64,000 nucleotides of DNA, taken from the IMG/VR virus record IMGVR_UViG_3300010885_054974, positions 1,827-65,826 of that record; one strand, 5' to 3'. Position 1 is the stretch's first letter; the number at the start of each line of letters is the position of its first letter. This stretch comes from a virus. Taxonomy: Duplodnaviria > Caudoviricetes. The position numbers were made by a program, and so were the translations under genes. Under the pieces are notes generated by a model, which was not told the origin of the DNA, searched no databases, and saw only the letters and a list, made by a program, of their open reading frames with translations. Shown here piece after piece: positions 1 to 64,000 of the stretch.

Positions 1-142
1 CAAATGTGCTGTAATCGTTGTCACCATAAATATACCAATAGTATCGAGTTCGGCTTAGACTAGCCGCATGTTCAAGAGAGTCAGCAGGCTGCTCAAACAC
101 AAACAGGTTAGGCTTTGCGCCTGAGTAAAACACATCAAACAT
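1..142 (-). CDS. Partial CDS running off the left edge; phage hypothetical, possibly glycosyltransferase-associated (MFDVFYSGAKPNLFVFEQPADSLEHAASLSRTRYYWYIYGDNDYSTF...)
   Basis: Translated by hand and absent from the ORF track; ATG at 142-140 with an open frame to the window edge and a protein-like composition. Confidence 0.7.
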   Translation of the reverse strand, partial: MFDVFYSGAKPNLFVFEQPADSLEHAASLSRTRYYWYIYGDNDYSTF

Positions 143-1349
143 GTACAATATCCACAGTCATTATTTTAATCTTTTTAGTTTTTTACAGACTATTATAGCA
201 CAACCTCGGCTAGAATATCTATATCCTTTTGGAGCCAGTTCAATCGAAAACATAGAAGTACTGGACACAGACGAAAGCCTTGATGTAGACCCCATTGTGT
301 TGTGCTATGATCAAGAGCCCTTGTACAAAGACTATAACGATTTCTTATTTGGTTGCGTGTATCGAAAGGCCAGAACTCTTCGAAGACCTGTAATATTAGT
401 TACCACAGAACGCAACAGTACAGCACTAAATTACTTTGTTGAAAAATACAATTTTATACCTTGCTACGGATTTTTCCACATATTTGCCGCACATGATTGG
501 TTCCGTGGTTACCAATTTGATTCAAAGATTGTGCCTGTGTCGCAAAGAACAATTAGAAAAAAGTACATCACATTTAACCGACTCACAGGCAATGCCAGAG
601 TTTACAGAAGTTTGTTTGTTGGTGAGTTGGCCAAACGAAATCTTATCAGTCAAGGGCATGTCAGCTACAGCAATATCTGTCCCGAACACGGACATTATCA
701 TGACTCCATCAACTATGCTGTCACTGAATACCAAGTGGATGCTGAATATGTGAACAACATCAAACACCATCTTGATCAATTGGCGCATCCACTACGAATT
801 GACCATGCGGGGAAAGATGCCATCCCCAATCACAGCATGATACTGAGCGCAGTAGATCAATGTATAGAAAGTTTTTTATACATAGTGACAGAAACTTGTT
901 TCTGGGACACCAAGTGTCATTTGACCGAAAAAGTATTCAAACCTATTATACTACAGCAACCATTTGTGTTGCTGGGCTGTGCCCATAACTTGGAGTATCT
1001 AAAAAGTTATGGGTTTCGAACATTTGATCAATGGTGGGATGAAAGTTATGATCACATAGAAGATCCGGTGATGCGAATACAAGCAGTGACTGAAGTGGTT
1101 GAATATATTTCAAGTCTAACCCTGGGTCAGCTGACTGCCATGCTACACGAAATGGCGCCGGTGTTGGAACACAATTTCAAATTGTTCAACAGTGCAGAAT
1201 TTTTAAACTCTGCATGGCAAGAACTAACTGATAATTTACGAGCGGCTGTTGCTAGTGCTCCTGTGATTCAACCTTATTCAATACCCAGAGCAGATCGTTA
1301 TCAGCTAGTTTCTTCCCCACCTGATTCTATTCCACACACGCTAGTGTAG
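141..1349 (+). CDS. Hypothetical protein with a glycosyltransferase-like C-terminal region
   Basis: 402-aa ORF; motif IVTET...LTEKVFKPI..QQPF..LG....L.YLKSYGF.TF..WWDESYD resembles GT10/GT-B-like phage proteins. Confidence 0.6.
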   Translation: MYNIHSHYFNLFSFLQTIIAQPRLEYLYPFGASSIENIEVLDTDESLDVDPIVLCYDQEPLYKDYNDFLFGCVYRKARTLRRPVILVTTERNSTALNYFVEKYNFIPCYGFFHIFAAHDWFRGYQFDSKIVPVSQRTIRKKYITFNRLTGNARVYRSLFVGELAKRNLISQGHVSYSNICPEHGHYHDSINYAVTEYQVDAEYVNNIKHHLDQLAHPLRIDHAGKDAIPNHSMILSAVDQCIESFLYIVTETCFWDTKCHLTEKVFKPIILQQPFVLLGCAHNLEYLKSYGFRTFDQWWDESYDHIEDPVMRIQAVTEVVEYISSLTLGQLTAMLHEMAPVLEHNFKLFNSAEFLNSAWQELTDNLRAAVASAPVIQPYSIPRADRYQLVSSPPDSIPHTLV

Positions 1350-1508
1350 CCAAAACAACAGGATCTTGGTTACAATTTCAGTTAGGGCGATACCGCTGGC
1401 TAATAATATTTGACCAGTAATAAGCCAACTGATCAAAAAAGTATCCACAGTGCCGGTTACTCGCCAAGTAACTGCTTTGACTAAACTGCGTACTGCGGTA
1501 TCACTCAA
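1305..1508 (-). pseudogene. DUF2061-like small membrane protein interrupted by an in-frame TAG
   Basis: Hand translation from TTG 1508: MSDTAVRSLVKAVTWRVTGTVDTFLISWLITGQILLASGIALTEIVTKILLFWLH*RVWNRIRWGRN*; the TAG at 1343-1341 sits where the HERxW motif needs Glu. Confidence 0.7.
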
Positions 1509-2343
1509 GTCCCATGCTCCGTCTTATCTTGGTCGCTGAGATATTGGTAATCGAGTCATCAAAACTCTCTTGTTCAATTCGATAGCCCACATCGCGACCG
1601 TAGGTGATGTTAACAATATTAGGAACCACTTGTATTTCATATTGACCTTGGTATACAGGATCTAGGTCCCTGCGTATATAATTTTTAACTTGTTCAATTG
1701 CGAACGGATTTGAGCCTTGCCAGCCTTGGCAGTCGCGTATCTGTATAACAACTTGGCCAGTTTTGGCAACAGCACGGTCGAACAATGCTCTATGCCCGGC
1801 GTGCCATGGCTGCCAACGACCCAACATTTGTACTGTTTCGGCCTGCCAATCAAATACAGGTCTACGGCGATTTTCAACTATATGCTCGCCCACAAACTCT
1901 GCCCACTTGTCTGCCGCTTGTTCTGTAATACGGAAGTCGTATACTTCGGGTGGTACAAATATTTTATTGGTATCTTCAAATCGACCTCGGTCAATTGTAT
2001 CAATCCAAATGGTCCAATCGGCTTTGAAGTTGTTACGCATTTCTACCAACGGTGCCACAAAGTCTACTATACAATAATCGGTGTTGGCTTCATCTGCCAA
2101 GTCTCGCATACGCTGGCTTTGTCTAATACGACCTTCTTGAGAGAAGTCCCAATCGTTGTAGTGTCTACGCACTTCATCGGCATTGAGCCAGGCCACCGTG
2201 ACTTGAGCATCCGCGATTGGTCTTAGCGAATTCTCATTGATGGGATTCATATGCTGTTCAAGATACCGTTTTAGTCTCTCTGCAAAATAAGTTTTGCCTG
2301 CACCGGGCAGTCCCATGATCAATATGCGTTGTGCTTGTTTCAT
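1501..2343 (-). CDS. Adenylylsulfate-kinase (CysC)-like P-loop kinase fused to an HxGH nucleotidyltransferase domain
   Basis: P-loop GLPGAGKT, NADEVR and DFS.EGR.RQ in the N-terminal part; GRWQPWHAGH and terminal ISATKIR in the C-terminal part. Confidence 0.8.
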   Translation of the reverse strand: MKQAQRILIMGLPGAGKTYFAERLKRYLEQHMNPINENSLRPIADAQVTVAWLNADEVRRHYNDWDFSQEGRIRQSQRMRDLADEANTDYCIVDFVAPLVEMRNNFKADWTIWIDTIDRGRFEDTNKIFVPPEVYDFRITEQAADKWAEFVGEHIVENRRRPVFDWQAETVQMLGRWQPWHAGHRALFDRAVAKTGQVVIQIRDCQGWQGSNPFAIEQVKNYIRRDLDPVYQGQYEIQVVPNIVNITYGRDVGYRIEQESFDDSITNISATKIRRSMGLE

Positions 2344-2344
2344 T

Positions 2345-2506
2345 TTATCCTCCTCTTCCAGTTTTCCGTCCAGTGGGTTTGTTCACAGTGACTTGATTTC
2401 GAAATTTAACCTGTTGCACTTGTTGTGCTTTGGCTTCTGGAATTTTTGTTTTGTTTGCCTGTGCGGCTTTGATTGCATCTAAAAAATTGTTTTTCTTTTC
2501 AGTCAT
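2345..2506 (-). CDS. Small basic hypothetical protein (53 aa, MTEKKNNFLDAIKAAQ...GRKTGRGG)
   Basis: Hand translation; ATGA overlap with the upstream gene; its GGAGG end serves as the Shine-Dalgarno for the next gene. Confidence 0.65.
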   Translation of the reverse strand: MTEKKNNFLDAIKAAQANKTKIPEAKAQQVQQVKFRNQVTVNKPTGRKTGRGG

Positions 2507-2679
2507 ATTGTACCCCATTTAATTCGAAGCCATATTCTTTCCATTGCATATTGTACTATGGCCAATACAACATGTATTGCTACCGCATCACTTAGACCTG
2601 TCCATACAGCAGTTATTAGCAAAGCAGTAATCCTATACGCAACTGTTCTTGCCAGGGTTCTTGCGTGTGTCTCTATCAT
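2503..2679 (-). CDS. DUF2061-like small membrane protein (58 aa)
   Basis: Hand translation MIETHARTLARTVAYRITALLITAVWTG...YAMERIWLRIKWGTI; ATGA overlaps at both ends. Confidence 0.7.
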   Translation of the reverse strand: MIETHARTLARTVAYRITALLITAVWTGLSDAVAIHVVLAIVQYAMERIWLRIKWGTI

Positions 2680-4163
2680 GATACTACTTGTACTCCATAA
2701 AGTTGTTCAAAACGGTCAGCATCGGCACGATCGTTGACCATTGGTTCTCCCCTGATGTTAAGACTTGTGTTTAACAACATGGGACAGTCTGTCATCACAT
2801 ACCATTTTTCCAGGAGTTCTCGTATTCCGCTTCCGTCTCGTGGCACAGTTTGTACACGACTAGTGCCATCATGATGAATGATAGCAGGGAATAGGTCAGG
2901 TACCCTGCAACGAGCGATTGTTTGCATATACCTACTACGGTCCCAGCCCCTAGGCATATCAAAGTAAGTATCAGCCAACTCCTCCAGAATAACTGGCGCA
3001 AAGGGTCTGAACTTTTGTCTGCGTTTAATTTCATTTACTTGATCCTTTATTTCTTTTCCTCGGGGGTCTGCAAGGAGGCTTCGGTTGCCCAACGCTCGCG
3101 GGCCGAACTCGGCACGACCGCTTGCCACACCCACAATACGATCACGGAGAAGAGCATCCAGGGCACCATTAACAGGATAAGGCCCAGGAATAAGGTGACC
3201 CAGAAAAGCATTGTTCCAATTAATGCGACGGCCCCAAACAAGGCCTGCGGCACCAAGGCTACTGCCGCTATCGCCAGGGCAAGGCATAATCCAAATGTTT
3301 TCAAAGTAGTTTCCTATTCTAGAATTGGCCGCGCAGTTGAGTGCCACGCCGCCCATATAAACCAAATTGTCACTCCACCCAAACTTCTTTGCACGAGTCA
3401 TAACATTTAGTATCAGTTGCTCTGCTAGTTCTTGTGCCCCGGCTGCAATATCCATATCGCTGGTGCCGGGCATAAAATCCGCATCGAGTCCTATGTGTAG
3501 ATTTTCTCGAAATCGTATGTCGTATTCGTGCGCTATCAACCGATCTTGCATTACAGCGGCATGACGCCTGTCACCGTAGGCTGCCATGCCCATCAAGATG
3601 TATTCTTCGTCTAGTGGGCGTAGGCCAACGCGGCCAGTCGCTCCAGAATAAAAGAGTCCGATGCTATGCGGGTAACTCTGTCTCCACAATTTCGTATAAT
3701 GCGCTTTACCATGTTTATCATATTCAGCCCCCCATATACTTATGGTATCCCATTCACCTATAGCGTCAATTACCACCACAGTAGCCCGATCAAAAGTACT
3801 GGTTTGAAACCCTGCCGCCGCATGACTTAGGTGATGATTATAATTCTTGTAGTATTTAACATCCTGCCAATTGGCATGTCCAATTTGATCGTGTATGTTT
3901 TTCTTCACACTGAGTCTGTTCCACTCGATGCCTTGACCGCTGTACCATTGACGCAACTGTTTCATCACTGGGCGTTCATAATATGCCACTGTGTCGATTG
4001 GGTTGTAATTTTCTAATTCTTCGATCAGTGGTGTGCAGAAGTTTTTGTCATTCTTGCGTTTACTATACCGCTCGCTATGGCCAGCAAATAGTATATCGCC
4101 ATGACGATCAATTACTGTTGCGGCTGCATCATGAAATCCAGCCGAGATGCCTAATATGTTCAT
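2676..4163 (-). CDS. Carbamoyltransferase, NodU/CmcH (TobZ-like) family
   Basis: HDAAA, HHLSHAA, DAIGE, GGVALN, EFGPRALGNRSLL, FRPFAP and LLNTSLNIRGEP motifs. Confidence 0.93.
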   Translation of the reverse strand: MNILGISAGFHDAAATVIDRHGDILFAGHSERYSKRKNDKNFCTPLIEELENYNPIDTVAYYERPVMKQLRQWYSGQGIEWNRLSVKKNIHDQIGHANWQDVKYYKNYNHHLSHAAAGFQTSTFDRATVVVIDAIGEWDTISIWGAEYDKHGKAHYTKLWRQSYPHSIGLFYSGATGRVGLRPLDEEYILMGMAAYGDRRHAAVMQDRLIAHEYDIRFRENLHIGLDADFMPGTSDMDIAAGAQELAEQLILNVMTRAKKFGWSDNLVYMGGVALNCAANSRIGNYFENIWIMPCPGDSGSSLGAAGLVWGRRINWNNAFLGHLIPGPYPVNGALDALLRDRIVGVASGRAEFGPRALGNRSLLADPRGKEIKDQVNEIKRRQKFRPFAPVILEELADTYFDMPRGWDRSRYMQTIARCRVPDLFPAIIHHDGTSRVQTVPRDGSGIRELLEKWYVMTDCPMLLNTSLNIRGEPMVNDRADADRFEQLYGVQVVS

Positions 4164-4755
4164 AAATTTGATTTGCTATTCTTTGATGGCCCAACTCTAG
4201 CGGATGTCCGCCGGGGCCTTTGGGGCAATTACCTTGAAACTCCAACATGCCATCTTTGGGCCAACCTACATAATTTTCAACCCGGTACCGGTCCCACAAG
4301 AAACTAAATTCATCCTGATACACCTCATGATGTCCTTGTAATCCAGCAACATTTACAAATAGGTAAGGTTGATTAATGCTCAACAGATACTGTTGCAATT
4401 CTAGTACCTGGGTGAACCAGGTGCGAAAACCAAACTTTTCATCGTAACTGTGTTTGTAATAGTCCTGCACCCAAGGAATACCACGACGCCCTGCGTGATT
4501 AATGCAAGTAGGAGTACCTTGGGTCCAAGTTTCAATTCTACTGGTGTCGCTCCACCCCACAATGACCAAGTCAAATTTTTGTTTGGCAGTTTGCTCTATT
4601 ACTGTGCGAATTATGTATTGATTACTGCCGCCGCCTTTGCCTAGATTTAATACTGGCTTGTCTAATAAACGAGACAACACATAGGGCCACGCCGACACGA
4701 TTCTATCGGGCAGTTCCTCACCGTAGGTAAAGCTGTCGCCTACTGTCAATATCAT
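4129..4755 (-). CDS. SGNH/GDSL hydrolase-like protein
   Basis: N-terminal GDSFTYG, NLGKGGGSN, C-terminal GHPLELGH. Confidence 0.7.
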   Translation of the reverse strand: MILTVGDSFTYGEELPDRIVSAWPYVLSRLLDKPVLNLGKGGGSNQYIIRTVIEQTAKQKFDLVIVGWSDTSRIETWTQGTPTCINHAGRRGIPWVQDYYKHSYDEKFGFRTWFTQVLELQQYLLSINQPYLFVNVAGLQGHHEVYQDEFSFLWDRYRVENYVGWPKDGMLEFQGNCPKGPGGHPLELGHQRIANQIYEHIRHLGWIS

Positions 4756-4853
4756 TTGTAGATAAATGGGTCGCGCTTACGCAACTCCCGAAGTTTCTTA
4801 CGATAGTTAATTTCCAACCTGATTCGGTTGATTAAGTTTGTTAACCATTTCAT
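4752..4853 (-). CDS. 33-aa basic peptide MKWLTNLINRIRLEINYRKKLRELRKRDPFIYK
   Basis: Hand translation; ATG at 4853; its TGA overlaps the next ATG (ATGA) and it fills the gap between the two SGNH genes. Confidence 0.7.
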   Translation of the reverse strand: MKWLTNLINRIRLEINYRKKLRELRKRDPFIYK

Positions 4854-5382
4854 TGAATTTTTCCTGCATTAATTGGGCGGCGTCTTGATGCGCTTGTTCT
4901 AAGGGATGACGGTCTGGGCCGCACAAGTATTTATTCTCCACAGCCCACTGGTAAAAACCTCTTGGAGTTTGCGTATTATATGATTGTTCTTTGGGTGCGG
5001 GTGGGAAAAAGAACCAGTTGCTATAATCCAATTGTCCTGTAACCACACAGTTATCGGCACAGGTAAACAAGTAGCGATAACCATGAAACTCCAAATACTT
5101 TTGCAAACTCATGATATCACGGTCGCTGTCGATTTGATTATCCCTTGTGGGCCATGTCCAGCAAACCACAACCACCACATCATTACGCATCCAGTTCAAG
5201 TAGTCACGCACACGCAGACCAATTTCACGATTGCCTATGCCCGGGTAAGCGGCACACACATATCGGGTGGCCAACAGGGCCGGAAAGGTACTATGGCTGT
5301 AACCGTCCAGGCCGCCGTGCGGGCTATCGGCAAGCTCACTGCCCCAAACAAAACTGTCACCGCCCGCGACTACTGTAGTCAT
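4807..5382 (-). CDS. SGNH/GDSL hydrolase-like protein
   Basis: GDSFVWG, PGIGN and HPLEQAH motifs. Confidence 0.65.
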   Translation of the reverse strand: MTTVVAGGDSFVWGSELADSPHGGLDGYSHSTFPALLATRYVCAAYPGIGNREIGLRVRDYLNWMRNDVVVVVCWTWPTRDNQIDSDRDIMSLQKYLEFHGYRYLFTCADNCVVTGQLDYSNWFFFPPAPKEQSYNTQTPRGFYQWAVENKYLCGPDRHPLEQAHQDAAQLMQEKFNEMVNKLNQPNQVGN

Positions 5383-6448
5383 ATCCTGGTTTTAACTTTG
5401 CTATTTGTTGTTGTTGATAATCTGCGTCGGTCCACGCATAATCATATACCGCTTGAATAGGACCTGAGCGCAGTTGGCCTGCGGTTATACTATAAATGTC
5501 AAGATACCGACTCAGTACGGGCCAAATTTCTTTAAAATCTGTAGTACCAAAACTTTTAGCCAATTCAACTTGTCCCACAGGATGGTATCCATAATTGTAT
5601 TCTATATCTTCCAAGCTGAAGCGATTGCGTACCAGCCACTCGCGGAAGCCGGACATTTCAGTTGTGTGCCACGGGTGTGGTCCATTGTACACAACATCTT
5701 GTGCCCACTCAATGTCAAATTCGCCCGAATAGTATCTCAAGTGAGTGATGGCGTCACACACAGTTTTGTCTATGTCTGCGCCCTGTTCATCACGATACAC
5801 TTCGTACAAGGTCTTGCCTATCTGCGTCCAATGCAAGTACGCTTCGCCAAATCGCCTATCATATCTAGTTTCATCAAAGGTTGTTTTATATGCTTCGGGA
5901 AAATCTATGCGTTCAGCATTTAAGAATGTGGTAATTTGACTAGGCCGTACCCACTGGGGGTCCTGTGCCTGTTTGCGTTGACTCAGCATGAGACTTTCGG
6001 CTTCGTGACACAGATTGTTTAGTTGACGGATAGAAAACTTGGTGTCGTAGTCGGCTTCTTTGTACCAATCACTCAATCCCCATACAGTACCTTGCAAGTG
6101 TTCAAAGTGATTGTGCAGTTGGTTCATTATGTCTTGATTGGGTTCAAGTCCGGTGCGTAGTGTGTCTATGGCAAAGTTTTCTTCAATGTGATATCGCTTG
6201 TTGAAGAAAGTGTTGATTTGATTCTTGGCCCAGGTGAGTTCTTGGCATATGTAATCCAAGTTGCGAGGACTGTCGGGAAAACCCAAAAAGCAAAAGTTCT
6301 TTTCAAGATATTGATTCTTCAGCAATATTTCTTGTAATGCTCTGTGCCAACGATAGCCCATGGGTGTATCGTACACATCAATGGTATAGGCCAGAGTGTC
6401 GCTTTTGTTCAGCGGGTTTCTTAATACTACTTCAACTTTCATGGCCAT
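5357..6448 (-). CDS. Hypothetical protein (363 aa)
   Basis: Long ORF overlapping both neighbours in the operon. Confidence 0.75.
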   Translation of the reverse strand: MAMKVEVVLRNPLNKSDTLAYTIDVYDTPMGYRWHRALQEILLKNQYLEKNFCFLGFPDSPRNLDYICQELTWAKNQINTFFNKRYHIEENFAIDTLRTGLEPNQDIMNQLHNHFEHLQGTVWGLSDWYKEADYDTKFSIRQLNNLCHEAESLMLSQRKQAQDPQWVRPSQITTFLNAERIDFPEAYKTTFDETRYDRRFGEAYLHWTQIGKTLYEVYRDEQGADIDKTVCDAITHLRYYSGEFDIEWAQDVVYNGPHPWHTTEMSGFREWLVRNRFSLEDIEYNYGYHPVGQVELAKSFGTTDFKEIWPVLSRYLDIYSITAGQLRSGPIQAVYDYAWTDADYQQQQIAKLKPGYDYSSRGR

Positions 6449-6654
6449 TTAAGTGCCCAGAACATGGCTTTTGCAGGATCTGGAATTTCCCAATAATGGT
6501 TATGCCCACTGTATACAACTGCACCAAAATCATTTTTTATTGTCACAGGTTCGCTTACATGAATAAAATCAGTACCAATCTCTCCAATATTGTCTTTGGT
6601 CCATTGTTGCCATTCAGTTTGTTTATCATAAGGAATTGTGTGTTCTAATTTCAT
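6439..6654 (-). CDS. Small hypothetical protein
   Basis: ATG at 6654 overlaps the stop of the upstream radical SAM gene (ATGA). Confidence 0.6.
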   Translation of the reverse strand: MKLEHTIPYDKQTEWQQWTKDNIGEIGTDFIHVSEPVTIKNDFGAVVYSGHNHYWEIPDPAKAMFWALKWP

Positions 6655-7946
6655 ATCGACATCCACCATTTGAGTACATCAGGACGGGCACTGAGTATGT
6701 CAGTCATTGTCACACTCTGTGTTCTGATCTGCTCTAATTTTAACACACGAGCCTTGCCACGAGCAACTGCTTCGGCATATTCTTTTGGCCATTGTTCTGC
6801 AAAAGTGGGTCTAGTTTTTAGCTGGACAAGTATATCCCGCAAGGCGCCGCCAGAATGTTGCATCTGGTTGGTAATCTCATCTACCCAAGGATGTAGTATT
6901 TCCCTGGGTAGTGCAAGGGGTGACATAACTATGTCCGGACTAAAACTAAAAATTACTTTGGCAAGGACTTCGACTCCGAATCGCTGTGCAAGTTGTTCAA
7001 TGCGTGTAATTTCGAACATTCCGGGCAAAGTGAGCGTGAAGTCAATTCTGACTTGACGATTGTTACGTCTGATCTCAACTGCCTTACTGAAATTTTCAAG
7101 CCACCGAGGATAGCTAAGACCAGTTCTAATGTACTCGCCAATCTGTTCCGTGCCATCAAGGCTTGCACATATCTGCCAATCGCGAATCCTACTGAGAATA
7201 TCCCTATACAGATTGATACCTTTGTAATCAACTCTAGATAAGTTGGTGTTATAACGAGCGTAAACATTGTGACCATCTCCTAATTCTATTATACGGGTCA
7301 TGTATCTCCAATGTTGCTCGTACATCAGGGGCTCGCCACCAACCCAATATACTTCCTCAACACGGTGTTCCTCGACAGCTTTTTCAAATTCCCATTCTAT
7401 CTGTCGTTGCTGAAAACCTTCTATGTCTTTCTTAATCTCGGGTCGCATCCAGTTGTTCTTTGGATTAGCCCAATCGATCATGCCGTGTTGCCGTTGCTCA
7501 GTTTCCCAAGCACTGGACAGCATGTCTCCGCACATACGGCATTTAAAGTTGCACAGGTTGCTAAATCTGTAATCCCACGATACCGGAAGCATGGTTGTAC
7601 TGCCGTCCTCGGCGGTATTTTCCATGGCTTCGTTGTACTTATGTTCAAACAGCTGATTGAAATAGCTACGGTAAACAGAAGTATTCAACAGTCTATCATT
7701 GCATACTTCGCACTCAGGCAGTGTTTCCCCGGCCATCATGCGTTTTCGCACACTCCGCATATGGTCACTATTCCAATGTTCATCTAGCGTGATAGGGATA
7801 TAACGCCCAGTGCCAGCCTCGGTATCAATGTACTGTTGAAAGTTCTGTGCAGGCTCGCGACTTGCACAGCACATTCTGCGTTCAGTTTGCGGGCTTAGAT
7901 ATGTGTGCGTCCAGGGCGCCATGCATAAGGTATCAGGTTTTGTCAT
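6651..7946 (-). CDS. Radical SAM protein with N-terminal twitch/SPASM-like Cys domain
   Basis: CMAPWTH..MCC and CEVC, then CNFKCRMC, GGEP and YNTN; start taken at ATG 7946. Confidence 0.88.
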   Translation of the reverse strand: MTKPDTLCMAPWTHTYLSPQTERRMCCASREPAQNFQQYIDTEAGTGRYIPITLDEHWNSDHMRSVRKRMMAGETLPECEVCNDRLLNTSVYRSYFNQLFEHKYNEAMENTAEDGSTTMLPVSWDYRFSNLCNFKCRMCGDMLSSAWETEQRQHGMIDWANPKNNWMRPEIKKDIEGFQQRQIEWEFEKAVEEHRVEEVYWVGGEPLMYEQHWRYMTRIIELGDGHNVYARYNTNLSRVDYKGINLYRDILSRIRDWQICASLDGTEQIGEYIRTGLSYPRWLENFSKAVEIRRNNRQVRIDFTLTLPGMFEITRIEQLAQRFGVEVLAKVIFSFSPDIVMSPLALPREILHPWVDEITNQMQHSGGALRDILVQLKTRPTFAEQWPKEYAEAVARGKARVLKLEQIRTQSVTMTDILSARPDVLKWWMSI

Positions 7947-10458
7947 AGCCCATTGCACGAGCAATATCAGTGTGTGTACGAGCAAAGTCTTCGCCTCGAT
8001 AACGATCCGTGCGTTGCATTTCTTTCAAAAACTGTGCGTTATCCCGTGTTTCGCCGTTTTTAATAAACTGTATAATACGATCTATTTCCTTGCGATGGCG
8101 TGGAATAAAGTCACCGTCGGTTAGTCGGTCAATTACCAATGCTTTTGCTTCTTCAGTCATTGAACCAATGTTCATGTGCTTGGGGTCATGCATCATGTTG
8201 AAATAATCGTAGTCAAAGTTTTGTAGGATTACCCACTTACATAGGTCTTCCAAGTACAACACATTCTGCACATTGATGGTCATGCATACCTGTGTGCGTA
8301 ATCGGGGCCACGCCTGTTTCATAGCATGGAAGCGTTGAATGTTGGCTTCTACTTCGGTCCATCGAGCACCCGACCGTTCAAATTCAAAACGCTCACCCAC
8401 ATTATCAATACTGAATGCAATTTCCACCTTGCGGAACTGTTTCCATGTATCAATGAATTCTTCTGGGAAATGTGTACCATTGGTATTGTAATGAATTTCG
8501 ATGTTGTCAGCATAACCGTTGTCTGCGGCAAACTTCAACAGGTCAAAGTGTTCTTGAATCATAAACGGTTCGCCGCCGGTGAATTCAAAGTATTTGACAT
8601 GTGGCAGTATGGTTTTCAAGTCCTCCCAAAAGCGCGGACTATTTTCGTTGCGTGGCCAGTTGCCTTGCTTGAGCCATGTGTAGGCAATATGTTTCTTAGG
8701 GTCGCCGCCCCAGTCTTTGACATATTCCATTTCTTCCGGCACCCATTTGCTACTTGACCACGAGCCACAGATGCGGCATTTCAAATTGCAGATGTTGCCC
8801 AGCTTCAGGTCCAAGAACCATAACTGATTGGGTTTATCATTCTCCCAATCTACTTCTGCATAGCGTTCTTTGAATCGGGTTAATGTGTGTAGTCGCTTGC
8901 TGGTACGACCTGCATCTTCTTCTTCCCAACAACGAGTACAAGTGGCGGGCTTTTTACCCTCGCGGAAACTTTTGCGTAGATCCTGCATATATTTGCTGTT
9001 GTAAATTTCCGTCACAGTATGCCGGTTCATGTCATACTTTTCGCCCGACTCATCCACAATCTCATCTGTGGCCAAACAGCAGGGGCGGGCCGATCCAACA
9101 GGACTGGTTTCAATGCTGACCCAAGGCAACATGCACATGGTCTGTGGCAACTTGTAGTTTTTCATTTCCACCAACTCAGGGAAAGTTTCAAAGAAGTTTT
9201 CTTCGCGCACCTTGTCAATGAGTTCGTTAACTTTGAAAAAGTCCGGCAAGTAGGCTGTGCTGTCATTGTGTTCCATGAAGTTCAACACACCTTTGTAGCC
9301 ACTTGTGGCACGAGTCAAGGTATCTAGGGGTTCCAACCATTCCAAATGTTCTTCAATGCGGTCACGAGCACGACGCTTCAGATTGGGTGGTAGTGCATCT
9401 ACACGATATCGCAAGGGGTGTTGCAACATGTTGATGTTCCAATCCATTGGACGCAATAAGCCCAAGTCAACCCATTCGCGATGGAAGTCCGGAATGTGTA
9501 TCACATTCATCAGACTCACTGTTGAGCTCACATAGAAGTCTACATTGGGACATACCTTCAACATGCGCTCACGGTTCTCTACTGTTTGACGCCAGTCCTG
9601 TCCCTTACGCATGTATTCACCACGATGGTAACTGGCATCCAAGCTGGCGCCCACACTTACACAGTCAAACAGTTTCCAAAGTTCCATTACATCTTGGTCT
9701 TTGAATTTCATTTCCGAGAAGTTAGTATTGTATATCAGGCGCACATGAAACATTTCACGGTCAACCAGTTCGCGTAGCACACGATAGTGTTCTTCCATGA
9801 TTAGAGGTTCGCCACCGGCCCAGTAGATTTGTTCAAGATGCGGAATATGCTCTTGCATTTGATTCCACATGTCTTCTTTGTTCTTGCCCGCAAACATGAT
9901 CTGTGGATGTTGTGGATTCCAGCCAGCGGCTTTTTCATCACGATACCAACTTGAACTAAACAGGCTACCGCAACTACGGCAACTGAAGTTACAGATGTTT
10001 GAAAAGCGCACATCATAGTAGCGCAGTTTGAAATCATTAAGACTACCGTCGGCATTGGTTTCATCCACCAGATTGATCAGGTGCCCAAAGTTTTTGTTTG
10101 AGCTGTTACGCATACTGAACAACTCACTGCGTTCTTGCTCCACGCACTTGGTACATTCTTTGCAGGGTTTGTCCTGCATCATGTTCAAACGCATTTGTTT
10201 CAATGGATCTTGATTCCAAATCTCTTTCATGGTGTGCGTTTTAAGATTGCCCACTGAATGATCAGGGTCACCCAAACAGCAGGGATATGCACGACCATCA
10301 GGAAAGGCATGCATATGGATCCACGGAATCATACAGAAGTTATCGGTCTTGATCAAACGGTCCCATTGGTCAGGACGCATTTCTTCTTGTTTCATGTACA
10401 CCGGCATACGGGCACCGTAGTTGTAATTTTCGTAATAGTTGTCTAGTTTGTCAGTCAT
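7933..10458 (-). CDS. Tandem double radical SAM protein (two twitch plus radical SAM units)
   Basis: Unit 1: CMIPW..PCC, CTKC, CNFSCRSC, GGEP. Unit 2: CMLPW..PCC, CTRC, CNLKCRIC, GGEP. Confidence 0.9.
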   Translation of the reverse strand: MTDKLDNYYENYNYGARMPVYMKQEEMRPDQWDRLIKTDNFCMIPWIHMHAFPDGRAYPCCLGDPDHSVGNLKTHTMKEIWNQDPLKQMRLNMMQDKPCKECTKCVEQERSELFSMRNSSNKNFGHLINLVDETNADGSLNDFKLRYYDVRFSNICNFSCRSCGSLFSSSWYRDEKAAGWNPQHPQIMFAGKNKEDMWNQMQEHIPHLEQIYWAGGEPLIMEEHYRVLRELVDREMFHVRLIYNTNFSEMKFKDQDVMELWKLFDCVSVGASLDASYHRGEYMRKGQDWRQTVENRERMLKVCPNVDFYVSSTVSLMNVIHIPDFHREWVDLGLLRPMDWNINMLQHPLRYRVDALPPNLKRRARDRIEEHLEWLEPLDTLTRATSGYKGVLNFMEHNDSTAYLPDFFKVNELIDKVREENFFETFPELVEMKNYKLPQTMCMLPWVSIETSPVGSARPCCLATDEIVDESGEKYDMNRHTVTEIYNSKYMQDLRKSFREGKKPATCTRCWEEEDAGRTSKRLHTLTRFKERYAEVDWENDKPNQLWFLDLKLGNICNLKCRICGSWSSSKWVPEEMEYVKDWGGDPKKHIAYTWLKQGNWPRNENSPRFWEDLKTILPHVKYFEFTGGEPFMIQEHFDLLKFAADNGYADNIEIHYNTNGTHFPEEFIDTWKQFRKVEIAFSIDNVGERFEFERSGARWTEVEANIQRFHAMKQAWPRLRTQVCMTINVQNVLYLEDLCKWVILQNFDYDYFNMMHDPKHMNIGSMTEEAKALVIDRLTDGDFIPRHRKEIDRIIQFIKNGETRDNAQFLKEMQRTDRYRGEDFARTHTDIARAMGYDKT

Positions 10459-11816
10459 AGTGTGTTGTACCAATCTGCTAGTGCAGGGAATGTTTCTGCA
10501 AAGTTTTTGTTTCGACGCTGGTCGTACTGTGTGTAGAAGTTTTTAAAGTCACGCTGTAGTGTGATCTGTTCCATTGCTTCTGTATGCGGTTTCAATACCA
10601 CATCAATGTAGTCAAGTAATCTGTCAAGTTGGTTCTTTTCAAATTCGTGCATCAAGTCAAATCTATGCCAGTCGTTGGCAAATCGATATAATTTGCCAGC
10701 ATATTGCTGTCTAATGTCGTTTGGGAAAATTGTAAGTGATTGAAAACTTGGAAAGCGTAATATATTTAGCGAGAAGTTGATGGAGTCCCGACCGTATTGC
10801 AATTTCCAGTTCATAACCATGTCCAAGAAGCTGTCTAAACTATCTAAACACAATGCGTTAACGGTACACATAACATGCAGGCCACGGAACCGGCCCGAAT
10901 CCAGCAAGCGTTCCACATTGTTGGCCCAATCGTCAAATACCAGTCCATCGCGAATATATTCGGCCTGTAGGCCCACGGCCTCGTTACTGGTATACAAGTC
11001 AACTTCAACACCGTCAACGGCCGCTAGTAAACGGTCAATGTCAACCGCGGTGCCCAAGTTGCTGTTGATGGCAAGTCGGGTAGTACTCTTGCCCTTGTTG
11101 GTTTTAAACCAATCAATTAACTTCCAAGTCTCTGCCGACATTAGTGGCTCGCCTCCAGTGATGCGTAGTTCCTTTAAGGTTCTGTGGAGGTCCGACTCCC
11201 ACCAGGCGTGGAATGCTTCCACATAAGGATTAGTCTCACCGAACTTATACAGTTGACTACTATCGTGAGCGTGAGTAAAATGGTTCCTACCGTCACTAAC
11301 CAAGTTGGTGTAGGGTCCATGTTGCTTAATGTCTTTAACCCAAGTGCTACTAAAAGCGGGGTTGCAGTAAGAACAAGCAAACTGGCAAGTGCGATCAAAT
11401 GCAATTTCCAATGTTTGAAGATCGAAATCTTCACTGGCAGGTGTTCTGTGTGCATGGGCCAAATCCTCATCTGAATAAATTACTGTTTTGTATACACGAT
11501 CACTTATAGCGGCGGGAAAAGGATCTGTATGCATGTCTTCAATCTTCCAACAATATTCGCACCCTGCAGGGCGTTCACCCTTTTGCATTTGTTCACGCTC
11601 CATTTTTTTCTTTTGCGTGTTGTGAATTGCCTTGGGATTGATTCGAATTGCATCTAGGTCAATGGCGTGTGGCAGAGGATGATGACAACTTGTGGTCTGT
11701 CCCGATCCTAACCATATGGTGGCATTGTACCATTTGGCTCCACAGAAGCTGGCTGACTTGATGTCAATTACCCTGTGTTTGTATTCAAAATCTGTTTCGT
11801 TAGCTATTTTGGGCAT
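10455..11816 (-). CDS. Radical SAM protein with N-terminal twitch-like domain
   Basis: CGAKW..SCHH, CEYCW, CQFACSYC and TGGEPLM. Confidence 0.88.
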   Translation of the reverse strand: MPKIANETDFEYKHRVIDIKSASFCGAKWYNATIWLGSGQTTSCHHPLPHAIDLDAIRINPKAIHNTQKKKMEREQMQKGERPAGCEYCWKIEDMHTDPFPAAISDRVYKTVIYSDEDLAHAHRTPASEDFDLQTLEIAFDRTCQFACSYCNPAFSSTWVKDIKQHGPYTNLVSDGRNHFTHAHDSSQLYKFGETNPYVEAFHAWWESDLHRTLKELRITGGEPLMSAETWKLIDWFKTNKGKSTTRLAINSNLGTAVDIDRLLAAVDGVEVDLYTSNEAVGLQAEYIRDGLVFDDWANNVERLLDSGRFRGLHVMCTVNALCLDSLDSFLDMVMNWKLQYGRDSINFSLNILRFPSFQSLTIFPNDIRQQYAGKLYRFANDWHRFDLMHEFEKNQLDRLLDYIDVVLKPHTEAMEQITLQRDFKNFYTQYDQRRNKNFAETFPALADWYNTL

Positions 11817-13185
11817 GATATCTACATTCTTTCCAAAATTCCGTCATCTGCGGAAATGTTTCTTCAAAATTGGTATGTCGACGCTTGTCGTGTTCATTGA
11901 AGAAACGATAAAAGTCTGCTCGTTGCATTTTAACATAATCGGCGTCCAGACTGCGACCTTCCTCCATCCAGGCTATGTCACGACGCATACGCTGTACTTC
12001 GTAGTCTTTGAATCCTTGGAATGGCTGTTCCGACCGTTCTAGATTCAACTCCATCCAATCGGCCACACGCTCCAATTGGCGCACATACACAGCCGGTAGT
12101 ATTTGTAAACTCTGCCATCGAGGTGTGCGTAGCAATGGTGTGTCGAACCACACACGCTGATATGTTGTGCTATGGTTCTTACGCAACCGTAGTATCCAGT
12201 CCAATTGTTGCTGTAGGCCCAACACACTGAGATTATTCATAGTAATAATAAATGTCAAGCTGTTACGATATGGAATTTCTCTCAAGAACATGTTGACATT
12301 TTCAACCACACGATTGTAGTTTAATCCGTGTCTGATGTATTCGGCATGAGCATAGTTGCCCGAGTCTAGACTAACATACTGCATGAAGTGTTCAATTTGT
12401 GTGTTACACAACTGCTTGACATAGCCAAGATATTTGTCCATCAAGGCATCTTCTACGCTGAAGTTGCTGGTAACATCTAAGTGCAGTTCTGGATTGGGCA
12501 TGGCCAACACATAGTCGAATACTTTGTATGTGTTACGATCCATCAAGGGCTCGCCACCGGTCATTCTAAAGTGTTTTAGTTTGGGGTACAGCTCGGGCCA
12601 CCATTCCCAAAATGCATCTACATAAGGGTTGGGCTGGGAATGTGGTATAGGACGGCGGCTACCAACAAAGTGAGCAGGATCATTATGAACAACACTAGTA
12701 GGATATCCCCCAAACTTATCAACTTCTGCTTGCCACGAACTACTAAACTGGGGGCTACAATAACTACACTTAAGATTACAAGCATGATTGAAATTGACTT
12801 CCACATAACTAGGAACAACATCTTCTTCTCCTGAGGAATTTCGTATAGCATCAAAATGTTCTACAGCCCACTTCTCGCCTGATCGATAGTGTCTATCACT
12901 GAGTTGATCGTGCTTTTCTATGTTCCAGCAGTAACTACACTCAGCGGGTTTTTCGTTACGGATCATGATCTTCCGCTGTTCTTTTTTGTAAGCGGTGTTG
13001 TGTAGTGCGCCGGGATTTGCTTTTAATGGCTCAACATCTATGTGATGCAGAGGCGGGTGGTAACAACTGTTGTTGAGACCTGTGGGCAAGTGTAGGCTAA
13101 CCTGTTGCCACTTGGCAAGGCAAAGTGCAGGGCCTAATTGTTCTCGCATCTGCTCGGCCGCAGACATGAAGTCACTTTTACTCAC
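11800..13185 (-). CDS. Radical SAM protein with N-terminal twitch-like domain
   Basis: CLAKW..SCYH, CSYCW, CNLKCSYC and TGGEPLM. Confidence 0.88.
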   Translation of the reverse strand: MSKSDFMSAAEQMREQLGPALCLAKWQQVSLHLPTGLNNSCYHPPLHHIDVEPLKANPGALHNTAYKKEQRKIMIRNEKPAECSYCWNIEKHDQLSDRHYRSGEKWAVEHFDAIRNSSGEEDVVPSYVEVNFNHACNLKCSYCSPQFSSSWQAEVDKFGGYPTSVVHNDPAHFVGSRRPIPHSQPNPYVDAFWEWWPELYPKLKHFRMTGGEPLMDRNTYKVFDYVLAMPNPELHLDVTSNFSVEDALMDKYLGYVKQLCNTQIEHFMQYVSLDSGNYAHAEYIRHGLNYNRVVENVNMFLREIPYRNSLTFIITMNNLSVLGLQQQLDWILRLRKNHSTTYQRVWFDTPLLRTPRWQSLQILPAVYVRQLERVADWMELNLERSEQPFQGFKDYEVQRMRRDIAWMEEGRSLDADYVKMQRADFYRFFNEHDKRRHTNFEETFPQMTEFWKECRYHAQNS

Positions 13186-14077
13186 GAACCATTGGTCCTT
13201 TATTTTTAAACTGACTCATGTAATGGTGTTTGAAGAAACGGCTTTCCACTGGATCCATGTCCACAATAGGCAAGCCCAATCGTCGACATAAGTGGTCTCC
13301 GTAACTGTGTGCGTCCTCAACTACATCAGTATACTTTACTTCTGTGTCCCAGATCTCCTGTAGTGCATCAAAACTCTGCACTTCGGTATAGTCCCAGGCA
13401 GTCAACATGGTTTTGTATGTGCCGTGTCGTGCGCCCATGATGGCCCAAGCACCATTTTCGTTGTCTGCACCTACACTCTGCCAAATACACAGGTTGTCGT
13501 AATTACGATTGTTCACACGGCTTTCAAACTCGGACAAACTAGGACGAACTCCACGATCCAAGCTCATCTTGACGCCTTCTCTGAATCCGGCTCGCCAGGC
13601 TTGAAATGGAGTGGCATCGGGATAGGTAGTTGAGTAGCAGTCATGCATGGCCCAGTAGCGGGGATAGAAACAAAATTCTACATCATTTTCTGCTTGGCCA
13701 TCTGTGGCTTCATGTGTTCGCATGGCGTAAACAAATTCTTTTGTCCACGAACTCATGCCGCCATTGCCGTACATCAGGCCATTGATGCTGTTACGGGCTC
13801 GCCAACGAAATACACAATCACGATTGGTGTTAGTTAGCTCTAGCTGAAGATTGAAAAAACTGCTGTCAGGAATATTATCGCCGTCGATAAGGATAAACCT
13901 ATCAGTATCGCTAATATCTGCACACGCTTTATGTGCGGCATCGCTTCCCTTAACACCGTCCACACGCTTTGCCCACGGTACAAGATTTTGAATTTGTACC
14001 CAGAATTCTTCTCGTCGAGGTTCATCATAAGTTAGGTATATGCAATCTAAGTCTGCTACATCAACTAATTCGGTCAT
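13178..14077 (-). CDS. Glycosyltransferase (GT-A)-like protein
   Basis: YDEP, RVDGVKGSDAAHK and a DxD motif (LIDGDN). Confidence 0.6.
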   Translation of the reverse strand: MTELVDVADLDCIYLTYDEPRREEFWVQIQNLVPWAKRVDGVKGSDAAHKACADISDTDRFILIDGDNIPDSSFFNLQLELTNTNRDCVFRWRARNSINGLMYGNGGMSSWTKEFVYAMRTHEATDGQAENDVEFCFYPRYWAMHDCYSTTYPDATPFQAWRAGFREGVKMSLDRGVRPSLSEFESRVNNRNYDNLCIWQSVGADNENGAWAIMGARHGTYKTMLTAWDYTEVQSFDALQEIWDTEVKYTDVVEDAHSYGDHLCRRLGLPIVDMDPVESRFFKHHYMSQFKNKGPMVRE

Positions 14078-14390
14078 AGTGTTCTATTTCTTCGTAATGA
14101 TCATTTTCCAGCACAAGACTGGCGTGTCCTCGTACTACAGCCACACCAGAATTACTTCTCTTTAATTGTACATGAAAATGGTCGCTGGTGTCAACTACAA
14201 TCTTGCCATTTGTCACACGCACATTGTAGTTTGGTCGTTCGTACTGCTCTCGAGTGATAACAATGTAATTGCCCACTGGGTAATCGTGGCTTGCCATGGC
14301 AACGGGCCGGCCTTGAGCATCGTAGTACAAACGATATTCTATTTGTTGTTTAGGAAATGGTAGGTATAACTCGTCGCTCATAGTATTCAA
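14061..14390 (-). CDS. Hypothetical protein
   Basis: 109-aa ORF overlapping both neighbours. Confidence 0.6.
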   Translation of the reverse strand: MNTMSDELYLPFPKQQIEYRLYYDAQGRPVAMASHDYPVGNYIVITREQYERPNYNVRVTNGKIVVDTSDHFHVQLKRSNSGVAVVRGHASLVLENDHYEEIEHYDRIS

Positions 14391-15198
14391 TTAGTTCGTC
14401 TGTGGCAAAACTCTTTTCATGATAGTGTACCGGTGCTGTTTGATTGATGTTGTTGATGCGTATCATGTCACCATCCTGTTCAGTAACGCAGTATTCTGTC
14501 CAAGGTTGATCGTCACTCCAGCCCTGTATGCCCGATTTCATATGTACAAAGTTTACAAAATCCAAACTAGGATTGTAACAGGGTGCATCCATGATCTTGG
14601 CCACTAGGGCATACACCACATCAGTTGTTGGGTAGGGGTCATCACAATTCTTCAGCTCTGCTCTTACATCTGCCCAATTTTCAAATATCTGTCGGGCCAG
14701 TTCAAAAAACTGTCGACTGGTTTCACTGTAGCGCCAATACATTAATCCATTGTACACATCTGGCAACCGGTTGGCATCAAATATTTGTCTGTACTTTCTT
14801 ACCCATGACAGCCGTTGTTGATAATCTCTACAGCCATGACTTAGACAAACATCTTGTAATCTAAATGCCGTCCACCAATGGTCAATTGAGCGAGTAAACA
14901 GCAAATCACTTTCTAACTTGACAGTTTCTTTATAGGGACTTAGCCACCAGGTGTGCCATTCATTGGCATAAGGGCCTTGCCCTTCAACTCGGTTGGTGGG
15001 AATTATATGCTCAAATACCGCTCGATGCTGATCTGTGACTTGCTCTAGTGTTGCCGAATCAACTATGACACTACAGTTCTTGATGCGTTGCGTTGCTTGT
15101 ATATTTAGCGCCTGTAGGTAAGCCAGCCGCAGGTAGTCTGTTGCTTCTGTGTTGATGGCTACTGTCAAGAAACCTTGGGCGGCGTAGTGCTTAGGCAT
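14350..15198 (-). CDS. Glycosyltransferase-like protein (GT-A/GT8-like)
   Basis: SPYKETVKLESDLLF (DxD-like), YNGLMYW and FVHMK; paralogous to the next gene. Confidence 0.6.
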   Translation of the reverse strand: MPKHYAAQGFLTVAINTEATDYLRLAYLQALNIQATQRIKNCSVIVDSATLEQVTDQHRAVFEHIIPTNRVEGQGPYANEWHTWWLSPYKETVKLESDLLFTRSIDHWWTAFRLQDVCLSHGCRDYQQRLSWVRKYRQIFDANRLPDVYNGLMYWRYSETSRQFFELARQIFENWADVRAELKNCDDPYPTTDVVYALVAKIMDAPCYNPSLDFVNFVHMKSGIQGWSDDQPWTEYCVTEQDGDMIRINNINQTAPVHYHEKSFATDELIEYYERRVIPTIS

Positions 15199-15962
15199 TG
15201 ATCTACAAATTCCTTTAGATTGGGTGTGGTCAAATATCGTTTGCTCATCACATGCAGACTCTGCCGGGGCAACACATAGGCCTGATCTGAGCGCACCACA
15301 ACACGATTGTCTCGTAATTCCATGCTGGTGATTGCACCAGCAAATGTTGTAATCGTATGTGGCGCAAATGATTTTCGATTTAAACTGTAGCCACTAAGAA
15401 TATAGTGTGCAATGGCAAAGGCATAATCATTTCGGTAGTTGCCTTCGCGAACATTGTACAGCAATCTGTAATAGTCGTAATTGCGTTTGATTCTGGCCAC
15501 CAGTTCAAAAAACATTTTTGTTTTTTCACTGCGTCTAAACAACACAGCAGTGGCCCAAACAAAAGGCAAACTATGCGGGCCCATCACACTGGGCTCGTAT
15601 ACTCCATCAATGGTGTGGTTTCGGTCAAAAAGCAAGTAATCGAACGGGCACTCAAATAGCTGGCCAATACTATCATCAAGTATAAGATAATCGGCGTCAA
15701 GGATGATGGTTTCATCGTAGGGGCTTGATTCATATGCTTCGTGTCTTCCAAAATTTTTCCATTCTACAAATTGACCTGTGTCTGAACTAAATCGTCGATT
15801 GGTGCCGGTATCCGTTGCACCAACAATGGTTGTGGGTAATCCCAAAAAGTGTTGGATCAGTCTAGCGTTTTGTTCAGCAATAGCAACATAATCTGTTTCA
15901 CGAGTATTGGTTGCAAATATTACCGCGCCTCTAGATTTTGCGGATTCGTTTAAGTTCGGCAT
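15165..15962 (-). CDS. Glycosyltransferase-like protein (GT-A/GT8-like)
   Basis: SPYDETIILDADY (DxD), WATAVLF, RNDYAF and HVMSK. Confidence 0.62.
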   Translation of the reverse strand: MPNLNESAKSRGAVIFATNTRETDYVAIAEQNARLIQHFLGLPTTIVGATDTGTNRRFSSDTGQFVEWKNFGRHEAYESSPYDETIILDADYLILDDSIGQLFECPFDYLLFDRNHTIDGVYEPSVMGPHSLPFVWATAVLFRRSEKTKMFFELVARIKRNYDYYRLLYNVREGNYRNDYAFAIAHYILSGYSLNRKSFAPHTITTFAGAITSMELRDNRVVVRSDQAYVLPRQSLHVMSKRYLTTPNLKEFVDQCLSTTPPKVS

Positions 15963-16245
15963 GTTGTTGGTGCCATTCATTCATCACTTCTTGGTAATGT
16001 TGTTGTGCTGTGACTAAGAATACCTGTCGATCTATTTCAATGGGGTTATGGAACACATCTTCCAGGTACAACACATCTGTGGGCCATGTTTTTACAAACG
16101 CCAGTAGTTCGGGGGTGACTCGAAACATACCACCATTATGTGTGATATGCAACTTGGTCAAGATGCGCTCGCGAAGTATTTCGGCATTTAGATGATAGTC
16201 TGTTGCTTGCCGAATTTGTTCTACAATGGGTTTAAGGTCGCTCAT
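15931..16245 (-). CDS. Hypothetical protein, first gene of the modification operon
   Basis: ATG at 16245 lies just downstream of a sigma70-like promoter. Confidence 0.7.
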   Translation of the reverse strand: MSDLKPIVEQIRQATDYHLNAEILRERILTKLHITHNGGMFRVTPELLAFVKTWPTDVLYLEDVFHNPIEIDRQVFLVTAQQHYQEVMNEWHQQHAELKRIRKI

Positions 16246-16251
16246 GGATAC

Positions 16252-16280
16252 AGTATAACACAAATTGCACCCAAGGTAAA
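16252..16280 (-). promoter_or_regulatory. Sigma70-like promoter TTTACC-17 nt-TATACT with extended -10 TG
   Basis: Minus strand reads tttacc ttgggtgcaatttgtgt tatact gtatcc ATG. Confidence 0.65.
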
Positions 16281-16295
16281 GCGGCCGAAGCCGCT
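16278..16295 (-). terminator. Hairpin AGCGGC-TTCG-GCCGCT after the tail-fibre operon
   Basis: Perfect 6-bp stem with a C(UUCG)G loop 20 nt after the stop at 16316; the U-tract is short. Confidence 0.65.
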
Positions 16296-16315
16296 GAGTT
16301 TACCGTTTTTGACTG

Positions 16316-17305
16316 TTACGCAATGGTTACAGTGCCCCAAGTGTTGGTTAGATTGGTTGTCTCCGGAGGACGCACTGTGATGTTGGTGGTGATGGCCAAG
16401 TTCAAACTGTCATTGAATACGCCTTGTGTGGGTGGAGTACCAACTGGACTGTACACAGGCAAACTTGGAGGTGCTGTGTTGGTATCGGCAGCCGCATCAC
16501 TTAGGTCTATAGTAAATGTCATTACTGTGCCGACATCAGCATTCGAGCCTTGCACACCATTGGTCTTGATACCAACTGCAATGCTGTTACTGCTGTAGTC
16601 AGCTGTACCACTGGCACTTGTTAGTGTAATGATACTCTGGTTGCTGGTGGTACATTGCCAATATCCCAATGATCCATTGGAAGCTGATACTGTGCCACCT
16701 GTGCCTGTGCGGCCACCGTTGGTCGCGGCACCAACCACAATACTTGCGAATTTGGTGTTGAACAATGCCAACCAGTCTGCACCTTTTGCATTGCCCAGTG
16801 TGTTGACACAACTGAAAGTCAATACCAATTTGCCACCAGCATTGAAGAAATAACGAGCTTGGTCTGCACTGGCAAATGTTGCTGTACGAGTAATCTGTGC
16901 TGTGGTAGGAGTTGCGGTGTTCCAAGTATACGCTGTTGGTGCTGAACCGGTGATGTCAGTGCCGTTGGTATTGGCGTTCAATCTGTTGGTGTATGCTGTG
17001 CTGATGCTAGAACTAAAGGTGGCAAGATAGGAAATCAAACTACCAGTAGTTGGTGCGCCAATGCCTGTACCAGATCCACTCTGGTGTGTGTAAATTGAGT
17101 TCAGTGTGTTGACTGCTGTGGCCCATTGTGTGGCTGTGACTAGACCTGCTTGACTGACTTGACTCAACGAAGTTTGACCGTAGCCGGCGTTGCCGTTGCC
17201 CACGGCCCAAATAGTGTTGATTGTGTTTGATGTTGAACTGGGGCTAACACCAACAAATCCGTTGTAGTCTGCCGCTTGTATTAGTCCACCTGATGAATAT
17301 GCCAT
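16316..17305 (-). CDS. Virion structural protein (tail/fibre-associated)
   Basis: Thr/Ser/Gly/Asn-rich 329 aa with an ARYFFNAGG motif; last gene of the tail module. Confidence 0.65.
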   Translation of the reverse strand: MAYSSGGLIQAADYNGFVGVSPSSTSNTINTIWAVGNGNAGYGQTSLSQVSQAGLVTATQWATAVNTLNSIYTHQSGSGTGIGAPTTGSLISYLATFSSSISTAYTNRLNANTNGTDITGSAPTAYTWNTATPTTAQITRTATFASADQARYFFNAGGKLVLTFSCVNTLGNAKGADWLALFNTKFASIVVGAATNGGRTGTGGTVSASNGSLGYWQCTTSNQSIITLTSASGTADYSSNSIAVGIKTNGVQGSNADVGTVMTFTIDLSDAAADTNTAPPSLPVYSPVGTPPTQGVFNDSLNLAITTNITVRPPETTNLTNTWGTVTIA

Positions 17306-17317
17306 ATCTTTTTCCTA

Positions 17318-18838
17318 TTACGAATTTAGTTTTACTGTAGCTTCAATTATACCCTCACCGGCAGTAGTTTTGCTAGTCAATGCTCGCCCAATTACATTCC
17401 ACGGGGAAATTTCGGTTCTTGCGCCTGCTCTGGCCAATCCATTGCCTGCGCTTACTAATCTGTCACCCTTTTTAATTGGGCCAATAACTCGAACGGGAAC
17501 CCGTCCACTTACCGCAACTGGTGGGTGTGTACTATCTGATCCAGCACCGCTGTTCATCAAATAGGCTGCCTTAGTACTTATGACACCAAGGATGTTTTCA
17601 CTTAATTCTGACACCACAGCAGTGATTTCTTTGGCTCCGCCCAATTCAACCACAGTACCTGGACTGATCACTGCATCAGCTTCAAAGCGTTCTGCAACGT
17701 CCGCGTACTGTGCATGAATTGATGTACCATAAATGTTGTTCCACCAAGCAGTTGTGCTACCCAAATTGTATGTTAGATTGGCTGTTGGTACCAGGTTGGC
17801 ACCGAAAGTTGTGTTGCCACCTGACCCGCCTAGTCCTAGGCCAGTGATCGAATCGTCAACATATTTCTTGGTTGCCACACTGGTTGTAGAACCCAATGCT
17901 GTGTTGGCTGTGATTTTAACTGTGCCGTCTCCGCCCAAGGTCAATAATCTTGTTGGAGTTCCGCTAACGTTTGCAAAGAAATCCAAATTGTGCCCTGTTA
18001 CTGCACTAGAAATCCTTGCGGCACCAGATACCACAGATACAGTAACATCGCCGGCGGCACCCACTGTGAGTCCGCTGTCGCTGGAAATAGTTTGTGCCGC
18101 AGAAAATGGTGTTGTGCCCGACAATCTAGCAAATACTGATGCAGAAGATCCGCCCAATTTATCTGCATTGTTGGCATTGCCCCAATAGCGCAGTCCAACC
18201 AATGTTCCGCCAATGGTATCGTCGGCCAGGTTCATACCAGGGTTAATGGTGTTGAATCCACTGGATGTCAGCAACGGACTTGGTGTAAAAGCAGTATCTG
18301 TGCTCAAAATCGCTGCCAATTTGTTGTTGATCAAGAACTTGACAATAACATGTGTGGCTGTACCGTCGCTTAAAATATCTGCAATGGCACCCGACTGACC
18401 TGTGGTGGCTGTAAATGCAGGTCCAATCACTGTCCAACCAGCATCGCCCACACCACCGTTGTTGACTTTTAGCTGTGCATTGGCACTGTCCCACCAAAGA
18501 TCACCTGTTGCAGATGTGTCGTAGGCCGAGTCCGGTCTAGTGGCACTGGAAGTAGCACCACTGATACGCTTCCAACCCACCTCTGAACCCATGTAAACTT
18601 TAAGAACCTTGTTGGCAGCATCGTTTTTGTCCCACCAAAGTTGCCCCTCTTGTGGGTGCTGTGGCGCTGTGCCGCTGGCAAAGTTTTCTAACAACTGTAT
18701 GAAGTTTTCGTTGAGAAATTGTCCGTAGCCAGGAAAGTTTTTGCCCACTAGGGTCAGGCTGGTAGTGGTGGAGTTTGATGTACCCGGTTCAATCGATGCC
18801 AGGGTTGTGCCATCTGAATTTGTTATTGTATATGCCAT
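17318..18838 (-). CDS. Tail fibre protein with shared N-terminal anchor and C-terminal YADVAE chaperone/peptidase-like domain
   Basis: N-terminal LVGKN..GYG..LNENF..LLENFA..P..GQLW; C-terminal YADVAERF...GRVPVRVIG..KKGD.LV. Confidence 0.75.
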   Translation of the reverse strand: MAYTITNSDGTTLASIEPGTSNSTTTSLTLVGKNFPGYGQFLNENFIQLLENFASGTAPQHPQEGQLWWDKNDAANKVLKVYMGSEVGWKRISGATSSATRPDSAYDTSATGDLWWDSANAQLKVNNGGVGDAGWTVIGPAFTATTGQSGAIADILSDGTATHVIVKFLINNKLAAILSTDTAFTPSPLLTSSGFNTINPGMNLADDTIGGTLVGLRYWGNANNADKLGGSSASVFARLSGTTPFSAAQTISSDSGLTVGAAGDVTVSVVSGAARISSAVTGHNLDFFANVSGTPTRLLTLGGDGTVKITANTALGSTTSVATKKYVDDSITGLGLGGSGGNTTFGANLVPTANLTYNLGSTTAWWNNIYGTSIHAQYADVAERFEADAVISPGTVVELGGAKEITAVVSELSENILGVISTKAAYLMNSGAGSDSTHPPVAVSGRVPVRVIGPIKKGDRLVSAGNGLARAGARTEISPWNVIGRALTSKTTAGEGIIEATVKLNS

Positions 18839-18864
18839 TTAAGTAACTGCTCCAATATTAAGTT

Positions 18865-18870
18865 TATTTA
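18865..18870 (-). promoter_or_regulatory. Late promoter motif TAAATA
   Basis: tattta on the + strand upstream of the ATG at 18838, followed by a GGAG Shine-Dalgarno. Confidence 0.6.
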
Positions 18871-18879
18871 TCATGTTTT

Positions 18880-20013
18880 TTACTGATATTGGAACCAGAA
18901 ATCTCCGTCAGCACCTTGTGTATTATCCGGAGCCAATGCGCTGATATATCTACGACTTCCTTGCCATGTTGTGTTAGTACCAGTAATGGCCTGCGATACA
19001 AATGTTGTTGTGGCAAGTTTTGTGCTGACATCACCAAAAGTTGGGGTTGGGGCTGTGGGCGTGCCTGTAAATACCGGGCTTGCCAGGTTGGCTTTAAATG
19101 CCAAGTTATTGTTGGTTGCAATGGTCACAGACGCAACATTACCAGCTATTGCAGTATCAATATAGCCACGCTGTGTATCATCCTGTGACATCACATAGTC
19201 TGTGGTTGCTATTTGTGTGGTTCTTGTTCCTGCGGCCGCAGTGGGGGCGGCAGGTGTGCCTGTAAATGTTGGGTTTGCAATATTTGCTCGCAGACCAATG
19301 GCTGTGGTTGTGGATGATGTCAATGCCCCTATATTGGCCAACAGATTGGTATCTATGTAGGATCTGCGTAGATCATCTTGTGCCATCACATAGGCCGTAG
19401 TTGCTATAGATGTGGAGTTGTCAGCCACAGTGGCAGTGGGTGCTCTGGGATTCCCAGTCAGCACCGGGCTATAGGTAGTTGCTCTAAGGGCTATGGCGGC
19501 ATTGGCTGCTGTGACGTTGGCATCTAAGCTGTCTAGTCGTTGGCTCTGAACGCCAGCATTGGCAGTCAATGTTGCAATTGAACTGTTCTGTACTGCGGCG
19601 TTGGCCCATAAATTGGTAATCTGTGTGTCTTGTGCCGCGGCATTGGCATTTAGTACAGCAACATTGGCCAGTATTCTGGTATTGATAACATCAATGTTGG
19701 CCTGTATTTGCGTGTTTATTGACCCAATTGTGTTGGCCAATACTTCAGCGTTGGCCAGTGCAGTATAAGAGGATCCTGTGTAAACACTGATGGCTCGTGT
19801 ACCGGTATTGTACCATAGCTGTCCTGCAACTGGATTTGCTGGTCCACCGGTGCTGGCAAAGTTTTCCAATAAAAACAGTTGGTTTTCATTCAAGTACTCT
19901 CCGTAGCCAACAAAATTCCTACCAGCCAAGCTCAATGTTGTACTGGTGTTCAAGGTTCCGTCGGTAATATTGGCTAATATGGTTCCGTTGTAATGATTTA
20001 TTGTGTATGCCAT
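18880..20013 (-). CDS. Tail fibre protein with internal repeats
   Basis: Shared N-terminal anchor; three P.(F/L)TG.P.APT......T.(I/L)ATT.(Y/F)V repeats; C-terminal GDFWFQY. Confidence 0.75.
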   Translation of the reverse strand: MAYTINHYNGTILANITDGTLNTSTTLSLAGRNFVGYGEYLNENQLFLLENFASTGGPANPVAGQLWYNTGTRAISVYTGSSYTALANAEVLANTIGSINTQIQANIDVINTRILANVAVLNANAAAQDTQITNLWANAAVQNSSIATLTANAGVQSQRLDSLDANVTAANAAIALRATTYSPVLTGNPRAPTATVADNSTSIATTAYVMAQDDLRRSYIDTNLLANIGALTSSTTTAIGLRANIANPTFTGTPAAPTAAAGTRTTQIATTDYVMSQDDTQRGYIDTAIAGNVASVTIATNNNLAFKANLASPVFTGTPTAPTPTFGDVSTKLATTTFVSQAITGTNTTWQGSRRYISALAPDNTQGADGDFWFQYQ

Positions 20014-20018
20014 TGTTT

Positions 20019-20975
20019 TTATCCAAAATTGTTTCTGCTAAATGTAGTGGTTATAGAACTGGGAGTACCGACGCTGTCCATACGTTTCCATTCGCCTTGG
20101 CGTTTTACCCAGGCGCTTTGAATTGTTTTCCAAACCCCATCTACTTTAACTGCTAATGTATTTACCGGTTTCCATGCTCCGCTGACCTTTACACGGCCTG
20201 CGCCGCCACTGGTAAACACCAGTACTGCTTGTCCCGGAGATCCCCCGGATCCTGCCCCAATTCCGCCCTGTGCTATGCCACCTGTCCAATAGGCACTACT
20301 GGATCCGCCGGCGCCGCTGCCGTCGGCACCCACTGCCCCTGAGCTGGAGCTACCTGCACTGCCTGCAAGTCCGCCATATGCATTATCGTATCCCGGGCTG
20401 CCTCCAGCACCACTACCACCTCCACCTCCGCCACCTCCGCCACCATCACCGGGACAGTCACCACCTGTGGAATTTCCATTGGTAACGGTGGTAGGATTAC
20501 TGGCGGAGTAGGCTCCGCGGTTATTTGAACCTCCGCCACCTCCGCCACCTCCGGCGGCAAAATAGGCTGTTGTTCCATTGACCAGCAACAAGGTGGCTCC
20601 TCCGCCCCCGCCTCCGCCACCCGACCAACCCGAAGGTCCTGCATTTCCGCCACGGCCACCATTTAGATATTTTCCGTCGACTGACGCTGTGTATCCTGCG
20701 CCAGCTGAACCGCCACCTCCGCCGGAACTGCTACTGCCACCTCCGCCGGGTCCACCAACTGCAACCAATACTGTGTCGCCTGAATTAAGAGTAACGGTGT
20801 TGTTATAGTACCAACCGCCGCCGCCCGAACCTGCAGGGCCATTGCCATCTTCGCCGCCGGCTCCTCCGCCAGCCCCCCAAAGGTAAACATCAACTTCGGG
20901 TTTAAAGCCGCCAGGTACAGTAAATGACTCTGTGCCACCGTTGTATACAAATCGTTTAACTAGTTGGTTAGCCAT
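20019..20975 (-). CDS. Glycine-rich adhesin-like fibre-tip protein
   Basis: Many poly-Gly runs; Trp-repeat C-terminus VKVSGAWK..VKVDGVWK..WVKRQGEWK; start taken at ATG 20975. Confidence 0.65.
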   Translation of the reverse strand: MANQLVKRFVYNGGTESFTVPGGFKPEVDVYLWGAGGGAGGEDGNGPAGSGGGGWYYNNTVTLNSGDTVLVAVGGPGGGGSSSSGGGGGSAGAGYTASVDGKYLNGGRGGNAGPSGWSGGGGGGGGATLLLVNGTTAYFAAGGGGGGGGSNNRGAYSASNPTTVTNGNSTGGDCPGDGGGGGGGGGGSGAGGSPGYDNAYGGLAGSAGSSSSGAVGADGSGAGGSSSAYWTGGIAQGGIGAGSGGSPGQAVLVFTSGGAGRVKVSGAWKPVNTLAVKVDGVWKTIQSAWVKRQGEWKRMDSVGTPSSITTTFSRNNFG

Positions 20976-20976
20976 G

Positions 20977-22353
20977 TTAGAATACCTGTCTCCAGTCGCC
21001 TGTGTCGTAATCTTTGTTCCAGATTGCTCGAACATTTGCCCAAGTTGTTGCGCTTGTTTTTACTCGCACATTAGATACATAACTCCAAGTATTTGCATCT
21101 GTTTTAATAGTTGTCCCACCAGAACTTACCATTTGATAGACTACATTGCCCCACGGCACCCCAACGCCTGTTACAGGATCCCAATTTGAGCTTGCGGCGT
21201 ATCCGTTTAGATATGTTGTTGTAGCATTATTGCCTGTTGTTATATCATAATACGCATTTAAGTTTCCGTATAGTACAGGATGTATAGCATTAGGTATAGG
21301 TCTGCGTCCGCCAGTTAATGACATAAATCTAGCCAACATTCCTGCCATGATAGGTGTTGCGGCACTGGTGCCACCATATCCAGTCGGAGTGTTAAACCAC
21401 ATAGCATAAGCATTCATCGGCCCAGCAATATCGGGGATTCCTCGAGTAGTTAATGTAATAGGAGAACTAGCAGTTAAATTAGATACAAAATAGCGTTTGT
21501 ATGTTAATCCAGATTGCCAACTTGGTACAGGAATAGTTGTGCTTATTCCGCCGCCGCTACCCCACCCCATTTCTGTAAACAAAGGATCTCTATTTTCAAC
21601 TATTTCCGATACTCGAACATTGCCAGCACCTAACGTTAAATTAGTTCCGCCGACAGCAATAACATTTGAACTTGTTGCTGGATAAGAAACACTAACTATA
21701 TTTGCATTGGCGTACCATTCACTGCCGTAGTCGCCAGATGCGACTAGAACGCTGATACCTTTTGCGGCAGCATTTGCTAAAGGGGCCGCAAGCCAGTCTC
21801 CAAAATAATAAGTTGTTCCGCTACTGATAAATGATTCTGGATATGCCCAACTAATAGAAATAATATCACAGTTTTCATTTACAGCACGATTAATAAGATT
21901 ACCAAATCCTGTTGTTAAATTCTGCGATGGGGTCACTAACGGATTAGTAGTTCCGTAATTAGGCCCAGACTGTGTTCCAATATATATAACAATATTAGCT
22001 TTAGGTGCTATGCCGGCTACACAGTATAAGTCAAGGGTATTCTCGCCGTCAGCATCGCTAACTCCAAATGTACCCGATGCACCGTCTACCAGCACTGTAG
22101 TAATGTTAGCACTAGTAACCAGTGAATTTAGCCCCATATCACGCATAGAATTATTAAAATCTGTTGCGTTCCAACCGCCTCCCAAACTAATAATTCCAAT
22201 TTTAACGTTAGAACCAGTAGAAGGTGGCATGTTGTATGCTGTTGCTATCTGTGTAGGAGTTAACAACCCGAGTTGATTAATATTAGTCGCAGATGGGAAA
22301 CTTCCCATTGGGATAGAAAATGAATTTGAGCTAACGTTGCTAGTAGCTATCAT
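20977..22353 (-). CDS. S53 (sedolisin/kumamolisin-like) serine peptidase with a C-terminal Trp-repeat module
   Basis: ENTLD (Glu/Asp), SISW, ASGDYG (oxyanion Asp), AVGGT, RGIPD, GGTSAATP (Ser), YDIT.G.N and WDPVTGVG. Confidence 0.88.
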   Translation of the reverse strand: MIATSNVSSNSFSIPMGSFPSATNINQLGLLTPTQIATAYNMPPSTGSNVKIGIISLGGGWNATDFNNSMRDMGLNSLVTSANITTVLVDGASGTFGVSDADGENTLDLYCVAGIAPKANIVIYIGTQSGPNYGTTNPLVTPSQNLTTGFGNLINRAVNENCDIISISWAYPESFISSGTTYYFGDWLAAPLANAAAKGISVLVASGDYGSEWYANANIVSVSYPATSSNVIAVGGTNLTLGAGNVRVSEIVENRDPLFTEMGWGSGGGISTTIPVPSWQSGLTYKRYFVSNLTASSPITLTTRGIPDIAGPMNAYAMWFNTPTGYGGTSAATPIMAGMLARFMSLTGGRRPIPNAIHPVLYGNLNAYYDITTGNNATTTYLNGYAASSNWDPVTGVGVPWGNVVYQMVSSGGTTIKTDANTWSYVSNVRVKTSATTWANVRAIWNKDYDTGDWRQVF

Positions 22354-22356
22354 ATA

Positions 22357-23574
22357 TTAAAATGTCTGATACCAAATATCACCCGGGTTGCCTTGATACT
22401 GTGTCGGAGCCACCGAACTTACATAGACATTACGAGCAATATTAGAAGTCATTGCAATGTTACCATTGGAATACACATTCTGTGTTGCAATAATGTTGGC
22501 AGTGGTTGACACATTGCTGGCCAGGGCTCGCAGGTTGGCGGCCAATATAACATTGGAATACGAACTGGTACCAAAAGTTGTGTTGGCATAGGTTTGGAAT
22601 GCTTGAAGATTGGTCTGCAAAGTGGTTGCGCCAGCTGTCACTGCGGTAATTCTATTAGAAACCACCAAGTTGCCAGCATCTACATAATTCTTCATTGCGG
22701 TATTGGCATCAGTGACACTATACTCTACGCTGCCTATCCTGGTGTTGATGCCTGTGATCACCGTGCTGGTTGGCAAGTATGCGGCCACCGAGGTGTTGCC
22801 GTAATTGCTAGTACCATAATTGGCATTGGCCCAAGTGTAGAATGATCCAACATTGGCGGCCAAGGTGTTGATTACTGAATTGGTTCCAGTTATTCTAGTG
22901 GATTGTGCAGTATTAAGATCTGCAACATATATCTGCATGGCAATGTTGGCAGCAGTGATGGCCGCATTGGCCGCCAACACATTGGCATTGATACCAGTAA
23001 TGACCGGAGATACCGTTAAATAACTAGCTGTATCAGTATTTGAATAATTACTAGTTCCGTAGTGTGTATTGGCCCAGGTGTAGAATGAGCCAATGTTGGC
23101 TTCTATATCGCCAATGGCCAAATTTGCCGCAGTGATCTGCGACAACTGTATGGCGTTGTTGGCATCCACATACAGTCGCATTGCTGTGTTGGCCGCCGTG
23201 ACCAAGCCTGTGACTGCTATCACATTGGCTGTGAGACCCGAGTACAAGGCGGCCACATTGGATGCCAATCGTGTTTCAAGTTGTCCCACCGTGACTGTGG
23301 AAGTTCCTGCGCTGGCCAATTGATTAAAGGCTGTGCCATCGTAGTATTTCAAAGTGGCTGTGCTGGTGTCATACCACAATTGACCAGTTAATGGGTACAG
23401 CGGAGCAGTATCACTGGCTTGATTCTCCAACAGCCAAACAAAATTTTCATTTTGAACTGTACCATAGTTGATGTAATTCTTACCTACCAGGTTCAGGCCA
23501 GTACTGGTATCTAGTGTACCGTCCAATAAAGTCAGTAGTTGTAGTCCGTTACTTTTGTATATGGTATAGCTCAT
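22357..23574 (-). CDS. Tail fibre protein with internal repeats
   Basis: Shared N-terminal anchor; about three (AN.GSF)YTWAN..YGTSNY.N repeats; C-terminal GDIWYQ. Confidence 0.72.
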   Translation of the reverse strand: MSYTIYKSNGLQLLTLLDGTLDTSTGLNLVGKNYINYGTVQNENFVWLLENQASDTAPLYPLTGQLWYDTSTATLKYYDGTAFNQLASAGTSTVTVGQLETRLASNVAALYSGLTANVIAVTGLVTAANTAMRLYVDANNAIQLSQITAANLAIGDIEANIGSFYTWANTHYGTSNYSNTDTASYLTVSPVITGINANVLAANAAITAANIAMQIYVADLNTAQSTRITGTNSVINTLAANVGSFYTWANANYGTSNYGNTSVAAYLPTSTVITGINTRIGSVEYSVTDANTAMKNYVDAGNLVVSNRITAVTAGATTLQTNLQAFQTYANTTFGTSSYSNVILAANLRALASNVSTTANIIATQNVYSNGNIAMTSNIARNVYVSSVAPTQYQGNPGDIWYQTF

Positions 23575-23581
23575 TGTTGTA

Positions 23582-24265
23582 TTATCCTAGTGAACTCAAG
23601 TTGGTTAGAGTTTGAATTCGCACAGTATAATCGATTTGAATCAGTCTGTTCAGACTCTTTTGTACAGGATGGAAAACCACATGGGTCAACAACAAGCCTG
23701 TGGTGGTTAGACCTTCGCTGCCATCAAGGCTACGAGCTTTTAGTCCCAATTCGTCAAACACATAGTCACCGTTCAGGCTTTGACTGTTGTCAAAGGCCGC
23801 TTGGTCAGCTGGCTCACCGTAGTCCAGCAAACAAGTAACCAAGATGTCGGTATAGATGTTGCCTGGTGTGTGTAGCACTGTGATCTTGTTTCTAGCAGGG
23901 TCTGTGTTCTTGACGCTGGTATTGTCCACAATCTTGAAATATGTGGGATTGTACAAGTTGCTGTTCTGTGCGTTAGTGTTGGCTGGCAAATAACTGATAA
24001 CGCCAGTGGGGTCAACGGCTGTACCACCGTTGCCAAAGTGCATTTCGTAAATGAAACTCTGAGCTTTGTTTCCCAAGTTCTGAGCTAACGCTACAGAAAT
24101 GTTTTCGTAGTGTATAGCATTGCGTTTGTTGATGAAAACTTCGCCGGACTCGGGGTCATGGATCTTGATATGACCTTGTACATGAATTCCGCCGGTTTCA
24201 TCGGGTTTGCGTTCGGGCTTTTGAGTTTGCATTTGTTGTTTATCCTGCTGTTTATCTTGTTCCAT
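23582..24265 (-). CDS. Conserved virion/baseplate-associated structural protein
   Basis: 227 aa with FDELGL and LTHVVFHPVQKSLNR; has its own TAAATA motif. Confidence 0.6.
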   Translation of the reverse strand: MEQDKQQDKQQMQTQKPERKPDETGGIHVQGHIKIHDPESGEVFINKRNAIHYENISVALAQNLGNKAQSFIYEMHFGNGGTAVDPTGVISYLPANTNAQNSNLYNPTYFKIVDNTSVKNTDPARNKITVLHTPGNIYTDILVTCLLDYGEPADQAAFDNSQSLNGDYVFDELGLKARSLDGSEGLTTTGLLLTHVVFHPVQKSLNRLIQIDYTVRIQTLTNLSSLG

Positions 24266-24269
24266 ATGT

Positions 24270-24275
24270 TATTTA
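24270..24275 (-). promoter_or_regulatory. Late promoter motif TAAATA
   Basis: 4 nt upstream of the ATG at 24265. Confidence 0.6.
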
Positions 24276-24288
24276 TCGCTATTTTTGC

Positions 24289-25305
24289 TTACAAAATCAA
24301 GGCTTCAACCAGTTTAATGCCGGCATCGTCATTGGTTTCCAATGCCACTGCAAACACCTTACCGTCAACTAGGGTTGAATTGGCAATGGCGCACCCGCAG
24401 GTGTCGGCCACCAAGTCTTGTCCTTTGCGTACTGGACCGTTTACAAACACTGGTACTCGGCCTTTAAGAGCCACAAATACTCCGTTCTCTAGGTCTGTGT
24501 TCATTCGGTATGCAGGGTTGGCACTTATGGCACCAATGGCTCTGGCGTCGGGTTGACAAGCGGTAATTTCCGCAGTGCCGCCAATCATTACCACTGTGCC
24601 CACTGGGTATTCGGCATCGGGCAAGTACATTTCTGCCAAGTCAGCATACTGTGACGAAACAGATTTACCATAAAAGTTAATACCAAACACACTATTGTAA
24701 TATGCACTGGTTGATCCAATGTTAGATACTGCATTGGAAGTTGGGGCAACATTGCCAGTGGCCAGTGTTACCACAGTGGTTGTACCACTAAATGTTGGGG
24801 CCGCAGTGGATGCTTTGTTGTTGAAAGTGTTCCAATCGGTGCTGGTCAATACCCCGTCAGTGCTGGTAGACGCAAAACCAATTGATATGTTGGGATAAGT
24901 TGCATTGCCTGTTTTGCTCAGTGGTGTTGTTACTGTTATGCTGTTGACCACGCCACCCAATACTGTACTACTGACATTGGCAATATTGGCTGCCAAGCTC
25001 ACGCTGTTGGACTGCAATGAACTGATTTGTCCTGTGTGTATGTTGATGGTTGTTGTGTGTCCGCTTATGCTGGAGCTCAACGAGTTTATGCTGGTGTCTT
25101 GTGTGGCTGCATTAGATTGCAAACTTGAGATACTGCTCTGTAAGTTGGCAATGGTATTGCTGGTGACCAAGTTAACAAAGTCACTGAACACAGAGTATGT
25201 TGCAACTCCCAGCACATTGGACGATGTTCCTATGGTTACCACCGGCAAAATTACATTGGAACTCAGTGAGCCTATTTTTGGTAATTGACTAAATTTAATC
25301 GCCAT
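24289..25305 (-). CDS. Tail fibre-like protein with coiled coil and C-terminal YADLAE domain
   Basis: Heptad-like Ser/Ile stretch; YADLAEMY...VALKGRVPV paralogous to the C-terminus of the 17318 gene. Confidence 0.7.
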   Translation of the reverse strand: MAIKFSQLPKIGSLSSNVILPVVTIGTSSNVLGVATYSVFSDFVNLVTSNTIANLQSSISSLQSNAATQDTSINSLSSSISGHTTTINIHTGQISSLQSNSVSLAANIANVSSTVLGGVVNSITVTTPLSKTGNATYPNISIGFASTSTDGVLTSTDWNTFNNKASTAAPTFSGTTTVVTLATGNVAPTSNAVSNIGSTSAYYNSVFGINFYGKSVSSQYADLAEMYLPDAEYPVGTVVMIGGTAEITACQPDARAIGAISANPAYRMNTDLENGVFVALKGRVPVFVNGPVRKGQDLVADTCGCAIANSTLVDGKVFAVALETNDDAGIKLVEALIL

Positions 25306-25307
25306 TT

Positions 25308-28300
25308 TTATTCCTTAATTAACAATTGGTTGTTTTCTGTCATCATTATGTTATTTACTGTAGTTGTATCATCTTCGTTAGTATAATAGTCATCCAGATT
25401 CAACACAGATGTGGTTGCGCCTTCGCCCAGGAACTTCCTGGCAGGCAAGTTGTCTGAGTCCTGGAACTGCAAACCTTGATCTCTAAAATCATAATCTAAC
25501 CAGGCCAAATGATCCTGCTTGATTATGATATTTCCATCAGTTGATGTGACTCGAACTGTGCCATCGGCACCAACTGCACCCAATATGGCAACTGTGTTTG
25601 GCGCAACAGTGGTGATAGTTCCGTTCACATACAGCACACAGTTTGCGTTGGCTGTGGTAAATAATCCTGAATTGTATATCACTGCTACAGATTTACTGCT
25701 ACTTACATTGCCGCGAACAATTGCATTGGCATTGCTGTAGCGTTGAGTAATGACATCGCCAATGTTGGCTGTGATATTCCCTGTCAAAGCCACTTTATAA
25801 GTGGGGTTGTCGGCCACAGTAAACACAGAACTGATGGCATTCGACCTCCAATAGTTTATTGTGCTGTCACTGCTATAATCCCTGGAATCCGGACCCGGTT
25901 TTTCGTAGGCAGTTTTGCTGGTAATTATTGCAGTTCTGGGTTTTATGTCCGGAATTGCTTGAGCCTTGCTGACATCATACACAGTTGCGCCTTCTACATG
26001 CAATTGATTTGATGTGCCGCCAACTGCTCGTCGAATATTTCTCAATGTGTTGTTGGCTGTGTCGTTTTCCCAATAAGTTATCAACTCGCCGCCAATGAAT
26101 ATACGACCAGGCACAGCCAAATATGTGTCGGGTTTTGGCAGCCCTGAACTGTTACTGACATGAATATTGTCTGAAGTAATATCAACATTGGCCACTAGAT
26201 AAGTTGTTGCAAATCCGCTGATTCGGTAATAGTTGTGATTGCCATTGATATCAAAAAATTCTCTATAGGCAAATGTAACACCGCCTGGAACCACAGACGA
26301 ATTTGAAGATCCTACCACTTCTTGGGTGAACACACTGATGTCTATGCTTTCATGCATCACACCGGGCAGTAGTTCTTCTGGTGCATGGCTTGAGTAGTAG
26401 TCAATGTATGCACCGCCGTCTATGTTGATGTCCTCGGGTCTGCTTCCCAAGCCGGTGTCAACATAACGACTTTGAATCACAGTATCTAGCAACTGTTGAT
26501 CTGCCACATTGGCATTGAATTTTAATCCTTGTATTTTTACACCAGGGTATTCAATGCCAGTGAAGTATTGGGTTAACCAATAGCGATTATCGTGTGCGCG
26601 AGCAACTTCACTGCCAAGTGCTGTGGTGGTATCTAGATTGTCAACTTGGTTGCTGGCAATGTAGGCAATTACTCGGTCATTGGCGTTGCCAACTTCTGCG
26701 CCGGTCAATAGTTTAAATGTATCGTAGTTGAAGTTGACAGATGCGCTGATATTGGCTGCGGCACGATATGCCTGACCATTGTAAGCAACTGTTGATCCCA
26801 CTGTGTAACTGTTGGCACTGGTCCACAATGACACATTGGAATCGTATGCTGTACGGTCAAATTTCAACACACTGTCAAACTGTCTTGCTGTGCGATTACT
26901 GATTCGTGCCGCAGCCAGGCCGCCGGTGCCGGTTCCGTTGATTCTTACTTCGGGTCTAGAAGTGTATCCTGTTCCGTGATTGGTCACTGTGATGGATTTG
27001 ATTGCACCATTGCCCCAGATTGCGGCTGTTGCTGTTGCGCCTGTGCCACCACCACCAGTGATAACAACAGATGGCTCAATCACATAGCCGACACCAGGGC
27101 TACTGATTTCAATGGTGTCCACTGTGTAAGTGTGATACTGTTTCCAATACTGGTACTCAGGTGTGGTATTGATCAGTGTGGTATCTCCGGTCAACTCACC
27201 ACTAGGCGGACGATACTTGCCCAGTGTTTTATTATATAAACTTGGCAAGTCAAAGTCTGTTACATTGCTTTCAACTGTGTCATAACCTGTGTAGTCAACC
27301 ACATACTCGCGAACAATGGTTCTATACGGCTTGACTTCGTCGATATAGTCGAGGTAGTAGCCTTGATTATCCAGTACAAAACTTGGAGGTTGGCTCAGTT
27401 CCCGTAACTTATGGAAGATACTGATAAAACTGGTTTTAAATATCCAGTCCACTGACTTTTGTTCTTGTAAAATATAGTTGACTATCACAAAGAACAACTT
27501 GTTGAACTCTGCACCCAGAGAATCTATAAAGATGTCGTCACGCAGAGCTATCAATATGTTGCGAATTTCAATGCCGGGGGTTTGGTCAAATCGTACTGTG
27601 TCAAATCGATCTTCGTCCCAACCCATTTGTCCAGATGCCAGGTCATACAAGGTCGATTTGAGTTGTATGGTTCCTTTTTCTATACCAACTCGTTCTAGAG
27701 TTAGATCTGTGTTGGTTCTATAGATAGAGAACTGTCCGTTGTCATCGTAGTTGACTCTTACAACATCTCCGGCAGTCAGGGTAAGTGCGGCAATATCTTT
27801 GTATGCTGTCACTGTGTAGGTGATGCGACCAGTTGGATCATAATCCTCTGCGTACCAATCAACTTTGTCCCAGTACAATGCAGTGTTGTAATACTGAATA
27901 CGGCTGATGGCAAATGCTCTGCTGGCATCTAATGTGTAGATTGTCCACAAGCCGCTGTTGGAACTGTCGGAGGTGACCAATACTCTGTAACCAACAGGCA
28001 AAGCATTGGCTATGGATGCGCTGGTATCAATGTATCCAATGTCCTCAACTGTGGTAACGATCTTGTCATACTCGGTTGACGCTGGGATAGGATCAACTTT
28101 TTCTATGCCCAGCAGGCTGTATTGATACACAATGGGATATCTGATCAACACACCGTTCACATACTTGACAAAGTTTTCCACAGCCAGTGACTTGTTGAGT
28201 ACCAAAGTCTGCACAGGTCTGGTACTTAATCCAATCTTTGCAGATTCTGTTAATGTTGGGTCCGGAACAACTTGACCAATTGAGTCAATGCCAGACAGGC

Positions 28301-31300
28301 TGTCGATCAATTTGTCAACAATTCTGGCCGGCAGTTGAATGTTTGGTTGATCTTCATTGACCAGTTCATATTCGGCGTGTACACTATTTTCGTTGTGTAC
28401 CTTTTGATAATCGATGTGCAGTACAGCATCGCTGGCATTCAAGTAATTTTGTACATTGACCAGACCAACTGCATTGTTCTTGGACATGAAGCCGTATGGA
28501 ATACCTTGAAGTTGCGGATTTTCAATTATGTTGGACAGTATTGAAACGCTGTAGTGCTTGCCTGGTGCGGCACTTTGTTTGTTGACCACCCAGTAGTAGT
28601 ATTCAGGTGTGACCACTCCGCTGATCACCGTGGTCACAACACAGTAAGCGTTGGTGTACAAGGGAGATCCATCTCCGCCGTTGGCCACATATTGCGCTGG
28701 AGGGAATTTGCTCTTTACCCATTCGCAAACCTGCACTTGACTTCCAGGAAACAGTTTACCCCAATTGTTGGTTCTATAAATTAAATCGCCTTGTTCGTAG
28801 TCAATGTATCTTAGGTTATTCAAGTTCCACCATAGTTTACCAACTTGTCGCTCATTCCAGTGATACCCGCTGTTGATGGCAACATCAGATCTATTTCCAG
28901 CATTGTATATTGCAGGATCCAATGCTGTTTTAAAATCTAGATCTTGTTCGGCTATGCCCAGTATCTTTCCTTTTACAGGATCAATGTAGTCCAATGTTGC
29001 TTGTACCAAGTTGGTTGTTTTATCATAGATAAAGAGTCGGTTGATGTTGTCAAGATCAACCTTGGCTTCTTGGTATCGAATTTTGTTCCAACTTTGCAAC
29101 TGATCTATGTTTGTGTAAACATGTACCGCACCTGCGTTCAATGCAATACTATCATTGCCTGGAGCGCCAATCAAAATCAAGTCTTTGTTGATGTCCAGTC
29201 CTTGACCAAATTGATCGTATTCATTTAGACCAGTTGATTTGATGTGTTGTACATAACTCATTAATCCTGTGTTGGTAGTTCCAGTGTTGACATCGTTCAA
29301 CAGTTCATAGACATAAACACTGCCAGATGATCTAACAACATCTACCACTCTGGTAGATCTTTGATCATATGTGGTTTTACCGGTGTCTACTTCTGCAACA
29401 TAGTAGATGTTGTCTTCGGTACTAGAAATTAGTAAAGTTGCTGTTTCTGGGCTGTATTTGATTTGACTTGCAAATCCAAACCCAATGCTTCCAGCAGGGT
29501 GCGTGATCACTTGATCCAAACTGTAGTTGGCCAGGCCTGTTTGACTGAACAGGTTTGATCCATTTGGAACCACAGACAATTTGTTCTGTGCCACTTGATT
29601 TGCACTGGTAATGGTGAAGAATCCGTCAGCAACAGTGCTGGCAGTTACCAAAGGTATTTTGGCCGCGTTGATCAATGTGGAGCATACTGCCGGATATGCA
29701 TACCCATCGGGGATATCAATGTTGGCAGTCGATGGCGTTGTACCTGGATAGTATACATTACCCGATTGCACCGCTGAACCAAGGTTAACATAGTATCCGT
29801 TGATATACAAGCCGATGTTGCTGTTAAAAGTTTCACCACCGTTGATGATGGAGCGTTTGACATATTCAGGATTTGATGCCGCTGTGATACTGCCCAAGAC
29901 CTTTGCTGTGTCTGTGTATCTATAAACAGCACCAGCCTCACCTGTGGATTGTGGAGTGTTTGGAGCCGACACATAAAATGTCGATCCCATCATATGATCG
30001 GCAGTGATCAAAGTACCAAACTTGTTTCCTGGTGCGCCAGCAGGTTCGGTGATCTTTTGCACCAATACCCAATCTGTGGCAACAATCGAAACAACACGAC
30101 CTAGAACCAGCGGAGTATTAAAACTCAATCGTGTTCCACCAGTTACTGTATAAGTGGCACTGTCTTGAATCAAGTCGTCAATATAAACTTTTGTGTATGT
30201 TCCAAAAGACTTAGACGAGTCATATATATTATCTAAATTGCTCTTGTAACTTTCCTCAAATCGTTTGTACACATAAACAGCTCCGGTGTTGCTGTTTTGT
30301 CCTGGGGCGCCAACAAATAATGTTTTGGCATCATCGGTCATGGTCATTGACTCACCAAACTTATCCCCAGCAACAACATCAGCTGGAGTTGGAACAACAC
30401 CAATGTTGTTGTAATAATTTGTATGTACAACAGAAATCTTAGTTCCGTCAATGGCAGGTGGGTTGACAAAAGTAATTGTATCGCCTGATACAGTAAAATC
30501 AACATCAACCACATAGTTTCTATATTGATCGCCGATGGCCAGGGCATACTTGCTAACCGGTGTGTAACTCAATTGATACTGTGTGGGGGCAATGCCTATT
30601 GTAGCGTTAGAACTGTCAGCAATTGCTGCCTGCGACATTACTATCACATTGCCTGCAACCGACAACACGGTTGTGCCTGCAGGTACATAAGCATGAGCTG
30701 AATCGCCAATTGGTGTTCCGGGAAGGAACAAACTGCTGTCAAGTGTTGTGGGTAATACCACTGTAATGTTGGCACTACCATTCACCACAACAACCGATGT
30801 CAATGTGTTGGTATAGGTGATTGTGTTGCTCTTTAGCGATACACCGTCTTGATAGTTGTACACATACACAGAGTTTACACCCGGTGCACTAATATACATC
30901 CAGTCATTGTCGTCACCAATGGTAATGGCATTACCAAAATAATCACCGGTGGCAGCGGTATTGCTTGTTATGATCTGTAGTGCGGCAGTGGCCAAGTTTT
31001 GTATATAAACATAGCCCTTGGTAGAATTACTTGTTGGTGCACCAATGGCCACAGTATAGTCTGATGCTGTGATTGTTTGTCCAAAATTACCAACCGAACT
31101 TGATCTTGGATCAAATTTACTTGTTTGTCTTACCGTTGTACCGGATCTAGAGAAAGTTTTGACAATACCTGTGGATCCATCAACATTGTTATATTGCGGA
31201 GACCCCACAAAGAAGTTGTTGGCCAGTTTGTTGCTGGTAATGGTGGTACCAAGACGACCGTTTACACTGGCAGCTTCGTCGGTTACCACTTGAGTATTTT

Positions 31301-34300
31301 CTTGCCAGGCATCAACCTTGTTAAACACACCCCAGTTGCCGTTGGCATCGGCAGTATCAACCCATAGTTTGTCGCCTGATTCCCATCCATTCAACGGAAT
31401 CAATGCATTGGCATCCAACAGGCTGGTTAGTCTAGCTAATTGCAGTTTGTAAAAAACACCATAGCCGTTCACACTCTTGAGTTCTTTGATGGTGCTGTTT
31501 CTGGAGTTGTCAACACCTGTGCTGACCCCAGTTGCATTGTTTGTGATTGCAACCTGTACTTTGGTGGTGTTGGTGACCGAATATACTTGATAAAATCCGT
31601 CAAATCTTGAATCAAATGATTTTATTGCAAACACATCACCTCTTGCCAGGCCTGGGTTGTCTGTGAAAGCAATGGTCATTAGATTGTCGATGTTGTAGGA
31701 TATATTTTCTACATTTATCTGTGTCTCAGTGACTCGATACACATTCCATTCGTTGGTGTAATCTTTGGCCACCCAAATGTAATATCCAGGGCCCACTTTG
31801 CTGAGGACTTTATCTAATTCACTGTAGTTTGTAAAACTAAACAATGTGTCGTCCACATCAATCAAACTGGGGTATCCAGCAGTTTGAATATCGTTGATGG
31901 TTTCTGTTACTCCATCGCGATTGAAGAATAAGTTTTTGCTAAAATCTGACGGTGCTTTGTACAAGTCAGCAGGTTGGAAGCTGACCACATCGCTCAATGG
32001 TTCTATTTCGCCACTGTTGATAAATTGTATTGCAGTTGGGTTGGCAGTAATTACTGTTTCATCCAGCACAACTTCTACTATTTGGTCAGTGGTCAACGAT
32101 CCGTACTCACCAACACGAAGTGCCCACTCTTCGTATATGTCGATGCCGCTGGCCCATTCGTTTACTCGGGCATTGGTCAGTCCAGTGATGGCGTTCAATG
32201 TGCCTTTTTCTTTGATGAATCCTTGAAAGAATTTTACCTGACTGGTTTCATCTAGACCAAAATTGCTCAAGTAGCCGCGCTTGCGGAATCCGATCAAACT
32301 GGTGCCATATCCCTCCAGCGTCATGTCGCTGGGCAAATTGTCAACATCATACACTTGTTGCAGTCTTGTGGCACTGTGAGTAAAGTTGGGTAACAAACCT
32401 GTTTTAACATCAGTCTGATTGATTTGTCTCCACTGCTTGTCTTGCACAAACTCTGAGCTGGCAACAATATCAGTCAATGCTGTATAATATAGATTTTTAT
32501 ACTGCACAATACTGCCCAACAGATAGTCAACACCCGGTTGCCAGGCATCGACAACGGTGTTGTTGTACACAAACCCTGGTGGGCTCAATGTACCTGCCCA
32601 AGATCCTGTTTTGCTTCCAATCAACTTTAATCGGAATTGTCTATTGCCAAGTTCAGGAACATACAAAATGTCATTGAACACCGTGACATTGTCAAACAAC
32701 ACAGCATGTTCATACTGCACCACAGTGAGATCTGCCAGGCAAATGGTTTGATTGGACAAGCTCTTTAATGTGAACTTGTTGCCAATGCGACTTTCTGTAA
32801 ATTGTGTGTTCTTGATAAAATCAAAGTTTTGGTCAAGCACCTTTGTACCATTGGGAGTGTTGTCAATTACATTGATTACTCCATCGGCCTGTATGTTTAC
32901 CAATTCGTTATAAACCGGACTCAGTACAATAATGTTGCCAGGTTTCCAGCCCTGCTGTGCCCAATTTAAAAATTCCTTGGCACTCAGCACCCAGTTTCTA
33001 GTTTCGCCCAGATTGTCGTCTTGTGTTTCAAATTTAAAACCTTGTGCTACCAGGTAACGGCCGTAGCTGATCAAAAAGTCCACCACTTCTTGTTCTGTGC
33101 CAAACTCAAAGCCATACGGAACTGTTAATTTTATGTTCTGATAATCTTTGTAAACCACTCCACGACGCTTCAATACTTGTACCAGGTAAAAGTTATTGTT
33201 GGCCTGACTGGGTATGATTGTAAAGAAAGGACTGTTTTGGTTGTAGCCATTGACTGTGAATCCGTTTTCTGTACGCTCAACCACCACTGCACTGTAGACT
33301 GCTTTACGGATTGGAGTACTGGAATTCAATTGAATACTGTAGTTCTCTGTTGGAATAACAATGCTGTTGCTGGTGTTGGTTGGCGATCCTTGCTCGGCCA
33401 ACACTTCGATGAATTTTTTATCTGTGTAGCCGCCAACTTTGTATCCCAGCTGAACATTGACTGTATCCAAATATGTACGCAATGCAGTCACAGGATTTAT
33501 ACCAATGCTCAACACATAATCTCTAATCCAGTTCAAATATCCAGCACTACGAACTGCTGTACCTGTGGTGGTATCTCCGTTGATCACTACTGTTGTTGGT
33601 GTTATACGCTGATGCGATTCTGTGTTGACCAATTGGTCAATTGTGGTATTGCGATAGTAACGATCAACATTGATCAAGCTGCCAAAGTAGTAACCAGGCT
33701 TGCTCAGAGCCAGAGCATACTGAAGTGCATATGGGAAATAACTGCTGGTTCTCCAAGCAAACTCAACCGGTCCTTGATCGCCCACACTATAACTGCTGTT
33801 GGCTTTCAAGCTGTCAAACGAACTGGTGGCCCATTTCTCAGGACTTAACAAATCTCCGTATTCGTCAACCGGTATCACTTGGCTCAAGCCAGGACGAGCA
33901 AATCGTTTGTCTATGCCGGCTTTGGTTCCTGCATGGATATAACCCAATTCTAGGTCATCCCACAACAACTTGTTGCCGCCGGTGTATGGTGCTGGTCCAT
34001 AACGGTCTTCCCACCAAGTGGGTTTTTGACCAAAGCCCAACATCTCCCAGGGGTGTGTGTTGGGACGGTATGTGTCAAAGAAGTAACTGAAAATGGCACG
34101 CCAAGTGCCTGGCAACATACTGCCATCAATTCTATCTTTGAATTTTTTATAGTTCCAGGTCCAAGCATTGCCTGATACAAAGTAATTGTTGGTGCTGTAA
34201 TCTACACGGTTGTCGCCGACCCAACGCAAAAACTTGTTGCTCAGTATTTGATTAAATTCAGTCAATGTGTAATCTGTGTCTCTGAACTTGCCTGGCAGGT

Positions 34301-37300
34301 GATCATACAAATCAAATATGTGTGTTTCATAGTTGATCTTAATATTGTTGTAAATACGCTTTTCTAATTCTAACAACAAGTCGTCGCGAATATCATTGAA
34401 CACCGGTGTGATTGATCCGTCATGCCCCTGTATTACTTCCACCGGTGTTATATAACTGGAGTCAACAAATCTCTGTGGCGCAAACTTTGGATACAAGCCC
34501 AGCTTGCTGGGAGTCTCTGGCACAAAACTGCCATCTGTATTGTTGTACTCAACAATCTTTAATTTGTCGTTGACTGTTAATGTAACGGCGTCATCAAGCA
34601 AAATAGCACTGCGATCTTGTAGGAATGCAAAATCAATACCGTTAACAAGTTGCACACCATTCAAGTATACCAGCACAGCCAGATTGCTCAGTTTGGTATC
34701 TACAAACACCTGCGTGATTTCGTACTGTTTGGTCAATGGATTGATGATGCTGTAATTGATCACATTGGCATTGTCACCGTACGGTACCATGTCGCTGTAG
34801 TACCACGGGAAAGTTTTATTTTTAATGTTGTTGATGTTTTTCAATATTGCATCAACGCTATCTGCAATGTTGTTCACTGTGACAGTGTCTAATTTGGTAG
34901 CCAACTCAAGGAATTTGTTTTTAAACCTTGTGTATTCGCGAGCAGAATGATCAATACTTTGTGCAAAATTTAAATTCTTATCTGTTAAGAAAATATTACT
35001 GTACATGGCTGGCGCACTTTGTTGTACAATATTACCGCCATTGCCTTTGTATCGTATGTCTCGTAGGCCAGAAAAAGTGCTGCCGATATCCACTGCCAGT
35101 TTGGTATTTTCTTTTATTTTGGTTATGTGGCTTCTGATTTGACCCAGAGTCAATGAAGAAAAGTTGGCATTTTTACTATTGTAATCTAAGCTGTTTGGGA
35201 TTTCATAATATCCTTTTTTGCTAACAGATTTGCTGTAGATCAAAATATCAACTTTGTCGTTTTCTTTTAACAAAGTATAGTCGACTCTAACTGTTTGTCT
35301 GTTGCCAACAAGAGCATAAGAATAATCACTGCTCTTTAACAGTTGGTTGTTGACAAAAACCTTGGTATAGGGCGTGGCATTTTCTGTTTCAGGCAGTATG
35401 TCCACTGGAAAATAGTTACTGGTTGTATAAGCAAAAGAAAATATCTGATACTGCTTGGTATTTTCAATATTCTTGGTCCAGATATTTCTGTTACGATATG
35501 TGACAAGATCTGTGTTCTGTTTTAAGAAATTGTAATTTACCGGAATAGATACTGTGCTGGCACCGCTGGCATAGGTCACAATTTCTGTATCAAAGTTGTT
35601 GGTAAATTGTATGTCGCCGATGCTGTTGAAGTTTCTGTAGCTCAGTGGGAAGCCCAGCACTTTGTCGTTGTAGGTTGTTCCCACTTTGTAGGAAAATATT
35701 GCAGTTCCTTTGAAACTGCTGACTGGATAATATGCTGTATCACCAAGACTGATGCCCATCGAATCAACAATGTCAAACAGCGGGTTTTGATTAACTGATG
35801 TTTTTAGCTGTCCTTGATTCCAATTGGTTCCGTTGTACCAGAAGTTGAGTCCGGCATTGTCGCCTGCTGTGACATTTATGCAATTGCCTTCTGCCACTTC
35901 GTAGTCGTCGGCCAATGCCAAATGCACTTTCATATCGCTGGTAGAACCTGCTGTGGTATCTATTGCAGATATCACAAAAACAGAATTTTTTACACTGGGG
36001 TCAAAGTCATCAGCAAATACTGCTCTGGCAGATGTCATTGCCGTTGGAGCTGAAAGTGTAACTTTTGGTATTGCAGTATATCCAGCGCCTTTGGTTGCAA
36101 ATGTCAATGAATACACTCTAGACTTGTTGACTGTTACAGATTTTATGCTTGGCGCCGACAGTTCAACTCCGTTGGTGTTGAGATTAAGCACTCGGCCCTT
36201 GTACAACAAAGGAACTGTTCCGTTTGTCACTGAACCAGTGGTGTGCGTTGGTCCTGTGGTACCAAATGTGCCTGCCCCTGTGGCTTGGTAGTACTTGTTA
36301 CCGTATGTATAATAATTGTTTAGAGTTGCTGTGCCTGTGGACGCCCATGTGGTCCAAGCATCGGGTGCTTGCCAAGTTGGAGTGTTGGTTACGCCCAAGA
36401 ACTGTAAACTCACATCTCCATTCAGTGTAGTGCCCGATGTATGCGATGGGGCGGTATATGCAAATGTTCCACTATTGGTGGCCTGATAGTAGTAAGTAAT
36501 TGGTTTGGCAGCATCAGTTGTATCCACATACGAATAATATTTAAACTGCTCTGCTGTTGCCCTGGCTGACCACAGGAAAGTTGAGTTGATGGTCACAGTG
36601 GGTTCTGCATCGTAGAAGAATCCGCTGCCATGTGAATCAAAGTTTATGCTTTGTAATCTATATGTTAGATTCACTCTTGCACCAGTTCCTTGACCACCAG
36701 TTAAACTCACTGCACTTACAACCGGAGTTGCAAAAGCACCGCCGCTGGATACTGTTAGTTTAACGATGCCGCCAGTTTCGGTGACTTCGGTGACTTTCAA
36801 AGTGGCTTTTGTGCCGGAGTACAGCAATGATACAGCGCCATTGTCTGCTGTGCCGTTTGTGTGCACCGGCAATTCTGTTGAAAACTTGCCGGAGTTCATG
36901 GCAAGATAATAATTGTTGTTGTACAGATAATAGGTGCCAGCTGTGGCTGTTCCGCCAGCAGTCCAAGCCACAGTTGAAACTGTTCCGCTGACTGTTAGTA
37001 TGTCATCAATTTGATAACCAATGCCTGCGGCATAGATGTCAATGATTCCAAAACTTGGATCTGTGTTTTCAACTTCTAACAGCACCGTGGTTGGTGACGC
37101 AGTGACCAAAGTGCCTTCAAGTTGATTCATTGCGTCGGTGATGGTGCCATCGTTGATCAACAAATCAACCGGTTGTTTGGCCACTCGACCTGCGTCGAAT
37201 AATTGTAAATGTCCTTCAAACTCAATAATGGGTCTTTGAGCACGGTATGCTTGGTCAGGTGATGCCACTGTGTTGTTGTAAGTTGCCGTGGCCTGAATTA

Positions 37301-38879
37301 CATCAATGTGGAACCAACGATTGCTACGACTCCAGGCATTGTGGTCTATGCTGTCTCTACTGATGGTAACATAGTCAGGAGTGACCAGGCCGCTGACAGC
37401 ATAAGCTTCAGGGGTAACCAAATCTGTAACTTTTACCAACTGTATCGATGAGCCAACTCCTTCAACATAATATTCGTTGTTGATGTATTGTGGATCTGTG
37501 ACTGTGTTATCAAATTGAATTTTTAATCCGTTGGTAAAGATAACACCATTGGGACTGGTGTATGATTTTTGTCCAATGATATCGTTGGCAACATCGATAC
37601 TGTAGCCTTCGGCATCAACAATTTGTATCAGTCCAAACAAGTTGGGATCGGTGCCGTCTTGATAATATAGTCTGTCAAATGCGGCAGTATTTTCTGGAAT
37701 TATTGAATAAAACCCAGTGCGTTCTAGCCAGTACTGTTGATTGGCATTGTCTACACCACTTGACACATACACTCGTTGGTTTGTTTCCACTGCTGTGCCT
37801 GGCACCAGCACAATCAAGTAGTCACCATCATCTGATGGTTGAAGGTCAATGGTCCACACACCTCTGCGATCGGCTTGTGCAACTATCTCTCCTGGATCGT
37901 AGGCTGCATAATCAAACGGTTCGTCTACTTTGTCAAATACACCAGGTGTTTCCCACTGAAGAGCGTCTACCTCTGAGTTGACAAAGATCAAAGTTTTTTT
38001 GTTTAAGTCTGTGGTGATTCCATCAAACACACCAGGATATGTTTTCAACAACACACTCAGCATTTGGTGTTGTATCTGCTTGTACCCGTAGGTTGTTGCT
38101 ATATTGACTGTGGCAGCCAACTTCATTTGAGTAAAACTATCTTGTGCTGTTTTCCTTGGCACATTGAACACGATCTGTCCAACACTGGCGCCGTTGCTGG
38201 CAACACCATATATGTTTCTGGTGCTGACATTTGATTGTGACACTTTTGTGCCAGATATACCCGGTTCGGTTTGAATCCAGAAACGATTGCCTTGCTGTCC
38301 CAGATTGAACTTGTATGTTCCACCACGAGCCAATGTTAACACTGGATTTGCACCTGTGCCTCTACCTGAAAAATTATAGCCACTGGCCGCTAGGTTTCTT
38401 GTAACTGTAAATGTTTCTTCTCGGTCAACTGTGCCGGCATATACATCCACTGCCGCTGGACCGTCGGGTAACCAGTAGTAGTTGTTGTAGTTTCCAAATT
38501 TGTCGAAATCAAACAGTCCATCAAATGTGTAACTTTCATTGGCAAACAATCTGCTATGGTCGGTGACATTTCCGCCCAGTGTTGACAGTTGTTGTATCAA
38601 ATCAATATAGGTTGAAAACAAACTGACTGTGTTCTCTTGTTTGTTTTGAACCACCACCGTTGGCTCAAGTTGATAGTTTTGTCTGGCGGCAGTTGGTTCT
38701 GCTATGTAATTGTCTGTGGTTTTATAAGTAGGCGCAAACTTACGACCTATGTACCCATTTATTCTACGCAGGTCTGCTTCAGAGGTCAACTGATCTAAAG
38801 TTGCATTTAGAAACTTTTCATTGGTATCTGTCTGAAAAATTGCTGGTAAAAACTTTAAGGTGCTGGTATTGGCTGCCAT
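25308..38879 (-). CDS. Giant multidomain virion/baseplate protein (4523 aa; position of T4 gp7 after gp6)
   Basis: Uninterrupted ORF directly after gp6; FG-GAP-like repeats, CBM-like Trp/Tyr repeats and G.GY...P.V.(I/L) repeats. Confidence 0.8.
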   Translation of the reverse strand: MAANTSTLKFLPAIFQTDTNEKFLNATLDQLTSEADLRRINGYIGRKFAPTYKTTDNYIAEPTAARQNYQLEPTVVVQNKQENTVSLFSTYIDLIQQLSTLGGNVTDHSRLFANESYTFDGLFDFDKFGNYNNYYWLPDGPAAVDVYAGTVDREETFTVTRNLAASGYNFSGRGTGANPVLTLARGGTYKFNLGQQGNRFWIQTEPGISGTKVSQSNVSTRNIYGVASNGASVGQIVFNVPRKTAQDSFTQMKLAATVNIATTYGYKQIQHQMLSVLLKTYPGVFDGITTDLNKKTLIFVNSEVDALQWETPGVFDKVDEPFDYAAYDPGEIVAQADRRGVWTIDLQPSDDGDYLIVLVPGTAVETNQRVYVSSGVDNANQQYWLERTGFYSIIPENTAAFDRLYYQDGTDPNLFGLIQIVDAEGYSIDVANDIIGQKSYTSPNGVIFTNGLKIQFDNTVTDPQYINNEYYVEGVGSSIQLVKVTDLVTPEAYAVSGLVTPDYVTISRDSIDHNAWSRSNRWFHIDVIQATATYNNTVASPDQAYRAQRPIIEFEGHLQLFDAGRVAKQPVDLLINDGTITDAMNQLEGTLVTASPTTVLLEVENTDPSFGIIDIYAAGIGYQIDDILTVSGTVSTVAWTAGGTATAGTYYLYNNNYYLAMNSGKFSTELPVHTNGTADNGAVSLLYSGTKATLKVTEVTETGGIVKLTVSSGGAFATPVVSAVSLTGGQGTGARVNLTYRLQSINFDSHGSGFFYDAEPTVTINSTFLWSARATAEQFKYYSYVDTTDAAKPITYYYQATNSGTFAYTAPSHTSGTTLNGDVSLQFLGVTNTPTWQAPDAWTTWASTGTATLNNYYTYGNKYYQATGAGTFGTTGPTHTTGSVTNGTVPLLYKGRVLNLNTNGVELSAPSIKSVTVNKSRVYSLTFATKGAGYTAIPKVTLSAPTAMTSARAVFADDFDPSVKNSVFVISAIDTTAGSTSDMKVHLALADDYEVAEGNCINVTAGDNAGLNFWYNGTNWNQGQLKTSVNQNPLFDIVDSMGISLGDTAYYPVSSFKGTAIFSYKVGTTYNDKVLGFPLSYRNFNSIGDIQFTNNFDTEIVTYASGASTVSIPVNYNFLKQNTDLVTYRNRNIWTKNIENTKQYQIFSFAYTTSNYFPVDILPETENATPYTKVFVNNQLLKSSDYSYALVGNRQTVRVDYTLLKENDKVDILIYSKSVSKKGYYEIPNSLDYNSKNANFSSLTLGQIRSHITKIKENTKLAVDIGSTFSGLRDIRYKGNGGNIVQQSAPAMYSNIFLTDKNLNFAQSIDHSAREYTRFKNKFLELATKLDTVTVNNIADSVDAILKNINNIKNKTFPWYYSDMVPYGDNANVINYSIINPLTKQYEITQVFVDTKLSNLAVLVYLNGVQLVNGIDFAFLQDRSAILLDDAVTLTVNDKLKIVEYNNTDGSFVPETPSKLGLYPKFAPQRFVDSSYITPVEVIQGHDGSITPVFNDIRDDLLLELEKRIYNNIKINYETHIFDLYDHLPGKFRDTDYTLTEFNQILSNKFLRWVGDNRVDYSTNNYFVSGNAWTWNYKKFKDRIDGSMLPGTWRAIFSYFFDTYRPNTHPWEMLGFGQKPTWWEDRYGPAPYTGGNKLLWDDLELGYIHAGTKAGIDKRFARPGLSQVIPVDEYGDLLSPEKWATSSFDSLKANSSYSVGDQGPVEFAWRTSSYFPYALQYALALSKPGYYFGSLINVDRYYRNTTIDQLVNTESHQRITPTTVVINGDTTTGTAVRSAGYLNWIRDYVLSIGINPVTALRTYLDTVNVQLGYKVGGYTDKKFIEVLAEQGSPTNTSNSIVIPTENYSIQLNSSTPIRKAVYSAVVVERTENGFTVNGYNQNSPFFTIIPSQANNNFYLVQVLKRRGVVYKDYQNIKLTVPYGFEFGTEQEVVDFLISYGRYLVAQGFKFETQDDNLGETRNWVLSAKEFLNWAQQGWKPGNIIVLSPVYNELVNIQADGVINVIDNTPNGTKVLDQNFDFIKNTQFTESRIGNKFTLKSLSNQTICLADLTVVQYEHAVLFDNVTVFNDILYVPELGNRQFRLKLIGSKTGSWAGTLSPPGFVYNNTVVDAWQPGVDYLLGSIVQYKNLYYTALTDIVASSEFVQDKQWRQINQTDVKTGLLPNFTHSATRLQQVYDVDNLPSDMTLEGYGTSLIGFRKRGYLSNFGLDETSQVKFFQGFIKEKGTLNAITGLTNARVNEWASGIDIYEEWALRVGEYGSLTTDQIVEVVLDETVITANPTAIQFINSGEIEPLSDVVSFQPADLYKAPSDFSKNLFFNRDGVTETINDIQTAGYPSLIDVDDTLFSFTNYSELDKVLSKVGPGYYIWVAKDYTNEWNVYRVTETQINVENISYNIDNLMTIAFTDNPGLARGDVFAIKSFDSRFDGFYQVYSVTNTTKVQVAITNNATGVSTGVDNSRNSTIKELKSVNGYGVFYKLQLARLTSLLDANALIPLNGWESGDKLWVDTADANGNWGVFNKVDAWQENTQVVTDEAASVNGRLGTTITSNKLANNFFVGSPQYNNVDGSTGIVKTFSRSGTTVRQTSKFDPRSSSVGNFGQTITASDYTVAIGAPTSNSTKGYVYIQNLATAALQIITSNTAATGDYFGNAITIGDDNDWMYISAPGVNSVYVYNYQDGVSLKSNTITYTNTLTSVVVVNGSANITVVLPTTLDSSLFLPGTPIGDSAHAYVPAGTTVLSVAGNVIVMSQAAIADSSNATIGIAPTQYQLSYTPVSKYALAIGDQYRNYVVDVDFTVSGDTITFVNPPAIDGTKISVVHTNYYNNIGVVPTPADVVAGDKFGESMTMTDDAKTLFVGAPGQNSNTGAVYVYKRFEESYKSNLDNIYDSSKSFGTYTKVYIDDLIQDSATYTVTGGTRLSFNTPLVLGRVVSIVATDWVLVQKITEPAGAPGNKFGTLITADHMMGSTFYVSAPNTPQSTGEAGAVYRYTDTAKVLGSITAASNPEYVKRSIINGGETFNSNIGLYINGYYVNLGSAVQSGNVYYPGTTPSTANIDIPDGYAYPAVCSTLINAAKIPLVTASTVADGFFTITSANQVAQNKLSVVPNGSNLFSQTGLANYSLDQVITHPAGSIGFGFASQIKYSPETATLLISSTEDNIYYVAEVDTGKTTYDQRSTRVVDVVRSSGSVYVYELLNDVNTGTTNTGLMSYVQHIKSTGLNEYDQFGQGLDINKDLILIGAPGNDSIALNAGAVHVYTNIDQLQSWNKIRYQEAKVDLDNINRLFIYDKTTNLVQATLDYIDPVKGKILGIAEQDLDFKTALDPAIYNAGNRSDVAINSGYHWNERQVGKLWWNLNNLRYIDYEQGDLIYRTNNWGKLFPGSQVQVCEWVKSKFPPAQYVANGGDGSPLYTNAYCVVTTVISGVVTPEYYYWVVNKQSAAPGKHYSVSILSNIIENPQLQGIPYGFMSKNNAVGLVNVQNYLNASDAVLHIDYQKVHNENSVHAEYELVNEDQPNIQLPARIVDKLIDSLSGIDSIGQVVPDPTLTESAKIGLSTRPVQTLVLNKSLAVENFVKYVNGVLIRYPIVYQYSLLGIEKVDPIPASTEYDKIVTTVEDIGYIDTSASIANALPVGYRVLVTSDSSNSGLWTIYTLDASRAFAISRIQYYNTALYWDKVDWYAEDYDPTGRITYTVTAYKDIAALTLTAGDVVRVNYDDNGQFSIYRTNTDLTLERVGIEKGTIQLKSTLYDLASGQMGWDEDRFDTVRFDQTPGIEIRNILIALRDDIFIDSLGAEFNKLFFVIVNYILQEQKSVDWIFKTSFISIFHKLRELSQPPSFVLDNQGYYLDYIDEVKPYRTIVREYVVDYTGYDTVESNVTDFDLPSLYNKTLGKYRPPSGELTGDTTLINTTPEYQYWKQYHTYTVDTIEISSPGVGYVIEPSVVITGGGGTGATATAAIWGNGAIKSITVTNHGTGYTSRPEVRINGTGTGGLAAARISNRTARQFDSVLKFDRTAYDSNVSLWTSANSYTVGSTVAYNGQAYRAAANISASVNFNYDTFKLLTGAEVGNANDRVIAYIASNQVDNLDTTTALGSEVARAHDNRYWLTQYFTGIEYPGVKIQGLKFNANVADQQLLDTVIQSRYVDTGLGSRPEDINIDGGAYIDYYSSHAPEELLPGVMHESIDISVFTQEVVGSSNSSVVPGGVTFAYREFFDINGNHNYYRISGFATTYLVANVDITSDNIHVSNSSGLPKPDTYLAVPGRIFIGGELITYWENDTANNTLRNIRRAVGGTSNQLHVEGATVYDVSKAQAIPDIKPRTAIITSKTAYEKPGPDSRDYSSDSTINYWRSNAISSVFTVADNPTYKVALTGNITANIGDVITQRYSNANAIVRGNVSSSKSVAVIYNSGLFTTANANCVLYVNGTITTVAPNTVAILGAVGADGTVRVTSTDGNIIIKQDHLAWLDYDFRDQGLQFQDSDNLPARKFLGEGATTSVLNLDDYYTNEDDTTTVNNIMMTENNQLLIKE
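36195..36965 (-). repeat. Three ~50-aa Trp/Tyr-rich repeats within the giant protein
   Basis: W......Y..Y....YY.A...G.F....P.HT.G...NG.V.L.(Y/F).G occurs three times; coordinates approximate. Confidence 0.7.
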
Positions 38880-38882
38880 GTA

Positions 38883-41800
38883 TTAAATTCCGAGTTGTGC
38901 GCTAGAGCTGTTGGTTTGGTTCAAGTGGTTGGCTGTGATGGAAGTGATAACTTCTACATTATTAACTGTTGCGGCACTTGTGATAATTTCATTTGGATCA
39001 CAATTGACCTGATACATTGCACCAAAAGAAATGCGAGGATCAGCCGGAACGATAATAATACTGGCCACCAACGGAGTTAACTTTTGATGCAGATACGCAC
39101 TTAGTTCTGAGAAGTAGAAAGTTTCACCAAAGTCCCAATTGTTGATGTCAAAGTACGAATTGATGGCGGCAATCACAGCACTCTTGATTTCGCTTTCGCT
39201 TGTGACCAAGTTGGGGTTGGCCACCACTTTGAATTGTGCTCGTAAACTGGCATCAGCTTTGTCTCCAAACAACGGCTTGAAGGCAGCCGGATTGTACACA
39301 ATAGTATCGCTCAATGCCTTGTAGTTGCTCAATGTTCCGTAGGCATTAGACAGCTCTTCGTTGGTTGGTGCCGACGGTTCAGTCACTGCACCACTGGTAT
39401 CCTGCAACCAGGCTTGATAACTGGTTGAGTAGTCCTTGGTCAATAAAAACAAATCCATAAGATTGTTAGGGCTTGGGTCAACTCTGCGATTGTTGGGGCT
39501 CACATGCTGGTACTGGAAGCTGAGGCTTTGGCGGCCAGTGTATGCCACATAATTTGTCAACGCAGAACTTACCACTGTGGGGCCTGTGCTGAGTAGGCTG
39601 TAGAACTTGCTTTCGCCAGTGGCGTAGAATACTTGCCCAACAACATAACCTGCTGCCGCCAACTTGATGTCTCCCAGGGTAGCATAGTCTGCCACTATCA
39701 GTGTGGAGTCTACAGGATTTAAATTGACAAATGCATTGTTGTTTGAATCAACAACCTGTTTGAAAAATACCAATTTCTTATTGGGGTTCACTGCTGAATT
39801 GACCACGGTATCAAACAAGTCTGGATCATCGGGTACACCATCGTTGTTGGAATCTGGGAATGTGACCAGCACTCTGGTAGGATCTTTGTAACCATCAGCT
39901 GACACTATGTTGCTGTAGATTTGCCATTTGATATCTTGTCCCAATGGACTTAAACTGTCTGCTTGTTGGTTGACTTTCAACACAGTGATTTGGTCATGCA
40001 ATGTTTTTGCCAATTTACTGTCGTATACTTTTATTGCAGTATCGTAGTAGAAAGTTGTTTCCGCAACACTTTCAAACACATAGTTCAACCCACGGGTTGT
40101 AACTGTAAATTGATTGTTGTTGAATACCACTGAAATCAACCAGCTGGCATCTAGTCCAGTGCCCGACGCATCGCCAACATTGTTCAGACTAAATGTTCCG
40201 TAGTTGATGTTGGACGAAGTGATCTTGCGCCAGGTCTGTGTGGCCAGATCGTAGCGTAATGCAAAACTCTGATATGATCTAATTGCTATGGCCAATCTTG
40301 TGGCTGTTACTTCATCTTCTTTTAGTCCAGACTTGGTATCTAATGCAAAATCAGTCGACTGCATGGGTATGACCATGGATGCAATAGCACCTTCAGGAAT
40401 GTGTTGATTAATAGACATCTGTCTATTGGTTTCAGTTCCTGTGCCGCGCAATACACAAGCATAGATATAGTTCTTCTCGCCTTGGTATTGTGCTACACCA
40501 CTCTTGAGAGTGTTTTGTGCAGAAAAGAAATAGCCTGTGGGTGCTGTGAATTTGACCAGTGCACCTTCATTGACATAATTTCTATTTCCTGTGGTAATAC
40601 TAGCGCCTTTACCAAAACTCAACGCAGATCCTGATGCATTGATCAATTGTCCTGTCCCGGCATTGGCTATATTTGTGAGGCTGTGCCAGTACACTGGATT
40701 TGCCCCGGTGGTGTCGGTCAAAGCATATCGCGGAGTAGTGTTGTATCTGAAATGTGTAAGTTTCTGTAGACTCAACAGTGGTCTAATTCTATCATAGACA
40801 ATTTCATTGACATCGCCCACAGTTTCAAATGTAAAGTTAAACGAATCGATAGAATTGGCATCTCTGTACAAATACCCATCGTTACAGAAAATATTGGTAC
40901 TTGAGTATTTGCCTGTGACATCCAGCACATCCAAGAAACGACTAACACCTGAGCTGGTACGGTTCACTGCCTTGACTTTGACCACGGTGTCAAACAAACT
41001 GAATGGCAAGATATTGTAATCTTCGCCAGTGATCATGCGATTCTGGGTATAGTACTGTTGTGGTGCATTTGTTCTGATATTTGACAGTGACTCAGCTGAG
41101 CTACTGTTGCTGACAGTGTAGTGCAAACTTGCAGTCACAGTCATTGTTTCAACTCGTCCGGTTCTGCTCACATATGCTATGGGAATGGTGACACGATTTA
41201 ATTCATTTGGTGTGATTTTGTAATTCAGGCCATTGCTTTGTCTGTAATAAAAAGTAAAATTGCCTGTTGGGATATTGGCAAACACACCGTCACCAAATAC
41301 CAGGTCAACTTGATCGTTTGCACGAGTGTTGACTTGATACACAGATCTATTGGCAGTTTGATTGTATATCACATTTGTACCGGCCACTGCTGCCACCTGT
41401 GTCCAAGATTGATTCACTACGCCTTGGGCATTGACCCCGTACAGCCAAGTGTCAGTGTTGTTTATGTTGTTGAAATTTATAGCAACTGACCTGTTGGGGA
41501 TAGCATCGCTGAGACTAAAGTCAATTTTGTTCAAGGCACCTTGTTTAAAAAATACAAAGAAGCCAGTGTTGTTGCTGTTGTTGCCCAGGTTATCATTTCT
41601 GTACAAAATATTAAAAATGCTACGAGGAGTTGGGCCTGGTTCGTACACATAGCTTTTGTTGGATGTGCTGGCACTGACAGCTTCAAATGTGGTTGTGCGA
41701 TTCTCAACAGTTGAGCTAAAACTATAAACAGGAGTTTGTTTTGGTATAATACTGATACCGTAGGTGTCTGTTTGAATATTGTTGATCATGGCCGTACTGC

Positions 41801-42320
41801 CGGGCTTGCCCACGACCTGTGTGTTGACCAAGGTGGCATTTATAACCGCTGTCATTTGCTCGTACCAATTTTCGTTTGAACTGTCGTTCCAGTTGATGAT
41901 CAAATTGGTTAGGTCTGTTCCGTTGCTGTCAAACACCTGTTCGGTAGTGCTGACATTGTCGATCTTTAAGAATCCCTGTGCGGCCACATTGCGCTTGGGA
42001 CTGTAGCCCACCAAGCGGCTCAGTTTGAACACGCTGTCTTGACGCTGTGCTGTGTCAATGAAGTTTTCGCGGGCGTTCAAGTCTGCACGGAATGCTAGGC
42101 TTTGTCCCATGAAAGCAATCAGGTCAATCAGGGCAATATACTCACTTGAGTCTGTGAAATCGTTAAAATCTTCAGGATATGTGGTACGCAAGTAGTCAAT
42201 CATGGTCTTGCGTAGGGTTTCAAAATCGTAGCTGGTAAAGTCAGCTGATTGGAATGTCTGATAGATCTTTGTCCAATCCTGTTGGACCAAGAGATTAGTT
42301 TGACGAGTGGTTAAAGCCAT
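38883..42320 (-). CDS. Baseplate wedge subunit, T4 gp6-like
   Basis: DFETLR..MIDYLR..YPE.FND, ENFIDTA, FGDG.F..IP and ES...IR..AP..Y.TQNRMIT.EDY. Confidence 0.85.
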   Translation of the reverse strand: MALTTRQTNLLVQQDWTKIYQTFQSADFTSYDFETLRKTMIDYLRTTYPEDFNDFTDSSEYIALIDLIAFMGQSLAFRADLNARENFIDTAQRQDSVFKLSRLVGYSPKRNVAAQGFLKIDNVSTTEQVFDSNGTDLTNLIINWNDSSNENWYEQMTAVINATLVNTQVVGKPGSTAMINNIQTDTYGISIIPKQTPVYSFSSTVENRTTTFEAVSASTSNKSYVYEPGPTPRSIFNILYRNDNLGNNSNNTGFFVFFKQGALNKIDFSLSDAIPNRSVAINFNNINNTDTWLYGVNAQGVVNQSWTQVAAVAGTNVIYNQTANRSVYQVNTRANDQVDLVFGDGVFANIPTGNFTFYYRQSNGLNYKITPNELNRVTIPIAYVSRTGRVETMTVTASLHYTVSNSSSAESLSNIRTNAPQQYYTQNRMITGEDYNILPFSLFDTVVKVKAVNRTSSGVSRFLDVLDVTGKYSSTNIFCNDGYLYRDANSIDSFNFTFETVGDVNEIVYDRIRPLLSLQKLTHFRYNTTPRYALTDTTGANPVYWHSLTNIANAGTGQLINASGSALSFGKGASITTGNRNYVNEGALVKFTAPTGYFFSAQNTLKSGVAQYQGEKNYIYACVLRGTGTETNRQMSINQHIPEGAIASMVIPMQSTDFALDTKSGLKEDEVTATRLAIAIRSYQSFALRYDLATQTWRKITSSNINYGTFSLNNVGDASGTGLDASWLISVVFNNNQFTVTTRGLNYVFESVAETTFYYDTAIKVYDSKLAKTLHDQITVLKVNQQADSLSPLGQDIKWQIYSNIVSADGYKDPTRVLVTFPDSNNDGVPDDPDLFDTVVNSAVNPNKKLVFFKQVVDSNNNAFVNLNPVDSTLIVADYATLGDIKLAAAGYVVGQVFYATGESKFYSLLSTGPTVVSSALTNYVAYTGRQSLSFQYQHVSPNNRRVDPSPNNLMDLFLLTKDYSTSYQAWLQDTSGAVTEPSAPTNEELSNAYGTLSNYKALSDTIVYNPAAFKPLFGDKADASLRAQFKVVANPNLVTSESEIKSAVIAAINSYFDINNWDFGETFYFSELSAYLHQKLTPLVASIIIVPADPRISFGAMYQVNCDPNEIITSAATVNNVEVITSITANHLNQTNSSSAQLGI

Positions 42321-42338
42321 AGATATACCTTGTTTTAA

Positions 42339-42344
42339 TATTTA
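42339..42344 (-). promoter_or_regulatory. Late promoter motif TAAATA
   Basis: Intergenic, upstream of the gp6-like ATG at 42320. Confidence 0.6.
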
Positions 42345-42366
42345 TGCAATATAAAAACGGCTTATA

Positions 42367-42741
42367 TTAAGCGTAGGTAATTTTTTGAGTTTGCTTGTTG
42401 AAATTCATCAACAGAGCATCACTTTGATTGTTGTTGACATAGGTCAAGTCAATTATGATCTGCAAGCCGTGTTCTAGCTCGTTTACAGTGACATCGTTCA
42501 CATTTACTCTAGGATCATAGTTGATAATATCTGTGATATCTGTGACTATGGCAGTTTTAAGGTCATTGGTCATGGGTTCAAACAACATTCCCCAAATAAT
42601 AGTTCCAAAATTTGGGTTCATGAGTTTTTCACCCTTGCGGATATTAAAATGATTGATCAAGTCCTGTTTGATCAGTGCCGCATCCGTGGCTCTGAACTTT
42701 TTGGTTTGACCTTGTGTGCTGAATCCTCTATATATTGCCAT
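42367..42741 (-). CDS. Baseplate wedge subunit, gp25/GPW family
   Basis: IRKGEKLMNPNFGT.IW..LFEP and YDPRV. Confidence 0.88.
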   Translation of the reverse strand: MAIYRGFSTQGQTKKFRATDAALIKQDLINHFNIRKGEKLMNPNFGTIIWGMLFEPMTNDLKTAIVTDITDIINYDPRVNVNDVTVNELEHGLQIIIDLTYVNNNQSDALLMNFNKQTQKITYA

Positions 42742-42745
42742 ACTG

Positions 42746-42751
42746 TATTTA
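42746..42751 (-). promoter_or_regulatory. Late promoter motif TAAATA overlapping the gp5 stop codon
   Basis: 4 nt upstream of the ATG at 42741. Confidence 0.55.
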
Positions 42752-45700
42752 CCCTACAAACTGGATGTGTACCGGGTCGTTGACCGGGAATGGGTACCCA
42801 AAATTATACTTTTCCAGCAGACCCAATTGATTCAGTTTGCCAATGTCTGCTTTGGCCACATCAAATGCAATCTTGCGTGGGTGTGGGCTAGTGGGGCTGG
42901 GTTTGCTGGGCATGTAATATCCGCCTGCACTTGGATTTTCTTTTGTTCCACCGGCTGCAACCCAAGCATTGTATATGGCTGTTTGTTCTTCCAATGATCT
43001 GTACGAGCTGTTTATTGTAAGTTTCTTGCTGGTTTGATCAAAGTAATCTTTGGCCATCAGTTCCATTGCGGTTCTAACATCAGCTGGCATTTGTTTGTAA
43101 TGTGCAAAATCGCCCGAGCCTGTGGTGAATGTTATTACTGTGGTTGGATCTATGCCCGATTCAGTTCCATAGTCAGTTCCGGGACCTGCTGAACCAACCG
43201 GTGCAGTGGAAGTGGCTGAGGGTGCTTGGCTCAATATGTCAATGGCATATCGTCCTTGATTGTAGTTGTTAATTGGGTCAGCGCCTGCATTGTCTTTGCC
43301 AGTGTTTTGTTTACGCCATTGTGCGGCCGCCAATACCATTGCATTAACATCACTGCCAAATACCTGTGTCTGTTCTCTAAAGAAGTATGCCACATATATC
43401 ATGCCTGCGGCCACGCAAATACTGTCCCCAAAGTCAATTCCACGGGGACTACTTGTTGTTAATTTTTTATACGCATCTTGTATGAAGTTGAACATACAAT
43501 CATCTTGAGCTGTTGAGTTTCCTAGAAAACTGTCAATTGCGGCAATGCCGCCTTTGCCTGTCAAGCTGTTTGGTTGATTCACTGCGTCTTGTCCGTATTT
43601 TTTCAAATAGTCGGGTTTTATGTATCCGTACTCTGAAAGCAACACAGCGTTTATACCATAACGACCAATTCTGAACTTGGTTTTAAATGCCGGATTGCTG
43701 TCACTTTCTGCAAATGCTATCTGTACTGCCAGGGCTTTGACCTGTGAAGTAGTCAGTCCAGGGATGGCATTGGCATCTCCGGGAGTACCGCGTCCTTCCA
43801 ACGAAAAGTCTGGATTTGGGGCATCTGCCTTTTTCATAAACTCCGGGGGTGCTTGTTTTACCACGGGTTGTCCTGCGGCAGCTTTGATTCCTAGGTCATC
43901 ATTGGCTGCGCCTGTTTTGATGGCATTGCCTGATCCATCTGTTATTGCGCCACCCGATCCCGACTTGACTGTATTTTGATCTTGGTGTAACCAAGCCCAT
44001 TGTTCTTTTAATTTTGCTTTGCACTCGGCTGCGGTACCATGAGCAGAGTTTGTGCCTTGTCCGTCGTATGCGCCACGACCTGTTCGTGGGTCTTGTATCG
44101 AAGCCCACTGCGAGGCCACTGCAATACCTGCTTGCAACAACGCGGCTTCGTCATTTTGATTACTGCCGCGAAGATAGCTGGCCATTCCTGCTCTGCACAG
44201 CACTTTGACAAACAGCATGTCTTGGAAGTCAGCAGTAAATTTCTGTGTGGTGGGTACATTTAATTTTTTTACTGCTTCACTAAGAGTAGAAGGAATACAT
44301 TGATATCTACCAACAGCAAATAATCGTTTGTAAGGATCCGGTTCGTTATCTTTGCTCTTGGACAAAATTTCTGCAATGGTCATGTCAACCAGGTTGATTG
44401 ATTCTCCACCAATTGTTCCTGTTCCCTTGGGCGGGCTAGAACCTCGATTAAACGCATTATAACTGCCGGGAGTAGATTCATACTTGGCTATCCAGTCTCC
44501 AAATGGCCCAGCACCACCTGTGCTACCCGAAGGTAAAACAGGGGTTGGTGCCAAGTCAGTACAGACCGGCGATGTTGCACTGCCATATGCATCACTGGCT
44601 GCAACAGCAGTTGTGTTTCTTGACCATGGTTCATGAGCAGGAGCAACAGTCACAATTGACTGCAATGATCCAGGCACAGCACTCCATAGTCTTGTGGTGG
44701 CATCTCTATTGGTATCTGTCAAGGCATTGTTTTGTATTTCACCAGGATCTCTAACAGTGCCAACTCCGCCTTCATTGAGTCTGATCTTGGTGCCAACCAA
44801 TTTTAGTTCTGCGGCAGTTGATGCTATGCCCAATTCTCCGCCGGCATTCACTGTCAATGCACCTGCTGACGCAAGTCCCATTGTGGCACTGTACAAGGTC
44901 ATACCAGTGCTGGCTCTGGCTGTCAACGAACTGCTTTGCATTTGCAAACTGCCAAGAGCCTTGATGTTTACACTGGCACCTTGAATGTTTACGCTGGCAT
45001 CACTGTGCAGGTCCAGTGTGCCTTGTGTTCTAATTGCCAGCCCATTCAGACTGTACATGTTTATTCTGCCAGAATTTCCAAATTCAAGCCAGGAGGTTCC
45101 TGCACTGTTGGCAATGTACAACACTTGCTCGGCATCATTCATCAAGATTTGATGTCCGCCTGCGGTACGCAATCTAATTAACTGATCAGTGCCAGCGTCG
45201 TCACCATCATCCATCACAAAGGTATGTCCACCCAATCTAACCTTGGGTTGTACTCCACCGTCGTTGGCCCGACCTGGTGTGCTGATTCCAAACACTTTGC
45301 TTGGAGCATCTCGCATACTGCTACTGCTGATAGCGCCACGAGTTCTATCTGTGTCTAGGCCTTGGTTGATAATAATTTCAGCCTGTGGCTCATGCACTGG
45401 TAATTTGTTTGTTAGAAATCCGCCAGTCATGTTGGCTGAATCATTTTCATTGAATTCGGCTTGAGGCAAATAAACTGGCTCAGGCCTGTTCAGACTGTTT
45501 TTTACCAAATCACTCTTGACCGTATCTTTATCTATGCCTTCGCTGTATCTGCCAACAGCAGGCACAGAGCCATGACTTAAATTTGTTGTGGTAGTACAAG
45601 CAAACCAATAGCCACGATCAGGATCGCCGTTGATAAATGCACACAGTACTTCGTTGCCGATGTCTGGTGGTACCATCCACATGCCATACACACTTTCTGT

Positions 45701-45961
45701 TTGATCATAGCTGTTGGTTTTGGTGTGTTCGTTTTGTGTGGTACTGCCGTAGAACGGGCTGGCATATCTTACCCAGCGCCACCCATTGGCATCATCTTCG
45801 TTTCCACCATAGTCTGGAATCCACACACGAAGTCTGCCCAGTCGCAACGGGTCTACATTTAGTTTGACTATGCCAGCATAGATACCTTTGTCAAACTTCA
45901 TCCCACCGACGGTGTCTTGGTCTGCCCAGTCTGGTAGTTTGCGTCCTAATCTTAAATCCAT
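42749..45961 (-). CDS. Baseplate hub/spike protein, gp5-like, with lysozyme-like domains and a C-terminal M15 peptidase
   Basis: OB-fold DPLRLGRLRVWIP and PPDIGNEV; beta-helix-like repeats; YES..SYNAFN..AVGRYQ; SSYRS..EQ..SPH...AFD..DPVH. Confidence 0.8.
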   Translation of the reverse strand: MDLRLGRKLPDWADQDTVGGMKFDKGIYAGIVKLNVDPLRLGRLRVWIPDYGGNEDDANGWRWVRYASPFYGSTTQNEHTKTNSYDQTESVYGMWMVPPDIGNEVLCAFINGDPDRGYWFACTTTTNLSHGSVPAVGRYSEGIDKDTVKSDLVKNSLNRPEPVYLPQAEFNENDSANMTGGFLTNKLPVHEPQAEIIINQGLDTDRTRGAISSSSMRDAPSKVFGISTPGRANDGGVQPKVRLGGHTFVMDDGDDAGTDQLIRLRTAGGHQILMNDAEQVLYIANSAGTSWLEFGNSGRINMYSLNGLAIRTQGTLDLHSDASVNIQGASVNIKALGSLQMQSSSLTARASTGMTLYSATMGLASAGALTVNAGGELGIASTAAELKLVGTKIRLNEGGVGTVRDPGEIQNNALTDTNRDATTRLWSAVPGSLQSIVTVAPAHEPWSRNTTAVAASDAYGSATSPVCTDLAPTPVLPSGSTGGAGPFGDWIAKYESTPGSYNAFNRGSSPPKGTGTIGGESINLVDMTIAEILSKSKDNEPDPYKRLFAVGRYQCIPSTLSEAVKKLNVPTTQKFTADFQDMLFVKVLCRAGMASYLRGSNQNDEAALLQAGIAVASQWASIQDPRTGRGAYDGQGTNSAHGTAAECKAKLKEQWAWLHQDQNTVKSGSGGAITDGSGNAIKTGAANDDLGIKAAAGQPVVKQAPPEFMKKADAPNPDFSLEGRGTPGDANAIPGLTTSQVKALAVQIAFAESDSNPAFKTKFRIGRYGINAVLLSEYGYIKPDYLKKYGQDAVNQPNSLTGKGGIAAIDSFLGNSTAQDDCMFNFIQDAYKKLTTSSPRGIDFGDSICVAAGMIYVAYFFREQTQVFGSDVNAMVLAAAQWRKQNTGKDNAGADPINNYNQGRYAIDILSQAPSATSTAPVGSAGPGTDYGTESGIDPTTVITFTTGSGDFAHYKQMPADVRTAMELMAKDYFDQTSKKLTINSSYRSLEEQTAIYNAWVAAGGTKENPSAGGYYMPSKPSPTSPHPRKIAFDVAKADIGKLNQLGLLEKYNFGYPFPVNDPVHIQFVG

Positions 45962-45970
45962 GTGTTATCC

Positions 45971-48900
45971 TTATGCGTAGTTTGAATAGTCAACAACTGG
46001 TGTTTCGGGGTTGGTTGATTGTGCGGCATAATAGTCATCAATATTTACTTCCGGTGCGGACTCATTTATGGCTGCCAGTTGCAAGTCGTCATCACTCAAT
46101 GGAGGTGATTCTGTCAGTGTTGACTCGTCTGGGGTTGCACCTACTTCGTCAACTCCATACCCTTCTGTTGTGGTTGGGTCGGCAGCAGGTGGCGATGCCA
46201 TTTCAATGCCTTGGAAGTCGTTTGCGGTGTCTTGATCACTGGCTATCGATCTTGTGCCACTGGCAGTTGTATCTGTGGTGCCTGCGCCCAGTGCATTACT
46301 ATCCGTGGTCACTTTGCCTTTTTTGTCATCTACACTGCCTGAATTGATTGAATCAGGTACACGAACCATGTCTATTGTTTGCTCAAACTTGCCGTTTTGA
46401 AATGTATTTTCCACTGTTAACATTCTGTACAGTCCTGTGAACACAGCATTTTCTGCGTACTTGTCTTTTCTGGGTACACCTGTGGTTTCGTCCATGTCCA
46501 CAATGGTTTTAAATTCGACTTGAGCCAATATTTCTCCCGAGTCCATCACAACACTACCGTTGTCCATGACTCCTGTTGATCTTGATTGGTCAGCATATCC
46601 GCCTTGTGCAGGGTTGGTGTAAATGTCATCTTGTTTGATCAGCTCAGGATCACCTATGATTTTTAACTTCAAGTTCAGCATGTCACCGCGACTGTTACTG
46701 TACTGACTTTTTTGTATGTCCGCTGCCAGCACAGGCTTGACACCGTTCTGCGTTCCACCTGCACCAGCTGACTGTGGTAAAGTTGATACTATACGCATTT
46801 GTCTGTTGACCAATTCGGCTGCTGCCGGTTGGCTTTCAGAAGCTACCTTACTGGCGTCATCTTTTTGTTGTTCTGCTTTGGCTATTTGAGCTGTTTCCCA
46901 TTTGGCAGATCCTGCGGTTATTGCTGTGTAAAACAGTGTGTCAAAGTCAATTTGAAAATCCAGAATATCTGTATTTTTTCCTGTGTAAGAATAATTGTAT
47001 TTTTTGATACTGCCTTGTGGTGCAACGCTGGGGCCATTGGGGTGTTTGCTGTCATACACACGATACGGTAAAATATGATAAGTTGTTATAGTACTGAACT
47101 TGTTCATGGCATAATCGTACGGACCCACTTCCACACTGGGAACAACTTTGTACCACCAAAGTGGTTTGCCTTCTTTTTCAGCCAGTTCTTGTGGTTTTGT
47201 GTTTTGCGGATCTTTGACTTGACTGGTGATGTACTCGCTGTTTCGCATGACCATGTCAATGACTTGCAGTATTGAAGTTCCTGCACTCACTGCAAAGGCA
47301 CTGGCATCTGTGAACACACGATTGGCGTTCTTGGCTGCGGCGGCTGCGGCATCCACTGGCTTGTCTTCTTTGCTGGCACTGCGAGTTAAATCTTTGTTGT
47401 TTGGTATTGTGATTTTATTGGCAGTGGAACCAATGTCCATTGGGCAATCTGGCGGTTTGGCTCCAAACTCAATTCGTATCTGATCTTTGGTTCCCCGTTG
47501 TTTTCTCAACACCAAGTCTGTGAACCAAGCATTGACACCGCCACAGTAACTACTGACAGCAAATGCTCGGTTGACAATGCCTCTGTTGTTGTCAATTTCT
47601 TCTTGGTCAGCCGGCTTTCGCGCCGCGGCTGACACTTTGTAGCCAGATGCTTCCCGAGGACTAACTCCTTCTGCTATTGAGGCTTCTTCCGCCGCTTTTT
47701 GACGGGCTGCCACTTCTTTAGCTTCTGCGGCTTTGAGTTCAGATTGTTTACGCATGGCCTCTGAGTTTGCAGTTTGTTTTGCATTGTTGGTGGCTGTTAC
47801 TGCCACCTGATCAGCGGCATTGTTATAGAAGAATTCAGCCACAGTACTGGCTTTGACTTCCAAGTTGATGGGTGTGCTGGCAGCACTTTGACTCAGGGCT
47901 TGGTGCGCCCATGGAATTGCTTTTACTGTGTACTCTGCGCCTTTGGTACCCGATTTAATTTTTATTTCAATTATTTGTATGGGCATACGCTTGCGCTGAT
48001 CTTCGATCTTAATGGTTTTGCCTGTGTCATCATACCCATAGAAATCCACTTCTAGTAGATATGGCATGGCTTTAAAGTTTGGTGCTTCAATGTCATTGGC
48101 CACTGCAATAATACGGTCCAGTAGACTCATTCCGTAAGGTTCAAGAATACTAAATGACAGTTCCACCGCATTGCTGGATTTGCTTCTGTTGTTTAATCCA
48201 ATCACAGTGGTCATTTTTAAACTGTCAAAGTAAAAGTCGTCTGTGAAGTTTTCGTTTCGTTGATACGGTCCAGTATTTTTTCCGCCGCTGGCGATCAAAC
48301 ATGTCTTCTTGCTTCCTGTGCCCGGTTTCCATTCTTCGGGATTGGTGGTCAACAGATTAATATCATCCTTGGTCAAAATATACAACGCTATGCTGTAAGT
48401 GTAGGTGGCATATTTGTGTAAGGGGTTGTCTCTTGGAACATAAGTGGGAACAGCTCCTCTTTCTCGTTTGGCTGTGATGGTAATTTCACCAACATCATTG
48501 ACTGCTGTAACACCAGGTGGGTGATTTATTGCATCAATCCTACTAGAAGCTTTGGCCAATATTCGTTGTTGTTCGCGCTCATTTTCGTCATTGTCTTCAC
48601 CTTCTTGGTTTAACAATTTGGGTTCGTTTTCGTCACCGTCTTCTTCGGTGTTGTTTAAGTTTGTTTTTTCGTCATCGTCTAGATCTTCACCTTCTTTATC
48701 GTCTACCGCATCCTCGGCTGTGTCGGCTGCTTGTGCTTGTGCCGCAGGGGACAGTTGTTCAAAGATAGGTGCTTTTGTGTTTTGTTCCAGCGTGTCTGTG
48801 GCATTGTTTAGTCGATCCAACAGAGTGTCTGCTCGTTCAACATTGGCGGCATGTACTCCGGCGGCTCGATCATAATTTGCTGTGGCAGATGCATACAGCG

Positions 48901-49126
48901 CATTGGCCGAGGCAATGGCTTCAGCGTTGCCAGACTGAGTGGCCATTGTAACACCAGCTTTGGCTGAAATTAGTTCTTGTCTGGCAACTCGTCTATCAGC
49001 AAAAGACGCATTTCTTTCTGCATCGGCCGCATTGAGTTGTTCTTGCAGTGCGGCTAACTGTTGGCGCTCTTGGGCCAGCGAAGCATCTTTTTCTTCTTGG
49101 GTGGTATAGTTGACATGGATGGTCAT
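45971..49126 (-). CDS. Tail/baseplate hub protein (gp27-like position) with coiled-coil and acidic N-terminus
   Basis: 1051 aa between the gp53-like and gp5-like genes; LKIIGDP and GLY....VEN.F..GKF.Q.I.M.R. Confidence 0.55.
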   Translation of the reverse strand: MTIHVNYTTQEEKDASLAQERQQLAALQEQLNAADAERNASFADRRVARQELISAKAGVTMATQSGNAEAIASANALYASATANYDRAAGVHAANVERADTLLDRLNNATDTLEQNTKAPIFEQLSPAAQAQAADTAEDAVDDKEGEDLDDDEKTNLNNTEEDGDENEPKLLNQEGEDNDENEREQQRILAKASSRIDAINHPPGVTAVNDVGEITITAKRERGAVPTYVPRDNPLHKYATYTYSIALYILTKDDINLLTTNPEEWKPGTGSKKTCLIASGGKNTGPYQRNENFTDDFYFDSLKMTTVIGLNNRSKSSNAVELSFSILEPYGMSLLDRIIAVANDIEAPNFKAMPYLLEVDFYGYDDTGKTIKIEDQRKRMPIQIIEIKIKSGTKGAEYTVKAIPWAHQALSQSAASTPINLEVKASTVAEFFYNNAADQVAVTATNNAKQTANSEAMRKQSELKAAEAKEVAARQKAAEEASIAEGVSPREASGYKVSAAARKPADQEEIDNNRGIVNRAFAVSSYCGGVNAWFTDLVLRKQRGTKDQIRIEFGAKPPDCPMDIGSTANKITIPNNKDLTRSASKEDKPVDAAAAAAKNANRVFTDASAFAVSAGTSILQVIDMVMRNSEYITSQVKDPQNTKPQELAEKEGKPLWWYKVVPSVEVGPYDYAMNKFSTITTYHILPYRVYDSKHPNGPSVAPQGSIKKYNYSYTGKNTDILDFQIDFDTLFYTAITAGSAKWETAQIAKAEQQKDDASKVASESQPAAAELVNRQMRIVSTLPQSAGAGGTQNGVKPVLAADIQKSQYSNSRGDMLNLKLKIIGDPELIKQDDIYTNPAQGGYADQSRSTGVMDNGSVVMDSGEILAQVEFKTIVDMDETTGVPRKDKYAENAVFTGLYRMLTVENTFQNGKFEQTIDMVRVPDSINSGSVDDKKGKVTTDSNALGAGTTDTTASGTRSIASDQDTANDFQGIEMASPPAADPTTTEGYGVDEVGATPDESTLTESPPLSDDDLQLAAINESAPEVNIDDYYAAQSTNPETPVVDYSNYA

Positions 49127-49129
49127 AGG

Positions 49130-49432
49130 TTATAACCCCAAATCAAGCATCAACTGGTCCTTGGCAGGAATGTAAATTTTTTTACCCGACTTGAAATCAA
49201 ATATAGGGTCTTGAATTATGTCTGGATTTCTTTGTGTGAATACCCACCACAGTGCTGGATTGCCATACAAGTCAAATGCCAACAGGTCGGGTCGATGTTC
49301 GTATACTTTGTCTATCTTGTACAGCACATCAGCGGCTCGGCTGGTGATGGGTCTATCAATCATGACATCTAAGAATTGGCCAAAGCGATCGCTACTGTAG
49401 TAAGGGCTGGCCTTGTTGTATTTTGCAGCCAT
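49130..49432 (-). CDS. Baseplate wedge protein, gp53/LysM-like
   Basis: RPDLLAFDLYG..ALWWVF..RN......I.IP. Confidence 0.8.
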   Translation of the reverse strand: MAAKYNKASPYYSSDRFGQFLDVMIDRPITSRAADVLYKIDKVYEHRPDLLAFDLYGNPALWWVFTQRNPDIIQDPIFDFKSGKKIYIPAKDQLMLDLGL

Positions 49433-50454
49433 TATAGAAAGCCTCCCTTGTTGCCACTGCCTATCATTCTGCCGGCAGCAAAGTCATCTAGATTAAAATT
49501 ACTAACTGCTGTGCGACTGTATATGGGTTGTAGAGTGACTGACAACTGACTTGATGTGGGCAATCTTGTTGATTGTGCACCGCCGGCAGCGCCACCCAAT
49601 TTGCCGCCTGTCAATGATCCCAGTAGTCCGTTGAGTCCTGCGCCACTTGGACCCATGGTAGATCCCAACAGACTGTTAACGCCGCCTGTGAGTGCAGACT
49701 GTACAGAACTTAAACCACCACCGGCCATTACTCCGGTCACACCATTGGCAATTGCTCCGCCAATGCCGCCAGCACCAACACTGCCTGGCATGACCATTGG
49801 TACTTCTACATAGTCAACATCGCCGGGCATGGTGTGACTAAAGCTGGTGATCACACAAGGCACATTGGGTAGATAGTTGGCGCCATATCCGTTTAGGAAT
49901 ACCATGGGAGGAGGAAATCCCAAATTGCCTTTGCTTTTGCCAAACCACATTTTTGTACAGGCTCTAAAGAAAGTGATGGCTGCCAATAGGTATTGACCTT
50001 CAATGGTGTTCTGTACTGTGAAATCACCGCTGATACTGATGGCACCAACTTCACTGTTTTCGTAAAAATACCCAGGATAATTGCTGTGGGTGAATTTTTG
50101 TTGGCTGTAACTGGCTGTGTGTGTTACTTGTACTTGTGGGGTATAGGGAAAGATAACACCGTTTTGAGTTTCTGATCCAAACAAAGGACTCATTATGCCA
50201 CGGTCAGCTGGGCTTTGTGCATGATAAAAGTAATTGGCGCTGTCTGCTAAACTGACTCGCAGGCGCCAGTCTGGTGCGCCGCCGCCCAAGTTCAAATTGA
50301 CTTTTGCGCCACCTATTTTGAAACCAATACTGCCACCGGGAATAAGGCCAGCCACTGCCAAGCGAGCACTACTGGGGTCAAACCCCGAGCCTGCTGAGGC
50401 GGCCCCAATGCCTTGCTGTGCTATTCCGCTGAGTGAGCTGTCTAAAATTCCCAT
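49432..50454 (-). CDS. Tail tube initiator / baseplate-tube junction protein (gp48/gp54-like)
   Basis: GVIFPYTP, G.PPP.V.L.GYG and P.VITSF; Gly-rich insertion. Confidence 0.6.
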   Translation of the reverse strand: MGILDSSLSGIAQQGIGAASAGSGFDPSSARLAVAGLIPGGSIGFKIGGAKVNLNLGGGAPDWRLRVSLADSANYFYHAQSPADRGIMSPLFGSETQNGVIFPYTPQVQVTHTASYSQQKFTHSNYPGYFYENSEVGAISISGDFTVQNTIEGQYLLAAITFFRACTKMWFGKSKGNLGFPPPMVFLNGYGANYLPNVPCVITSFSHTMPGDVDYVEVPMVMPGSVGAGGIGGAIANGVTGVMAGGGLSSVQSALTGGVNSLLGSTMGPSGAGLNGLLGSLTGGKLGGAAGGAQSTRLPTSSQLSVTLQPIYSRTAVSNFNLDDFAAGRMIGSGNKGGFL

Positions 50455-50472
50455 TGTGTATCCTCGTTATAA

Positions 50473-50478
50473 TATTTA
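50473..50478 (-). promoter_or_regulatory. Late promoter motif TAAATA heading the tail/baseplate module
   Basis: Intergenic, followed by a GAGGA Shine-Dalgarno and the ATG at 50454. Confidence 0.65.
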
Positions 50479-50522
50479 TGGGTGCGTAAAATAGGCTACT
50501 ATAAAGATTTTGTATTAAAAGG

Positions 50523-50552
50523 TTGACCTTGTGATAGTAAATATGTTAACAT
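50523..50552 (+). promoter_or_regulatory. Sigma70-like promoter TTGACC-18 nt-TAACAT for gp55, with an embedded TAAATA
   Basis: ttgacc 50523-50528, TG at 50544-50545, taacat 50547-50552, taaata 50538-50543. Confidence 0.5.
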
Positions 50553-50580
50553 AGGCACATAGTGTAAAGGATCCCTTATT

Positions 50581-51489
50581 GTGTTACCACCAATTAAAGT
50601 TAAAAATTATCTAAACAACAAAGATATATTAAAAGAAATCCATAAAAGCAAAACCACATACTGCACATACTTGGACGCCAGTTGTTCTGATTATGACATG
50701 ATTTTGTTGGATGTGACAAAAATAAACAAAAAGAACATACTAGAAGCTCGACGACTTCGTGCAGATCGGTTAACAAAAGCCGCATTTGATCTGGCCAATG
50801 CTGATGGTACTGCCAAGGCAAATAAGAAAAAACTAGAAGACTTTGAAGTCAAACTCAAAGAAGTTGCCGCAGAAGATGTGGTGTTCAGGGTAATGACTTG
50901 GGAACATATCCCAGCTGCCGCACCCAAGGTCAAAAAAGGTGCTGTGGTTGTTGAAGAAGCCGAAGAAGAATTGCTGACCGAATATGATGATCCTGCTGTG
51001 ATCAAAGCTCCAACCAAGTATACCAAATGCAATTTCCCTCCGTTCTTTCACTACAAGGTTGTAGAAGATGGTACTCCTTATGTGGTAGGCAAAAGTCATT
51101 GGAAGGGTGATTTGGTAACTGGAGAGTTTTCAAAAGATCACGGAGCCATGACCAAAAAACTGGCACACATGTTTATGAAACTGTGTGAACGCTATGCCAC
51201 AAGATCAAACTGGAGAGGATACACCTACAATGACGAAATGCGAAGCCAAGCCCTGTTGCAACTCAGCCAAATTGGACTGCAATTCGATGAATCAAAATCG
51301 CAGAACCCTTTTGCGTATTATACTGCCGCTATCACTAATAGCTTTACTCGTGTGCTAAACATTGAAAAACGCAGTCAAAATCTACGCGACGACATCCTAG
51401 AAATGAACGGTTTAATGCCCAGTTATACACGCCAAGGTCAGGGCGGGAGTGGATATACTGGTGGCGGCGGCTATGACGGAGACGAATAA
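50581..51489 (+). CDS. Late-transcription sigma factor, T4 gp55-like
   Basis: NYLNNKD.L; NWRGYTYNDEM...A......FD..KS.NPFAYYT; adjacent to gp47 and gp46. Confidence 0.85.
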   Translation: MLPPIKVKNYLNNKDILKEIHKSKTTYCTYLDASCSDYDMILLDVTKINKKNILEARRLRADRLTKAAFDLANADGTAKANKKKLEDFEVKLKEVAAEDVVFRVMTWEHIPAAAPKVKKGAVVVEEAEEELLTEYDDPAVIKAPTKYTKCNFPPFFHYKVVEDGTPYVVGKSHWKGDLVTGEFSKDHGAMTKKLAHMFMKLCERYATRSNWRGYTYNDEMRSQALLQLSQIGLQFDESKSQNPFAYYTAAITNSFTRVLNIEKRSQNLRDDILEMNGLMPSYTRQGQGGSGYTGGGGYDGDE

Positions 51490-52366
51490 ACGCAAAGATA
51501 CCATTGTTGTTGCTTATCCACCTGGCGGGTATGGTACATTCTTAGAGTGGTGTTTGACTTATTTTACAGGGCAATTACCTGCTGGCCCAAATTCTTGGCC
51601 GTTTGTTGACAGCACCGGGTCTGCACATCGATTTAGAGGAAACCAAATCAAACAACCCAGCAAGTCTTTTCAAATACAATCGGGGTTACAAGATATAGGT
51701 ACATATCTGTTTGACCACGATAAAACTGTGTTGTTTGCTAGAACTCATGCAGATTTTCAAGACATGCAAGAGTACATCACTGCCTACCACACCTATATCA
51801 ATCGTTTTGTTTATATCCGACCAAACCCCAATACATTATTGTTGGTTCTAAACAACATTGTTGAAAAAACTCCCAACAATGAAATTACTCGGGCTTCTGT
51901 CAAGTATGTCAAACCAGACATGGATGCGTGGGAAATCAGGGAATCAATTTCTTTTTGGGTTGCTCAGTATCAAGACTACATGAACTCGTTTTACTCAGTG
52001 ACCAATCATTGTGTGATAGTTGACTTGCCTGATCTTATATCCAATTTGGGCTCATCACTGGATAAAATTTTTGTTGAAACAGGACTACATTGGAGTCAGG
52101 AGCACAAACAAGACATTGGTGTTGTAACAGAACAATGGCTGAGCTTGCAACGGCATTTGAACAAAGATACGGTGTGCCAAGCCATTGTTGACAGCATTAT
52201 CCATTCAACCGAGTATGATTGGCATGATCAAAATTTAACGGTTTATGATGAGGCATTTGTCCAATGGACATTAAGAGACTTGCATGGACTGGCCATGAAG
52301 TGCTATAATGTCAATGTGTTTCCTACGAATACAACCGATTTGAGAAATTTATTGACTAATGAGTAA
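51473..52366 (+). CDS. Hypothetical protein, possible sulfotransferase/P-loop-like fold
   Basis: N-terminal IVVAYPPGGYGTFL and ARTH; start taken at ATG 51473. Confidence 0.55.
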   Translation: MTETNKRKDTIVVAYPPGGYGTFLEWCLTYFTGQLPAGPNSWPFVDSTGSAHRFRGNQIKQPSKSFQIQSGLQDIGTYLFDHDKTVLFARTHADFQDMQEYITAYHTYINRFVYIRPNPNTLLLVLNNIVEKTPNNEITRASVKYVKPDMDAWEIRESISFWVAQYQDYMNSFYSVTNHCVIVDLPDLISNLGSSLDKIFVETGLHWSQEHKQDIGVVTEQWLSLQRHLNKDTVCQAIVDSIIHSTEYDWHDQNLTVYDEAFVQWTLRDLHGLAMKCYNVNVFPTNTTDLRNLLTNE

Positions 52367-53375
52367 CCTATTTCGGAAGGCTGCGGTCTTCACCGACATT
52401 CACTTTGGCTTGAAATCCAACAGCGCCAGTCACAATGATGACTGTTTGAATTTTGTTAAATGGGCCACTGCCAAAGCTCGTGAAGAGGGCTGTGAAACTG
52501 CTATGTTTCTGGGTGATTGGCACAACAATCGTGCAAACATCAACATTGTTACACTCAACTACAGTCTACGAGCCCTGGAGCACCTAAATGACAATTTTGA
52601 GCGTGTTTATTTTATCCCTGGAAATCACGATTTGTATTATCGTGATAAACGTGATATTCAATCGGTTGAATGGGCTCGTCACCTCCCGAATGTTCAAATT
52701 GTTAACGATTGGTTTTCTGATGGTGATGTGGTTATTGCTCCTTGGCTTGTCGGAGATGATCACAAACGAATTCCCCGACTTTCTGCCAAATACATGTTTG
52801 GGCACTTTGAGTTGCCAGGCTACTTGATGAATGCCATGGTGGCCATGCCCGAACACGGTGATGTACGCAGAGAACACTTTGGCGGCTTTGATCATGTGTT
52901 TACTGGACACTTTCACAAACGACAAACACAAAAGAACATTACCTATATTGGCAACTGCTTCCCGCACAACTATGCCGATGCCGGTGATGATGACCGAGGG
53001 CTAATGATCCTGGAATGGGGCAAGGAGCCGGTACACCATGCGTGGCCCAATCAACCCCGTTATCGTGTATTTCAGTTGAGTGATGTGCTTAGACACACCG
53101 AAGCCATGTTGCAACCCGGCATGCATTGTCGTGTTAATCTAGACATTGACATCAGTTATGAAGAAGCCACCTTTATCAAAGAAACTTTTATCGATCAATA
53201 CCAACTGAGAGAAATTACACTTATTCCTGCCAAGATAACTGACTTGACCGAATACGAAATACAGGGCAACATAGAGTTTGAAAGTGTTGATCAAATTGTC
53301 ACAGGACAACTCAGCAACATCGAAAGCGATAAGTTTAACAAGAACTTGCTACTAGACATATACAGGAATCTGTAA
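52359..53375 (+). CDS. Recombination endonuclease subunit, gp47 (Mre11/SbcD-like)
   Basis: DIHFG, LGDW, GNHD, FGHFE and GHFH phosphoesterase motifs. Confidence 0.92.
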   Translation: MSNLFRKAAVFTDIHFGLKSNSASHNDDCLNFVKWATAKAREEGCETAMFLGDWHNNRANINIVTLNYSLRALEHLNDNFERVYFIPGNHDLYYRDKRDIQSVEWARHLPNVQIVNDWFSDGDVVIAPWLVGDDHKRIPRLSAKYMFGHFELPGYLMNAMVAMPEHGDVRREHFGGFDHVFTGHFHKRQTQKNITYIGNCFPHNYADAGDDDRGLMILEWGKEPVHHAWPNQPRYRVFQLSDVLRHTEAMLQPGMHCRVNLDIDISYEEATFIKETFIDQYQLREITLIPAKITDLTEYEIQGNIEFESVDQIVTGQLSNIESDKFNKNLLLDIYRNL

Positions 53376-54217
53376 TGCACAAGTGGTTACAGGTAGAAGC
53401 CACAACCAAATGCAATGCTTGGTGTCCCGGATGTGGAAGAAGCAAGGGCGGGTATGAATTGGCCGATGGCTTGGTAATCGAAGATCTAGATGAAAACATT
53501 TTTGAACAGCATGTAAAATCAATGCCACATTTGGAAGTTGTTGATTTTTGCGGCACCTACGGCGATGCTGTTGCCGCACACAATATAAAAACCTTGGTAG
53601 AAATTGCAAAACGACATGTGCCAAAAGTCATAGTGAGAACCAACGGTAGTCTAAGAAATGATGTATGGTGGGCACAATTTGCCAATATTCTCAAAGGGCA
53701 TGATCACGAAGTGTGGTTCTGCTTAGATGGCCTAGCTGACACTCATGCCATTTATAGACAAGGTACAGATTTTGATACCATAATCAACAACGCAACGGTT
53801 TTTATAAATCAAGGCGGTGTTGCTGTTTGGCAGTTCATTCCGTGGAAGCACAACCAACATCAAATACTAAAATGCATCAAAATGAGTCAGGACCTGGGAT
53901 TCAGTCGATTTGAGTTTGTACGAAATGTTCGTAGAGATTTTAATGCTCGCGATTGGCGCACCGGCGAACCTTATGTGATAGATCCGTGGGAAGAGAATCT
54001 AAAATTTAGCAAGTATGAAAAAACTAATCATACTGTAACTGCCCAAGATTGTCGACATTTGTCACAGCCTAGTGTATACTTGAATGCCAATGGCAAGTTG
54101 AGCACCTGTTGCTTTTTTAACACCAGTTTGAGTTTTGATACGTTGAACCAATTACCAGACATTGCAAATGAATTATCCAATCCCAGACAGCAATGTCTTT
54201 ACCATTGTGGCAAATAA
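53375..54217 (+). CDS. Radical SAM protein with C-terminal Cys cluster
   Basis: CNAWCPGC, TNGS and LDGL; C-terminal C...CC...C...C. Confidence 0.85.
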   Translation: MHKWLQVEATTKCNAWCPGCGRSKGGYELADGLVIEDLDENIFEQHVKSMPHLEVVDFCGTYGDAVAAHNIKTLVEIAKRHVPKVIVRTNGSLRNDVWWAQFANILKGHDHEVWFCLDGLADTHAIYRQGTDFDTIINNATVFINQGGVAVWQFIPWKHNQHQILKCIKMSQDLGFSRFEFVRNVRRDFNARDWRTGEPYVIDPWEENLKFSKYEKTNHTVTAQDCRHLSQPSVYLNANGKLSTCCFFNTSLSFDTLNQLPDIANELSNPRQQCLYHCGK

Positions 54218-54220
54218 TAT

Positions 54221-55990
54221 ATGTTTAAAATAAAAGACTTAACTGTAAAAAACTTCATGAGTGTGGGCAATGCCACACAAGCGGTTAACTTTGATCGCAG
54301 AGACTTGACTTTGGTGTTGGGTGAAAACTTAGACCTAGGGGGCGATGACTCAGGAGCTCGTAACGGGACTGGGAAGACAACCATAATTAATGCTCTGTCC
54401 TATGCCCTTTACGGCAACGCCCTTACCAACATCAAAAAAGACAATCTAATCAACAAGACCAATACCAAAGGCATGATGGTCACAATTGATTTTGAAGTCA
54501 ATGGTGTTGACTATCGTATTGAGCGTGGTCGCAAACCTGGCATTATGAAATTCTGGATCAGCGGCAACGAAAAAGAAATCACAGACGATAGTCAAGGCGA
54601 TTCAAGAGAAACACAAGCAGAAATTGAGCGCATGTTGGGCATGAGTCACGACATGTTCAAACACATTGTGGCACTCAACACCTACACTGAACCGTTTCTA
54701 AGTTTGCGAGCCAACGATCAACGCACCATCATTGAACAGTTGTTGGGCATTACACTATTAAGTGAAAAAGCCGAACATCTCAAGGAACTGGGCAAAGCCA
54801 CCAAGGATGCCATCACAGCCGAAGAGTTTCGTATCAAGGCCGTAGGTGATGCTAACCGGCGTATCGAAGAACAGATTGAAAATCTGCGTAAGCGTCAGCG
54901 CATGTGGCTGGCAAAACACAACGAAGACATTACTCGGTTCCAGTCAGCATTTGACGAATTGAGTCGAATTGATATAGAAGCAGAACTGGCGGCACATCTT
55001 GCACTCACTGCTTACAACGACAAAGCCAAACAGATCAAAGAACTGTCGGCCTGGATCAAACGCTGTGAACTAGACCAGGCTAGAGAAACTAAAACTATTG
55101 AAAAATTAAAAGTCGACATTGCTAGTTTAGAGAATCACACTTGCCACAGTTGTGGCCAAGCATTCCATGACGACAAACAAGAAACCCTGTTAGAGGAAAA
55201 GCGGCGAGCATTGCAAGAAGCCGCATTAAATGCACTGGCATCCAATACACAATGGATGGAGCACACCGACGCACTACAGGCATTAGGCGAGTTGGGCGTA
55301 CAACCTGTTGTATTTTACGATCGCGAAAGTGATGCTTTTGAACATCGTAGTAGCATGGCCAGTATACTGGCACAGTTATCAGCCAAAGAAGCCGAAGCAG
55401 ATCCTTACAGTGAACAGATCCGAGAAATGAGCGAGCAGGCCCTGGAAGAAATTGATTTCAGCATAATGAATGAACTAGTTAATCTTAGAGAGCATCAAGA
55501 TTTCTTGTTGAAACTGTTGACCAACAAAGATTCGTTTATCCGCAAGCGCATCATTGATCAGAATCTAAGTTATCTAAATGCCCGCTTGGGGCAGTACTTG
55601 GATCGTATTGGATTGCCACATACTGTTAAATTCAACAATGACCTAACAGTGGCCATCACTGAACTGGGCAGGGATTTGGACTTTGACAACTTGAGCAGGG
55701 GTGAACGCAACAGACTGATCCTAAGTCTGAGTTGGGCATTCCGTGATGTTTGGGAAAGCCTATATCAGCCCATCAACTTGTTGTTCATTGACGAACTGGT
55801 TGATTCAGGCATGGACAGCTCGGGTGTAGAAAACAGCCTGGCTATTCTCAAGAAGATGAGCAGGGACAGCAACAAATCAATTTGGTTAGTGAGTCACAAG
55901 GATGAGCTTGCAGGGCGTGTGAACAACACCTTGCATGTGGTCAAAGAAAACGGATTTACCACCTACAACACCGATGTTGAGATGGTGTAA
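54221..55990 (+). CDS. Recombination ATPase subunit, gp46 (Rad50/SbcC-like)
   Basis: Walker A NGTGKTT, zinc hook CHSCGQ, signature LSRGE, Walker B LFIDE and SH. Confidence 0.93.
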   Translation: MFKIKDLTVKNFMSVGNATQAVNFDRRDLTLVLGENLDLGGDDSGARNGTGKTTIINALSYALYGNALTNIKKDNLINKTNTKGMMVTIDFEVNGVDYRIERGRKPGIMKFWISGNEKEITDDSQGDSRETQAEIERMLGMSHDMFKHIVALNTYTEPFLSLRANDQRTIIEQLLGITLLSEKAEHLKELGKATKDAITAEEFRIKAVGDANRRIEEQIENLRKRQRMWLAKHNEDITRFQSAFDELSRIDIEAELAAHLALTAYNDKAKQIKELSAWIKRCELDQARETKTIEKLKVDIASLENHTCHSCGQAFHDDKQETLLEEKRRALQEAALNALASNTQWMEHTDALQALGELGVQPVVFYDRESDAFEHRSSMASILAQLSAKEAEADPYSEQIREMSEQALEEIDFSIMNELVNLREHQDFLLKLLTNKDSFIRKRIIDQNLSYLNARLGQYLDRIGLPHTVKFNNDLTVAITELGRDLDFDNLSRGERNRLILSLSWAFRDVWESLYQPINLLFIDELVDSGMDSSGVENSLAILKKMSRDSNKSIWLVSHKDELAGRVNNTLHVVKENGFTTYNTDVEMV

Positions 55991-56041
55991 CACAATTTTA
56001 ATAATATTTAATCATGGCACACACAGGCATAATTACTATGC

Positions 56042-56473
56042 ATGACATGGACATATCAAGGTTTACCAGTTCAAGAATTACCCGAAGACTGCGTGGGCTT
56101 TGTCTACATCATCACGAATCTTGTATCAGGGCGCAAATACATAGGTAAAAAACTAGCGAGATTCGCAAAAACCACATACAAAGTAGTAAAACTCAAAAAC
56201 GGCACAAAAAAGAAAAAGAAGATCAGAAGCAAAATAGATTCTGACTGGCTCACATATTATGGCTCAAACGAAGAATTGAATCGAGATGTTACAGCATTAG
56301 GCTCAGACAAGTTTACACGAGAAATCATGTATTACTGTCGTTCAAAAGCCGAATGTAGTTATATCGAAGCAAGAGAACAATTTACACACAAAGTGCTAGA
56401 ATCACAAGAATACTACAACGGACAAATCTCTGTTCGTGTCCATGGCTCCCACATAAAGAAATTAAACGGTTAA
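56042..56473 (+). CDS. Small GIY-YIG (Seg-like) nuclease-family protein
   Basis: GFVYIITN..SGRKYIGKK, YYGS, F.REI, E and YYN; Lys-rich loop; no long C-terminal DNA-binding domain. Confidence 0.75.
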   Translation: MTWTYQGLPVQELPEDCVGFVYIITNLVSGRKYIGKKLARFAKTTYKVVKLKNGTKKKKKIRSKIDSDWLTYYGSNEELNRDVTALGSDKFTREIMYYCRSKAECSYIEAREQFTHKVLESQEYYNGQISVRVHGSHIKKLNG

Positions 56474-56884
56474 AGCTCGCGCAGGCTAACATCATGCGTC
56501 TAAGACAACAGGACCTCGGGTCGCTGGGACGGAAATCTCTCGCCGTTAAGAGTACTCAATCACTATCCTTGACAGGACGAAGATCGCCAAAGGCCGCGGT
56601 TTGATTGTTTGAAGAAAAATATAAGGCTAAAAAGACGCAGTAGTGATACTGCACGGTCGACAATTACGCTAGTATGTTATTGTTGATCCGCCGTTGTGAT
56701 AAAGACTGAACTCGAGGTACCGGACAACCGCCTCTGTAATGTTCTAATACTAGTGATCGTGCTACTCGGATGATGCTCTCTTTGCCCTGTGCGGGCAAAG
56801 TGTGACCGATTAATCTGGATGATACTAAAGTCAGAGAAACAGTGTTGTGAGCGCAAGCGAAACAACAGATCTCGTTAGAGATCT
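56474..56884 (+). ncRNA. Candidate structured non-coding RNA (~410 nt)
   Basis: Largest intergenic gap in the window; no credible ORF; many hairpins, with GNRA loops on the + strand. Confidence 0.55.
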
Positions 56885-57102
56885 TAGAAGAATGGCATTC
56901 CTGATTTCTTGGCAGTTTCTAAATTGTCTTTGACCAACTTGACTATGGTTTCACGCTCCGATGGGCTCATTTCCATGGCTTCTGTGTATGACACACTGCC
57001 TCGCATGTACCAACACAACTGCATTATTTCTCGTTTTAGGGCTTTTGAATCTCGTTCTAGGCTGTCTAGCCAAGCAATGACTTCCTCATTGTTGAGAATC
57101 AA
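56884..57102 (-). CDS. Baseplate hub assembly protein, gp51-like
   Basis: 72 aa following the gp26-like gene; SYTEAMEMSPSER. Confidence 0.6.
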   Translation of the reverse strand: MILNNEEVIAWLDSLERDSKALKREIMQLCWYMRGSVSYTEAMEMSPSERETIVKLVKDNLETAKKSGMPFF

Positions 57103-57953
57103 AAGCCTTTGTCGAAAAAATTTGATTGATTAAACTCCAGTCCTGATTCGTACTCGGTTGCACATTCTGAACAGGTCAGTTTCATTGGTGCCAATTTGTT
57201 TTCTTTTATCATGTCATCAATCTTTTCTTTGACCGCGGTATATGATTCTCTACTGCAATTTTCCAAGTACTCAGTGATAAACTTGCGATCTGTTACAGGT
57301 TCTTGACCTTCAATGGTGATGCTTTCAATGCATACAGCAATTGAATCCACATTCATCTGTTTGAGTTTGTTGAAACTTTCTGTAAACCGTGTGGCTTTCT
57401 CTTCATCAGTTAGAGCTTCGTTTCTTATAACGCTGTCCACTAGACGCTGTTCTTCATAAGTGATTATGTTCAAATCGTTTATATGCTTGTAGTTCTGTGG
57501 CTTAAAATTGAATTTTAAATCGTCAAAAAATGCTGGTTTGCTGTAGTCTGCAATTTTAAAATTATCCAGTAAATGATTTAAAGCAATATTGTGTTCATTG
57601 CTTTCACCGCATTCTTTACAAGCAGTGGTTATTTCCATTTCTGCACCGTAACTGGCCAATCTAATGGCAATCAACACAGCATCCACATCCACAGCAGGCA
57701 TGGTCCAAGCGTCCTTGATATTGGGACAACAGCTATGTATAACATCAATCATGCCCTGGCCGTTCATCAAGGCATCGGGCGTTTTTAGTGTCAATTCATC
57801 TTTGACTGTCATTGGGTAAATTGGAATTGTGCCAGTGGCAGGGAAATCCAGCGTGCCTTCAGGGTAGTATTGTCCCCCGCTGGGCAACTTTAAATACACA
57901 GCAGGCTGTCTAAAGTGTTTGAACAAAGGGTTACTAGCGGCGTTATTCACCAT
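57099..57953 (-). CDS. Baseplate hub subunit, gp26-like
   Basis: LPSGG.YY, MT.KDE, D.DA.LIAIR.ASYG and two CxxC pairs. Confidence 0.78.
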   Translation of the reverse strand: MVNNAASNPLFKHFRQPAVYLKLPSGGQYYPEGTLDFPATGTIPIYPMTVKDELTLKTPDALMNGQGMIDVIHSCCPNIKDAWTMPAVDVDAVLIAIRLASYGAEMEITTACKECGESNEHNIALNHLLDNFKIADYSKPAFFDDLKFNFKPQNYKHINDLNIITYEEQRLVDSVIRNEALTDEEKATRFTESFNKLKQMNVDSIAVCIESITIEGQEPVTDRKFITEYLENCSRESYTAVKEKIDDMIKENKLAPMKLTCSECATEYESGLEFNQSNFFDKGF

Positions 57954-57966
57954 GGTTTGATCTCCA

Positions 57967-57990
57967 TAAATAGATGTATAACTCTATTTA
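57967..57990. promoter_or_regulatory. Opposed TAAATA late promoters forming an inverted repeat
   Basis: taaataga (57967-57974) and tctattta (57983-57990) between divergent genes. Confidence 0.65.
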
Positions 57991-58002
57991 CCTGGGAAAT
58001 TC

Positions 58003-60309
58003 ATGGCTAGTGTACAAATCAACATACCCGGAATTGGCAATGTCGTTGCCGAAAATGCCGCATCTGAAGAAACAATGTTGAAGATTCTTGCGGCCATGCA
58101 GGGCAAGGGTGCGGGCGGTGGAGGTCTGGTAGGCAACAAAGGTGCTGGCAACTCACAGGACCTGTTGAAGGCACAAGAAAAAGAAATAGAAGCTCGTAAG
58201 AAAAGCACCAAGGCCGCAGAAGAAGAAGCCAAGCAAACTGGCAAGGGCAATCAACAGGCTGAAACAACCAGCAAGTACATGAAGAATCTAGGCAGTAGTA
58301 TATCTACAGGTGCTTCGCAAGTGGGCAATGCCTTGTTGGGATTTGGATCAACTTTAGCACAGTCGGCAGCGGCAGTGGCCACAGCATTTGCCACCAGCTA
58401 TGATAGCATGGCAGAAAACCCCATTGGCGCAGCCGCAACCATGATGGCCACCAACATTGACTTGGCCGGAGCAGCCGCCAAGGCCGCAGTAGATGTGGCC
58501 GCAGGTTTAGGTACAGCGGCCGCCGGTATCTTGGGTCCGTTTAGCAGTGTTGGTACAGGACTAGTGAATGCAATGAGTGCGGCCACCAAGGCTGTGATTG
58601 ACTTTGCCACCACCATCCTGAAGATGGCCAATGAGATATTTGCCAAAGAATTTCAAAAGTCAGCAGATGCCTTAAAAGAGTACACCAAAGTGGGTGCCAG
58701 CTTTGCTGGCGGTATGATGGAGATGCGCGACATAGCGCATGACTCAGGCATGGGCATCAAACAGCTCACTGCGGCCGCTGTGGCAAGTAGCGAAGAAATT
58801 CGCAACATGGGTCTCACACAGGGCGAAGGCGCTAGAGTAATGGCACAGGGTGCCAAGGCCTTGGCCACTACTTTTAACAAAAGTGGTGGCTCTGTGCGTG
58901 ATGAGTTGCTGGCCCTGGGCTACACCTACGAAGAACAAGCCGGCTTGGTGGCACAGTATGGTGCCACATTGAAAGCATCCGGACAAGATATTAAAAACTT
59001 GGCTCCAGCTGACTTGGCCAAACAGACAAAAGATTATGCAGTCAATTTGAAGGTCATCAGTGACATCACTGGACAAGATGCCAAGAAGTTGATGGACAAA
59101 GCTCGTTCAGAAAGTATGCGTGGCGCATTGATGAACAAGCTGGATGCAGATCAGCGCAAAGCATTCATGTCAGCTCATGCCACCATGAGTACAATGGGTC
59201 CAGAAATGCAAAATGCGTTGATGCAGATGATTGCTGGTGGTACTGTAACTGATCCAATGATTGCCGGCAATGTTGAAGCCATGGAGATGCTGAAGAAAAC
59301 AGCGGCAGGTGTAAATGCTGGTAACCAGGATATGACAGCAGATACACAGCGAGCAATGAGTGATGCTGCCAAAGCCACACAGGCAAGAACCAAAGCAGAA
59401 GGTAGTGCTGTGGGTACAGCACAGTTGATGAGCAAAGGAACCAGTGGTGTTGTTAGTGGTCTAGCTGATATAGAAAATAAATTTAATAACTATCAACTTG
59501 ATCCTGACGCGGCAGAAAAAAGCAAGGCAGCAGCCTTATCACAAAGTGAAGCCACTGACGGATTGACTAAAGGTTATCAGAGTTTAACAGCAGAAATGAC
59601 TGGATTCCAGAATCAAATGGAAAAGTTTGCCACTGACAACCTGCCAGCCTATGCCAACATCCTGGCAAAAAATGCCGCAGAGACCATGGCCTATTTTCAA
59701 GAAGCCCTAAAAGTTGCAGTAGACTTTGCAGGCTATGTAAAGGGCAAGATCGACGATGCTGAAGGTAAAAAAGCCGCCCATGCCGAACAGGAAAAGAAAC
59801 GCAGTGAATACAATGAAAGTACCAAGGATGGTACATTCTTGCAGAAATATTATGGCGTGGGATTGACTGAAGAACAAAAAAAGAAAAAAGAAGCCTACGA
59901 AGCATCAACCGCAGACAACGATACCAGCGGTATGCAAACTGCAATGCAACAGTTTGCCCTGGGCGGAATAACAAATAAACGGGCCATTTTTGGTGAAGCC
60001 GGACCTGAAGCCGCAGTTCCCTTGCCCGACGGCAGAAGCATACCTGTTTCGTTTGACACAGAAGCCCTGACCAAAATGGCCACCAGTGACAACGATACAG
60101 TCATGCAGGATCTAGCAGAAGCTATCAAGCAGTTGTCAACTGCAATGAAGTCGGGCGGAAGTTCAAGTAGCCCCATGGATGCCATTGCTCAACACCTGGA
60201 AGAAATGAAAAATACCGCGGTCAAACAGTTGGAATATCAAACCACTCTGGCAGATTTGATGGGTGAAGCCAACAATATTTCGGGCGGTATACTTAACAAC
60301 AGCTACTAA
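58003..60309 (+). CDS. Tape-measure-like protein
   Basis: Ala/Met/Gln-rich helical 768 aa; C-terminal FALGGI....IFGEAGPEAAVPL. Confidence 0.65.
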   Translation: MASVQINIPGIGNVVAENAASEETMLKILAAMQGKGAGGGGLVGNKGAGNSQDLLKAQEKEIEARKKSTKAAEEEAKQTGKGNQQAETTSKYMKNLGSSISTGASQVGNALLGFGSTLAQSAAAVATAFATSYDSMAENPIGAAATMMATNIDLAGAAAKAAVDVAAGLGTAAAGILGPFSSVGTGLVNAMSAATKAVIDFATTILKMANEIFAKEFQKSADALKEYTKVGASFAGGMMEMRDIAHDSGMGIKQLTAAAVASSEEIRNMGLTQGEGARVMAQGAKALATTFNKSGGSVRDELLALGYTYEEQAGLVAQYGATLKASGQDIKNLAPADLAKQTKDYAVNLKVISDITGQDAKKLMDKARSESMRGALMNKLDADQRKAFMSAHATMSTMGPEMQNALMQMIAGGTVTDPMIAGNVEAMEMLKKTAAGVNAGNQDMTADTQRAMSDAAKATQARTKAEGSAVGTAQLMSKGTSGVVSGLADIENKFNNYQLDPDAAEKSKAAALSQSEATDGLTKGYQSLTAEMTGFQNQMEKFATDNLPAYANILAKNAAETMAYFQEALKVAVDFAGYVKGKIDDAEGKKAAHAEQEKKRSEYNESTKDGTFLQKYYGVGLTEEQKKKKEAYEASTADNDTSGMQTAMQQFALGGITNKRAIFGEAGPEAAVPLPDGRSIPVSFDTEALTKMATSDNDTVMQDLAEAIKQLSTAMKSGGSSSSPMDAIAQHLEEMKNTAVKQLEYQTTLADLMGEANNISGGILNNSY

Positions 60310-60316
60310 CTAACGG

Positions 60317-60322
60317 TAAATA
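60317..60322 (+). promoter_or_regulatory. Late promoter motif TAAATA
   Basis: Intergenic, upstream of the portal gene. Confidence 0.6.
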
Positions 60323-60342
60323 TTAAAAAAGAGAACATACAC

Positions 60343-62055
60343 ATGGCCGGATGGAAAAAATATTTTAAAACCAGCAATACCCAATACGGTGGTAGCCCTA
60401 TCAATGGTTCTACCGCAGTGTCTGGATCACAACAACGAGCAGATCCTGGTTACAGAAACTGGCAAAGTAATTTACCTGAAGTTTACATAGGTCACCCCAA
60501 TCGTATTGAGCGATACAATCAGTACGAACAAATGGACATGGATTCAGAAATCAATGCGGCCCTGGATATTCTAGCAGAGTTTTGCACACAAAAGAACAAT
60601 GAAAATGGCACAGCATTTACCATTGACTTCAAAGAAAAACCCACAGACAACGAAGTCAAAATCATCAAAGAACAACTACAGCAGTGGGTCAACTTGAACG
60701 AGCTTAACAAGCGTATCTTCAAGATTGTGCGTAACACCATCAAATACGGCGATCAAGTGTTTATTCGTGATCCAGAAAACTTCAAAATGTTCTGGACTGA
60801 AATGAGCAAAGTGGTCAAGGTGATTGTGAACGAAGGTGAAGGCAAGAAGCCTGAGCAGTATGTGATCAAAGACATCAATCCAAACTTTCAAAATCTAACA
60901 GTAACAGCAGTTACTACCAGCGATACTTTTACCAATCATCCGCAAACAGGCGGTCCCAGCGGATCGTATGTACAACCAAACAGTCCGTTTGGCAGTGGCG
61001 GTCGATTCCAACATGCTCAAAACGAAGCAGTGATCAATGCCGAGCATGTGGTGCATTTGAGCTTGACTGAAGGACTAGACATATTCTGGCCATTTGGTAA
61101 CAGCGTGTTGGAATATGTGTTTAAAGTGTTTAAGCAGAAAGAATTGCTTGAAGACTCAATCATTATCTATCGTGTGCAACGAGCACCTGAGCGTAGAATC
61201 TTCAAGATTGATGTGGGCAACATGGTGCCACACATGGCCATGGCCTTTGTTGAACGCATCAAGAACGAAATACATCAGCGCCGTATTCCCACACAAACCG
61301 GAGGTGGTACCAACATGATGGATGCCACTTACAATCCCTTGAGCACCAACGAAGACTTCTTTTTCCCTGTGACAGCAGACGGTCGCGGCAGTAGCGTAGA
61401 TACACTGGCAGGTGGTCAAAACCTAGGTGAAATCACTGATTTGAAGTTCTTTACCAACAAATTGTTCCGTGGCCTGCGTATTCCTGCCAGTTATTTGCCC
61501 AGCGGTGTGGATGATGGAGCACAGAGTTATAGCGACGGCAAAGTGGGCACAGCACTTATCCAAGAATGGCGTTTTACACAGTACTGCCTGCGTCTACAAG
61601 CCATGATCATTGACAAGTTGGATCAAGAGTTCAAGATGTTTATGCGCTGGAGAGGTGTAAACATCGACAGTCAGCTGTTTGATTTGAAGTTTGAACCACC
61701 ACAAAACTTTGCACAGTACAGGCAAGCAGACATTGATGCCGCTCGTATTGCTACATTTACACAGTTAGAGCAAGTGCCATACTTGGCCAAGCGTTTCTTG
61801 TTAAAACGCTATTTAGGACTAAGCGAAATGGAAATCAGTGAAAACGAAATAGCCTGGAACGAAGAGCGTGGCAAGGTGGAAGAAGCTCCAGCAGATTCGG
61901 CCAACCTGCGTAGCATGGGTATTAGTCCGGGTGCAATTGAAAGCGACCTGGGCAATGTGTCACCACCGCCAGGTGCCGAAGGTGCCGCACCAGAAGGCGG
62001 CGAAGGTGCCGCTCCAGCCCCAGCAGTGGGTGCCGCTCCAGCCGCTCCAGTTTGA
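60343..62055 (+). CDS. Portal vertex protein, T4 gp20-like
   Basis: LLEDSIIIYRVQRAPERRIFKIDVGNM, EDFFFP and L.GGQNLGEI.D. Confidence 0.93.
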   Translation: MAGWKKYFKTSNTQYGGSPINGSTAVSGSQQRADPGYRNWQSNLPEVYIGHPNRIERYNQYEQMDMDSEINAALDILAEFCTQKNNENGTAFTIDFKEKPTDNEVKIIKEQLQQWVNLNELNKRIFKIVRNTIKYGDQVFIRDPENFKMFWTEMSKVVKVIVNEGEGKKPEQYVIKDINPNFQNLTVTAVTTSDTFTNHPQTGGPSGSYVQPNSPFGSGGRFQHAQNEAVINAEHVVHLSLTEGLDIFWPFGNSVLEYVFKVFKQKELLEDSIIIYRVQRAPERRIFKIDVGNMVPHMAMAFVERIKNEIHQRRIPTQTGGGTNMMDATYNPLSTNEDFFFPVTADGRGSSVDTLAGGQNLGEITDLKFFTNKLFRGLRIPASYLPSGVDDGAQSYSDGKVGTALIQEWRFTQYCLRLQAMIIDKLDQEFKMFMRWRGVNIDSQLFDLKFEPPQNFAQYRQADIDAARIATFTQLEQVPYLAKRFLLKRYLGLSEMEISENEIAWNEERGKVEEAPADSANLRSMGISPGAIESDLGNVSPPPGAEGAAPEGGEGAAPAPAVGAAPAAPV

Positions 62056-62066
62056 CCCAAATAGGT

Positions 62067-62072
62067 TAAATA
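62067..62072 (+). promoter_or_regulatory. Late promoter motif TAAATA
   Basis: 7 nt upstream of the ATG at 62080. Confidence 0.55.
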
Positions 62073-62079
62073 CACTACT

Positions 62080-62331
62080 ATGAACCTGTACGAACTAGCT
62101 CAACCTGATGTAATCAAAGCAAATCCTGACGGATATGCATCTGAAAAAGATGACAATACCGTGTTAAAATTAAAGGATTTGCGTAAAACTCGCTTGACTC
62201 TAGCACACCTAAACAAGCTGAGAGTAGCAAATGATGTGCGTAAATTTGAACACGAAAAGAAACTAAAATCTGTTGCATCACAGTATGCACCTGCCCCAGA
62301 CGCCGCGGCAGCCGGCGCTCCAGCGATGTAA
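62080..62331 (+). CDS. Small head-assembly-region protein
   Basis: 83 aa with RKTRLTL..LNKLR; between portal and protease. Confidence 0.7.
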   Translation: MNLYELAQPDVIKANPDGYASEKDDNTVLKLKDLRKTRLTLAHLNKLRVANDVRKFEHEKKLKSVASQYAPAPDAAAAGAPAM

Positions 62332-62387
62332 TTTCGATTAGCTTCGTAAAAAACATCAAAAAACCCCCATTTAACCAAGAAATATGC

Positions 62388-62407
62388 GTAGTTATGTAAA
62401 TAACTAC
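62388..62407 (+). promoter_or_regulatory. Late promoter TAAATA at the apex of an 8-bp inverted repeat
   Basis: gtagttat-gtaa-ataactac, with taaata at 62397-62402 and an AAGGAG Shine-Dalgarno downstream. Confidence 0.6.
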
Positions 62408-62433
62408 ACAAAGCCACTTTAAAAGGAGTTCTT

Positions 62434-63447
62434 ATGAACAAGTATGAAAAATTGATTGAGTATATCATCAATGAAAACGAACAAAAAGCTCGTGAACTAT
62501 TTCACGAGATTGTAGTCGAGAAAAGTCGCGACATCTATGAAAGTCTTATGGACGAGGAACAGATGGGCGAGACTTTTGGCGGCAACGGCCCAGAAGAATT
62601 AGCAAACGAAATCCAAGGTGATCACACCGGCGGTATTGCTGAAGAAGAAGACGAAGACGAATTCAGTCTTGACGGCGAAGATCCAGAAGACGGAGACGAA
62701 GTCGGCGGCGAATTGCCTGCTGATGGTGCAATGGAAGAGCCTTCAGACGAGCCAGCTACCAAAGCTGACATCGACGAGCTAAAAGACATGTTTGCTGAAA
62801 TCCAAGCACAATTGGATGGTGGTCACAGTGAGCCAGACGCTGATAACATGGACGGCATGGACAACATGGATGGTCCAGCAGAAGTTGGTGCAGAAGAGCC
62901 AAAATTTGGTGAAGGCATGATGGAAGCTGAAGAGTCTGATGAAGACACTGAAGAAGACAAAAAAGAAGAAGAAGACAAAGACGAAGTCAAAGAAACCAGA
63001 AGCAATGGCCCTAAAAGCGTTGCACAGTTGATGCGCGAATATGTAGATCAAATTGGTCAAGTATACGAGCAAGACCCAGCCAAAGGCCCTAACGGTCACA
63101 TGGCCGGTACAGGTGCAAAGAGCGAAAAGCAAGGCGAGCGCAATCCTAAGTCTCCTGGCCTACAAACAGGTCCAGACTTTGGTGGTACAAGCAAGAACAT
63201 CTTGAACAAGACTGGTTCTACTAACGAATCACCAGATGGCAAGCAAATTCCAAAGCCAAACAATGAATACAGCAAAGGTGAAGGCAAGTTCTCTAATGAG
63301 AAGTTCCAAAATGCACCAGGCGGTAGCAAAAAGACAAGTCCAGTAGGTAAGAACTGGGAATCGGCTAATGGTCCAGAAGGTCAAACTACAGGCGGTAAAG
63401 TGCCTGTTAATACCAAGTCTGAACTGAAGCAAAACACAGGCAAATAA
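62434..63447 (+). CDS. Acidic prohead core/scaffold-like protein
   Basis: Very Glu/Asp-rich and low complexity; between gp20 and gp21. Confidence 0.6.
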   Translation: MNKYEKLIEYIINENEQKARELFHEIVVEKSRDIYESLMDEEQMGETFGGNGPEELANEIQGDHTGGIAEEEDEDEFSLDGEDPEDGDEVGGELPADGAMEEPSDEPATKADIDELKDMFAEIQAQLDGGHSEPDADNMDGMDNMDGPAEVGAEEPKFGEGMMEAEESDEDTEEDKKEEEDKDEVKETRSNGPKSVAQLMREYVDQIGQVYEQDPAKGPNGHMAGTGAKSEKQGERNPKSPGLQTGPDFGGTSKNILNKTGSTNESPDGKQIPKPNNEYSKGEGKFSNEKFQNAPGGSKKTSPVGKNWESANGPEGQTTGGKVPVNTKSELKQNTGK

Positions 63448-63452
63448 TAAGA

Positions 63453-64000
63453 ATGCAAACAGCCCGTTATCTTAGAGAGAATTTATCTTTCGACCAAGCT
63501 GGAATCACTATCCTCGAAGAGGGTAGTGCAGATGGCAAGTCAAAGGATCTCTGCATGACGGGGGTATTCATTGAAGGTGGAGTTGAAAACCACAATAAGA
63601 GAGTATACCCTGTTCGTGAAATCGAAAAAGCTGTTTCTACTATTAATGACCAACTAAAGACTGGATACAGTGTATTGGGCGAAGTTGATCATCCTGATGA
63701 TTTGAAAATTAATCTAGACCGTGTTAGCCATATGATCACACGCATGTGGATGGAAGGCAACTGCGGATACGGAAAGTTAAAACTTTTACCAACACCAATG
63801 GGTGAACTTGTGAAAGCGATGTTAACAAGCGGCGTCAAGCTGGGAGTTAGCAGTCGCGGGTCAGGTCAGGTAAATGAAAGCAGTGGACACGTTAGTGATT
63901 TTGAAATCATTACCGTTGACATCGTGGCACAACCCAGCGCACCTCATGCATATCCAAAAGCTGTGTATGAGAGTCTTATGAACATGCGTGGTGGTGCTCA
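63453..64000 (+). CDS. Prohead core protease, T4 gp21-like (partial, runs off the right edge)
   Basis: Hand translation MQTARYLRENLSFDQA...N.NKRVYP...LGEVDHP...LGVSSRGSG...TVDIVAQPSAP. Confidence 0.92.
   Translation, partial: MQTARYLRENLSFDQAGITILEEGSADGKSKDLCMTGVFIEGGVENHNKRVYPVREIEKAVSTINDQLKTGYSVLGEVDHPDDLKINLDRVSHMITRMWMEGNCGYGKLKLLPTPMGELVKAMLTSGVKLGVSSRGSGQVNESSGHVSDFEIITVDIVAQPSAPHAYPKAVYESLMNMRGGA

Follow-up and report, generated by a model that had tools for sequence, protein, structure and literature searches.

A conserved phage operon with five radical SAM cores that may build or tailor a sugar-containing product

What does a phage make with five radical SAM (rSAM) cores, and where does the product go? 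The question is raised by a row of genes in a 64,000-nucleotide stretch of DNA, here called the window, from an uncultured giant T4-like freshwater phage. Eighteen minus-strand ORFs are packed in a single row from position 16263 to 1341 (16280–1341 with the promoter), with 16 of the 17 ORF junctions overlapping or 1 nt apart, a 51-nt gap at the remaining one, and three ORFs shorter than 60 aa; the "about 19" tightly overlapping genes of a preliminary description is therefore a fair count. As also stated there, fibre genes lie directly upstream, and a 329-aa fibre-tip-like protein (16316..17305, minus strand, as are all features below) is encoded outside the operon. On balance, we believe the block to be a self-contained operon whose soluble enzymes, working in the host cytoplasm during infection, build and tailor a product that contains sugar. 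What is observed is the gene content, the intactness of the motifs, the co-conservation and the class of promoter, and from these we infer every substrate and product named below.

Gene content of the block

Four genes encode N-twitch rSAM proteins, i.e., type A (11800..13185), type B (10455..11816), a fused double protein of types C1 and C2 (7933..10473) and type D (6651..7985). Four genes with five cores had been claimed, and this is borne out: the genes score 294.6, 732 (in two stretches), 282.9 and 301 bits with NF033640 (N_Twi_rSAM), all five cores exceed its curated cut-off of 170 bits, and the CxxxCxxC and GGEP motifs and four N-terminal cysteines are retained in 5/5 cores. Invariant across the five are C47, C66, C107, C110, C161, C165, C168 and G220–P223. 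As in the NF033640 family, a four-cysteine auxiliary-cluster region precedes the CxxxCxxC core, and the SPASM matches in Pfam are N-terminal to Radical_SAM; the block differs from the catalogue entry in having five distinct types, of which the order is fixed and two are fused (in many relatives C1 and C2 are separate genes). No member of NF033640 with an assay, a substrate or a structure came up in literature and database searches. Among solved structures the five-core profile matches SkfB (E 2e-6), viperin (2e-5), BlsE (3e-4) and MoaA (2e-3), and BtrN aligns weakly with the twitch region.

Three glycosyltransferase-like proteins had been listed, and here the outcome is divided. The GT-A/GT2-like protein (13178..14077) is predicted by its AF2 model (pLDDT 82.6) to adopt a GT-A fold, which together with the D65-G66-D67 motif, invariant in the family, points to a glycosyltransferase. 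Its top Foldseek matches are BcsA (4e-4), hyaluronan synthase (8e-4) and SunS, the PBCV-1 capsid glycosyltransferase is found among the fold matches, and the model matches cytidylyltransferases too (VIA Z 8–9.7). The protein has no Pfam match at E ≤ 1, Glycos_transf_2 (PF00535) included, and none of the 120 relatives listed has a Pfam domain, out of a family of at least 8000 (clusters at 90% identity); in the tandem-domain relatives P0326, P0380 and P0381, a diverged second copy matches GT2 models (E 2e-6 to 2e-5). The other two proteins, at 15165..15980 (76/80 loci) and 14350..15198, are paralogous (hhalign 98.6%, E 7.6e-16), but their link to GT8 is weak. The family profile of 14350..15198, in which an ExD motif is invariant, matches glycogenin (GT8) at E 7.8e-4 and over 106 N-terminal positions only, in the Rossmann half, while that of 15165..15980, in which D95-x-D97 is invariant, gave no match in a PDB profile search. 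Next to them are two small conserved proteins without a Pfam family: the product of the first gene (15931..16263; about 104 aa from the ATG at 16245; 76/80 loci) and that of 14061..14390 (68/80 loci, median identity 38%).

A carbamoyltransferase had been proposed, and the protein at 2676..4163 belongs to the NodU/CmcH/TobZ/NovN family of O-carbamoyltransferases, with Pfam E-values of 1.7e-46 and 6.3e-36 and with both domains, Carbam_trans_N and Carbam_trans_C, above cut-off (124.9 and 158.3 bits). The nearest solved structures are NovN (3e-51), GdmN and TobZ (2e-30), whereas the NodU equivalog NF041651 is not reached (136.3 bits against a cut-off of 1000). NovN and TobZ carbamoylate hydroxyl groups of sugars. 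Of two SGNH proteins proposed, the esterase- or acyltransferase-like one at 4129..4755 matches DUF6071 (E 3.8e-8, 33.7 bits, cut-off 27; Lipase_GDSL_2 below cut-off), and the SGNH-like one at 4807..5382 has no Pfam match and shares with it just the GDS and DxHP..H blocks. O-carbamoylation and acyl chemistry are plausible activities of the block. The 363-aa protein (5357..6448) has a confident structure model; by a weak match, it would be a cyclophilin-like barrel into which a helical bundle is inserted. Its family has 620 clusters at 50% identity, and in one relative it forms a single chain with an N-twitch rSAM.

A sulfated product had also been suggested, and this part is unproven for the present contig. 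The fusion protein at 1501..2343 does contain an APS-kinase-like P-loop kinase domain (Pfam APS_kinase, 28.1 bits against 21.1), although it falls below the APS-kinase equivalogs TIGR00455 (18 against 138.7 bits) and NF004041 (25.3 against 127 bits), and its second domain, with HxGH and about 110 aa, scores as an NMNAT-like nucleotidyltransferase rather than as ATP sulfurylase. It shares its two domain types with bifunctional PAPS synthases and NadR-type fusions, differing in domain order, size and the NMNAT-like second domain, and is possibly a PAPS-synthase-like enzyme. In 33/80 loci, from other phages, its relatives adjoin true sulfotransferases, but tblastn with six sulfotransferase or sulfotransferase-like queries from such relatives found nothing on this contig, and Pfam gave no sulfotransferase among the ORFs scanned. 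The remaining ORFs are small. DUF2061 (PF09834) is clear for the membrane protein that ends the row (1341..1508; E 7e-17, 62 bits, cut-off 23.1), whereas the second DUF2061-like protein proposed, a hydrophobic 58-aa ORF (2503..2679), has the likeness by eye only and no Pfam or BLASTP match. There is also a basic 57-aa ORF (2345..2518), and the 76-aa ORF at 6439..6669, with a homologue in 0/80 related loci, is perhaps no gene.

Conservation and promoter of the block

The block is co-conserved across related jumbo phages. One of the rSAMs has 369 relatives, and the gene order is the same in jumbo-phage contigs of IMG/VR: in fully flanked loci A-B-C1-C2 follow one another in 47/47 and D in 46/47, and at a coverage of at least 50% the core genes are found in 59–80 of 80 loci. 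The cultured Ralstonia phage RsoM2USA carries a reduced core, i.e., the small protein, two GT8-like proteins, two GT-A-like proteins and one rSAM, also behind a fibre-like gene. In or beside the block, relatives carry accessory genes for a DegT aminotransferase, an FkbM methyltransferase, an NDP-sugar dehydratase/epimerase, a B12-rSAM, an Fe-S assembly protein and an AMP-binding protein. A D-Ala-D-Ala carboxypeptidase is carried by one related locus.

The single sigma70-like promoter that had been described (16252..16280; TTTACC-17-TATACT with TG) matches the consensus at only 9/12 positions in the window, but is conserved in relatives: at least 10/12 positions match in 52/77 of their upstream regions, compared with 5/400 random stretches. 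Between it and the conserved ATG (16245) there are 6 nt, and exactly this distance from the -10 box to the ATG is found in 24 of the 67 regions matching at least 9/12; the first gene may therefore be leaderless or nearly so. A terminator hairpin follows the fibre-tip gene ahead of the block, and the T4-late-like motif ATAAATA stands ahead of the fibre gene in 62/65 loci, compared with 0/76 for the block. Judged from these signals, the block would not be co-transcribed with the fibres; being under a host-type promoter, it is probably transcribed early or in the middle of infection.

A possible pathway and its alternatives

The proposed pathway would begin with the three glycosyltransferase-like proteins, which would transfer sugars onto an acceptor. 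The five rSAMs would be non-redundant, each performing a separate radical reaction on a sugar or sugar nucleotide, with oxidation, epimerisation, deoxygenation and C–C or C-methyl chemistry as candidates and the 363-aa protein as their partner. Acyl groups may be added or removed by the SGNH-like proteins, a sugar hydroxyl would be O-carbamoylated by the NovN/TobZ-like enzyme, and the kinase fusion might provide an activated nucleotide donor, possibly PAPS. A cytoplasmic site agrees with the absence of hydrophobic segments from all enzymes of the block, and no family of flippases, polymerases or lipid-linked initiating transferases turned up in Pfam and NCBIfam scans. The rSAM-fused relative of the 363-aa protein, the solved structures closest to the carbamoyltransferase and the sugar-type accessory genes argue for glycan tailoring. 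Several points stand against it: no enzyme of the block has a close relative with an assay, the GT8 link is weak, the GT-A model also matches cytidylyltransferases, the block in this window has no nucleotide-sugar synthesis gene, and among the solved proteins nearest to the rSAMs peptide maturases figure no less than enzymes acting on nucleotides or sugars. From the "complex carbamoylated, sulfated, radical-tailored glycan" first envisaged, a conserved glycan-type operon and plausible O-carbamoylation and acyl chemistry remain, with sulfation unproven here.

Chloroviruses and mimivirus have glycans on capsids or fibrils. We know of no virus glycosylation system with an rSAM array or a carbamoyltransferase. 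Virion glycans of mycobacteriophages have likewise been described (Freeman et al., 2023, as cited in PMC12619734). The block shares with virus glycosylation systems soluble virus-encoded glycosyltransferases and sugar-tailoring enzymes, here adjoining structural genes, and differs in being known from genes alone and in having a promoter class unlike that of the fibre genes. As the acceptor we favour a virion protein such as a fibre, as the position of the block would suggest, though with low confidence. The link to the fibres is positional, a terminator and another promoter class intervene, relatives do not conserve the Pro/Thr/Ser linker seen in the fibre-tip protein of 329 aa, and since all loci are from related phages the adjacency may be mere inheritance.

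An alternative, which we consider quite unlikely, is a diffusible small molecule resembling an aminoglycoside, aminocoumarin or nucleoside antibiotic, made early to affect the host or rival phages without being attached to a macromolecule. NovN, GdmN and TobZ all belong to small-molecule pathways, and with the weak twitch alignment to BtrN, the core match to the nucleoside-sugar enzyme BlsE, the DegT, dehydratase and AMP-binding genes of relatives, the early-type promoter and the solubility of all enzymes, such a product would agree. A passage in PMC12801897 has DegT-like, amidinotransferase and rSAM genes of a cyanophage annotated as "antibiotic synthesis genes", without tests. The rSAM matches to BtrN and BlsE are however remote, and the twitch domain, C-terminal there, is N-terminal here. 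Neither an exporter, a resistance gene nor a scaffold-forming enzyme (e.g., 2-deoxy-scyllo-inosose synthase) was found in scans of the window, three glycosyltransferase-like proteins and the tandem forms in relatives better fit a glycan chain, and the constant place behind fibre genes would be unaccounted for.

It is distinctly unlikely that the rSAMs instead modify a protein or peptide, either a fibre protein or a small conserved protein, much as RiPP maturases do, and that the glycosyltransferases then glycosylate it. Peptide maturation is given as typical of SPASM/twitch rSAMs in a review (PMC11002830), SkfB is the top solved match, SunS and ThuS, both peptide S-glycosyltransferases, are also among the proteins that the GT-A model resembles, and two small conserved proteins are at hand. 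These proteins, however, have at most one cysteine and show no division into leader and core, Pfam and NCBIfam gave neither a RiPP recognition element nor a protease family for the block, the peptide-maturase matches are weak (best E 2e-6), and the accessory genes are of sugar type.

Nod factors and other surface glycans typically bear decorations of the carbamoyl, acyl and possibly sulfate kinds; in Nod factors, NodU is the carbamoyltransferase, NodPQ and NodH sulfate, and NodL acetylates. The block has in common with that toolkit a carbamoyltransferase resembling NodU, acyl chemistry, and enzymes of GT2-like and APS-kinase-like type, and differs in its phage setting, its additional rSAMs, the missed NodU cut-off and the negative sulfotransferase search of the contig. 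If the purpose were to keep out superinfecting phages or to alter the cell surface, the enzymes might remodel, in the cytoplasm, a precursor of a host envelope glycan (LPS, capsule or a sugar linked to peptidoglycan). This reading would suit these likenesses, the early-type promoter, the inclusion of LPS glycosyltransferases in GT8 and the carboxypeptidase of one locus. It is nevertheless very unlikely, as the block encodes neither a flippase nor a transferase for lipid carriers nor any enzyme associated with membranes, the relatives examined carry a T4-like lytic gene set, serotype conversion is unusual for such phages, and a need for five dedicated rSAMs is hard to account for.

Glycosylation of phage DNA and carbamoylation of 5hmC are known, and phage DNA modification has been treated by Pyle et al. 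(2024, as cited in PMC12619734). The preliminary description placed DNA on a par with virion and host surface as targets, but hypermodification of phage DNA with a tailored, carbamoylated sugar, compatible as it is with the early-type promoter and the soluble enzymes, is the least likely of the three, and most unlikely in itself, because the sole thymidylate-synthase-family gene scores as ThyA in 5/5 related large contigs (three at least 90% complete) and adjoins DHFR in the one genome inspected (G001), and TGT/DpdA is found in 0/5 with working controls (Tet_JBP, also 0/5, is uninformative as its control was equally silent).

Meaning for giant phages

Virus-encoded glycosylation is already known, but the literature yielded no paper describing this block or a conserved five-rSAM array with glycosyltransferases and a carbamoyltransferase, in agreement with the earlier statement that no characterised phage pathway of this composition was known. 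The members of the GT-A and 363-aa families are nearly all viral and unnamed, so a single experiment could annotate thousands of genes and perhaps expose new radical sugar chemistry. The reduced core of RsoM2USA represents the minimum gene set, and the promoter class points to early infection as the time of interest. It could thereby be shown what abundant giant lake phages put on their particles or make in their hosts. As an unlikely but attractive speculation, a large lineage of giant phages, common worldwide in fresh and marine waters, would use five N-twitch rSAMs, each with a new reaction, on a phage-built chain that is carbamoylated (some relatives would sulfate it too) before its attachment to the fibres. 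If true, these phages would have a chemically unique fibre coat that shapes host recognition or shields the fibres.

Gene organization and predicted transcription of the block

The window makes up 64 kb of a virus contig that is 65.8 kb long. The block, i.e., the packed gene row directly behind the tail-fibre genes, contains 18 ORFs on the minus strand from 16263 down to 1341, which is close to the about 19 tightly overlapping genes counted in the preliminary description. Of the 17 junctions, 16 are overlaps or 1-nt spacings and one is a gap of 51 nt. Hydrophobic segments are confined to two small ORFs and none was found in any block enzyme. The non-block genes mark a T4-like giant myovirus of the Rak2/XacN1 type, and encode a gp6-like baseplate wedge (phrog_10646, E 6e-292), gp25-like and gp5-like proteins, a portal, a prohead protease, a late sigma factor, an SbcCD-like nuclease, several fibre proteins and a 4523-aa protein. 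The latter is a single ORF (25308-38879, minus strand) flanked by the baseplate wedge gene and the fibre genes, and its product is presumed to be a giant fibre protein or one attached to the baseplate. A subtilase (20977-22353, minus strand; Peptidase_S8, 3.7e-14) is found among the fibre genes, and the next fibre gene (17318-18838) carries a Peptidase_G2 intramolecular-chaperone domain. Away from the block, the SbcD-like and SbcC-like nuclease genes flank a radical-SAM-like gene of 280 aa (53375-54217, plus strand), which matches phrog_21308 (4.6e-19), and Pfam Radical_SAM only at 0.012.

In the relatives, the space between the gene for the 329-aa fibre-tip protein (16316-17305, minus strand, in the window) and the first block gene holds a hairpin and, after it, a sigma70-like promoter. 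A sigma70-like match of at least 10/12 was present in 52 of 77 upstream regions, compared to 5 of 400 random 95-nt stretches. Of the 67 regions scoring 9/12 or better, 24, the window among them, place the -10 box exactly 6 nt ahead of the ATG, and this spacing suggests that the first block gene may be leaderless. In many relatives (L007, L013, L016, L028, and others) the terminator of the fibre-tip gene and the block promoter overlap: the hairpin loop contains the -10 box, some 60 nt ahead of the first block gene. The best sigma70-like match inside the block (14165-14194, minus strand; TTGACA-18-TACAAT, 11/12) is found within the small gene at 14061-14390, upstream of the GT-A gene, and could be an internal promoter or a chance occurrence.

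The T4 late consensus TATAAATA has no exact match in the window. Its variant ATAAATA has seven matches, five of which are located 5-31 nt upstream of structural genes, and these read (C/G)ATAAATA (18865-18871, 24270-24276, 42339-42345, and 50473-50479 on the minus strand, 57966-57972 on the plus strand). The motif looks like the late promoter of this phage lineage. Of 65 related loci, 62 carry ATAAATA in the 95 nt ahead of the fibre gene. None of 76 carries it ahead of the block, and 4 of 800 random stretches contained it. The hairpin, the sigma70-like promoter and the lack of ATAAATA at the block together argue that the block is a separate unit for a host-type polymerase, outside the late fibre operon, and it is probably read early or middle in infection. 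A 402-aa ORF (141-1349, plus strand; CATAAATA at 25-32) without a family match converges on the block and overlaps its end by 9 nt. Its partial homologues in other loci are located inside the block (matches in 41 of 80, only 3 of them at 50% coverage or more), and it may be a further, late-expressed block member.

Radical SAM enzymes and conservation of the block

Five N-twitch radical SAM cores (A, B, C1, C2, and D, with C1 and C2 fused) are encoded in four genes, as described from the sequence previously; all five clearly belong to NCBIfam NF033640, and every core retains four N-terminal cysteines, CxxxCxxC and GGEP. Matches to type A in the ESM Atlas were unnamed viral radical SAM clusters only, and a single-protein scan of genome contigs with core C1 found no relative.

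Relatives of type A occur at 369 places in IMG/VR. Among the best 80 of these, core genes were found at 50% coverage or more in 59-80 loci and the fibre-tip protein was encoded upstream in 70. Synteny across related jumbo phages had been proposed as a check, and where both flanks were complete (47 loci) the order of the radical SAM genes was constant, with A, B, C1, and C2 in 47/47 and D in 46/47; extra, diverged radical SAM proteins were found in 18 loci. As the loci were chosen via type A and come from related phages, the block shows co-inheritance and purifying selection rather than independent assembly. The carbamoyltransferase (24/80) and the kinase fusion (3/80) were less frequent, partly because the flanks were limited to 10 kb, which lowers the counts for the last genes of the block; both are found downstream of the block in a related large genome (G001) and in locus L102. 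Accessory genes within or beside the blocks of relatives encode further radical SAM proteins (one B12-type), an Fe-S assembly protein, an AMP-binding enzyme, an FkbM methyltransferase, a DegT aminotransferase, and an NDP-sugar dehydratase/epimerase. Megablast of the block DNA against cultured phages gave no match, and the only relative of the block among cultured phages is Ralstonia phage RsoM2USA, where a reduced core lies behind a fibre-like gene and all ORFs of this core are annotated 'hypothetical protein' in the GenBank record. The GT-A homologue of RsoM2USA is without close IMG/VR relatives.

Glycosyltransferase-like and decorating enzymes

Of the three proteins previously described as glycosyltransferase-like, the product of 13178-14077 gave a confident GT-A model (pLDDT 82.6) with cellulose synthase, hyaluronan synthase, and SunS as top Foldseek matches, and its DGD motif is invariant. 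In the VIA alignment cytidylyltransferases fit equally well. Longer relatives are tandem duplications of the domain. Pfam GT2 models match the diverged second copy of three such relatives, and this makes a glycosyltransferase the likelier reading. The other two (14350-15198 and 15165-15980) are paralogues (hhalign E 7.6e-16), and the profile of the former weakly matches glycogenin, GT8 (E 7.8e-4).

For the proposed carbamoyl chemistry, 2676-4163 encodes an O-carbamoyltransferase whose nearest solved relatives are NovN (3e-51), GdmN, and TobZ. Of the two proposed SGNH proteins, 4129-4755 is SGNH/DUF6071-like, and 4807-5382 has just the GDS and HP..H blocks in common with it. Of the two proposed DUF2061-like proteins, 1341-1508 is DUF2061 (E 7e-17); neither Pfam nor BLASTP confirmed this kinship for 2503-2679. 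The 363-aa protein (5357-6448) gave a confident model (pLDDT 88.2) without a Foldseek match or a usable match in the ESM Atlas; a middling, VIA-wide cyclophilin-like match (Z 7-8) was not accepted as its function. The family has 620 representatives. In one of them (P0270, 754 aa) a domain like the 363-aa protein (residues 23-318) is fused with an N-twitch radical SAM domain (337-746), and seven others (712-775 aa) have it preceded by an uncharacterised N-terminal domain of 400 aa. The PDB profile search returned nothing for the GT-A, 15165, second SGNH-like and 363-aa families or for the small first protein of the block.

The proposed APS-kinase fusion (1501-2343) consists of an APS-kinase-like P-loop domain and a short NMNAT-like HxGH domain. 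It has at least 598 relatives in IMG/VR. Among the 80 nearest, block genes were found upstream in 1-2 of the 49-61 loci with enough upstream DNA, and the idea that the fusion is a constant member of the block was rejected. A true sulfotransferase (L107:8813-9751, Sulfotransfer_3 at 2.8e-15) has a homologue in 33 of these 80 loci, and the kinase fusion may therefore make PAPS. Sulfation by the block of this phage is unproven, because tblastn of sulfotransferase and sulfotransferase-like queries from relatives matched nothing on the contig. On another phage contig (L092:7498-10014) four tandem paralogues of 206-216 aa lie upstream of the kinase fusion, one weakly sulfotransferase-like and another like the SGNH-like proteins of the window.

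Possible acceptor of the proposed pathway and relation to described systems

The acceptor left would be cytoplasmic, either a virion protein, which the position of the block favours, or a small molecule, with thin evidence for either. The Pro/Thr/Ser linker of the fibre-tip protein was rejected as a glycosylation site as it is not conserved. Direct assembly of an envelope polysaccharide is disfavoured, since the enzymes are soluble and neither a flippase nor a lipid-carrier step accompanies them. Phage DNA, previously given as an equal option, would be the least likely target, since related large contigs have a single ThyA-scoring gene each (5/5; adjoining DHFR in the one genome examined) and TGT/DpdA was not found in them. 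A Tet_JBP search gave no match in these contigs, but nor did its control.

Full-text literature searches found no paper describing the block and no assayed NF033640 member, in line with the preliminary description, in which no characterised phage pathway of this composition was known. In the passages covered, the RsoM2USA paper makes no mention of block-related ORFs. In two other reports, 12 radical SAM genes were counted in one T4-like marine genome (Nishimura et al., 2017; PMC5332604) and 'antibiotic synthesis genes' were noted in a cyanophage (PMC12801897), in both cases without tests. The block is classed here as a probable form of virus-encoded glycosylation built around an uncharacterised enzyme family.

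What the first reader, a model, noticed from the sequence alone, without database searches (positions are those of the whole stretch)
56042..56884. Minimal GIY-YIG protein followed by a ~410-nt structured RNA: candidate ribonucleoprotein system
Seen: in a genome with almost no intergenic space, the 143-aa nuclease gene is followed by 410 nt rich in stems. These include TCCT-tgac-AGGA (56566-56577), CAATCA/TGATTG (56557/56602), GCAGTA-gtga-TACTGC (56637-56652), TCGACAAT/ATTGTTGA (56657-56686), GAGG..CGG-acaa-CCG.CCTC (56714-56734), CTTTGCCC-tgtgc-GGGCAAAG (56780-56800) inside TCGG/CCGA, TGTTG..GC-gcaa-GC..CAACA (56843-56867), AGATCTC-gtta-GAGATCT (56867-56884) and a long-range TGCGTCT/AGACGCA (56495/56633). 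GNRA loops and G-U pairs favour a + strand RNA. The protein lacks the DNA-recognition extension of typical Seg homing enzymes but has a Lys-rich loop. Inference: a novel ncRNA, possibly the partner or guide scaffold of the nuclease, a ribozyme, or an origin-associated RNA.
Basis: partly seen in the sequence, partly recalled or inferred. Interest (0 to 1): 0.85.

Follow-up and report, generated by a model that had tools for sequence, protein, structure and literature searches.

The report
Large twin-box RNA behind nuclease gene
The gene-free 410 bases behind a small nuclease gene of this uncultured T4-like lake phage encode a real, knotted non-coding RNA whose first third is a catalogued orphan motif; its job is unknown, and the nuclease looks like a fixed neighbour rather than its partner.

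Summary
Window 56474-56884 (+) is a conserved, covarying structured RNA. Its first 137 nt (56474-56610) match Rfam RF01718, Polynucleobacter-1 RNA, at 103.9 bits (cut-off 37). The remaining ~270 nt match no Rfam family. They fold into five helices and two pseudoknots supported by compensatory changes. They also carry the same 7-nt word twice (GGATGAT at 56768 and 56817). The two words are identical in 87 of 92 phage relatives, across 10 alleles.

The nuclease-partner reading is not supported.
- All RNA-bearing phage loci share one synteny (gp47-gp46-GIY-RNA-gp26), so the 113 of 120 linkage is not independent evidence.
- Close GIY homologues exist without the RNA (7 of 73).
- The RNA exists without GIY: one phage has a PD-(D/E)XK nuclease instead, and 17 of 151 Polynucleobacter genomes carry it in islands beside DUF6641 and a short tyrosine recombinase.

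Function remains unknown. My best guess is a stand-alone trans-acting RNA of mobile elements that reads something through its twin boxes.

This scan has reached the same reading on many other genomes. I found no description of the full-length RNA in print.

The parts
56042..56473 (+). Minimal GIY-YIG nuclease gene (143 aa, catalytic domain only). It is a conserved neighbour of the RNA, not shown to be part of it.
   Evidence: PF19835 E 4e-33, residues 3-129. phrog_447 E 1.2e-36. A homologue lies upstream on the same strand in 113 of 120 RNA loci.
56474..56610 (+). Domain 1 of the RNA: a full-length match to Rfam RF01718, Polynucleobacter-1 RNA.
   Evidence: 103.9 bits against a cut-off of 37, model positions 1-141 of 141. 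Helices covary (56481:56497, 56483:56495, 56585:56598, 56539:56550, 56560:56604).
56611..56636 (+). A-rich linker with a conserved AAGGC...AAAAAGA block.
   Evidence: Columns 56626 and 56631-56635 are 94-100% conserved in 94 unique sequences.
56637..56652 (+). Hairpin H1 (GUGA loop).
   Evidence: 4 of 4 pairs change on both sides (helix 1).
56657..56686 (+). Hairpin H2. Its loop (56669-56675) forms pseudoknot PK2 with 56747-56753.
   Evidence: MI pairs 56658:56685 to 56663:56680 and 56667:56676. PK2: 6 of 6 counted pairs change on both sides, 98% of cells paired (helix 3).
56694..56697 (+). 5' strand of pseudoknot PK1 (UUGU), pairing with the H4 loop ACAA at 56724-56727.
   Evidence: 56695:56726 TA56/CG36 and 56696:56725 GC59/AT26. 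98.3% of cells paired (helix 4).
56707..56745 (+). Helix H3 (56707-11 with 56741-45) enclosing hairpin H4 (56714-56734).
   Evidence: 56708:56744 GC40/CG29/TA9 is the top MI pair. In helix 5, 4 of 5 pairs change on both sides. 56715:56733 is AT/TA/GC.
56747..56753 (+). 3' strand of pseudoknot PK2.
   Evidence: 56673:56749 CG74/TA14 and 56674:56748 GC62/AT26.
56764..56776 (+). Repeat R1; box 1 is 56768-56774 (GGATGAT).
   Evidence: Identity covariation with R2 at 6 positions (56768:56817, 56769:56818, 56772:56821, 56774:56823, 56776:56825, 56763:56812). The boxes are identical in 87 of 92 relatives.
56780..56800 (+). Hairpin H5 between the two boxes.
   Evidence: 92.6% of cells paired. 56783:56797 is TA/AT/GU. 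G-U variants are present (helix 8).
56813..56825 (+). Repeat R2; box 2 is 56817-56823 (GGATGAT).
   Evidence: As for R1.
56843..56867 (+). Hairpin H6 with the conserved inner motif GAGCG-loop-GCGAAA.
   Evidence: The outer stem covaries (56848:56862 TA57/CG25). The same motif is present in the Polynucleobacter island copies.
56867..56884 (+). Terminal hairpin H7. It abuts the stop codon of the convergent 72-aa ORF (56884-57102, -). It is terminator-like for the minus strand, and in relatives a T-run follows it on the plus strand.
   Evidence: The scan lists it as a terminator-like site on the - strand. Relatives have different self-complementary letters followed by T-runs. Island copies have an equivalent hairpin.

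Best explanation
Window 56474-56884 is one stand-alone gene for a large, multi-domain, pseudoknotted non-coding RNA of about 400 nt, carried by mobile elements.

Domain 1 is the catalogued orphan motif Polynucleobacter-1 (RF01718). Domain 2 is uncatalogued and has helices H1-H5 and pseudoknots PK1 and PK2. It presents the same free-to-vary 7-nt word twice, on either side of hairpin H5, and is followed by a conserved GAGCG...GCGAAA hairpin and a terminal hairpin.

In this phage the RNA is made from the + strand at the end of the gp47-gp46-radical-SAM-GIY operon. It is transcribed either by read-through or from its own promoter (not determined).

Inferred, not shown: the RNA acts in trans, and the twin boxes are its specificity element. 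They would be read twice by one partner, probably a nucleic acid, that differs between lineages. The GIY-YIG gene is a conserved neighbour, not an obligate partner.
For: Shown:
- RF01718 full-length match at 103.9 bits.
- The whole of 56474-56870 is conserved in 94 unique relatives, and 105 of 120 loci align to 56611-56884.
- Domain-2 structure: 88.1% of cells paired against 75.5% in shuffles; covariation score 0.359 against 0.145; 0 of 500 shuffles reach it; slid controls 0.06-0.13.
- G-U 138 against A-C 30 favours the + strand.
- Twin boxes are identical in 87 of 92 phage relatives with 10 alleles. There are at least 30 allele changes on a tree built without the box columns, against 57-61 in the five printed of 200 label shuffles.
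- 13 of 18 Polynucleobacter island copies have identical boxes with other words.
- Independence from GIY, RNA without GIY: L011 has PF24608 PDDEXK_15 instead. Seven cellular RF01718 hits were found, four of them without GIY, gp46 or gp26. 17 of 151 Polynucleobacter genomes carry the RNA.
- Independence from GIY, GIY without RNA: 7 of 73 close homologues with at least 1.6 kb of flank, and 0 of 3 named phages.
- 0 of 5 large RNA-bearing phage records (3 at least 99% complete) hold DUF6641 or a tyrosine recombinase (positive control). No neighbouring protein is therefore common to all contexts.
- The island copies keep the architecture: PK1 with compensatory GAAAC:GUUUC, AAAAC:GUUUU and GAAGC:GCUUC; R1-hairpin-R2; the GAGCG...GCGAAA hairpin; and the terminal hairpin.
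Against: - No transcript ends or levels are known. Only Logan contigs of two metatranscriptome runs cover the GIY 3' end plus RF01718 and part of domain 2, and DNA may be present in such libraries.
- No partner of the boxes was found. There is no exact complement at any fixed place within up to about 10 kb in phage loci or 1.5 kb in island loci.
- My covariance model of phage domain 2 did not find the island copies at E up to 1 with default filters. Homology of the 3' parts therefore rests on shared architecture and short motifs that I read by eye.
- In most relatives, + strand genes start right after the RNA, which fits a leader role as well.
- In both contexts a small DNA enzyme sits nearby (GIY or PD-(D/E)XK upstream in phages, a short recombinase downstream in islands). 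This keeps an RNP reading alive.
Confidence: 0.7

Rival explanations
1. Ribonucleoprotein or guide reading. The RNA is the scaffold or guide of the adjacent catalytic-domain-only DNA enzyme: GIY-YIG or PD-(D/E)XK nuclease in phages, a short tyrosine recombinase in islands. The twin 7-nt boxes would specify the DNA site.
For: - The GIY protein has no DNA-binding extension (PF19835 covers residues 3-129 of 143).
- 113 of 120 RNA loci have it directly upstream.
- In L011 another small nuclease takes its place.
- In islands a 188-198-aa Phage_integrase-domain protein lies downstream in 16 of 24 loci. Of the other 8, 4 have under 250 nt of flank and 1 has it 1.6 kb away.
- The boxes vary fast and in concert, as guides do.
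Against: - All phage loci are one syntenic block, so the linkage is inherited rather than repeated.
- 8 loci have other genes between GIY and the RNA.
- GIY homologues of 72-77% identity sit in another context without the RNA (6 loci), and one T4-like locus lacks it.
- Cyanophage, Melnitz-3 and phiM12 homologues have no RNA.
- Three complete RNA-bearing phage genomes have no recombinase or DUF6641.
- No match of the boxes to flanking DNA was found.
Confidence: 0.07
2. Cis-acting leader or 3' UTR element. The RNA regulates the + strand genes that follow it (the 2010 catalogue marks the motif as probably cis-regulatory), or it stabilises or terminates the upstream operon's mRNA.
For: - The table in PMC2864571 marks Polynucleobacter-1 'y' for cis-regulatory (passage seen).
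- In 14 of the 16 phage loci I inspected, variable + strand genes start about 300-475 nt after the start of the RF01718 core motif (window 56526), that is, just past the RNA.
- In islands the recombinase gene follows in the same direction.
- Metatranscriptome contigs bridge the GIY 3' end and the RNA.
Against: - In this window and in loci such as L005, L009, L012, L020 and L023, the next gene is convergent. Nothing lies downstream to regulate.
- A terminal hairpin with a T-run in relatives separates the RNA from downstream genes.
- About 400 nt with two pseudoknots and fast-changing twin boxes is far more than a terminator or stabiliser needs (inference).
Confidence: 0.12
3. Landing-pad reading. 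The RNA gene is a conserved target next to which free-standing homing-type nuclease genes settle. The GIY gene would be a selfish neighbour that cuts RNA-gene alleles lacking it.
For: - Two unrelated small nuclease families occupy the same slot directly upstream of the RNA: GIY in 113 loci, PDDEXK_15 in L011.
- phrog_7363 'homing endonuclease' is the protein's second hit.
- In islands the RNA sits among integrase genes.
Against: - The GIY gene is nearly always present, and it is better conserved (55-91% identity) than gp46 or gp47 (50-66% in most loci) or gp26 (about 30-48%). That is unlike a sporadic selfish gene.
- The family is also a fixed gene of cyanophages: 496 phage records match, 339 of them from Synechococcus phages.
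- It lacks the DNA-binding domain of Seg enzymes (Seg lengths are recalled).
Confidence: 0.06
4. DNA-level element. The twin repeats would be iteron-like or recombination-core sites of an origin or site-specific recombination locus, and the RNA folds would be incidental.
For: - Direct repeats kept identical are typical of iterons and of crossover cores (recalled).
- Recombinase genes are neighbours in islands.
Against: - Strand-asymmetric G-U against A-C counts (138 against 30) and compensatory changes in helices and two pseudoknots argue for selection on an RNA.
- The hairpin between the boxes tolerates G-U pairs and loop-length changes.
- Phages that keep the boxes identical have no recombinase.
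Confidence: 0.05

Closest known systems
Polynucleobacter-1 RNA motif (Rfam RF01718; Weinberg et al. 2010, Genome Biol 11:R31, PMC2864571; I saw the table row and passages only)
   Same: Window 56474-56610 matches the whole 141-position model at 103.9 bits. The helices and invariant junction bases are the same. The habitat fits (fresh water, Burkholderiales).
   Different: The catalogued motif is only the first third. The RNA here continues for about 270 nt with five more helices, two pseudoknots, twin 7-nt boxes and two 3' hairpins that match no Rfam family. The catalogue lists bacteria and fresh water, whereas at least 120 viral contigs carry it. In this window it is not a 5' UTR.
Large ornate bacterial and phage ncRNAs of unknown function (GOLLD, ROOL, HEARO class; named from recall)
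   Same: Hundreds of nucleotides, many helices and pseudoknots, carried by phages and mobile elements, function not obvious from context.
   Different: No Rfam model of those families matches here. None is known to me to carry two identical co-varying short words (recall).
Guide RNAs of mobile-element enzymes: TnpB/IscB omega RNAs and IS110 bridge RNAs (recalled; the review PMC13565253 was seen in a search listing only)
   Same: A structured RNA encoded next to a small DNA enzyme of a mobile element, with short fast-changing segments.
   Different: The neighbouring enzymes are GIY-YIG, PD-(D/E)XK or a tyrosine recombinase. Linkage is not obligate in either direction. The two variable segments are identical to each other. 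No match to flanking DNA was found.
T4 Seg-type free-standing GIY-YIG homing endonucleases (comparison for the protein)
   Same: The GIY-YIG catalytic domain is of the SegE type (PF19835), in a T4-like genome between conserved genes.
   Different: It has only 143 aa and no DNA-binding C-terminal part (Seg lengths of about 200-220 aa are recalled). It is conserved rather than sporadic and belongs to phrog_447, a roughly 148-aa family found in 496 phage records.

Membership tests
Rfam RF01718 Polynucleobacter-1 RNA | Covariance-model score at or above the curated gathering score (37 bits) | tested here: met
   103.9 bits, E 2.1e-21 over the whole window.
Rfam RF01718 Polynucleobacter-1 RNA | Full-length match to the model, with its helices kept by compensatory changes in relatives | tested here: met
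   Model positions 1-141 of 141. MI pairs with 100% standard pairing: 56481:56497, 56483:56495, 56585:56598.
Rfam RF01718 Polynucleobacter-1 RNA | Location in the 5' UTR of a protein-coding gene (the catalogue's 'cis-regulatory: y') | tested here: not met
   The next gene in the window is convergent (56884-57102, -). This is a context note of the catalogue, not a defining structural feature.
Guide RNA of an RNA-guided mobile-element nuclease (OMEGA-like) | Obligate co-occurrence of the RNA and its effector gene | tested here: not met
   RNA without GIY: L011, and 17 of 151 Polynucleobacter genomes. GIY without RNA: 7 of 73 close homologues and 0 of 3 named phages.
Guide RNA of an RNA-guided mobile-element nuclease (OMEGA-like) | A variable segment that matches DNA at or beside the element | tested here: inconclusive
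   No exact complement or copy of the box lies at a fixed place in 87 phage loci or 18 island loci. Seven letters are too few for a genome-wide search.
Seg-type GIY-YIG homing endonuclease (the protein) | GIY-YIG catalytic domain | tested here: met
   PF19835, E 4e-33.
Seg-type GIY-YIG homing endonuclease (the protein) | C-terminal DNA-binding region | tested here: not met
   143 aa. The domain covers residues 3-129 and there is no second Pfam hit.
Seg-type GIY-YIG homing endonuclease (the protein) | Sporadic presence among close relatives | tested here: not met
   Present in 113 of 120 RNA loci, and in most loci more conserved than gp46 or gp47.
Intrinsic terminator (terminal hairpin 56867-56884) | G+C-rich hairpin followed by a T-run on the transcribed strand | tested here: inconclusive
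   The scan lists it for the - strand only. On the + strand the window has no T-run, while several relatives do.

The most novel reading that the evidence does not exclude
The twin 7-nt boxes are programmable specificity words of a new kind of mobile-element RNA. The RNA would recruit small catalytic-domain-only DNA enzymes (a short tyrosine recombinase in Polynucleobacter islands, GIY-YIG or PD-(D/E)XK nucleases in T4-like phages) to two identical 7-bp DNA cores. It would be an RNA-guided recombinase or nuclease unrelated to CRISPR, OMEGA or bridge RNAs.
Probability: 0.05. Interest if true: 0.95.

Novelty: new variant of a known kind. Interest (0 to 1): 0.55.

Why it matters
RNAs of about 400 nt with several pseudoknots are rare in bacteria and phages, and those whose function is known turned out to be machines (recalled). 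This one is common:
- 66 of the 80 best GIY loci carry it;
- 17 of 151 Polynucleobacter genomes carry it.

It crosses from lytic T4-like phages to integrative islands, and only its first third is catalogued. Two short words that stay identical while changing at least 30 times in 88 sequences point to a specificity code with an unknown reader.

For this window the practical result is negative. The data do not support a GIY-YIG ribonucleoprotein.

Tried and rejected
- A blastn search of 56474-56884 against named phage records found nothing.
- Single-sequence folding gave only weak z-scores.
- RNAalifold on the raw MAFFT alignment of the whole region recovered only part of the structure. I replaced it by mutual information and a hand-written structure.
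- Partner of the boxes:
  - The reverse complement of box 1 with its flank occurs in the window no more often than chance: 29 matches with up to 2 mismatches against 35.6 expected.
  - A search allowing G-U found only the U-rich 3' end of RF01718 (34 of 93). That segment tolerates purine changes but does not covary with the boxes, so I rejected it.
  - Exact complements showed no fixed place.
  - Box words in three 14-kb Polynucleobacter regions were uninformative because the words are A-rich.
- Expression:
  - Only Logan contigs were available.
  - RNA-library contigs cover 56021-56613 (X17) and 56124-56739 (X19).
  - X17 has no cover beyond 56616. That absence is not evidence, and DNA may be present in such libraries.
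- The 15-mer taken from an island copy gave 75 viral and 118 metagenome stretches. None has an RF01718 core upstream, so all are chance matches.
- A pattern specific to the island-type domain 1 found nothing in viral contigs.
- My model of phage domain 2 did not reach the island copies.
- No tRNA gene lies in the three island regions or in the window.
- A self-comparison of a genome with two copies showed similarity confined to the RNA, an integrase and short repeats. It did not give element ends.
- A PDB sequence search with the GIY protein gave nothing significant (best E 0.33).
- The variable proteins downstream of the RNA in relatives have no PHROG family.
- A minus-strand coding reading was rejected because relatives use different frames.
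- Not run: structure prediction and complex prediction. The complex tool does not take RNA.
Full report
**What is in the window**

The window is 64,000 bases of a 65.8-kb IMG/VR virus record that CheckV rates 19% complete. The genes around the finding are those of a T4-like myovirus:
- a calcineurin-type phosphoesterase (gp47-like, 52359-53375);
- a radical-SAM-like ORF (53375-54217);
- an SMC/AAA_23 protein (gp46-like, 54221-55990);
- the 143-aa GIY-YIG ORF (56042-56473; PF19835, E 4e-33);
- on the other strand, a 72-aa ORF (56884-57102) and a T4_baseplate protein (57099-57953).

The 410 bases between the GIY stop codon and the convergent 72-aa ORF hold no + strand ORF of 30 aa or more beyond 56604. 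The window holds no tRNA.

**The observation**

Rfam's curated search gives one hit in the whole window: RF01718, Polynucleobacter-1 RNA, at 56474-56610 on the + strand. The score is 103.9 bits against a cut-off of 37 and the match covers the entire model. The hit starts at the base after the GIY stop codon. The other 270 bases match nothing, even at E up to 10.

Folding energies alone are unimpressive (z between -1.6 and -2.4). The case therefore rests on relatives.

- 105 of them align to 56611-56884 as well, at a fixed distance.
- In 94 unique sequences the conservation runs from 56474 to about 56870.

Mutual information on that alignment recovers the RF01718 helices. Beyond them it finds:
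- hairpins at 56637-52, 56657-86, 56714-34, 56780-800 and 56843-67;
- a helix 56707-11/56741-45;
- two pseudoknots: UUGU 56694-97 with the ACAA loop 56724-27, and loop 56669-75 with 56747-53.

I counted this structure on a second alignment of 59 sequences.
- 88.1% of cells are paired, against 75.5% in shuffles.
- The covariation score is 0.359 against 0.145. None of 500 shuffles reaches it, and versions slid by 1-3 columns score 0.06-0.13.
- Both pseudoknots are about 98% paired, with changes on both sides in 6 of 6 and 3 of 4 pairs.
- G-U outnumbers A-C by 138 to 30, so the + strand is the RNA.
- Minus-strand open frames exist, but relatives use different frames across the same conserved bases.

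The long-range 56495/56633 pairing and the TCGG/CCGA pairing do not.

**The twin boxes**

The strongest non-Watson-Crick signal is identity covariation between two direct repeats 49 nt apart, 56764-76 and 56813-25. Their 7-nt cores are both GGATGAT here.
- The cores are identical to each other in 87 of 92 phage relatives, although ten different words occur.
- On a tree of the RNA built without those columns, the word changes at least 30 times among 88 labelled rows. The five printed of 200 label shuffles gave 57-61. Recombination between phages may account for part of that count.
- I found no complementary partner in cis.

**Is the nuclease the RNA's partner?**

At first sight yes. 113 of the 120 loci have a homologue of the GIY protein upstream on the same strand. 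Five of the other seven are cut off by the contig end, and one is a chance match.

But every locus has the same gene order, gp47-gp46-(radical SAM)-GIY-RNA-(0-3 variable genes)-72-aa ORF-gp26. The linkage is therefore one inherited arrangement, not many independent ones. Four further results separate the two.
1. In eight loci one or two other + strand genes lie between GIY and the RNA. The RNA then abuts the last of them.
2. In L011 the slot is filled by a PD-(D/E)XK phage endonuclease (PF24608, E 2.5e-29) and there is no GIY.
3. Starting from the protein instead of the RNA, 66 of the 80 best homologues (69-91% identity) have domain 2 downstream. Seven have under 240 nt of flank. Seven with at least 1.6 kb have neither domain 2 nor RF01718. 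Six of those seven sit in a different gene context, where the GIY gene overlaps a 287-400-aa ORF beginning with a long hydrophobic stretch.
4. The family is a fixed gene of cyanophages and others (496 phage records, all under 60% identity). The homologues in Melnitz-3, P-SSM2 and phiM12 have no RF01718.

**The RNA without the nuclease**

The same core pattern in one genome per species gave 33 stretches. I scanned 14 of them with Rfam and 7 are true RF01718.
- Three are short phage-like MAG contigs with GIY.
- Four lie in Burkholderiales MAGs without GIY, gp46 or gp26.

The motif was found in 1 of 151 genomes sampled from the family of one of these. In the genus of the Polynucleobacter MAG it was above cut-off in 17 of 151, on chromosomes and sometimes twice.

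There the neighbours are different but equally constant.
- A DUF6641 gene lies divergently upstream in 23 of 24 loci.
- A 188-198-aa protein that is essentially a Phage_integrase catalytic domain lies downstream on the RNA's strand in 16 of 24. Of the other eight, four have under 250 nt of flank and one has it 1.6 kb away.
- Full-size integrases and methyltransferase-like genes lie nearby, so these are genomic islands.

The island RNAs keep the plan of the phage RNA.
- The loop-strand pseudoknot PK1 shows compensatory variants.
- A 7-bp loop-strand pairing sits at the place of PK2.
- The order R1-hairpin-R2 is kept, with other words (AGCGAAA, AGAGAAA, GGAGAAA, ATCAAAA, AACAAAA). The two boxes are identical in 13 of 18 copies.
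- The GAGCG...GCGAAA hairpin and a terminal hairpin are present.

My covariance model of phage domain 2 found the divergent phage subfamily (21-59 bits) but not these island copies. The homology of the 3' parts is therefore my reading of architecture, not a scored match.

Conversely, five large phage records that carry the RNA, three of them at least 99% complete, contain neither DUF6641 nor any Phage_integrase domain. The DUF6641 search does detect the family where it is known. No protein neighbour is thus common to all contexts.

**What it most likely is**

It is a stand-alone, complex-folded RNA gene of mobile elements. Its 5' domain was catalogued in 2010 as an orphan motif from Burkholderiales and fresh water (PMC2864571; I saw the table row and passages only).

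That it works in trans, and that the twin boxes are a specificity element read twice by one partner, is inference. It rests on three things:
- the independence from every neighbour;
- the terminal hairpin;
- the concerted and combinatorial variation of the boxes. Positions 1, 2, 5 and 7 vary separately, which looks more like nucleic-acid reading than protein reading.

Expression evidence is weak. Contigs of two metatranscriptome runs cover the GIY 3' end, RF01718 and part of domain 2, but such libraries can hold DNA.

**Comparison and novelty**

The instance is a member of RF01718. The full-length form, the pseudoknots, the twin boxes, the phage habitat and the island module are not in Rfam 15. 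They are also not in the papers my searches reached:
- 'Polynucleobacter-1': one paper;
- 'GIY-YIG' with 'structured RNA' and 'phage': eight papers, none relevant by title or abstract;
- 'tyrosine recombinase' with 'RNA-guided' and 'ncRNA': four papers, none relevant;
- 'DUF6641': none.

Subscription journals and the 2010 paper's additional files were not visible to me.

This scan itself has met the same RNA on many other genomes, and its follow-up agents reached the same 'twin-box Polynucleobacter-1 RNA, nuclease a neighbour' reading. I arrived at it before reading those notes, and they add no independent evidence.

**Verdict**

- Observation: confirmed.
- Interpretation: partly supported. 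It is a real RNA, partly known, and not shown to be a nuclease partner.
- Interest: moderate. This is a large orphan RNA with an unexplained specificity code, but not the ribonucleoprotein system proposed.

Noticed in passing
Loci L378 (4950-7915), L379 (6184-8196), L380 (6693-9100), L155 (5335-7761): Polynucleobacter and Limnohabitans genomic islands hold a constant module. A DUF6641 gene lies divergent to the RNA. The RNA is followed by a variable 0.3-1 kb stretch and then a 188-198-aa tyrosine recombinase that lacks the usual N-terminal domain. Full-size integrases and C5-methyltransferase-like ORFs lie nearby.
   Followed up: partly
Loci L004, L006, L007, L014, L026, L034, L050, L104, L107, L120 (about 400-3800 nt after the RF01718 core): Between the RNA and the convergent 72-aa ORF, relatives carry 0-3 highly variable + strand genes. 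Their products begin with a shared motif (M-K/R-I-N/T-E-L/I-L...E) and have no PHROG family. The shared start recalls the capsid-targeting start of T4 internal proteins (recalled, not tested).
   Followed up: partly
Locus L011 3963-4481: In one T4-like relative the GIY-YIG gene upstream of the RNA is replaced by a PD-(D/E)XK phage endonuclease (PF24608, E 2.5e-29).
   Followed up: partly
Window 56566 and 56578 (also 56573): Non-Watson-Crick covariation inside RF01718. U...C (49 sequences) alternates with C...U (44), together with a change of loop type (UUGACA against GAAA). This suggests two structural subtypes of that hairpin.
   Followed up: no
Phage records (for example NC_027204.1, GU071097.1, NC_011811.1): The minimal GIY-YIG family (phrog_447) is annotated 'NAD synthetase' in many deposited phage genomes. 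The Pfam hit is a GIY-YIG nuclease domain, so the annotation looks wrong.
   Followed up: no
Window 53375-54217: A radical-SAM-like ORF (phrog_21308, E 4.6e-19; no Pfam hit at 0.01) sits between the gp47-like and gp46-like genes. In relatives this slot holds variable radical-SAM-like ORFs of 280-525 aa.
   Followed up: no
Loci L005, L055, L071, L058, L048, L022, L098, L108 (alignment A1 columns 330-385, equivalent to window 56738): Some relatives carry a 20-55-nt extra hairpin, or tandem TATAG-type repeats, inserted at one point of domain 2 between H4 and the 3' strand of H3.
   Followed up: no
Genome G257: One Polynucleobacter genome has three DUF6641 genes but only one RF01718 hit. DUF6641 is therefore not always next to the RNA.
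   Followed up: no
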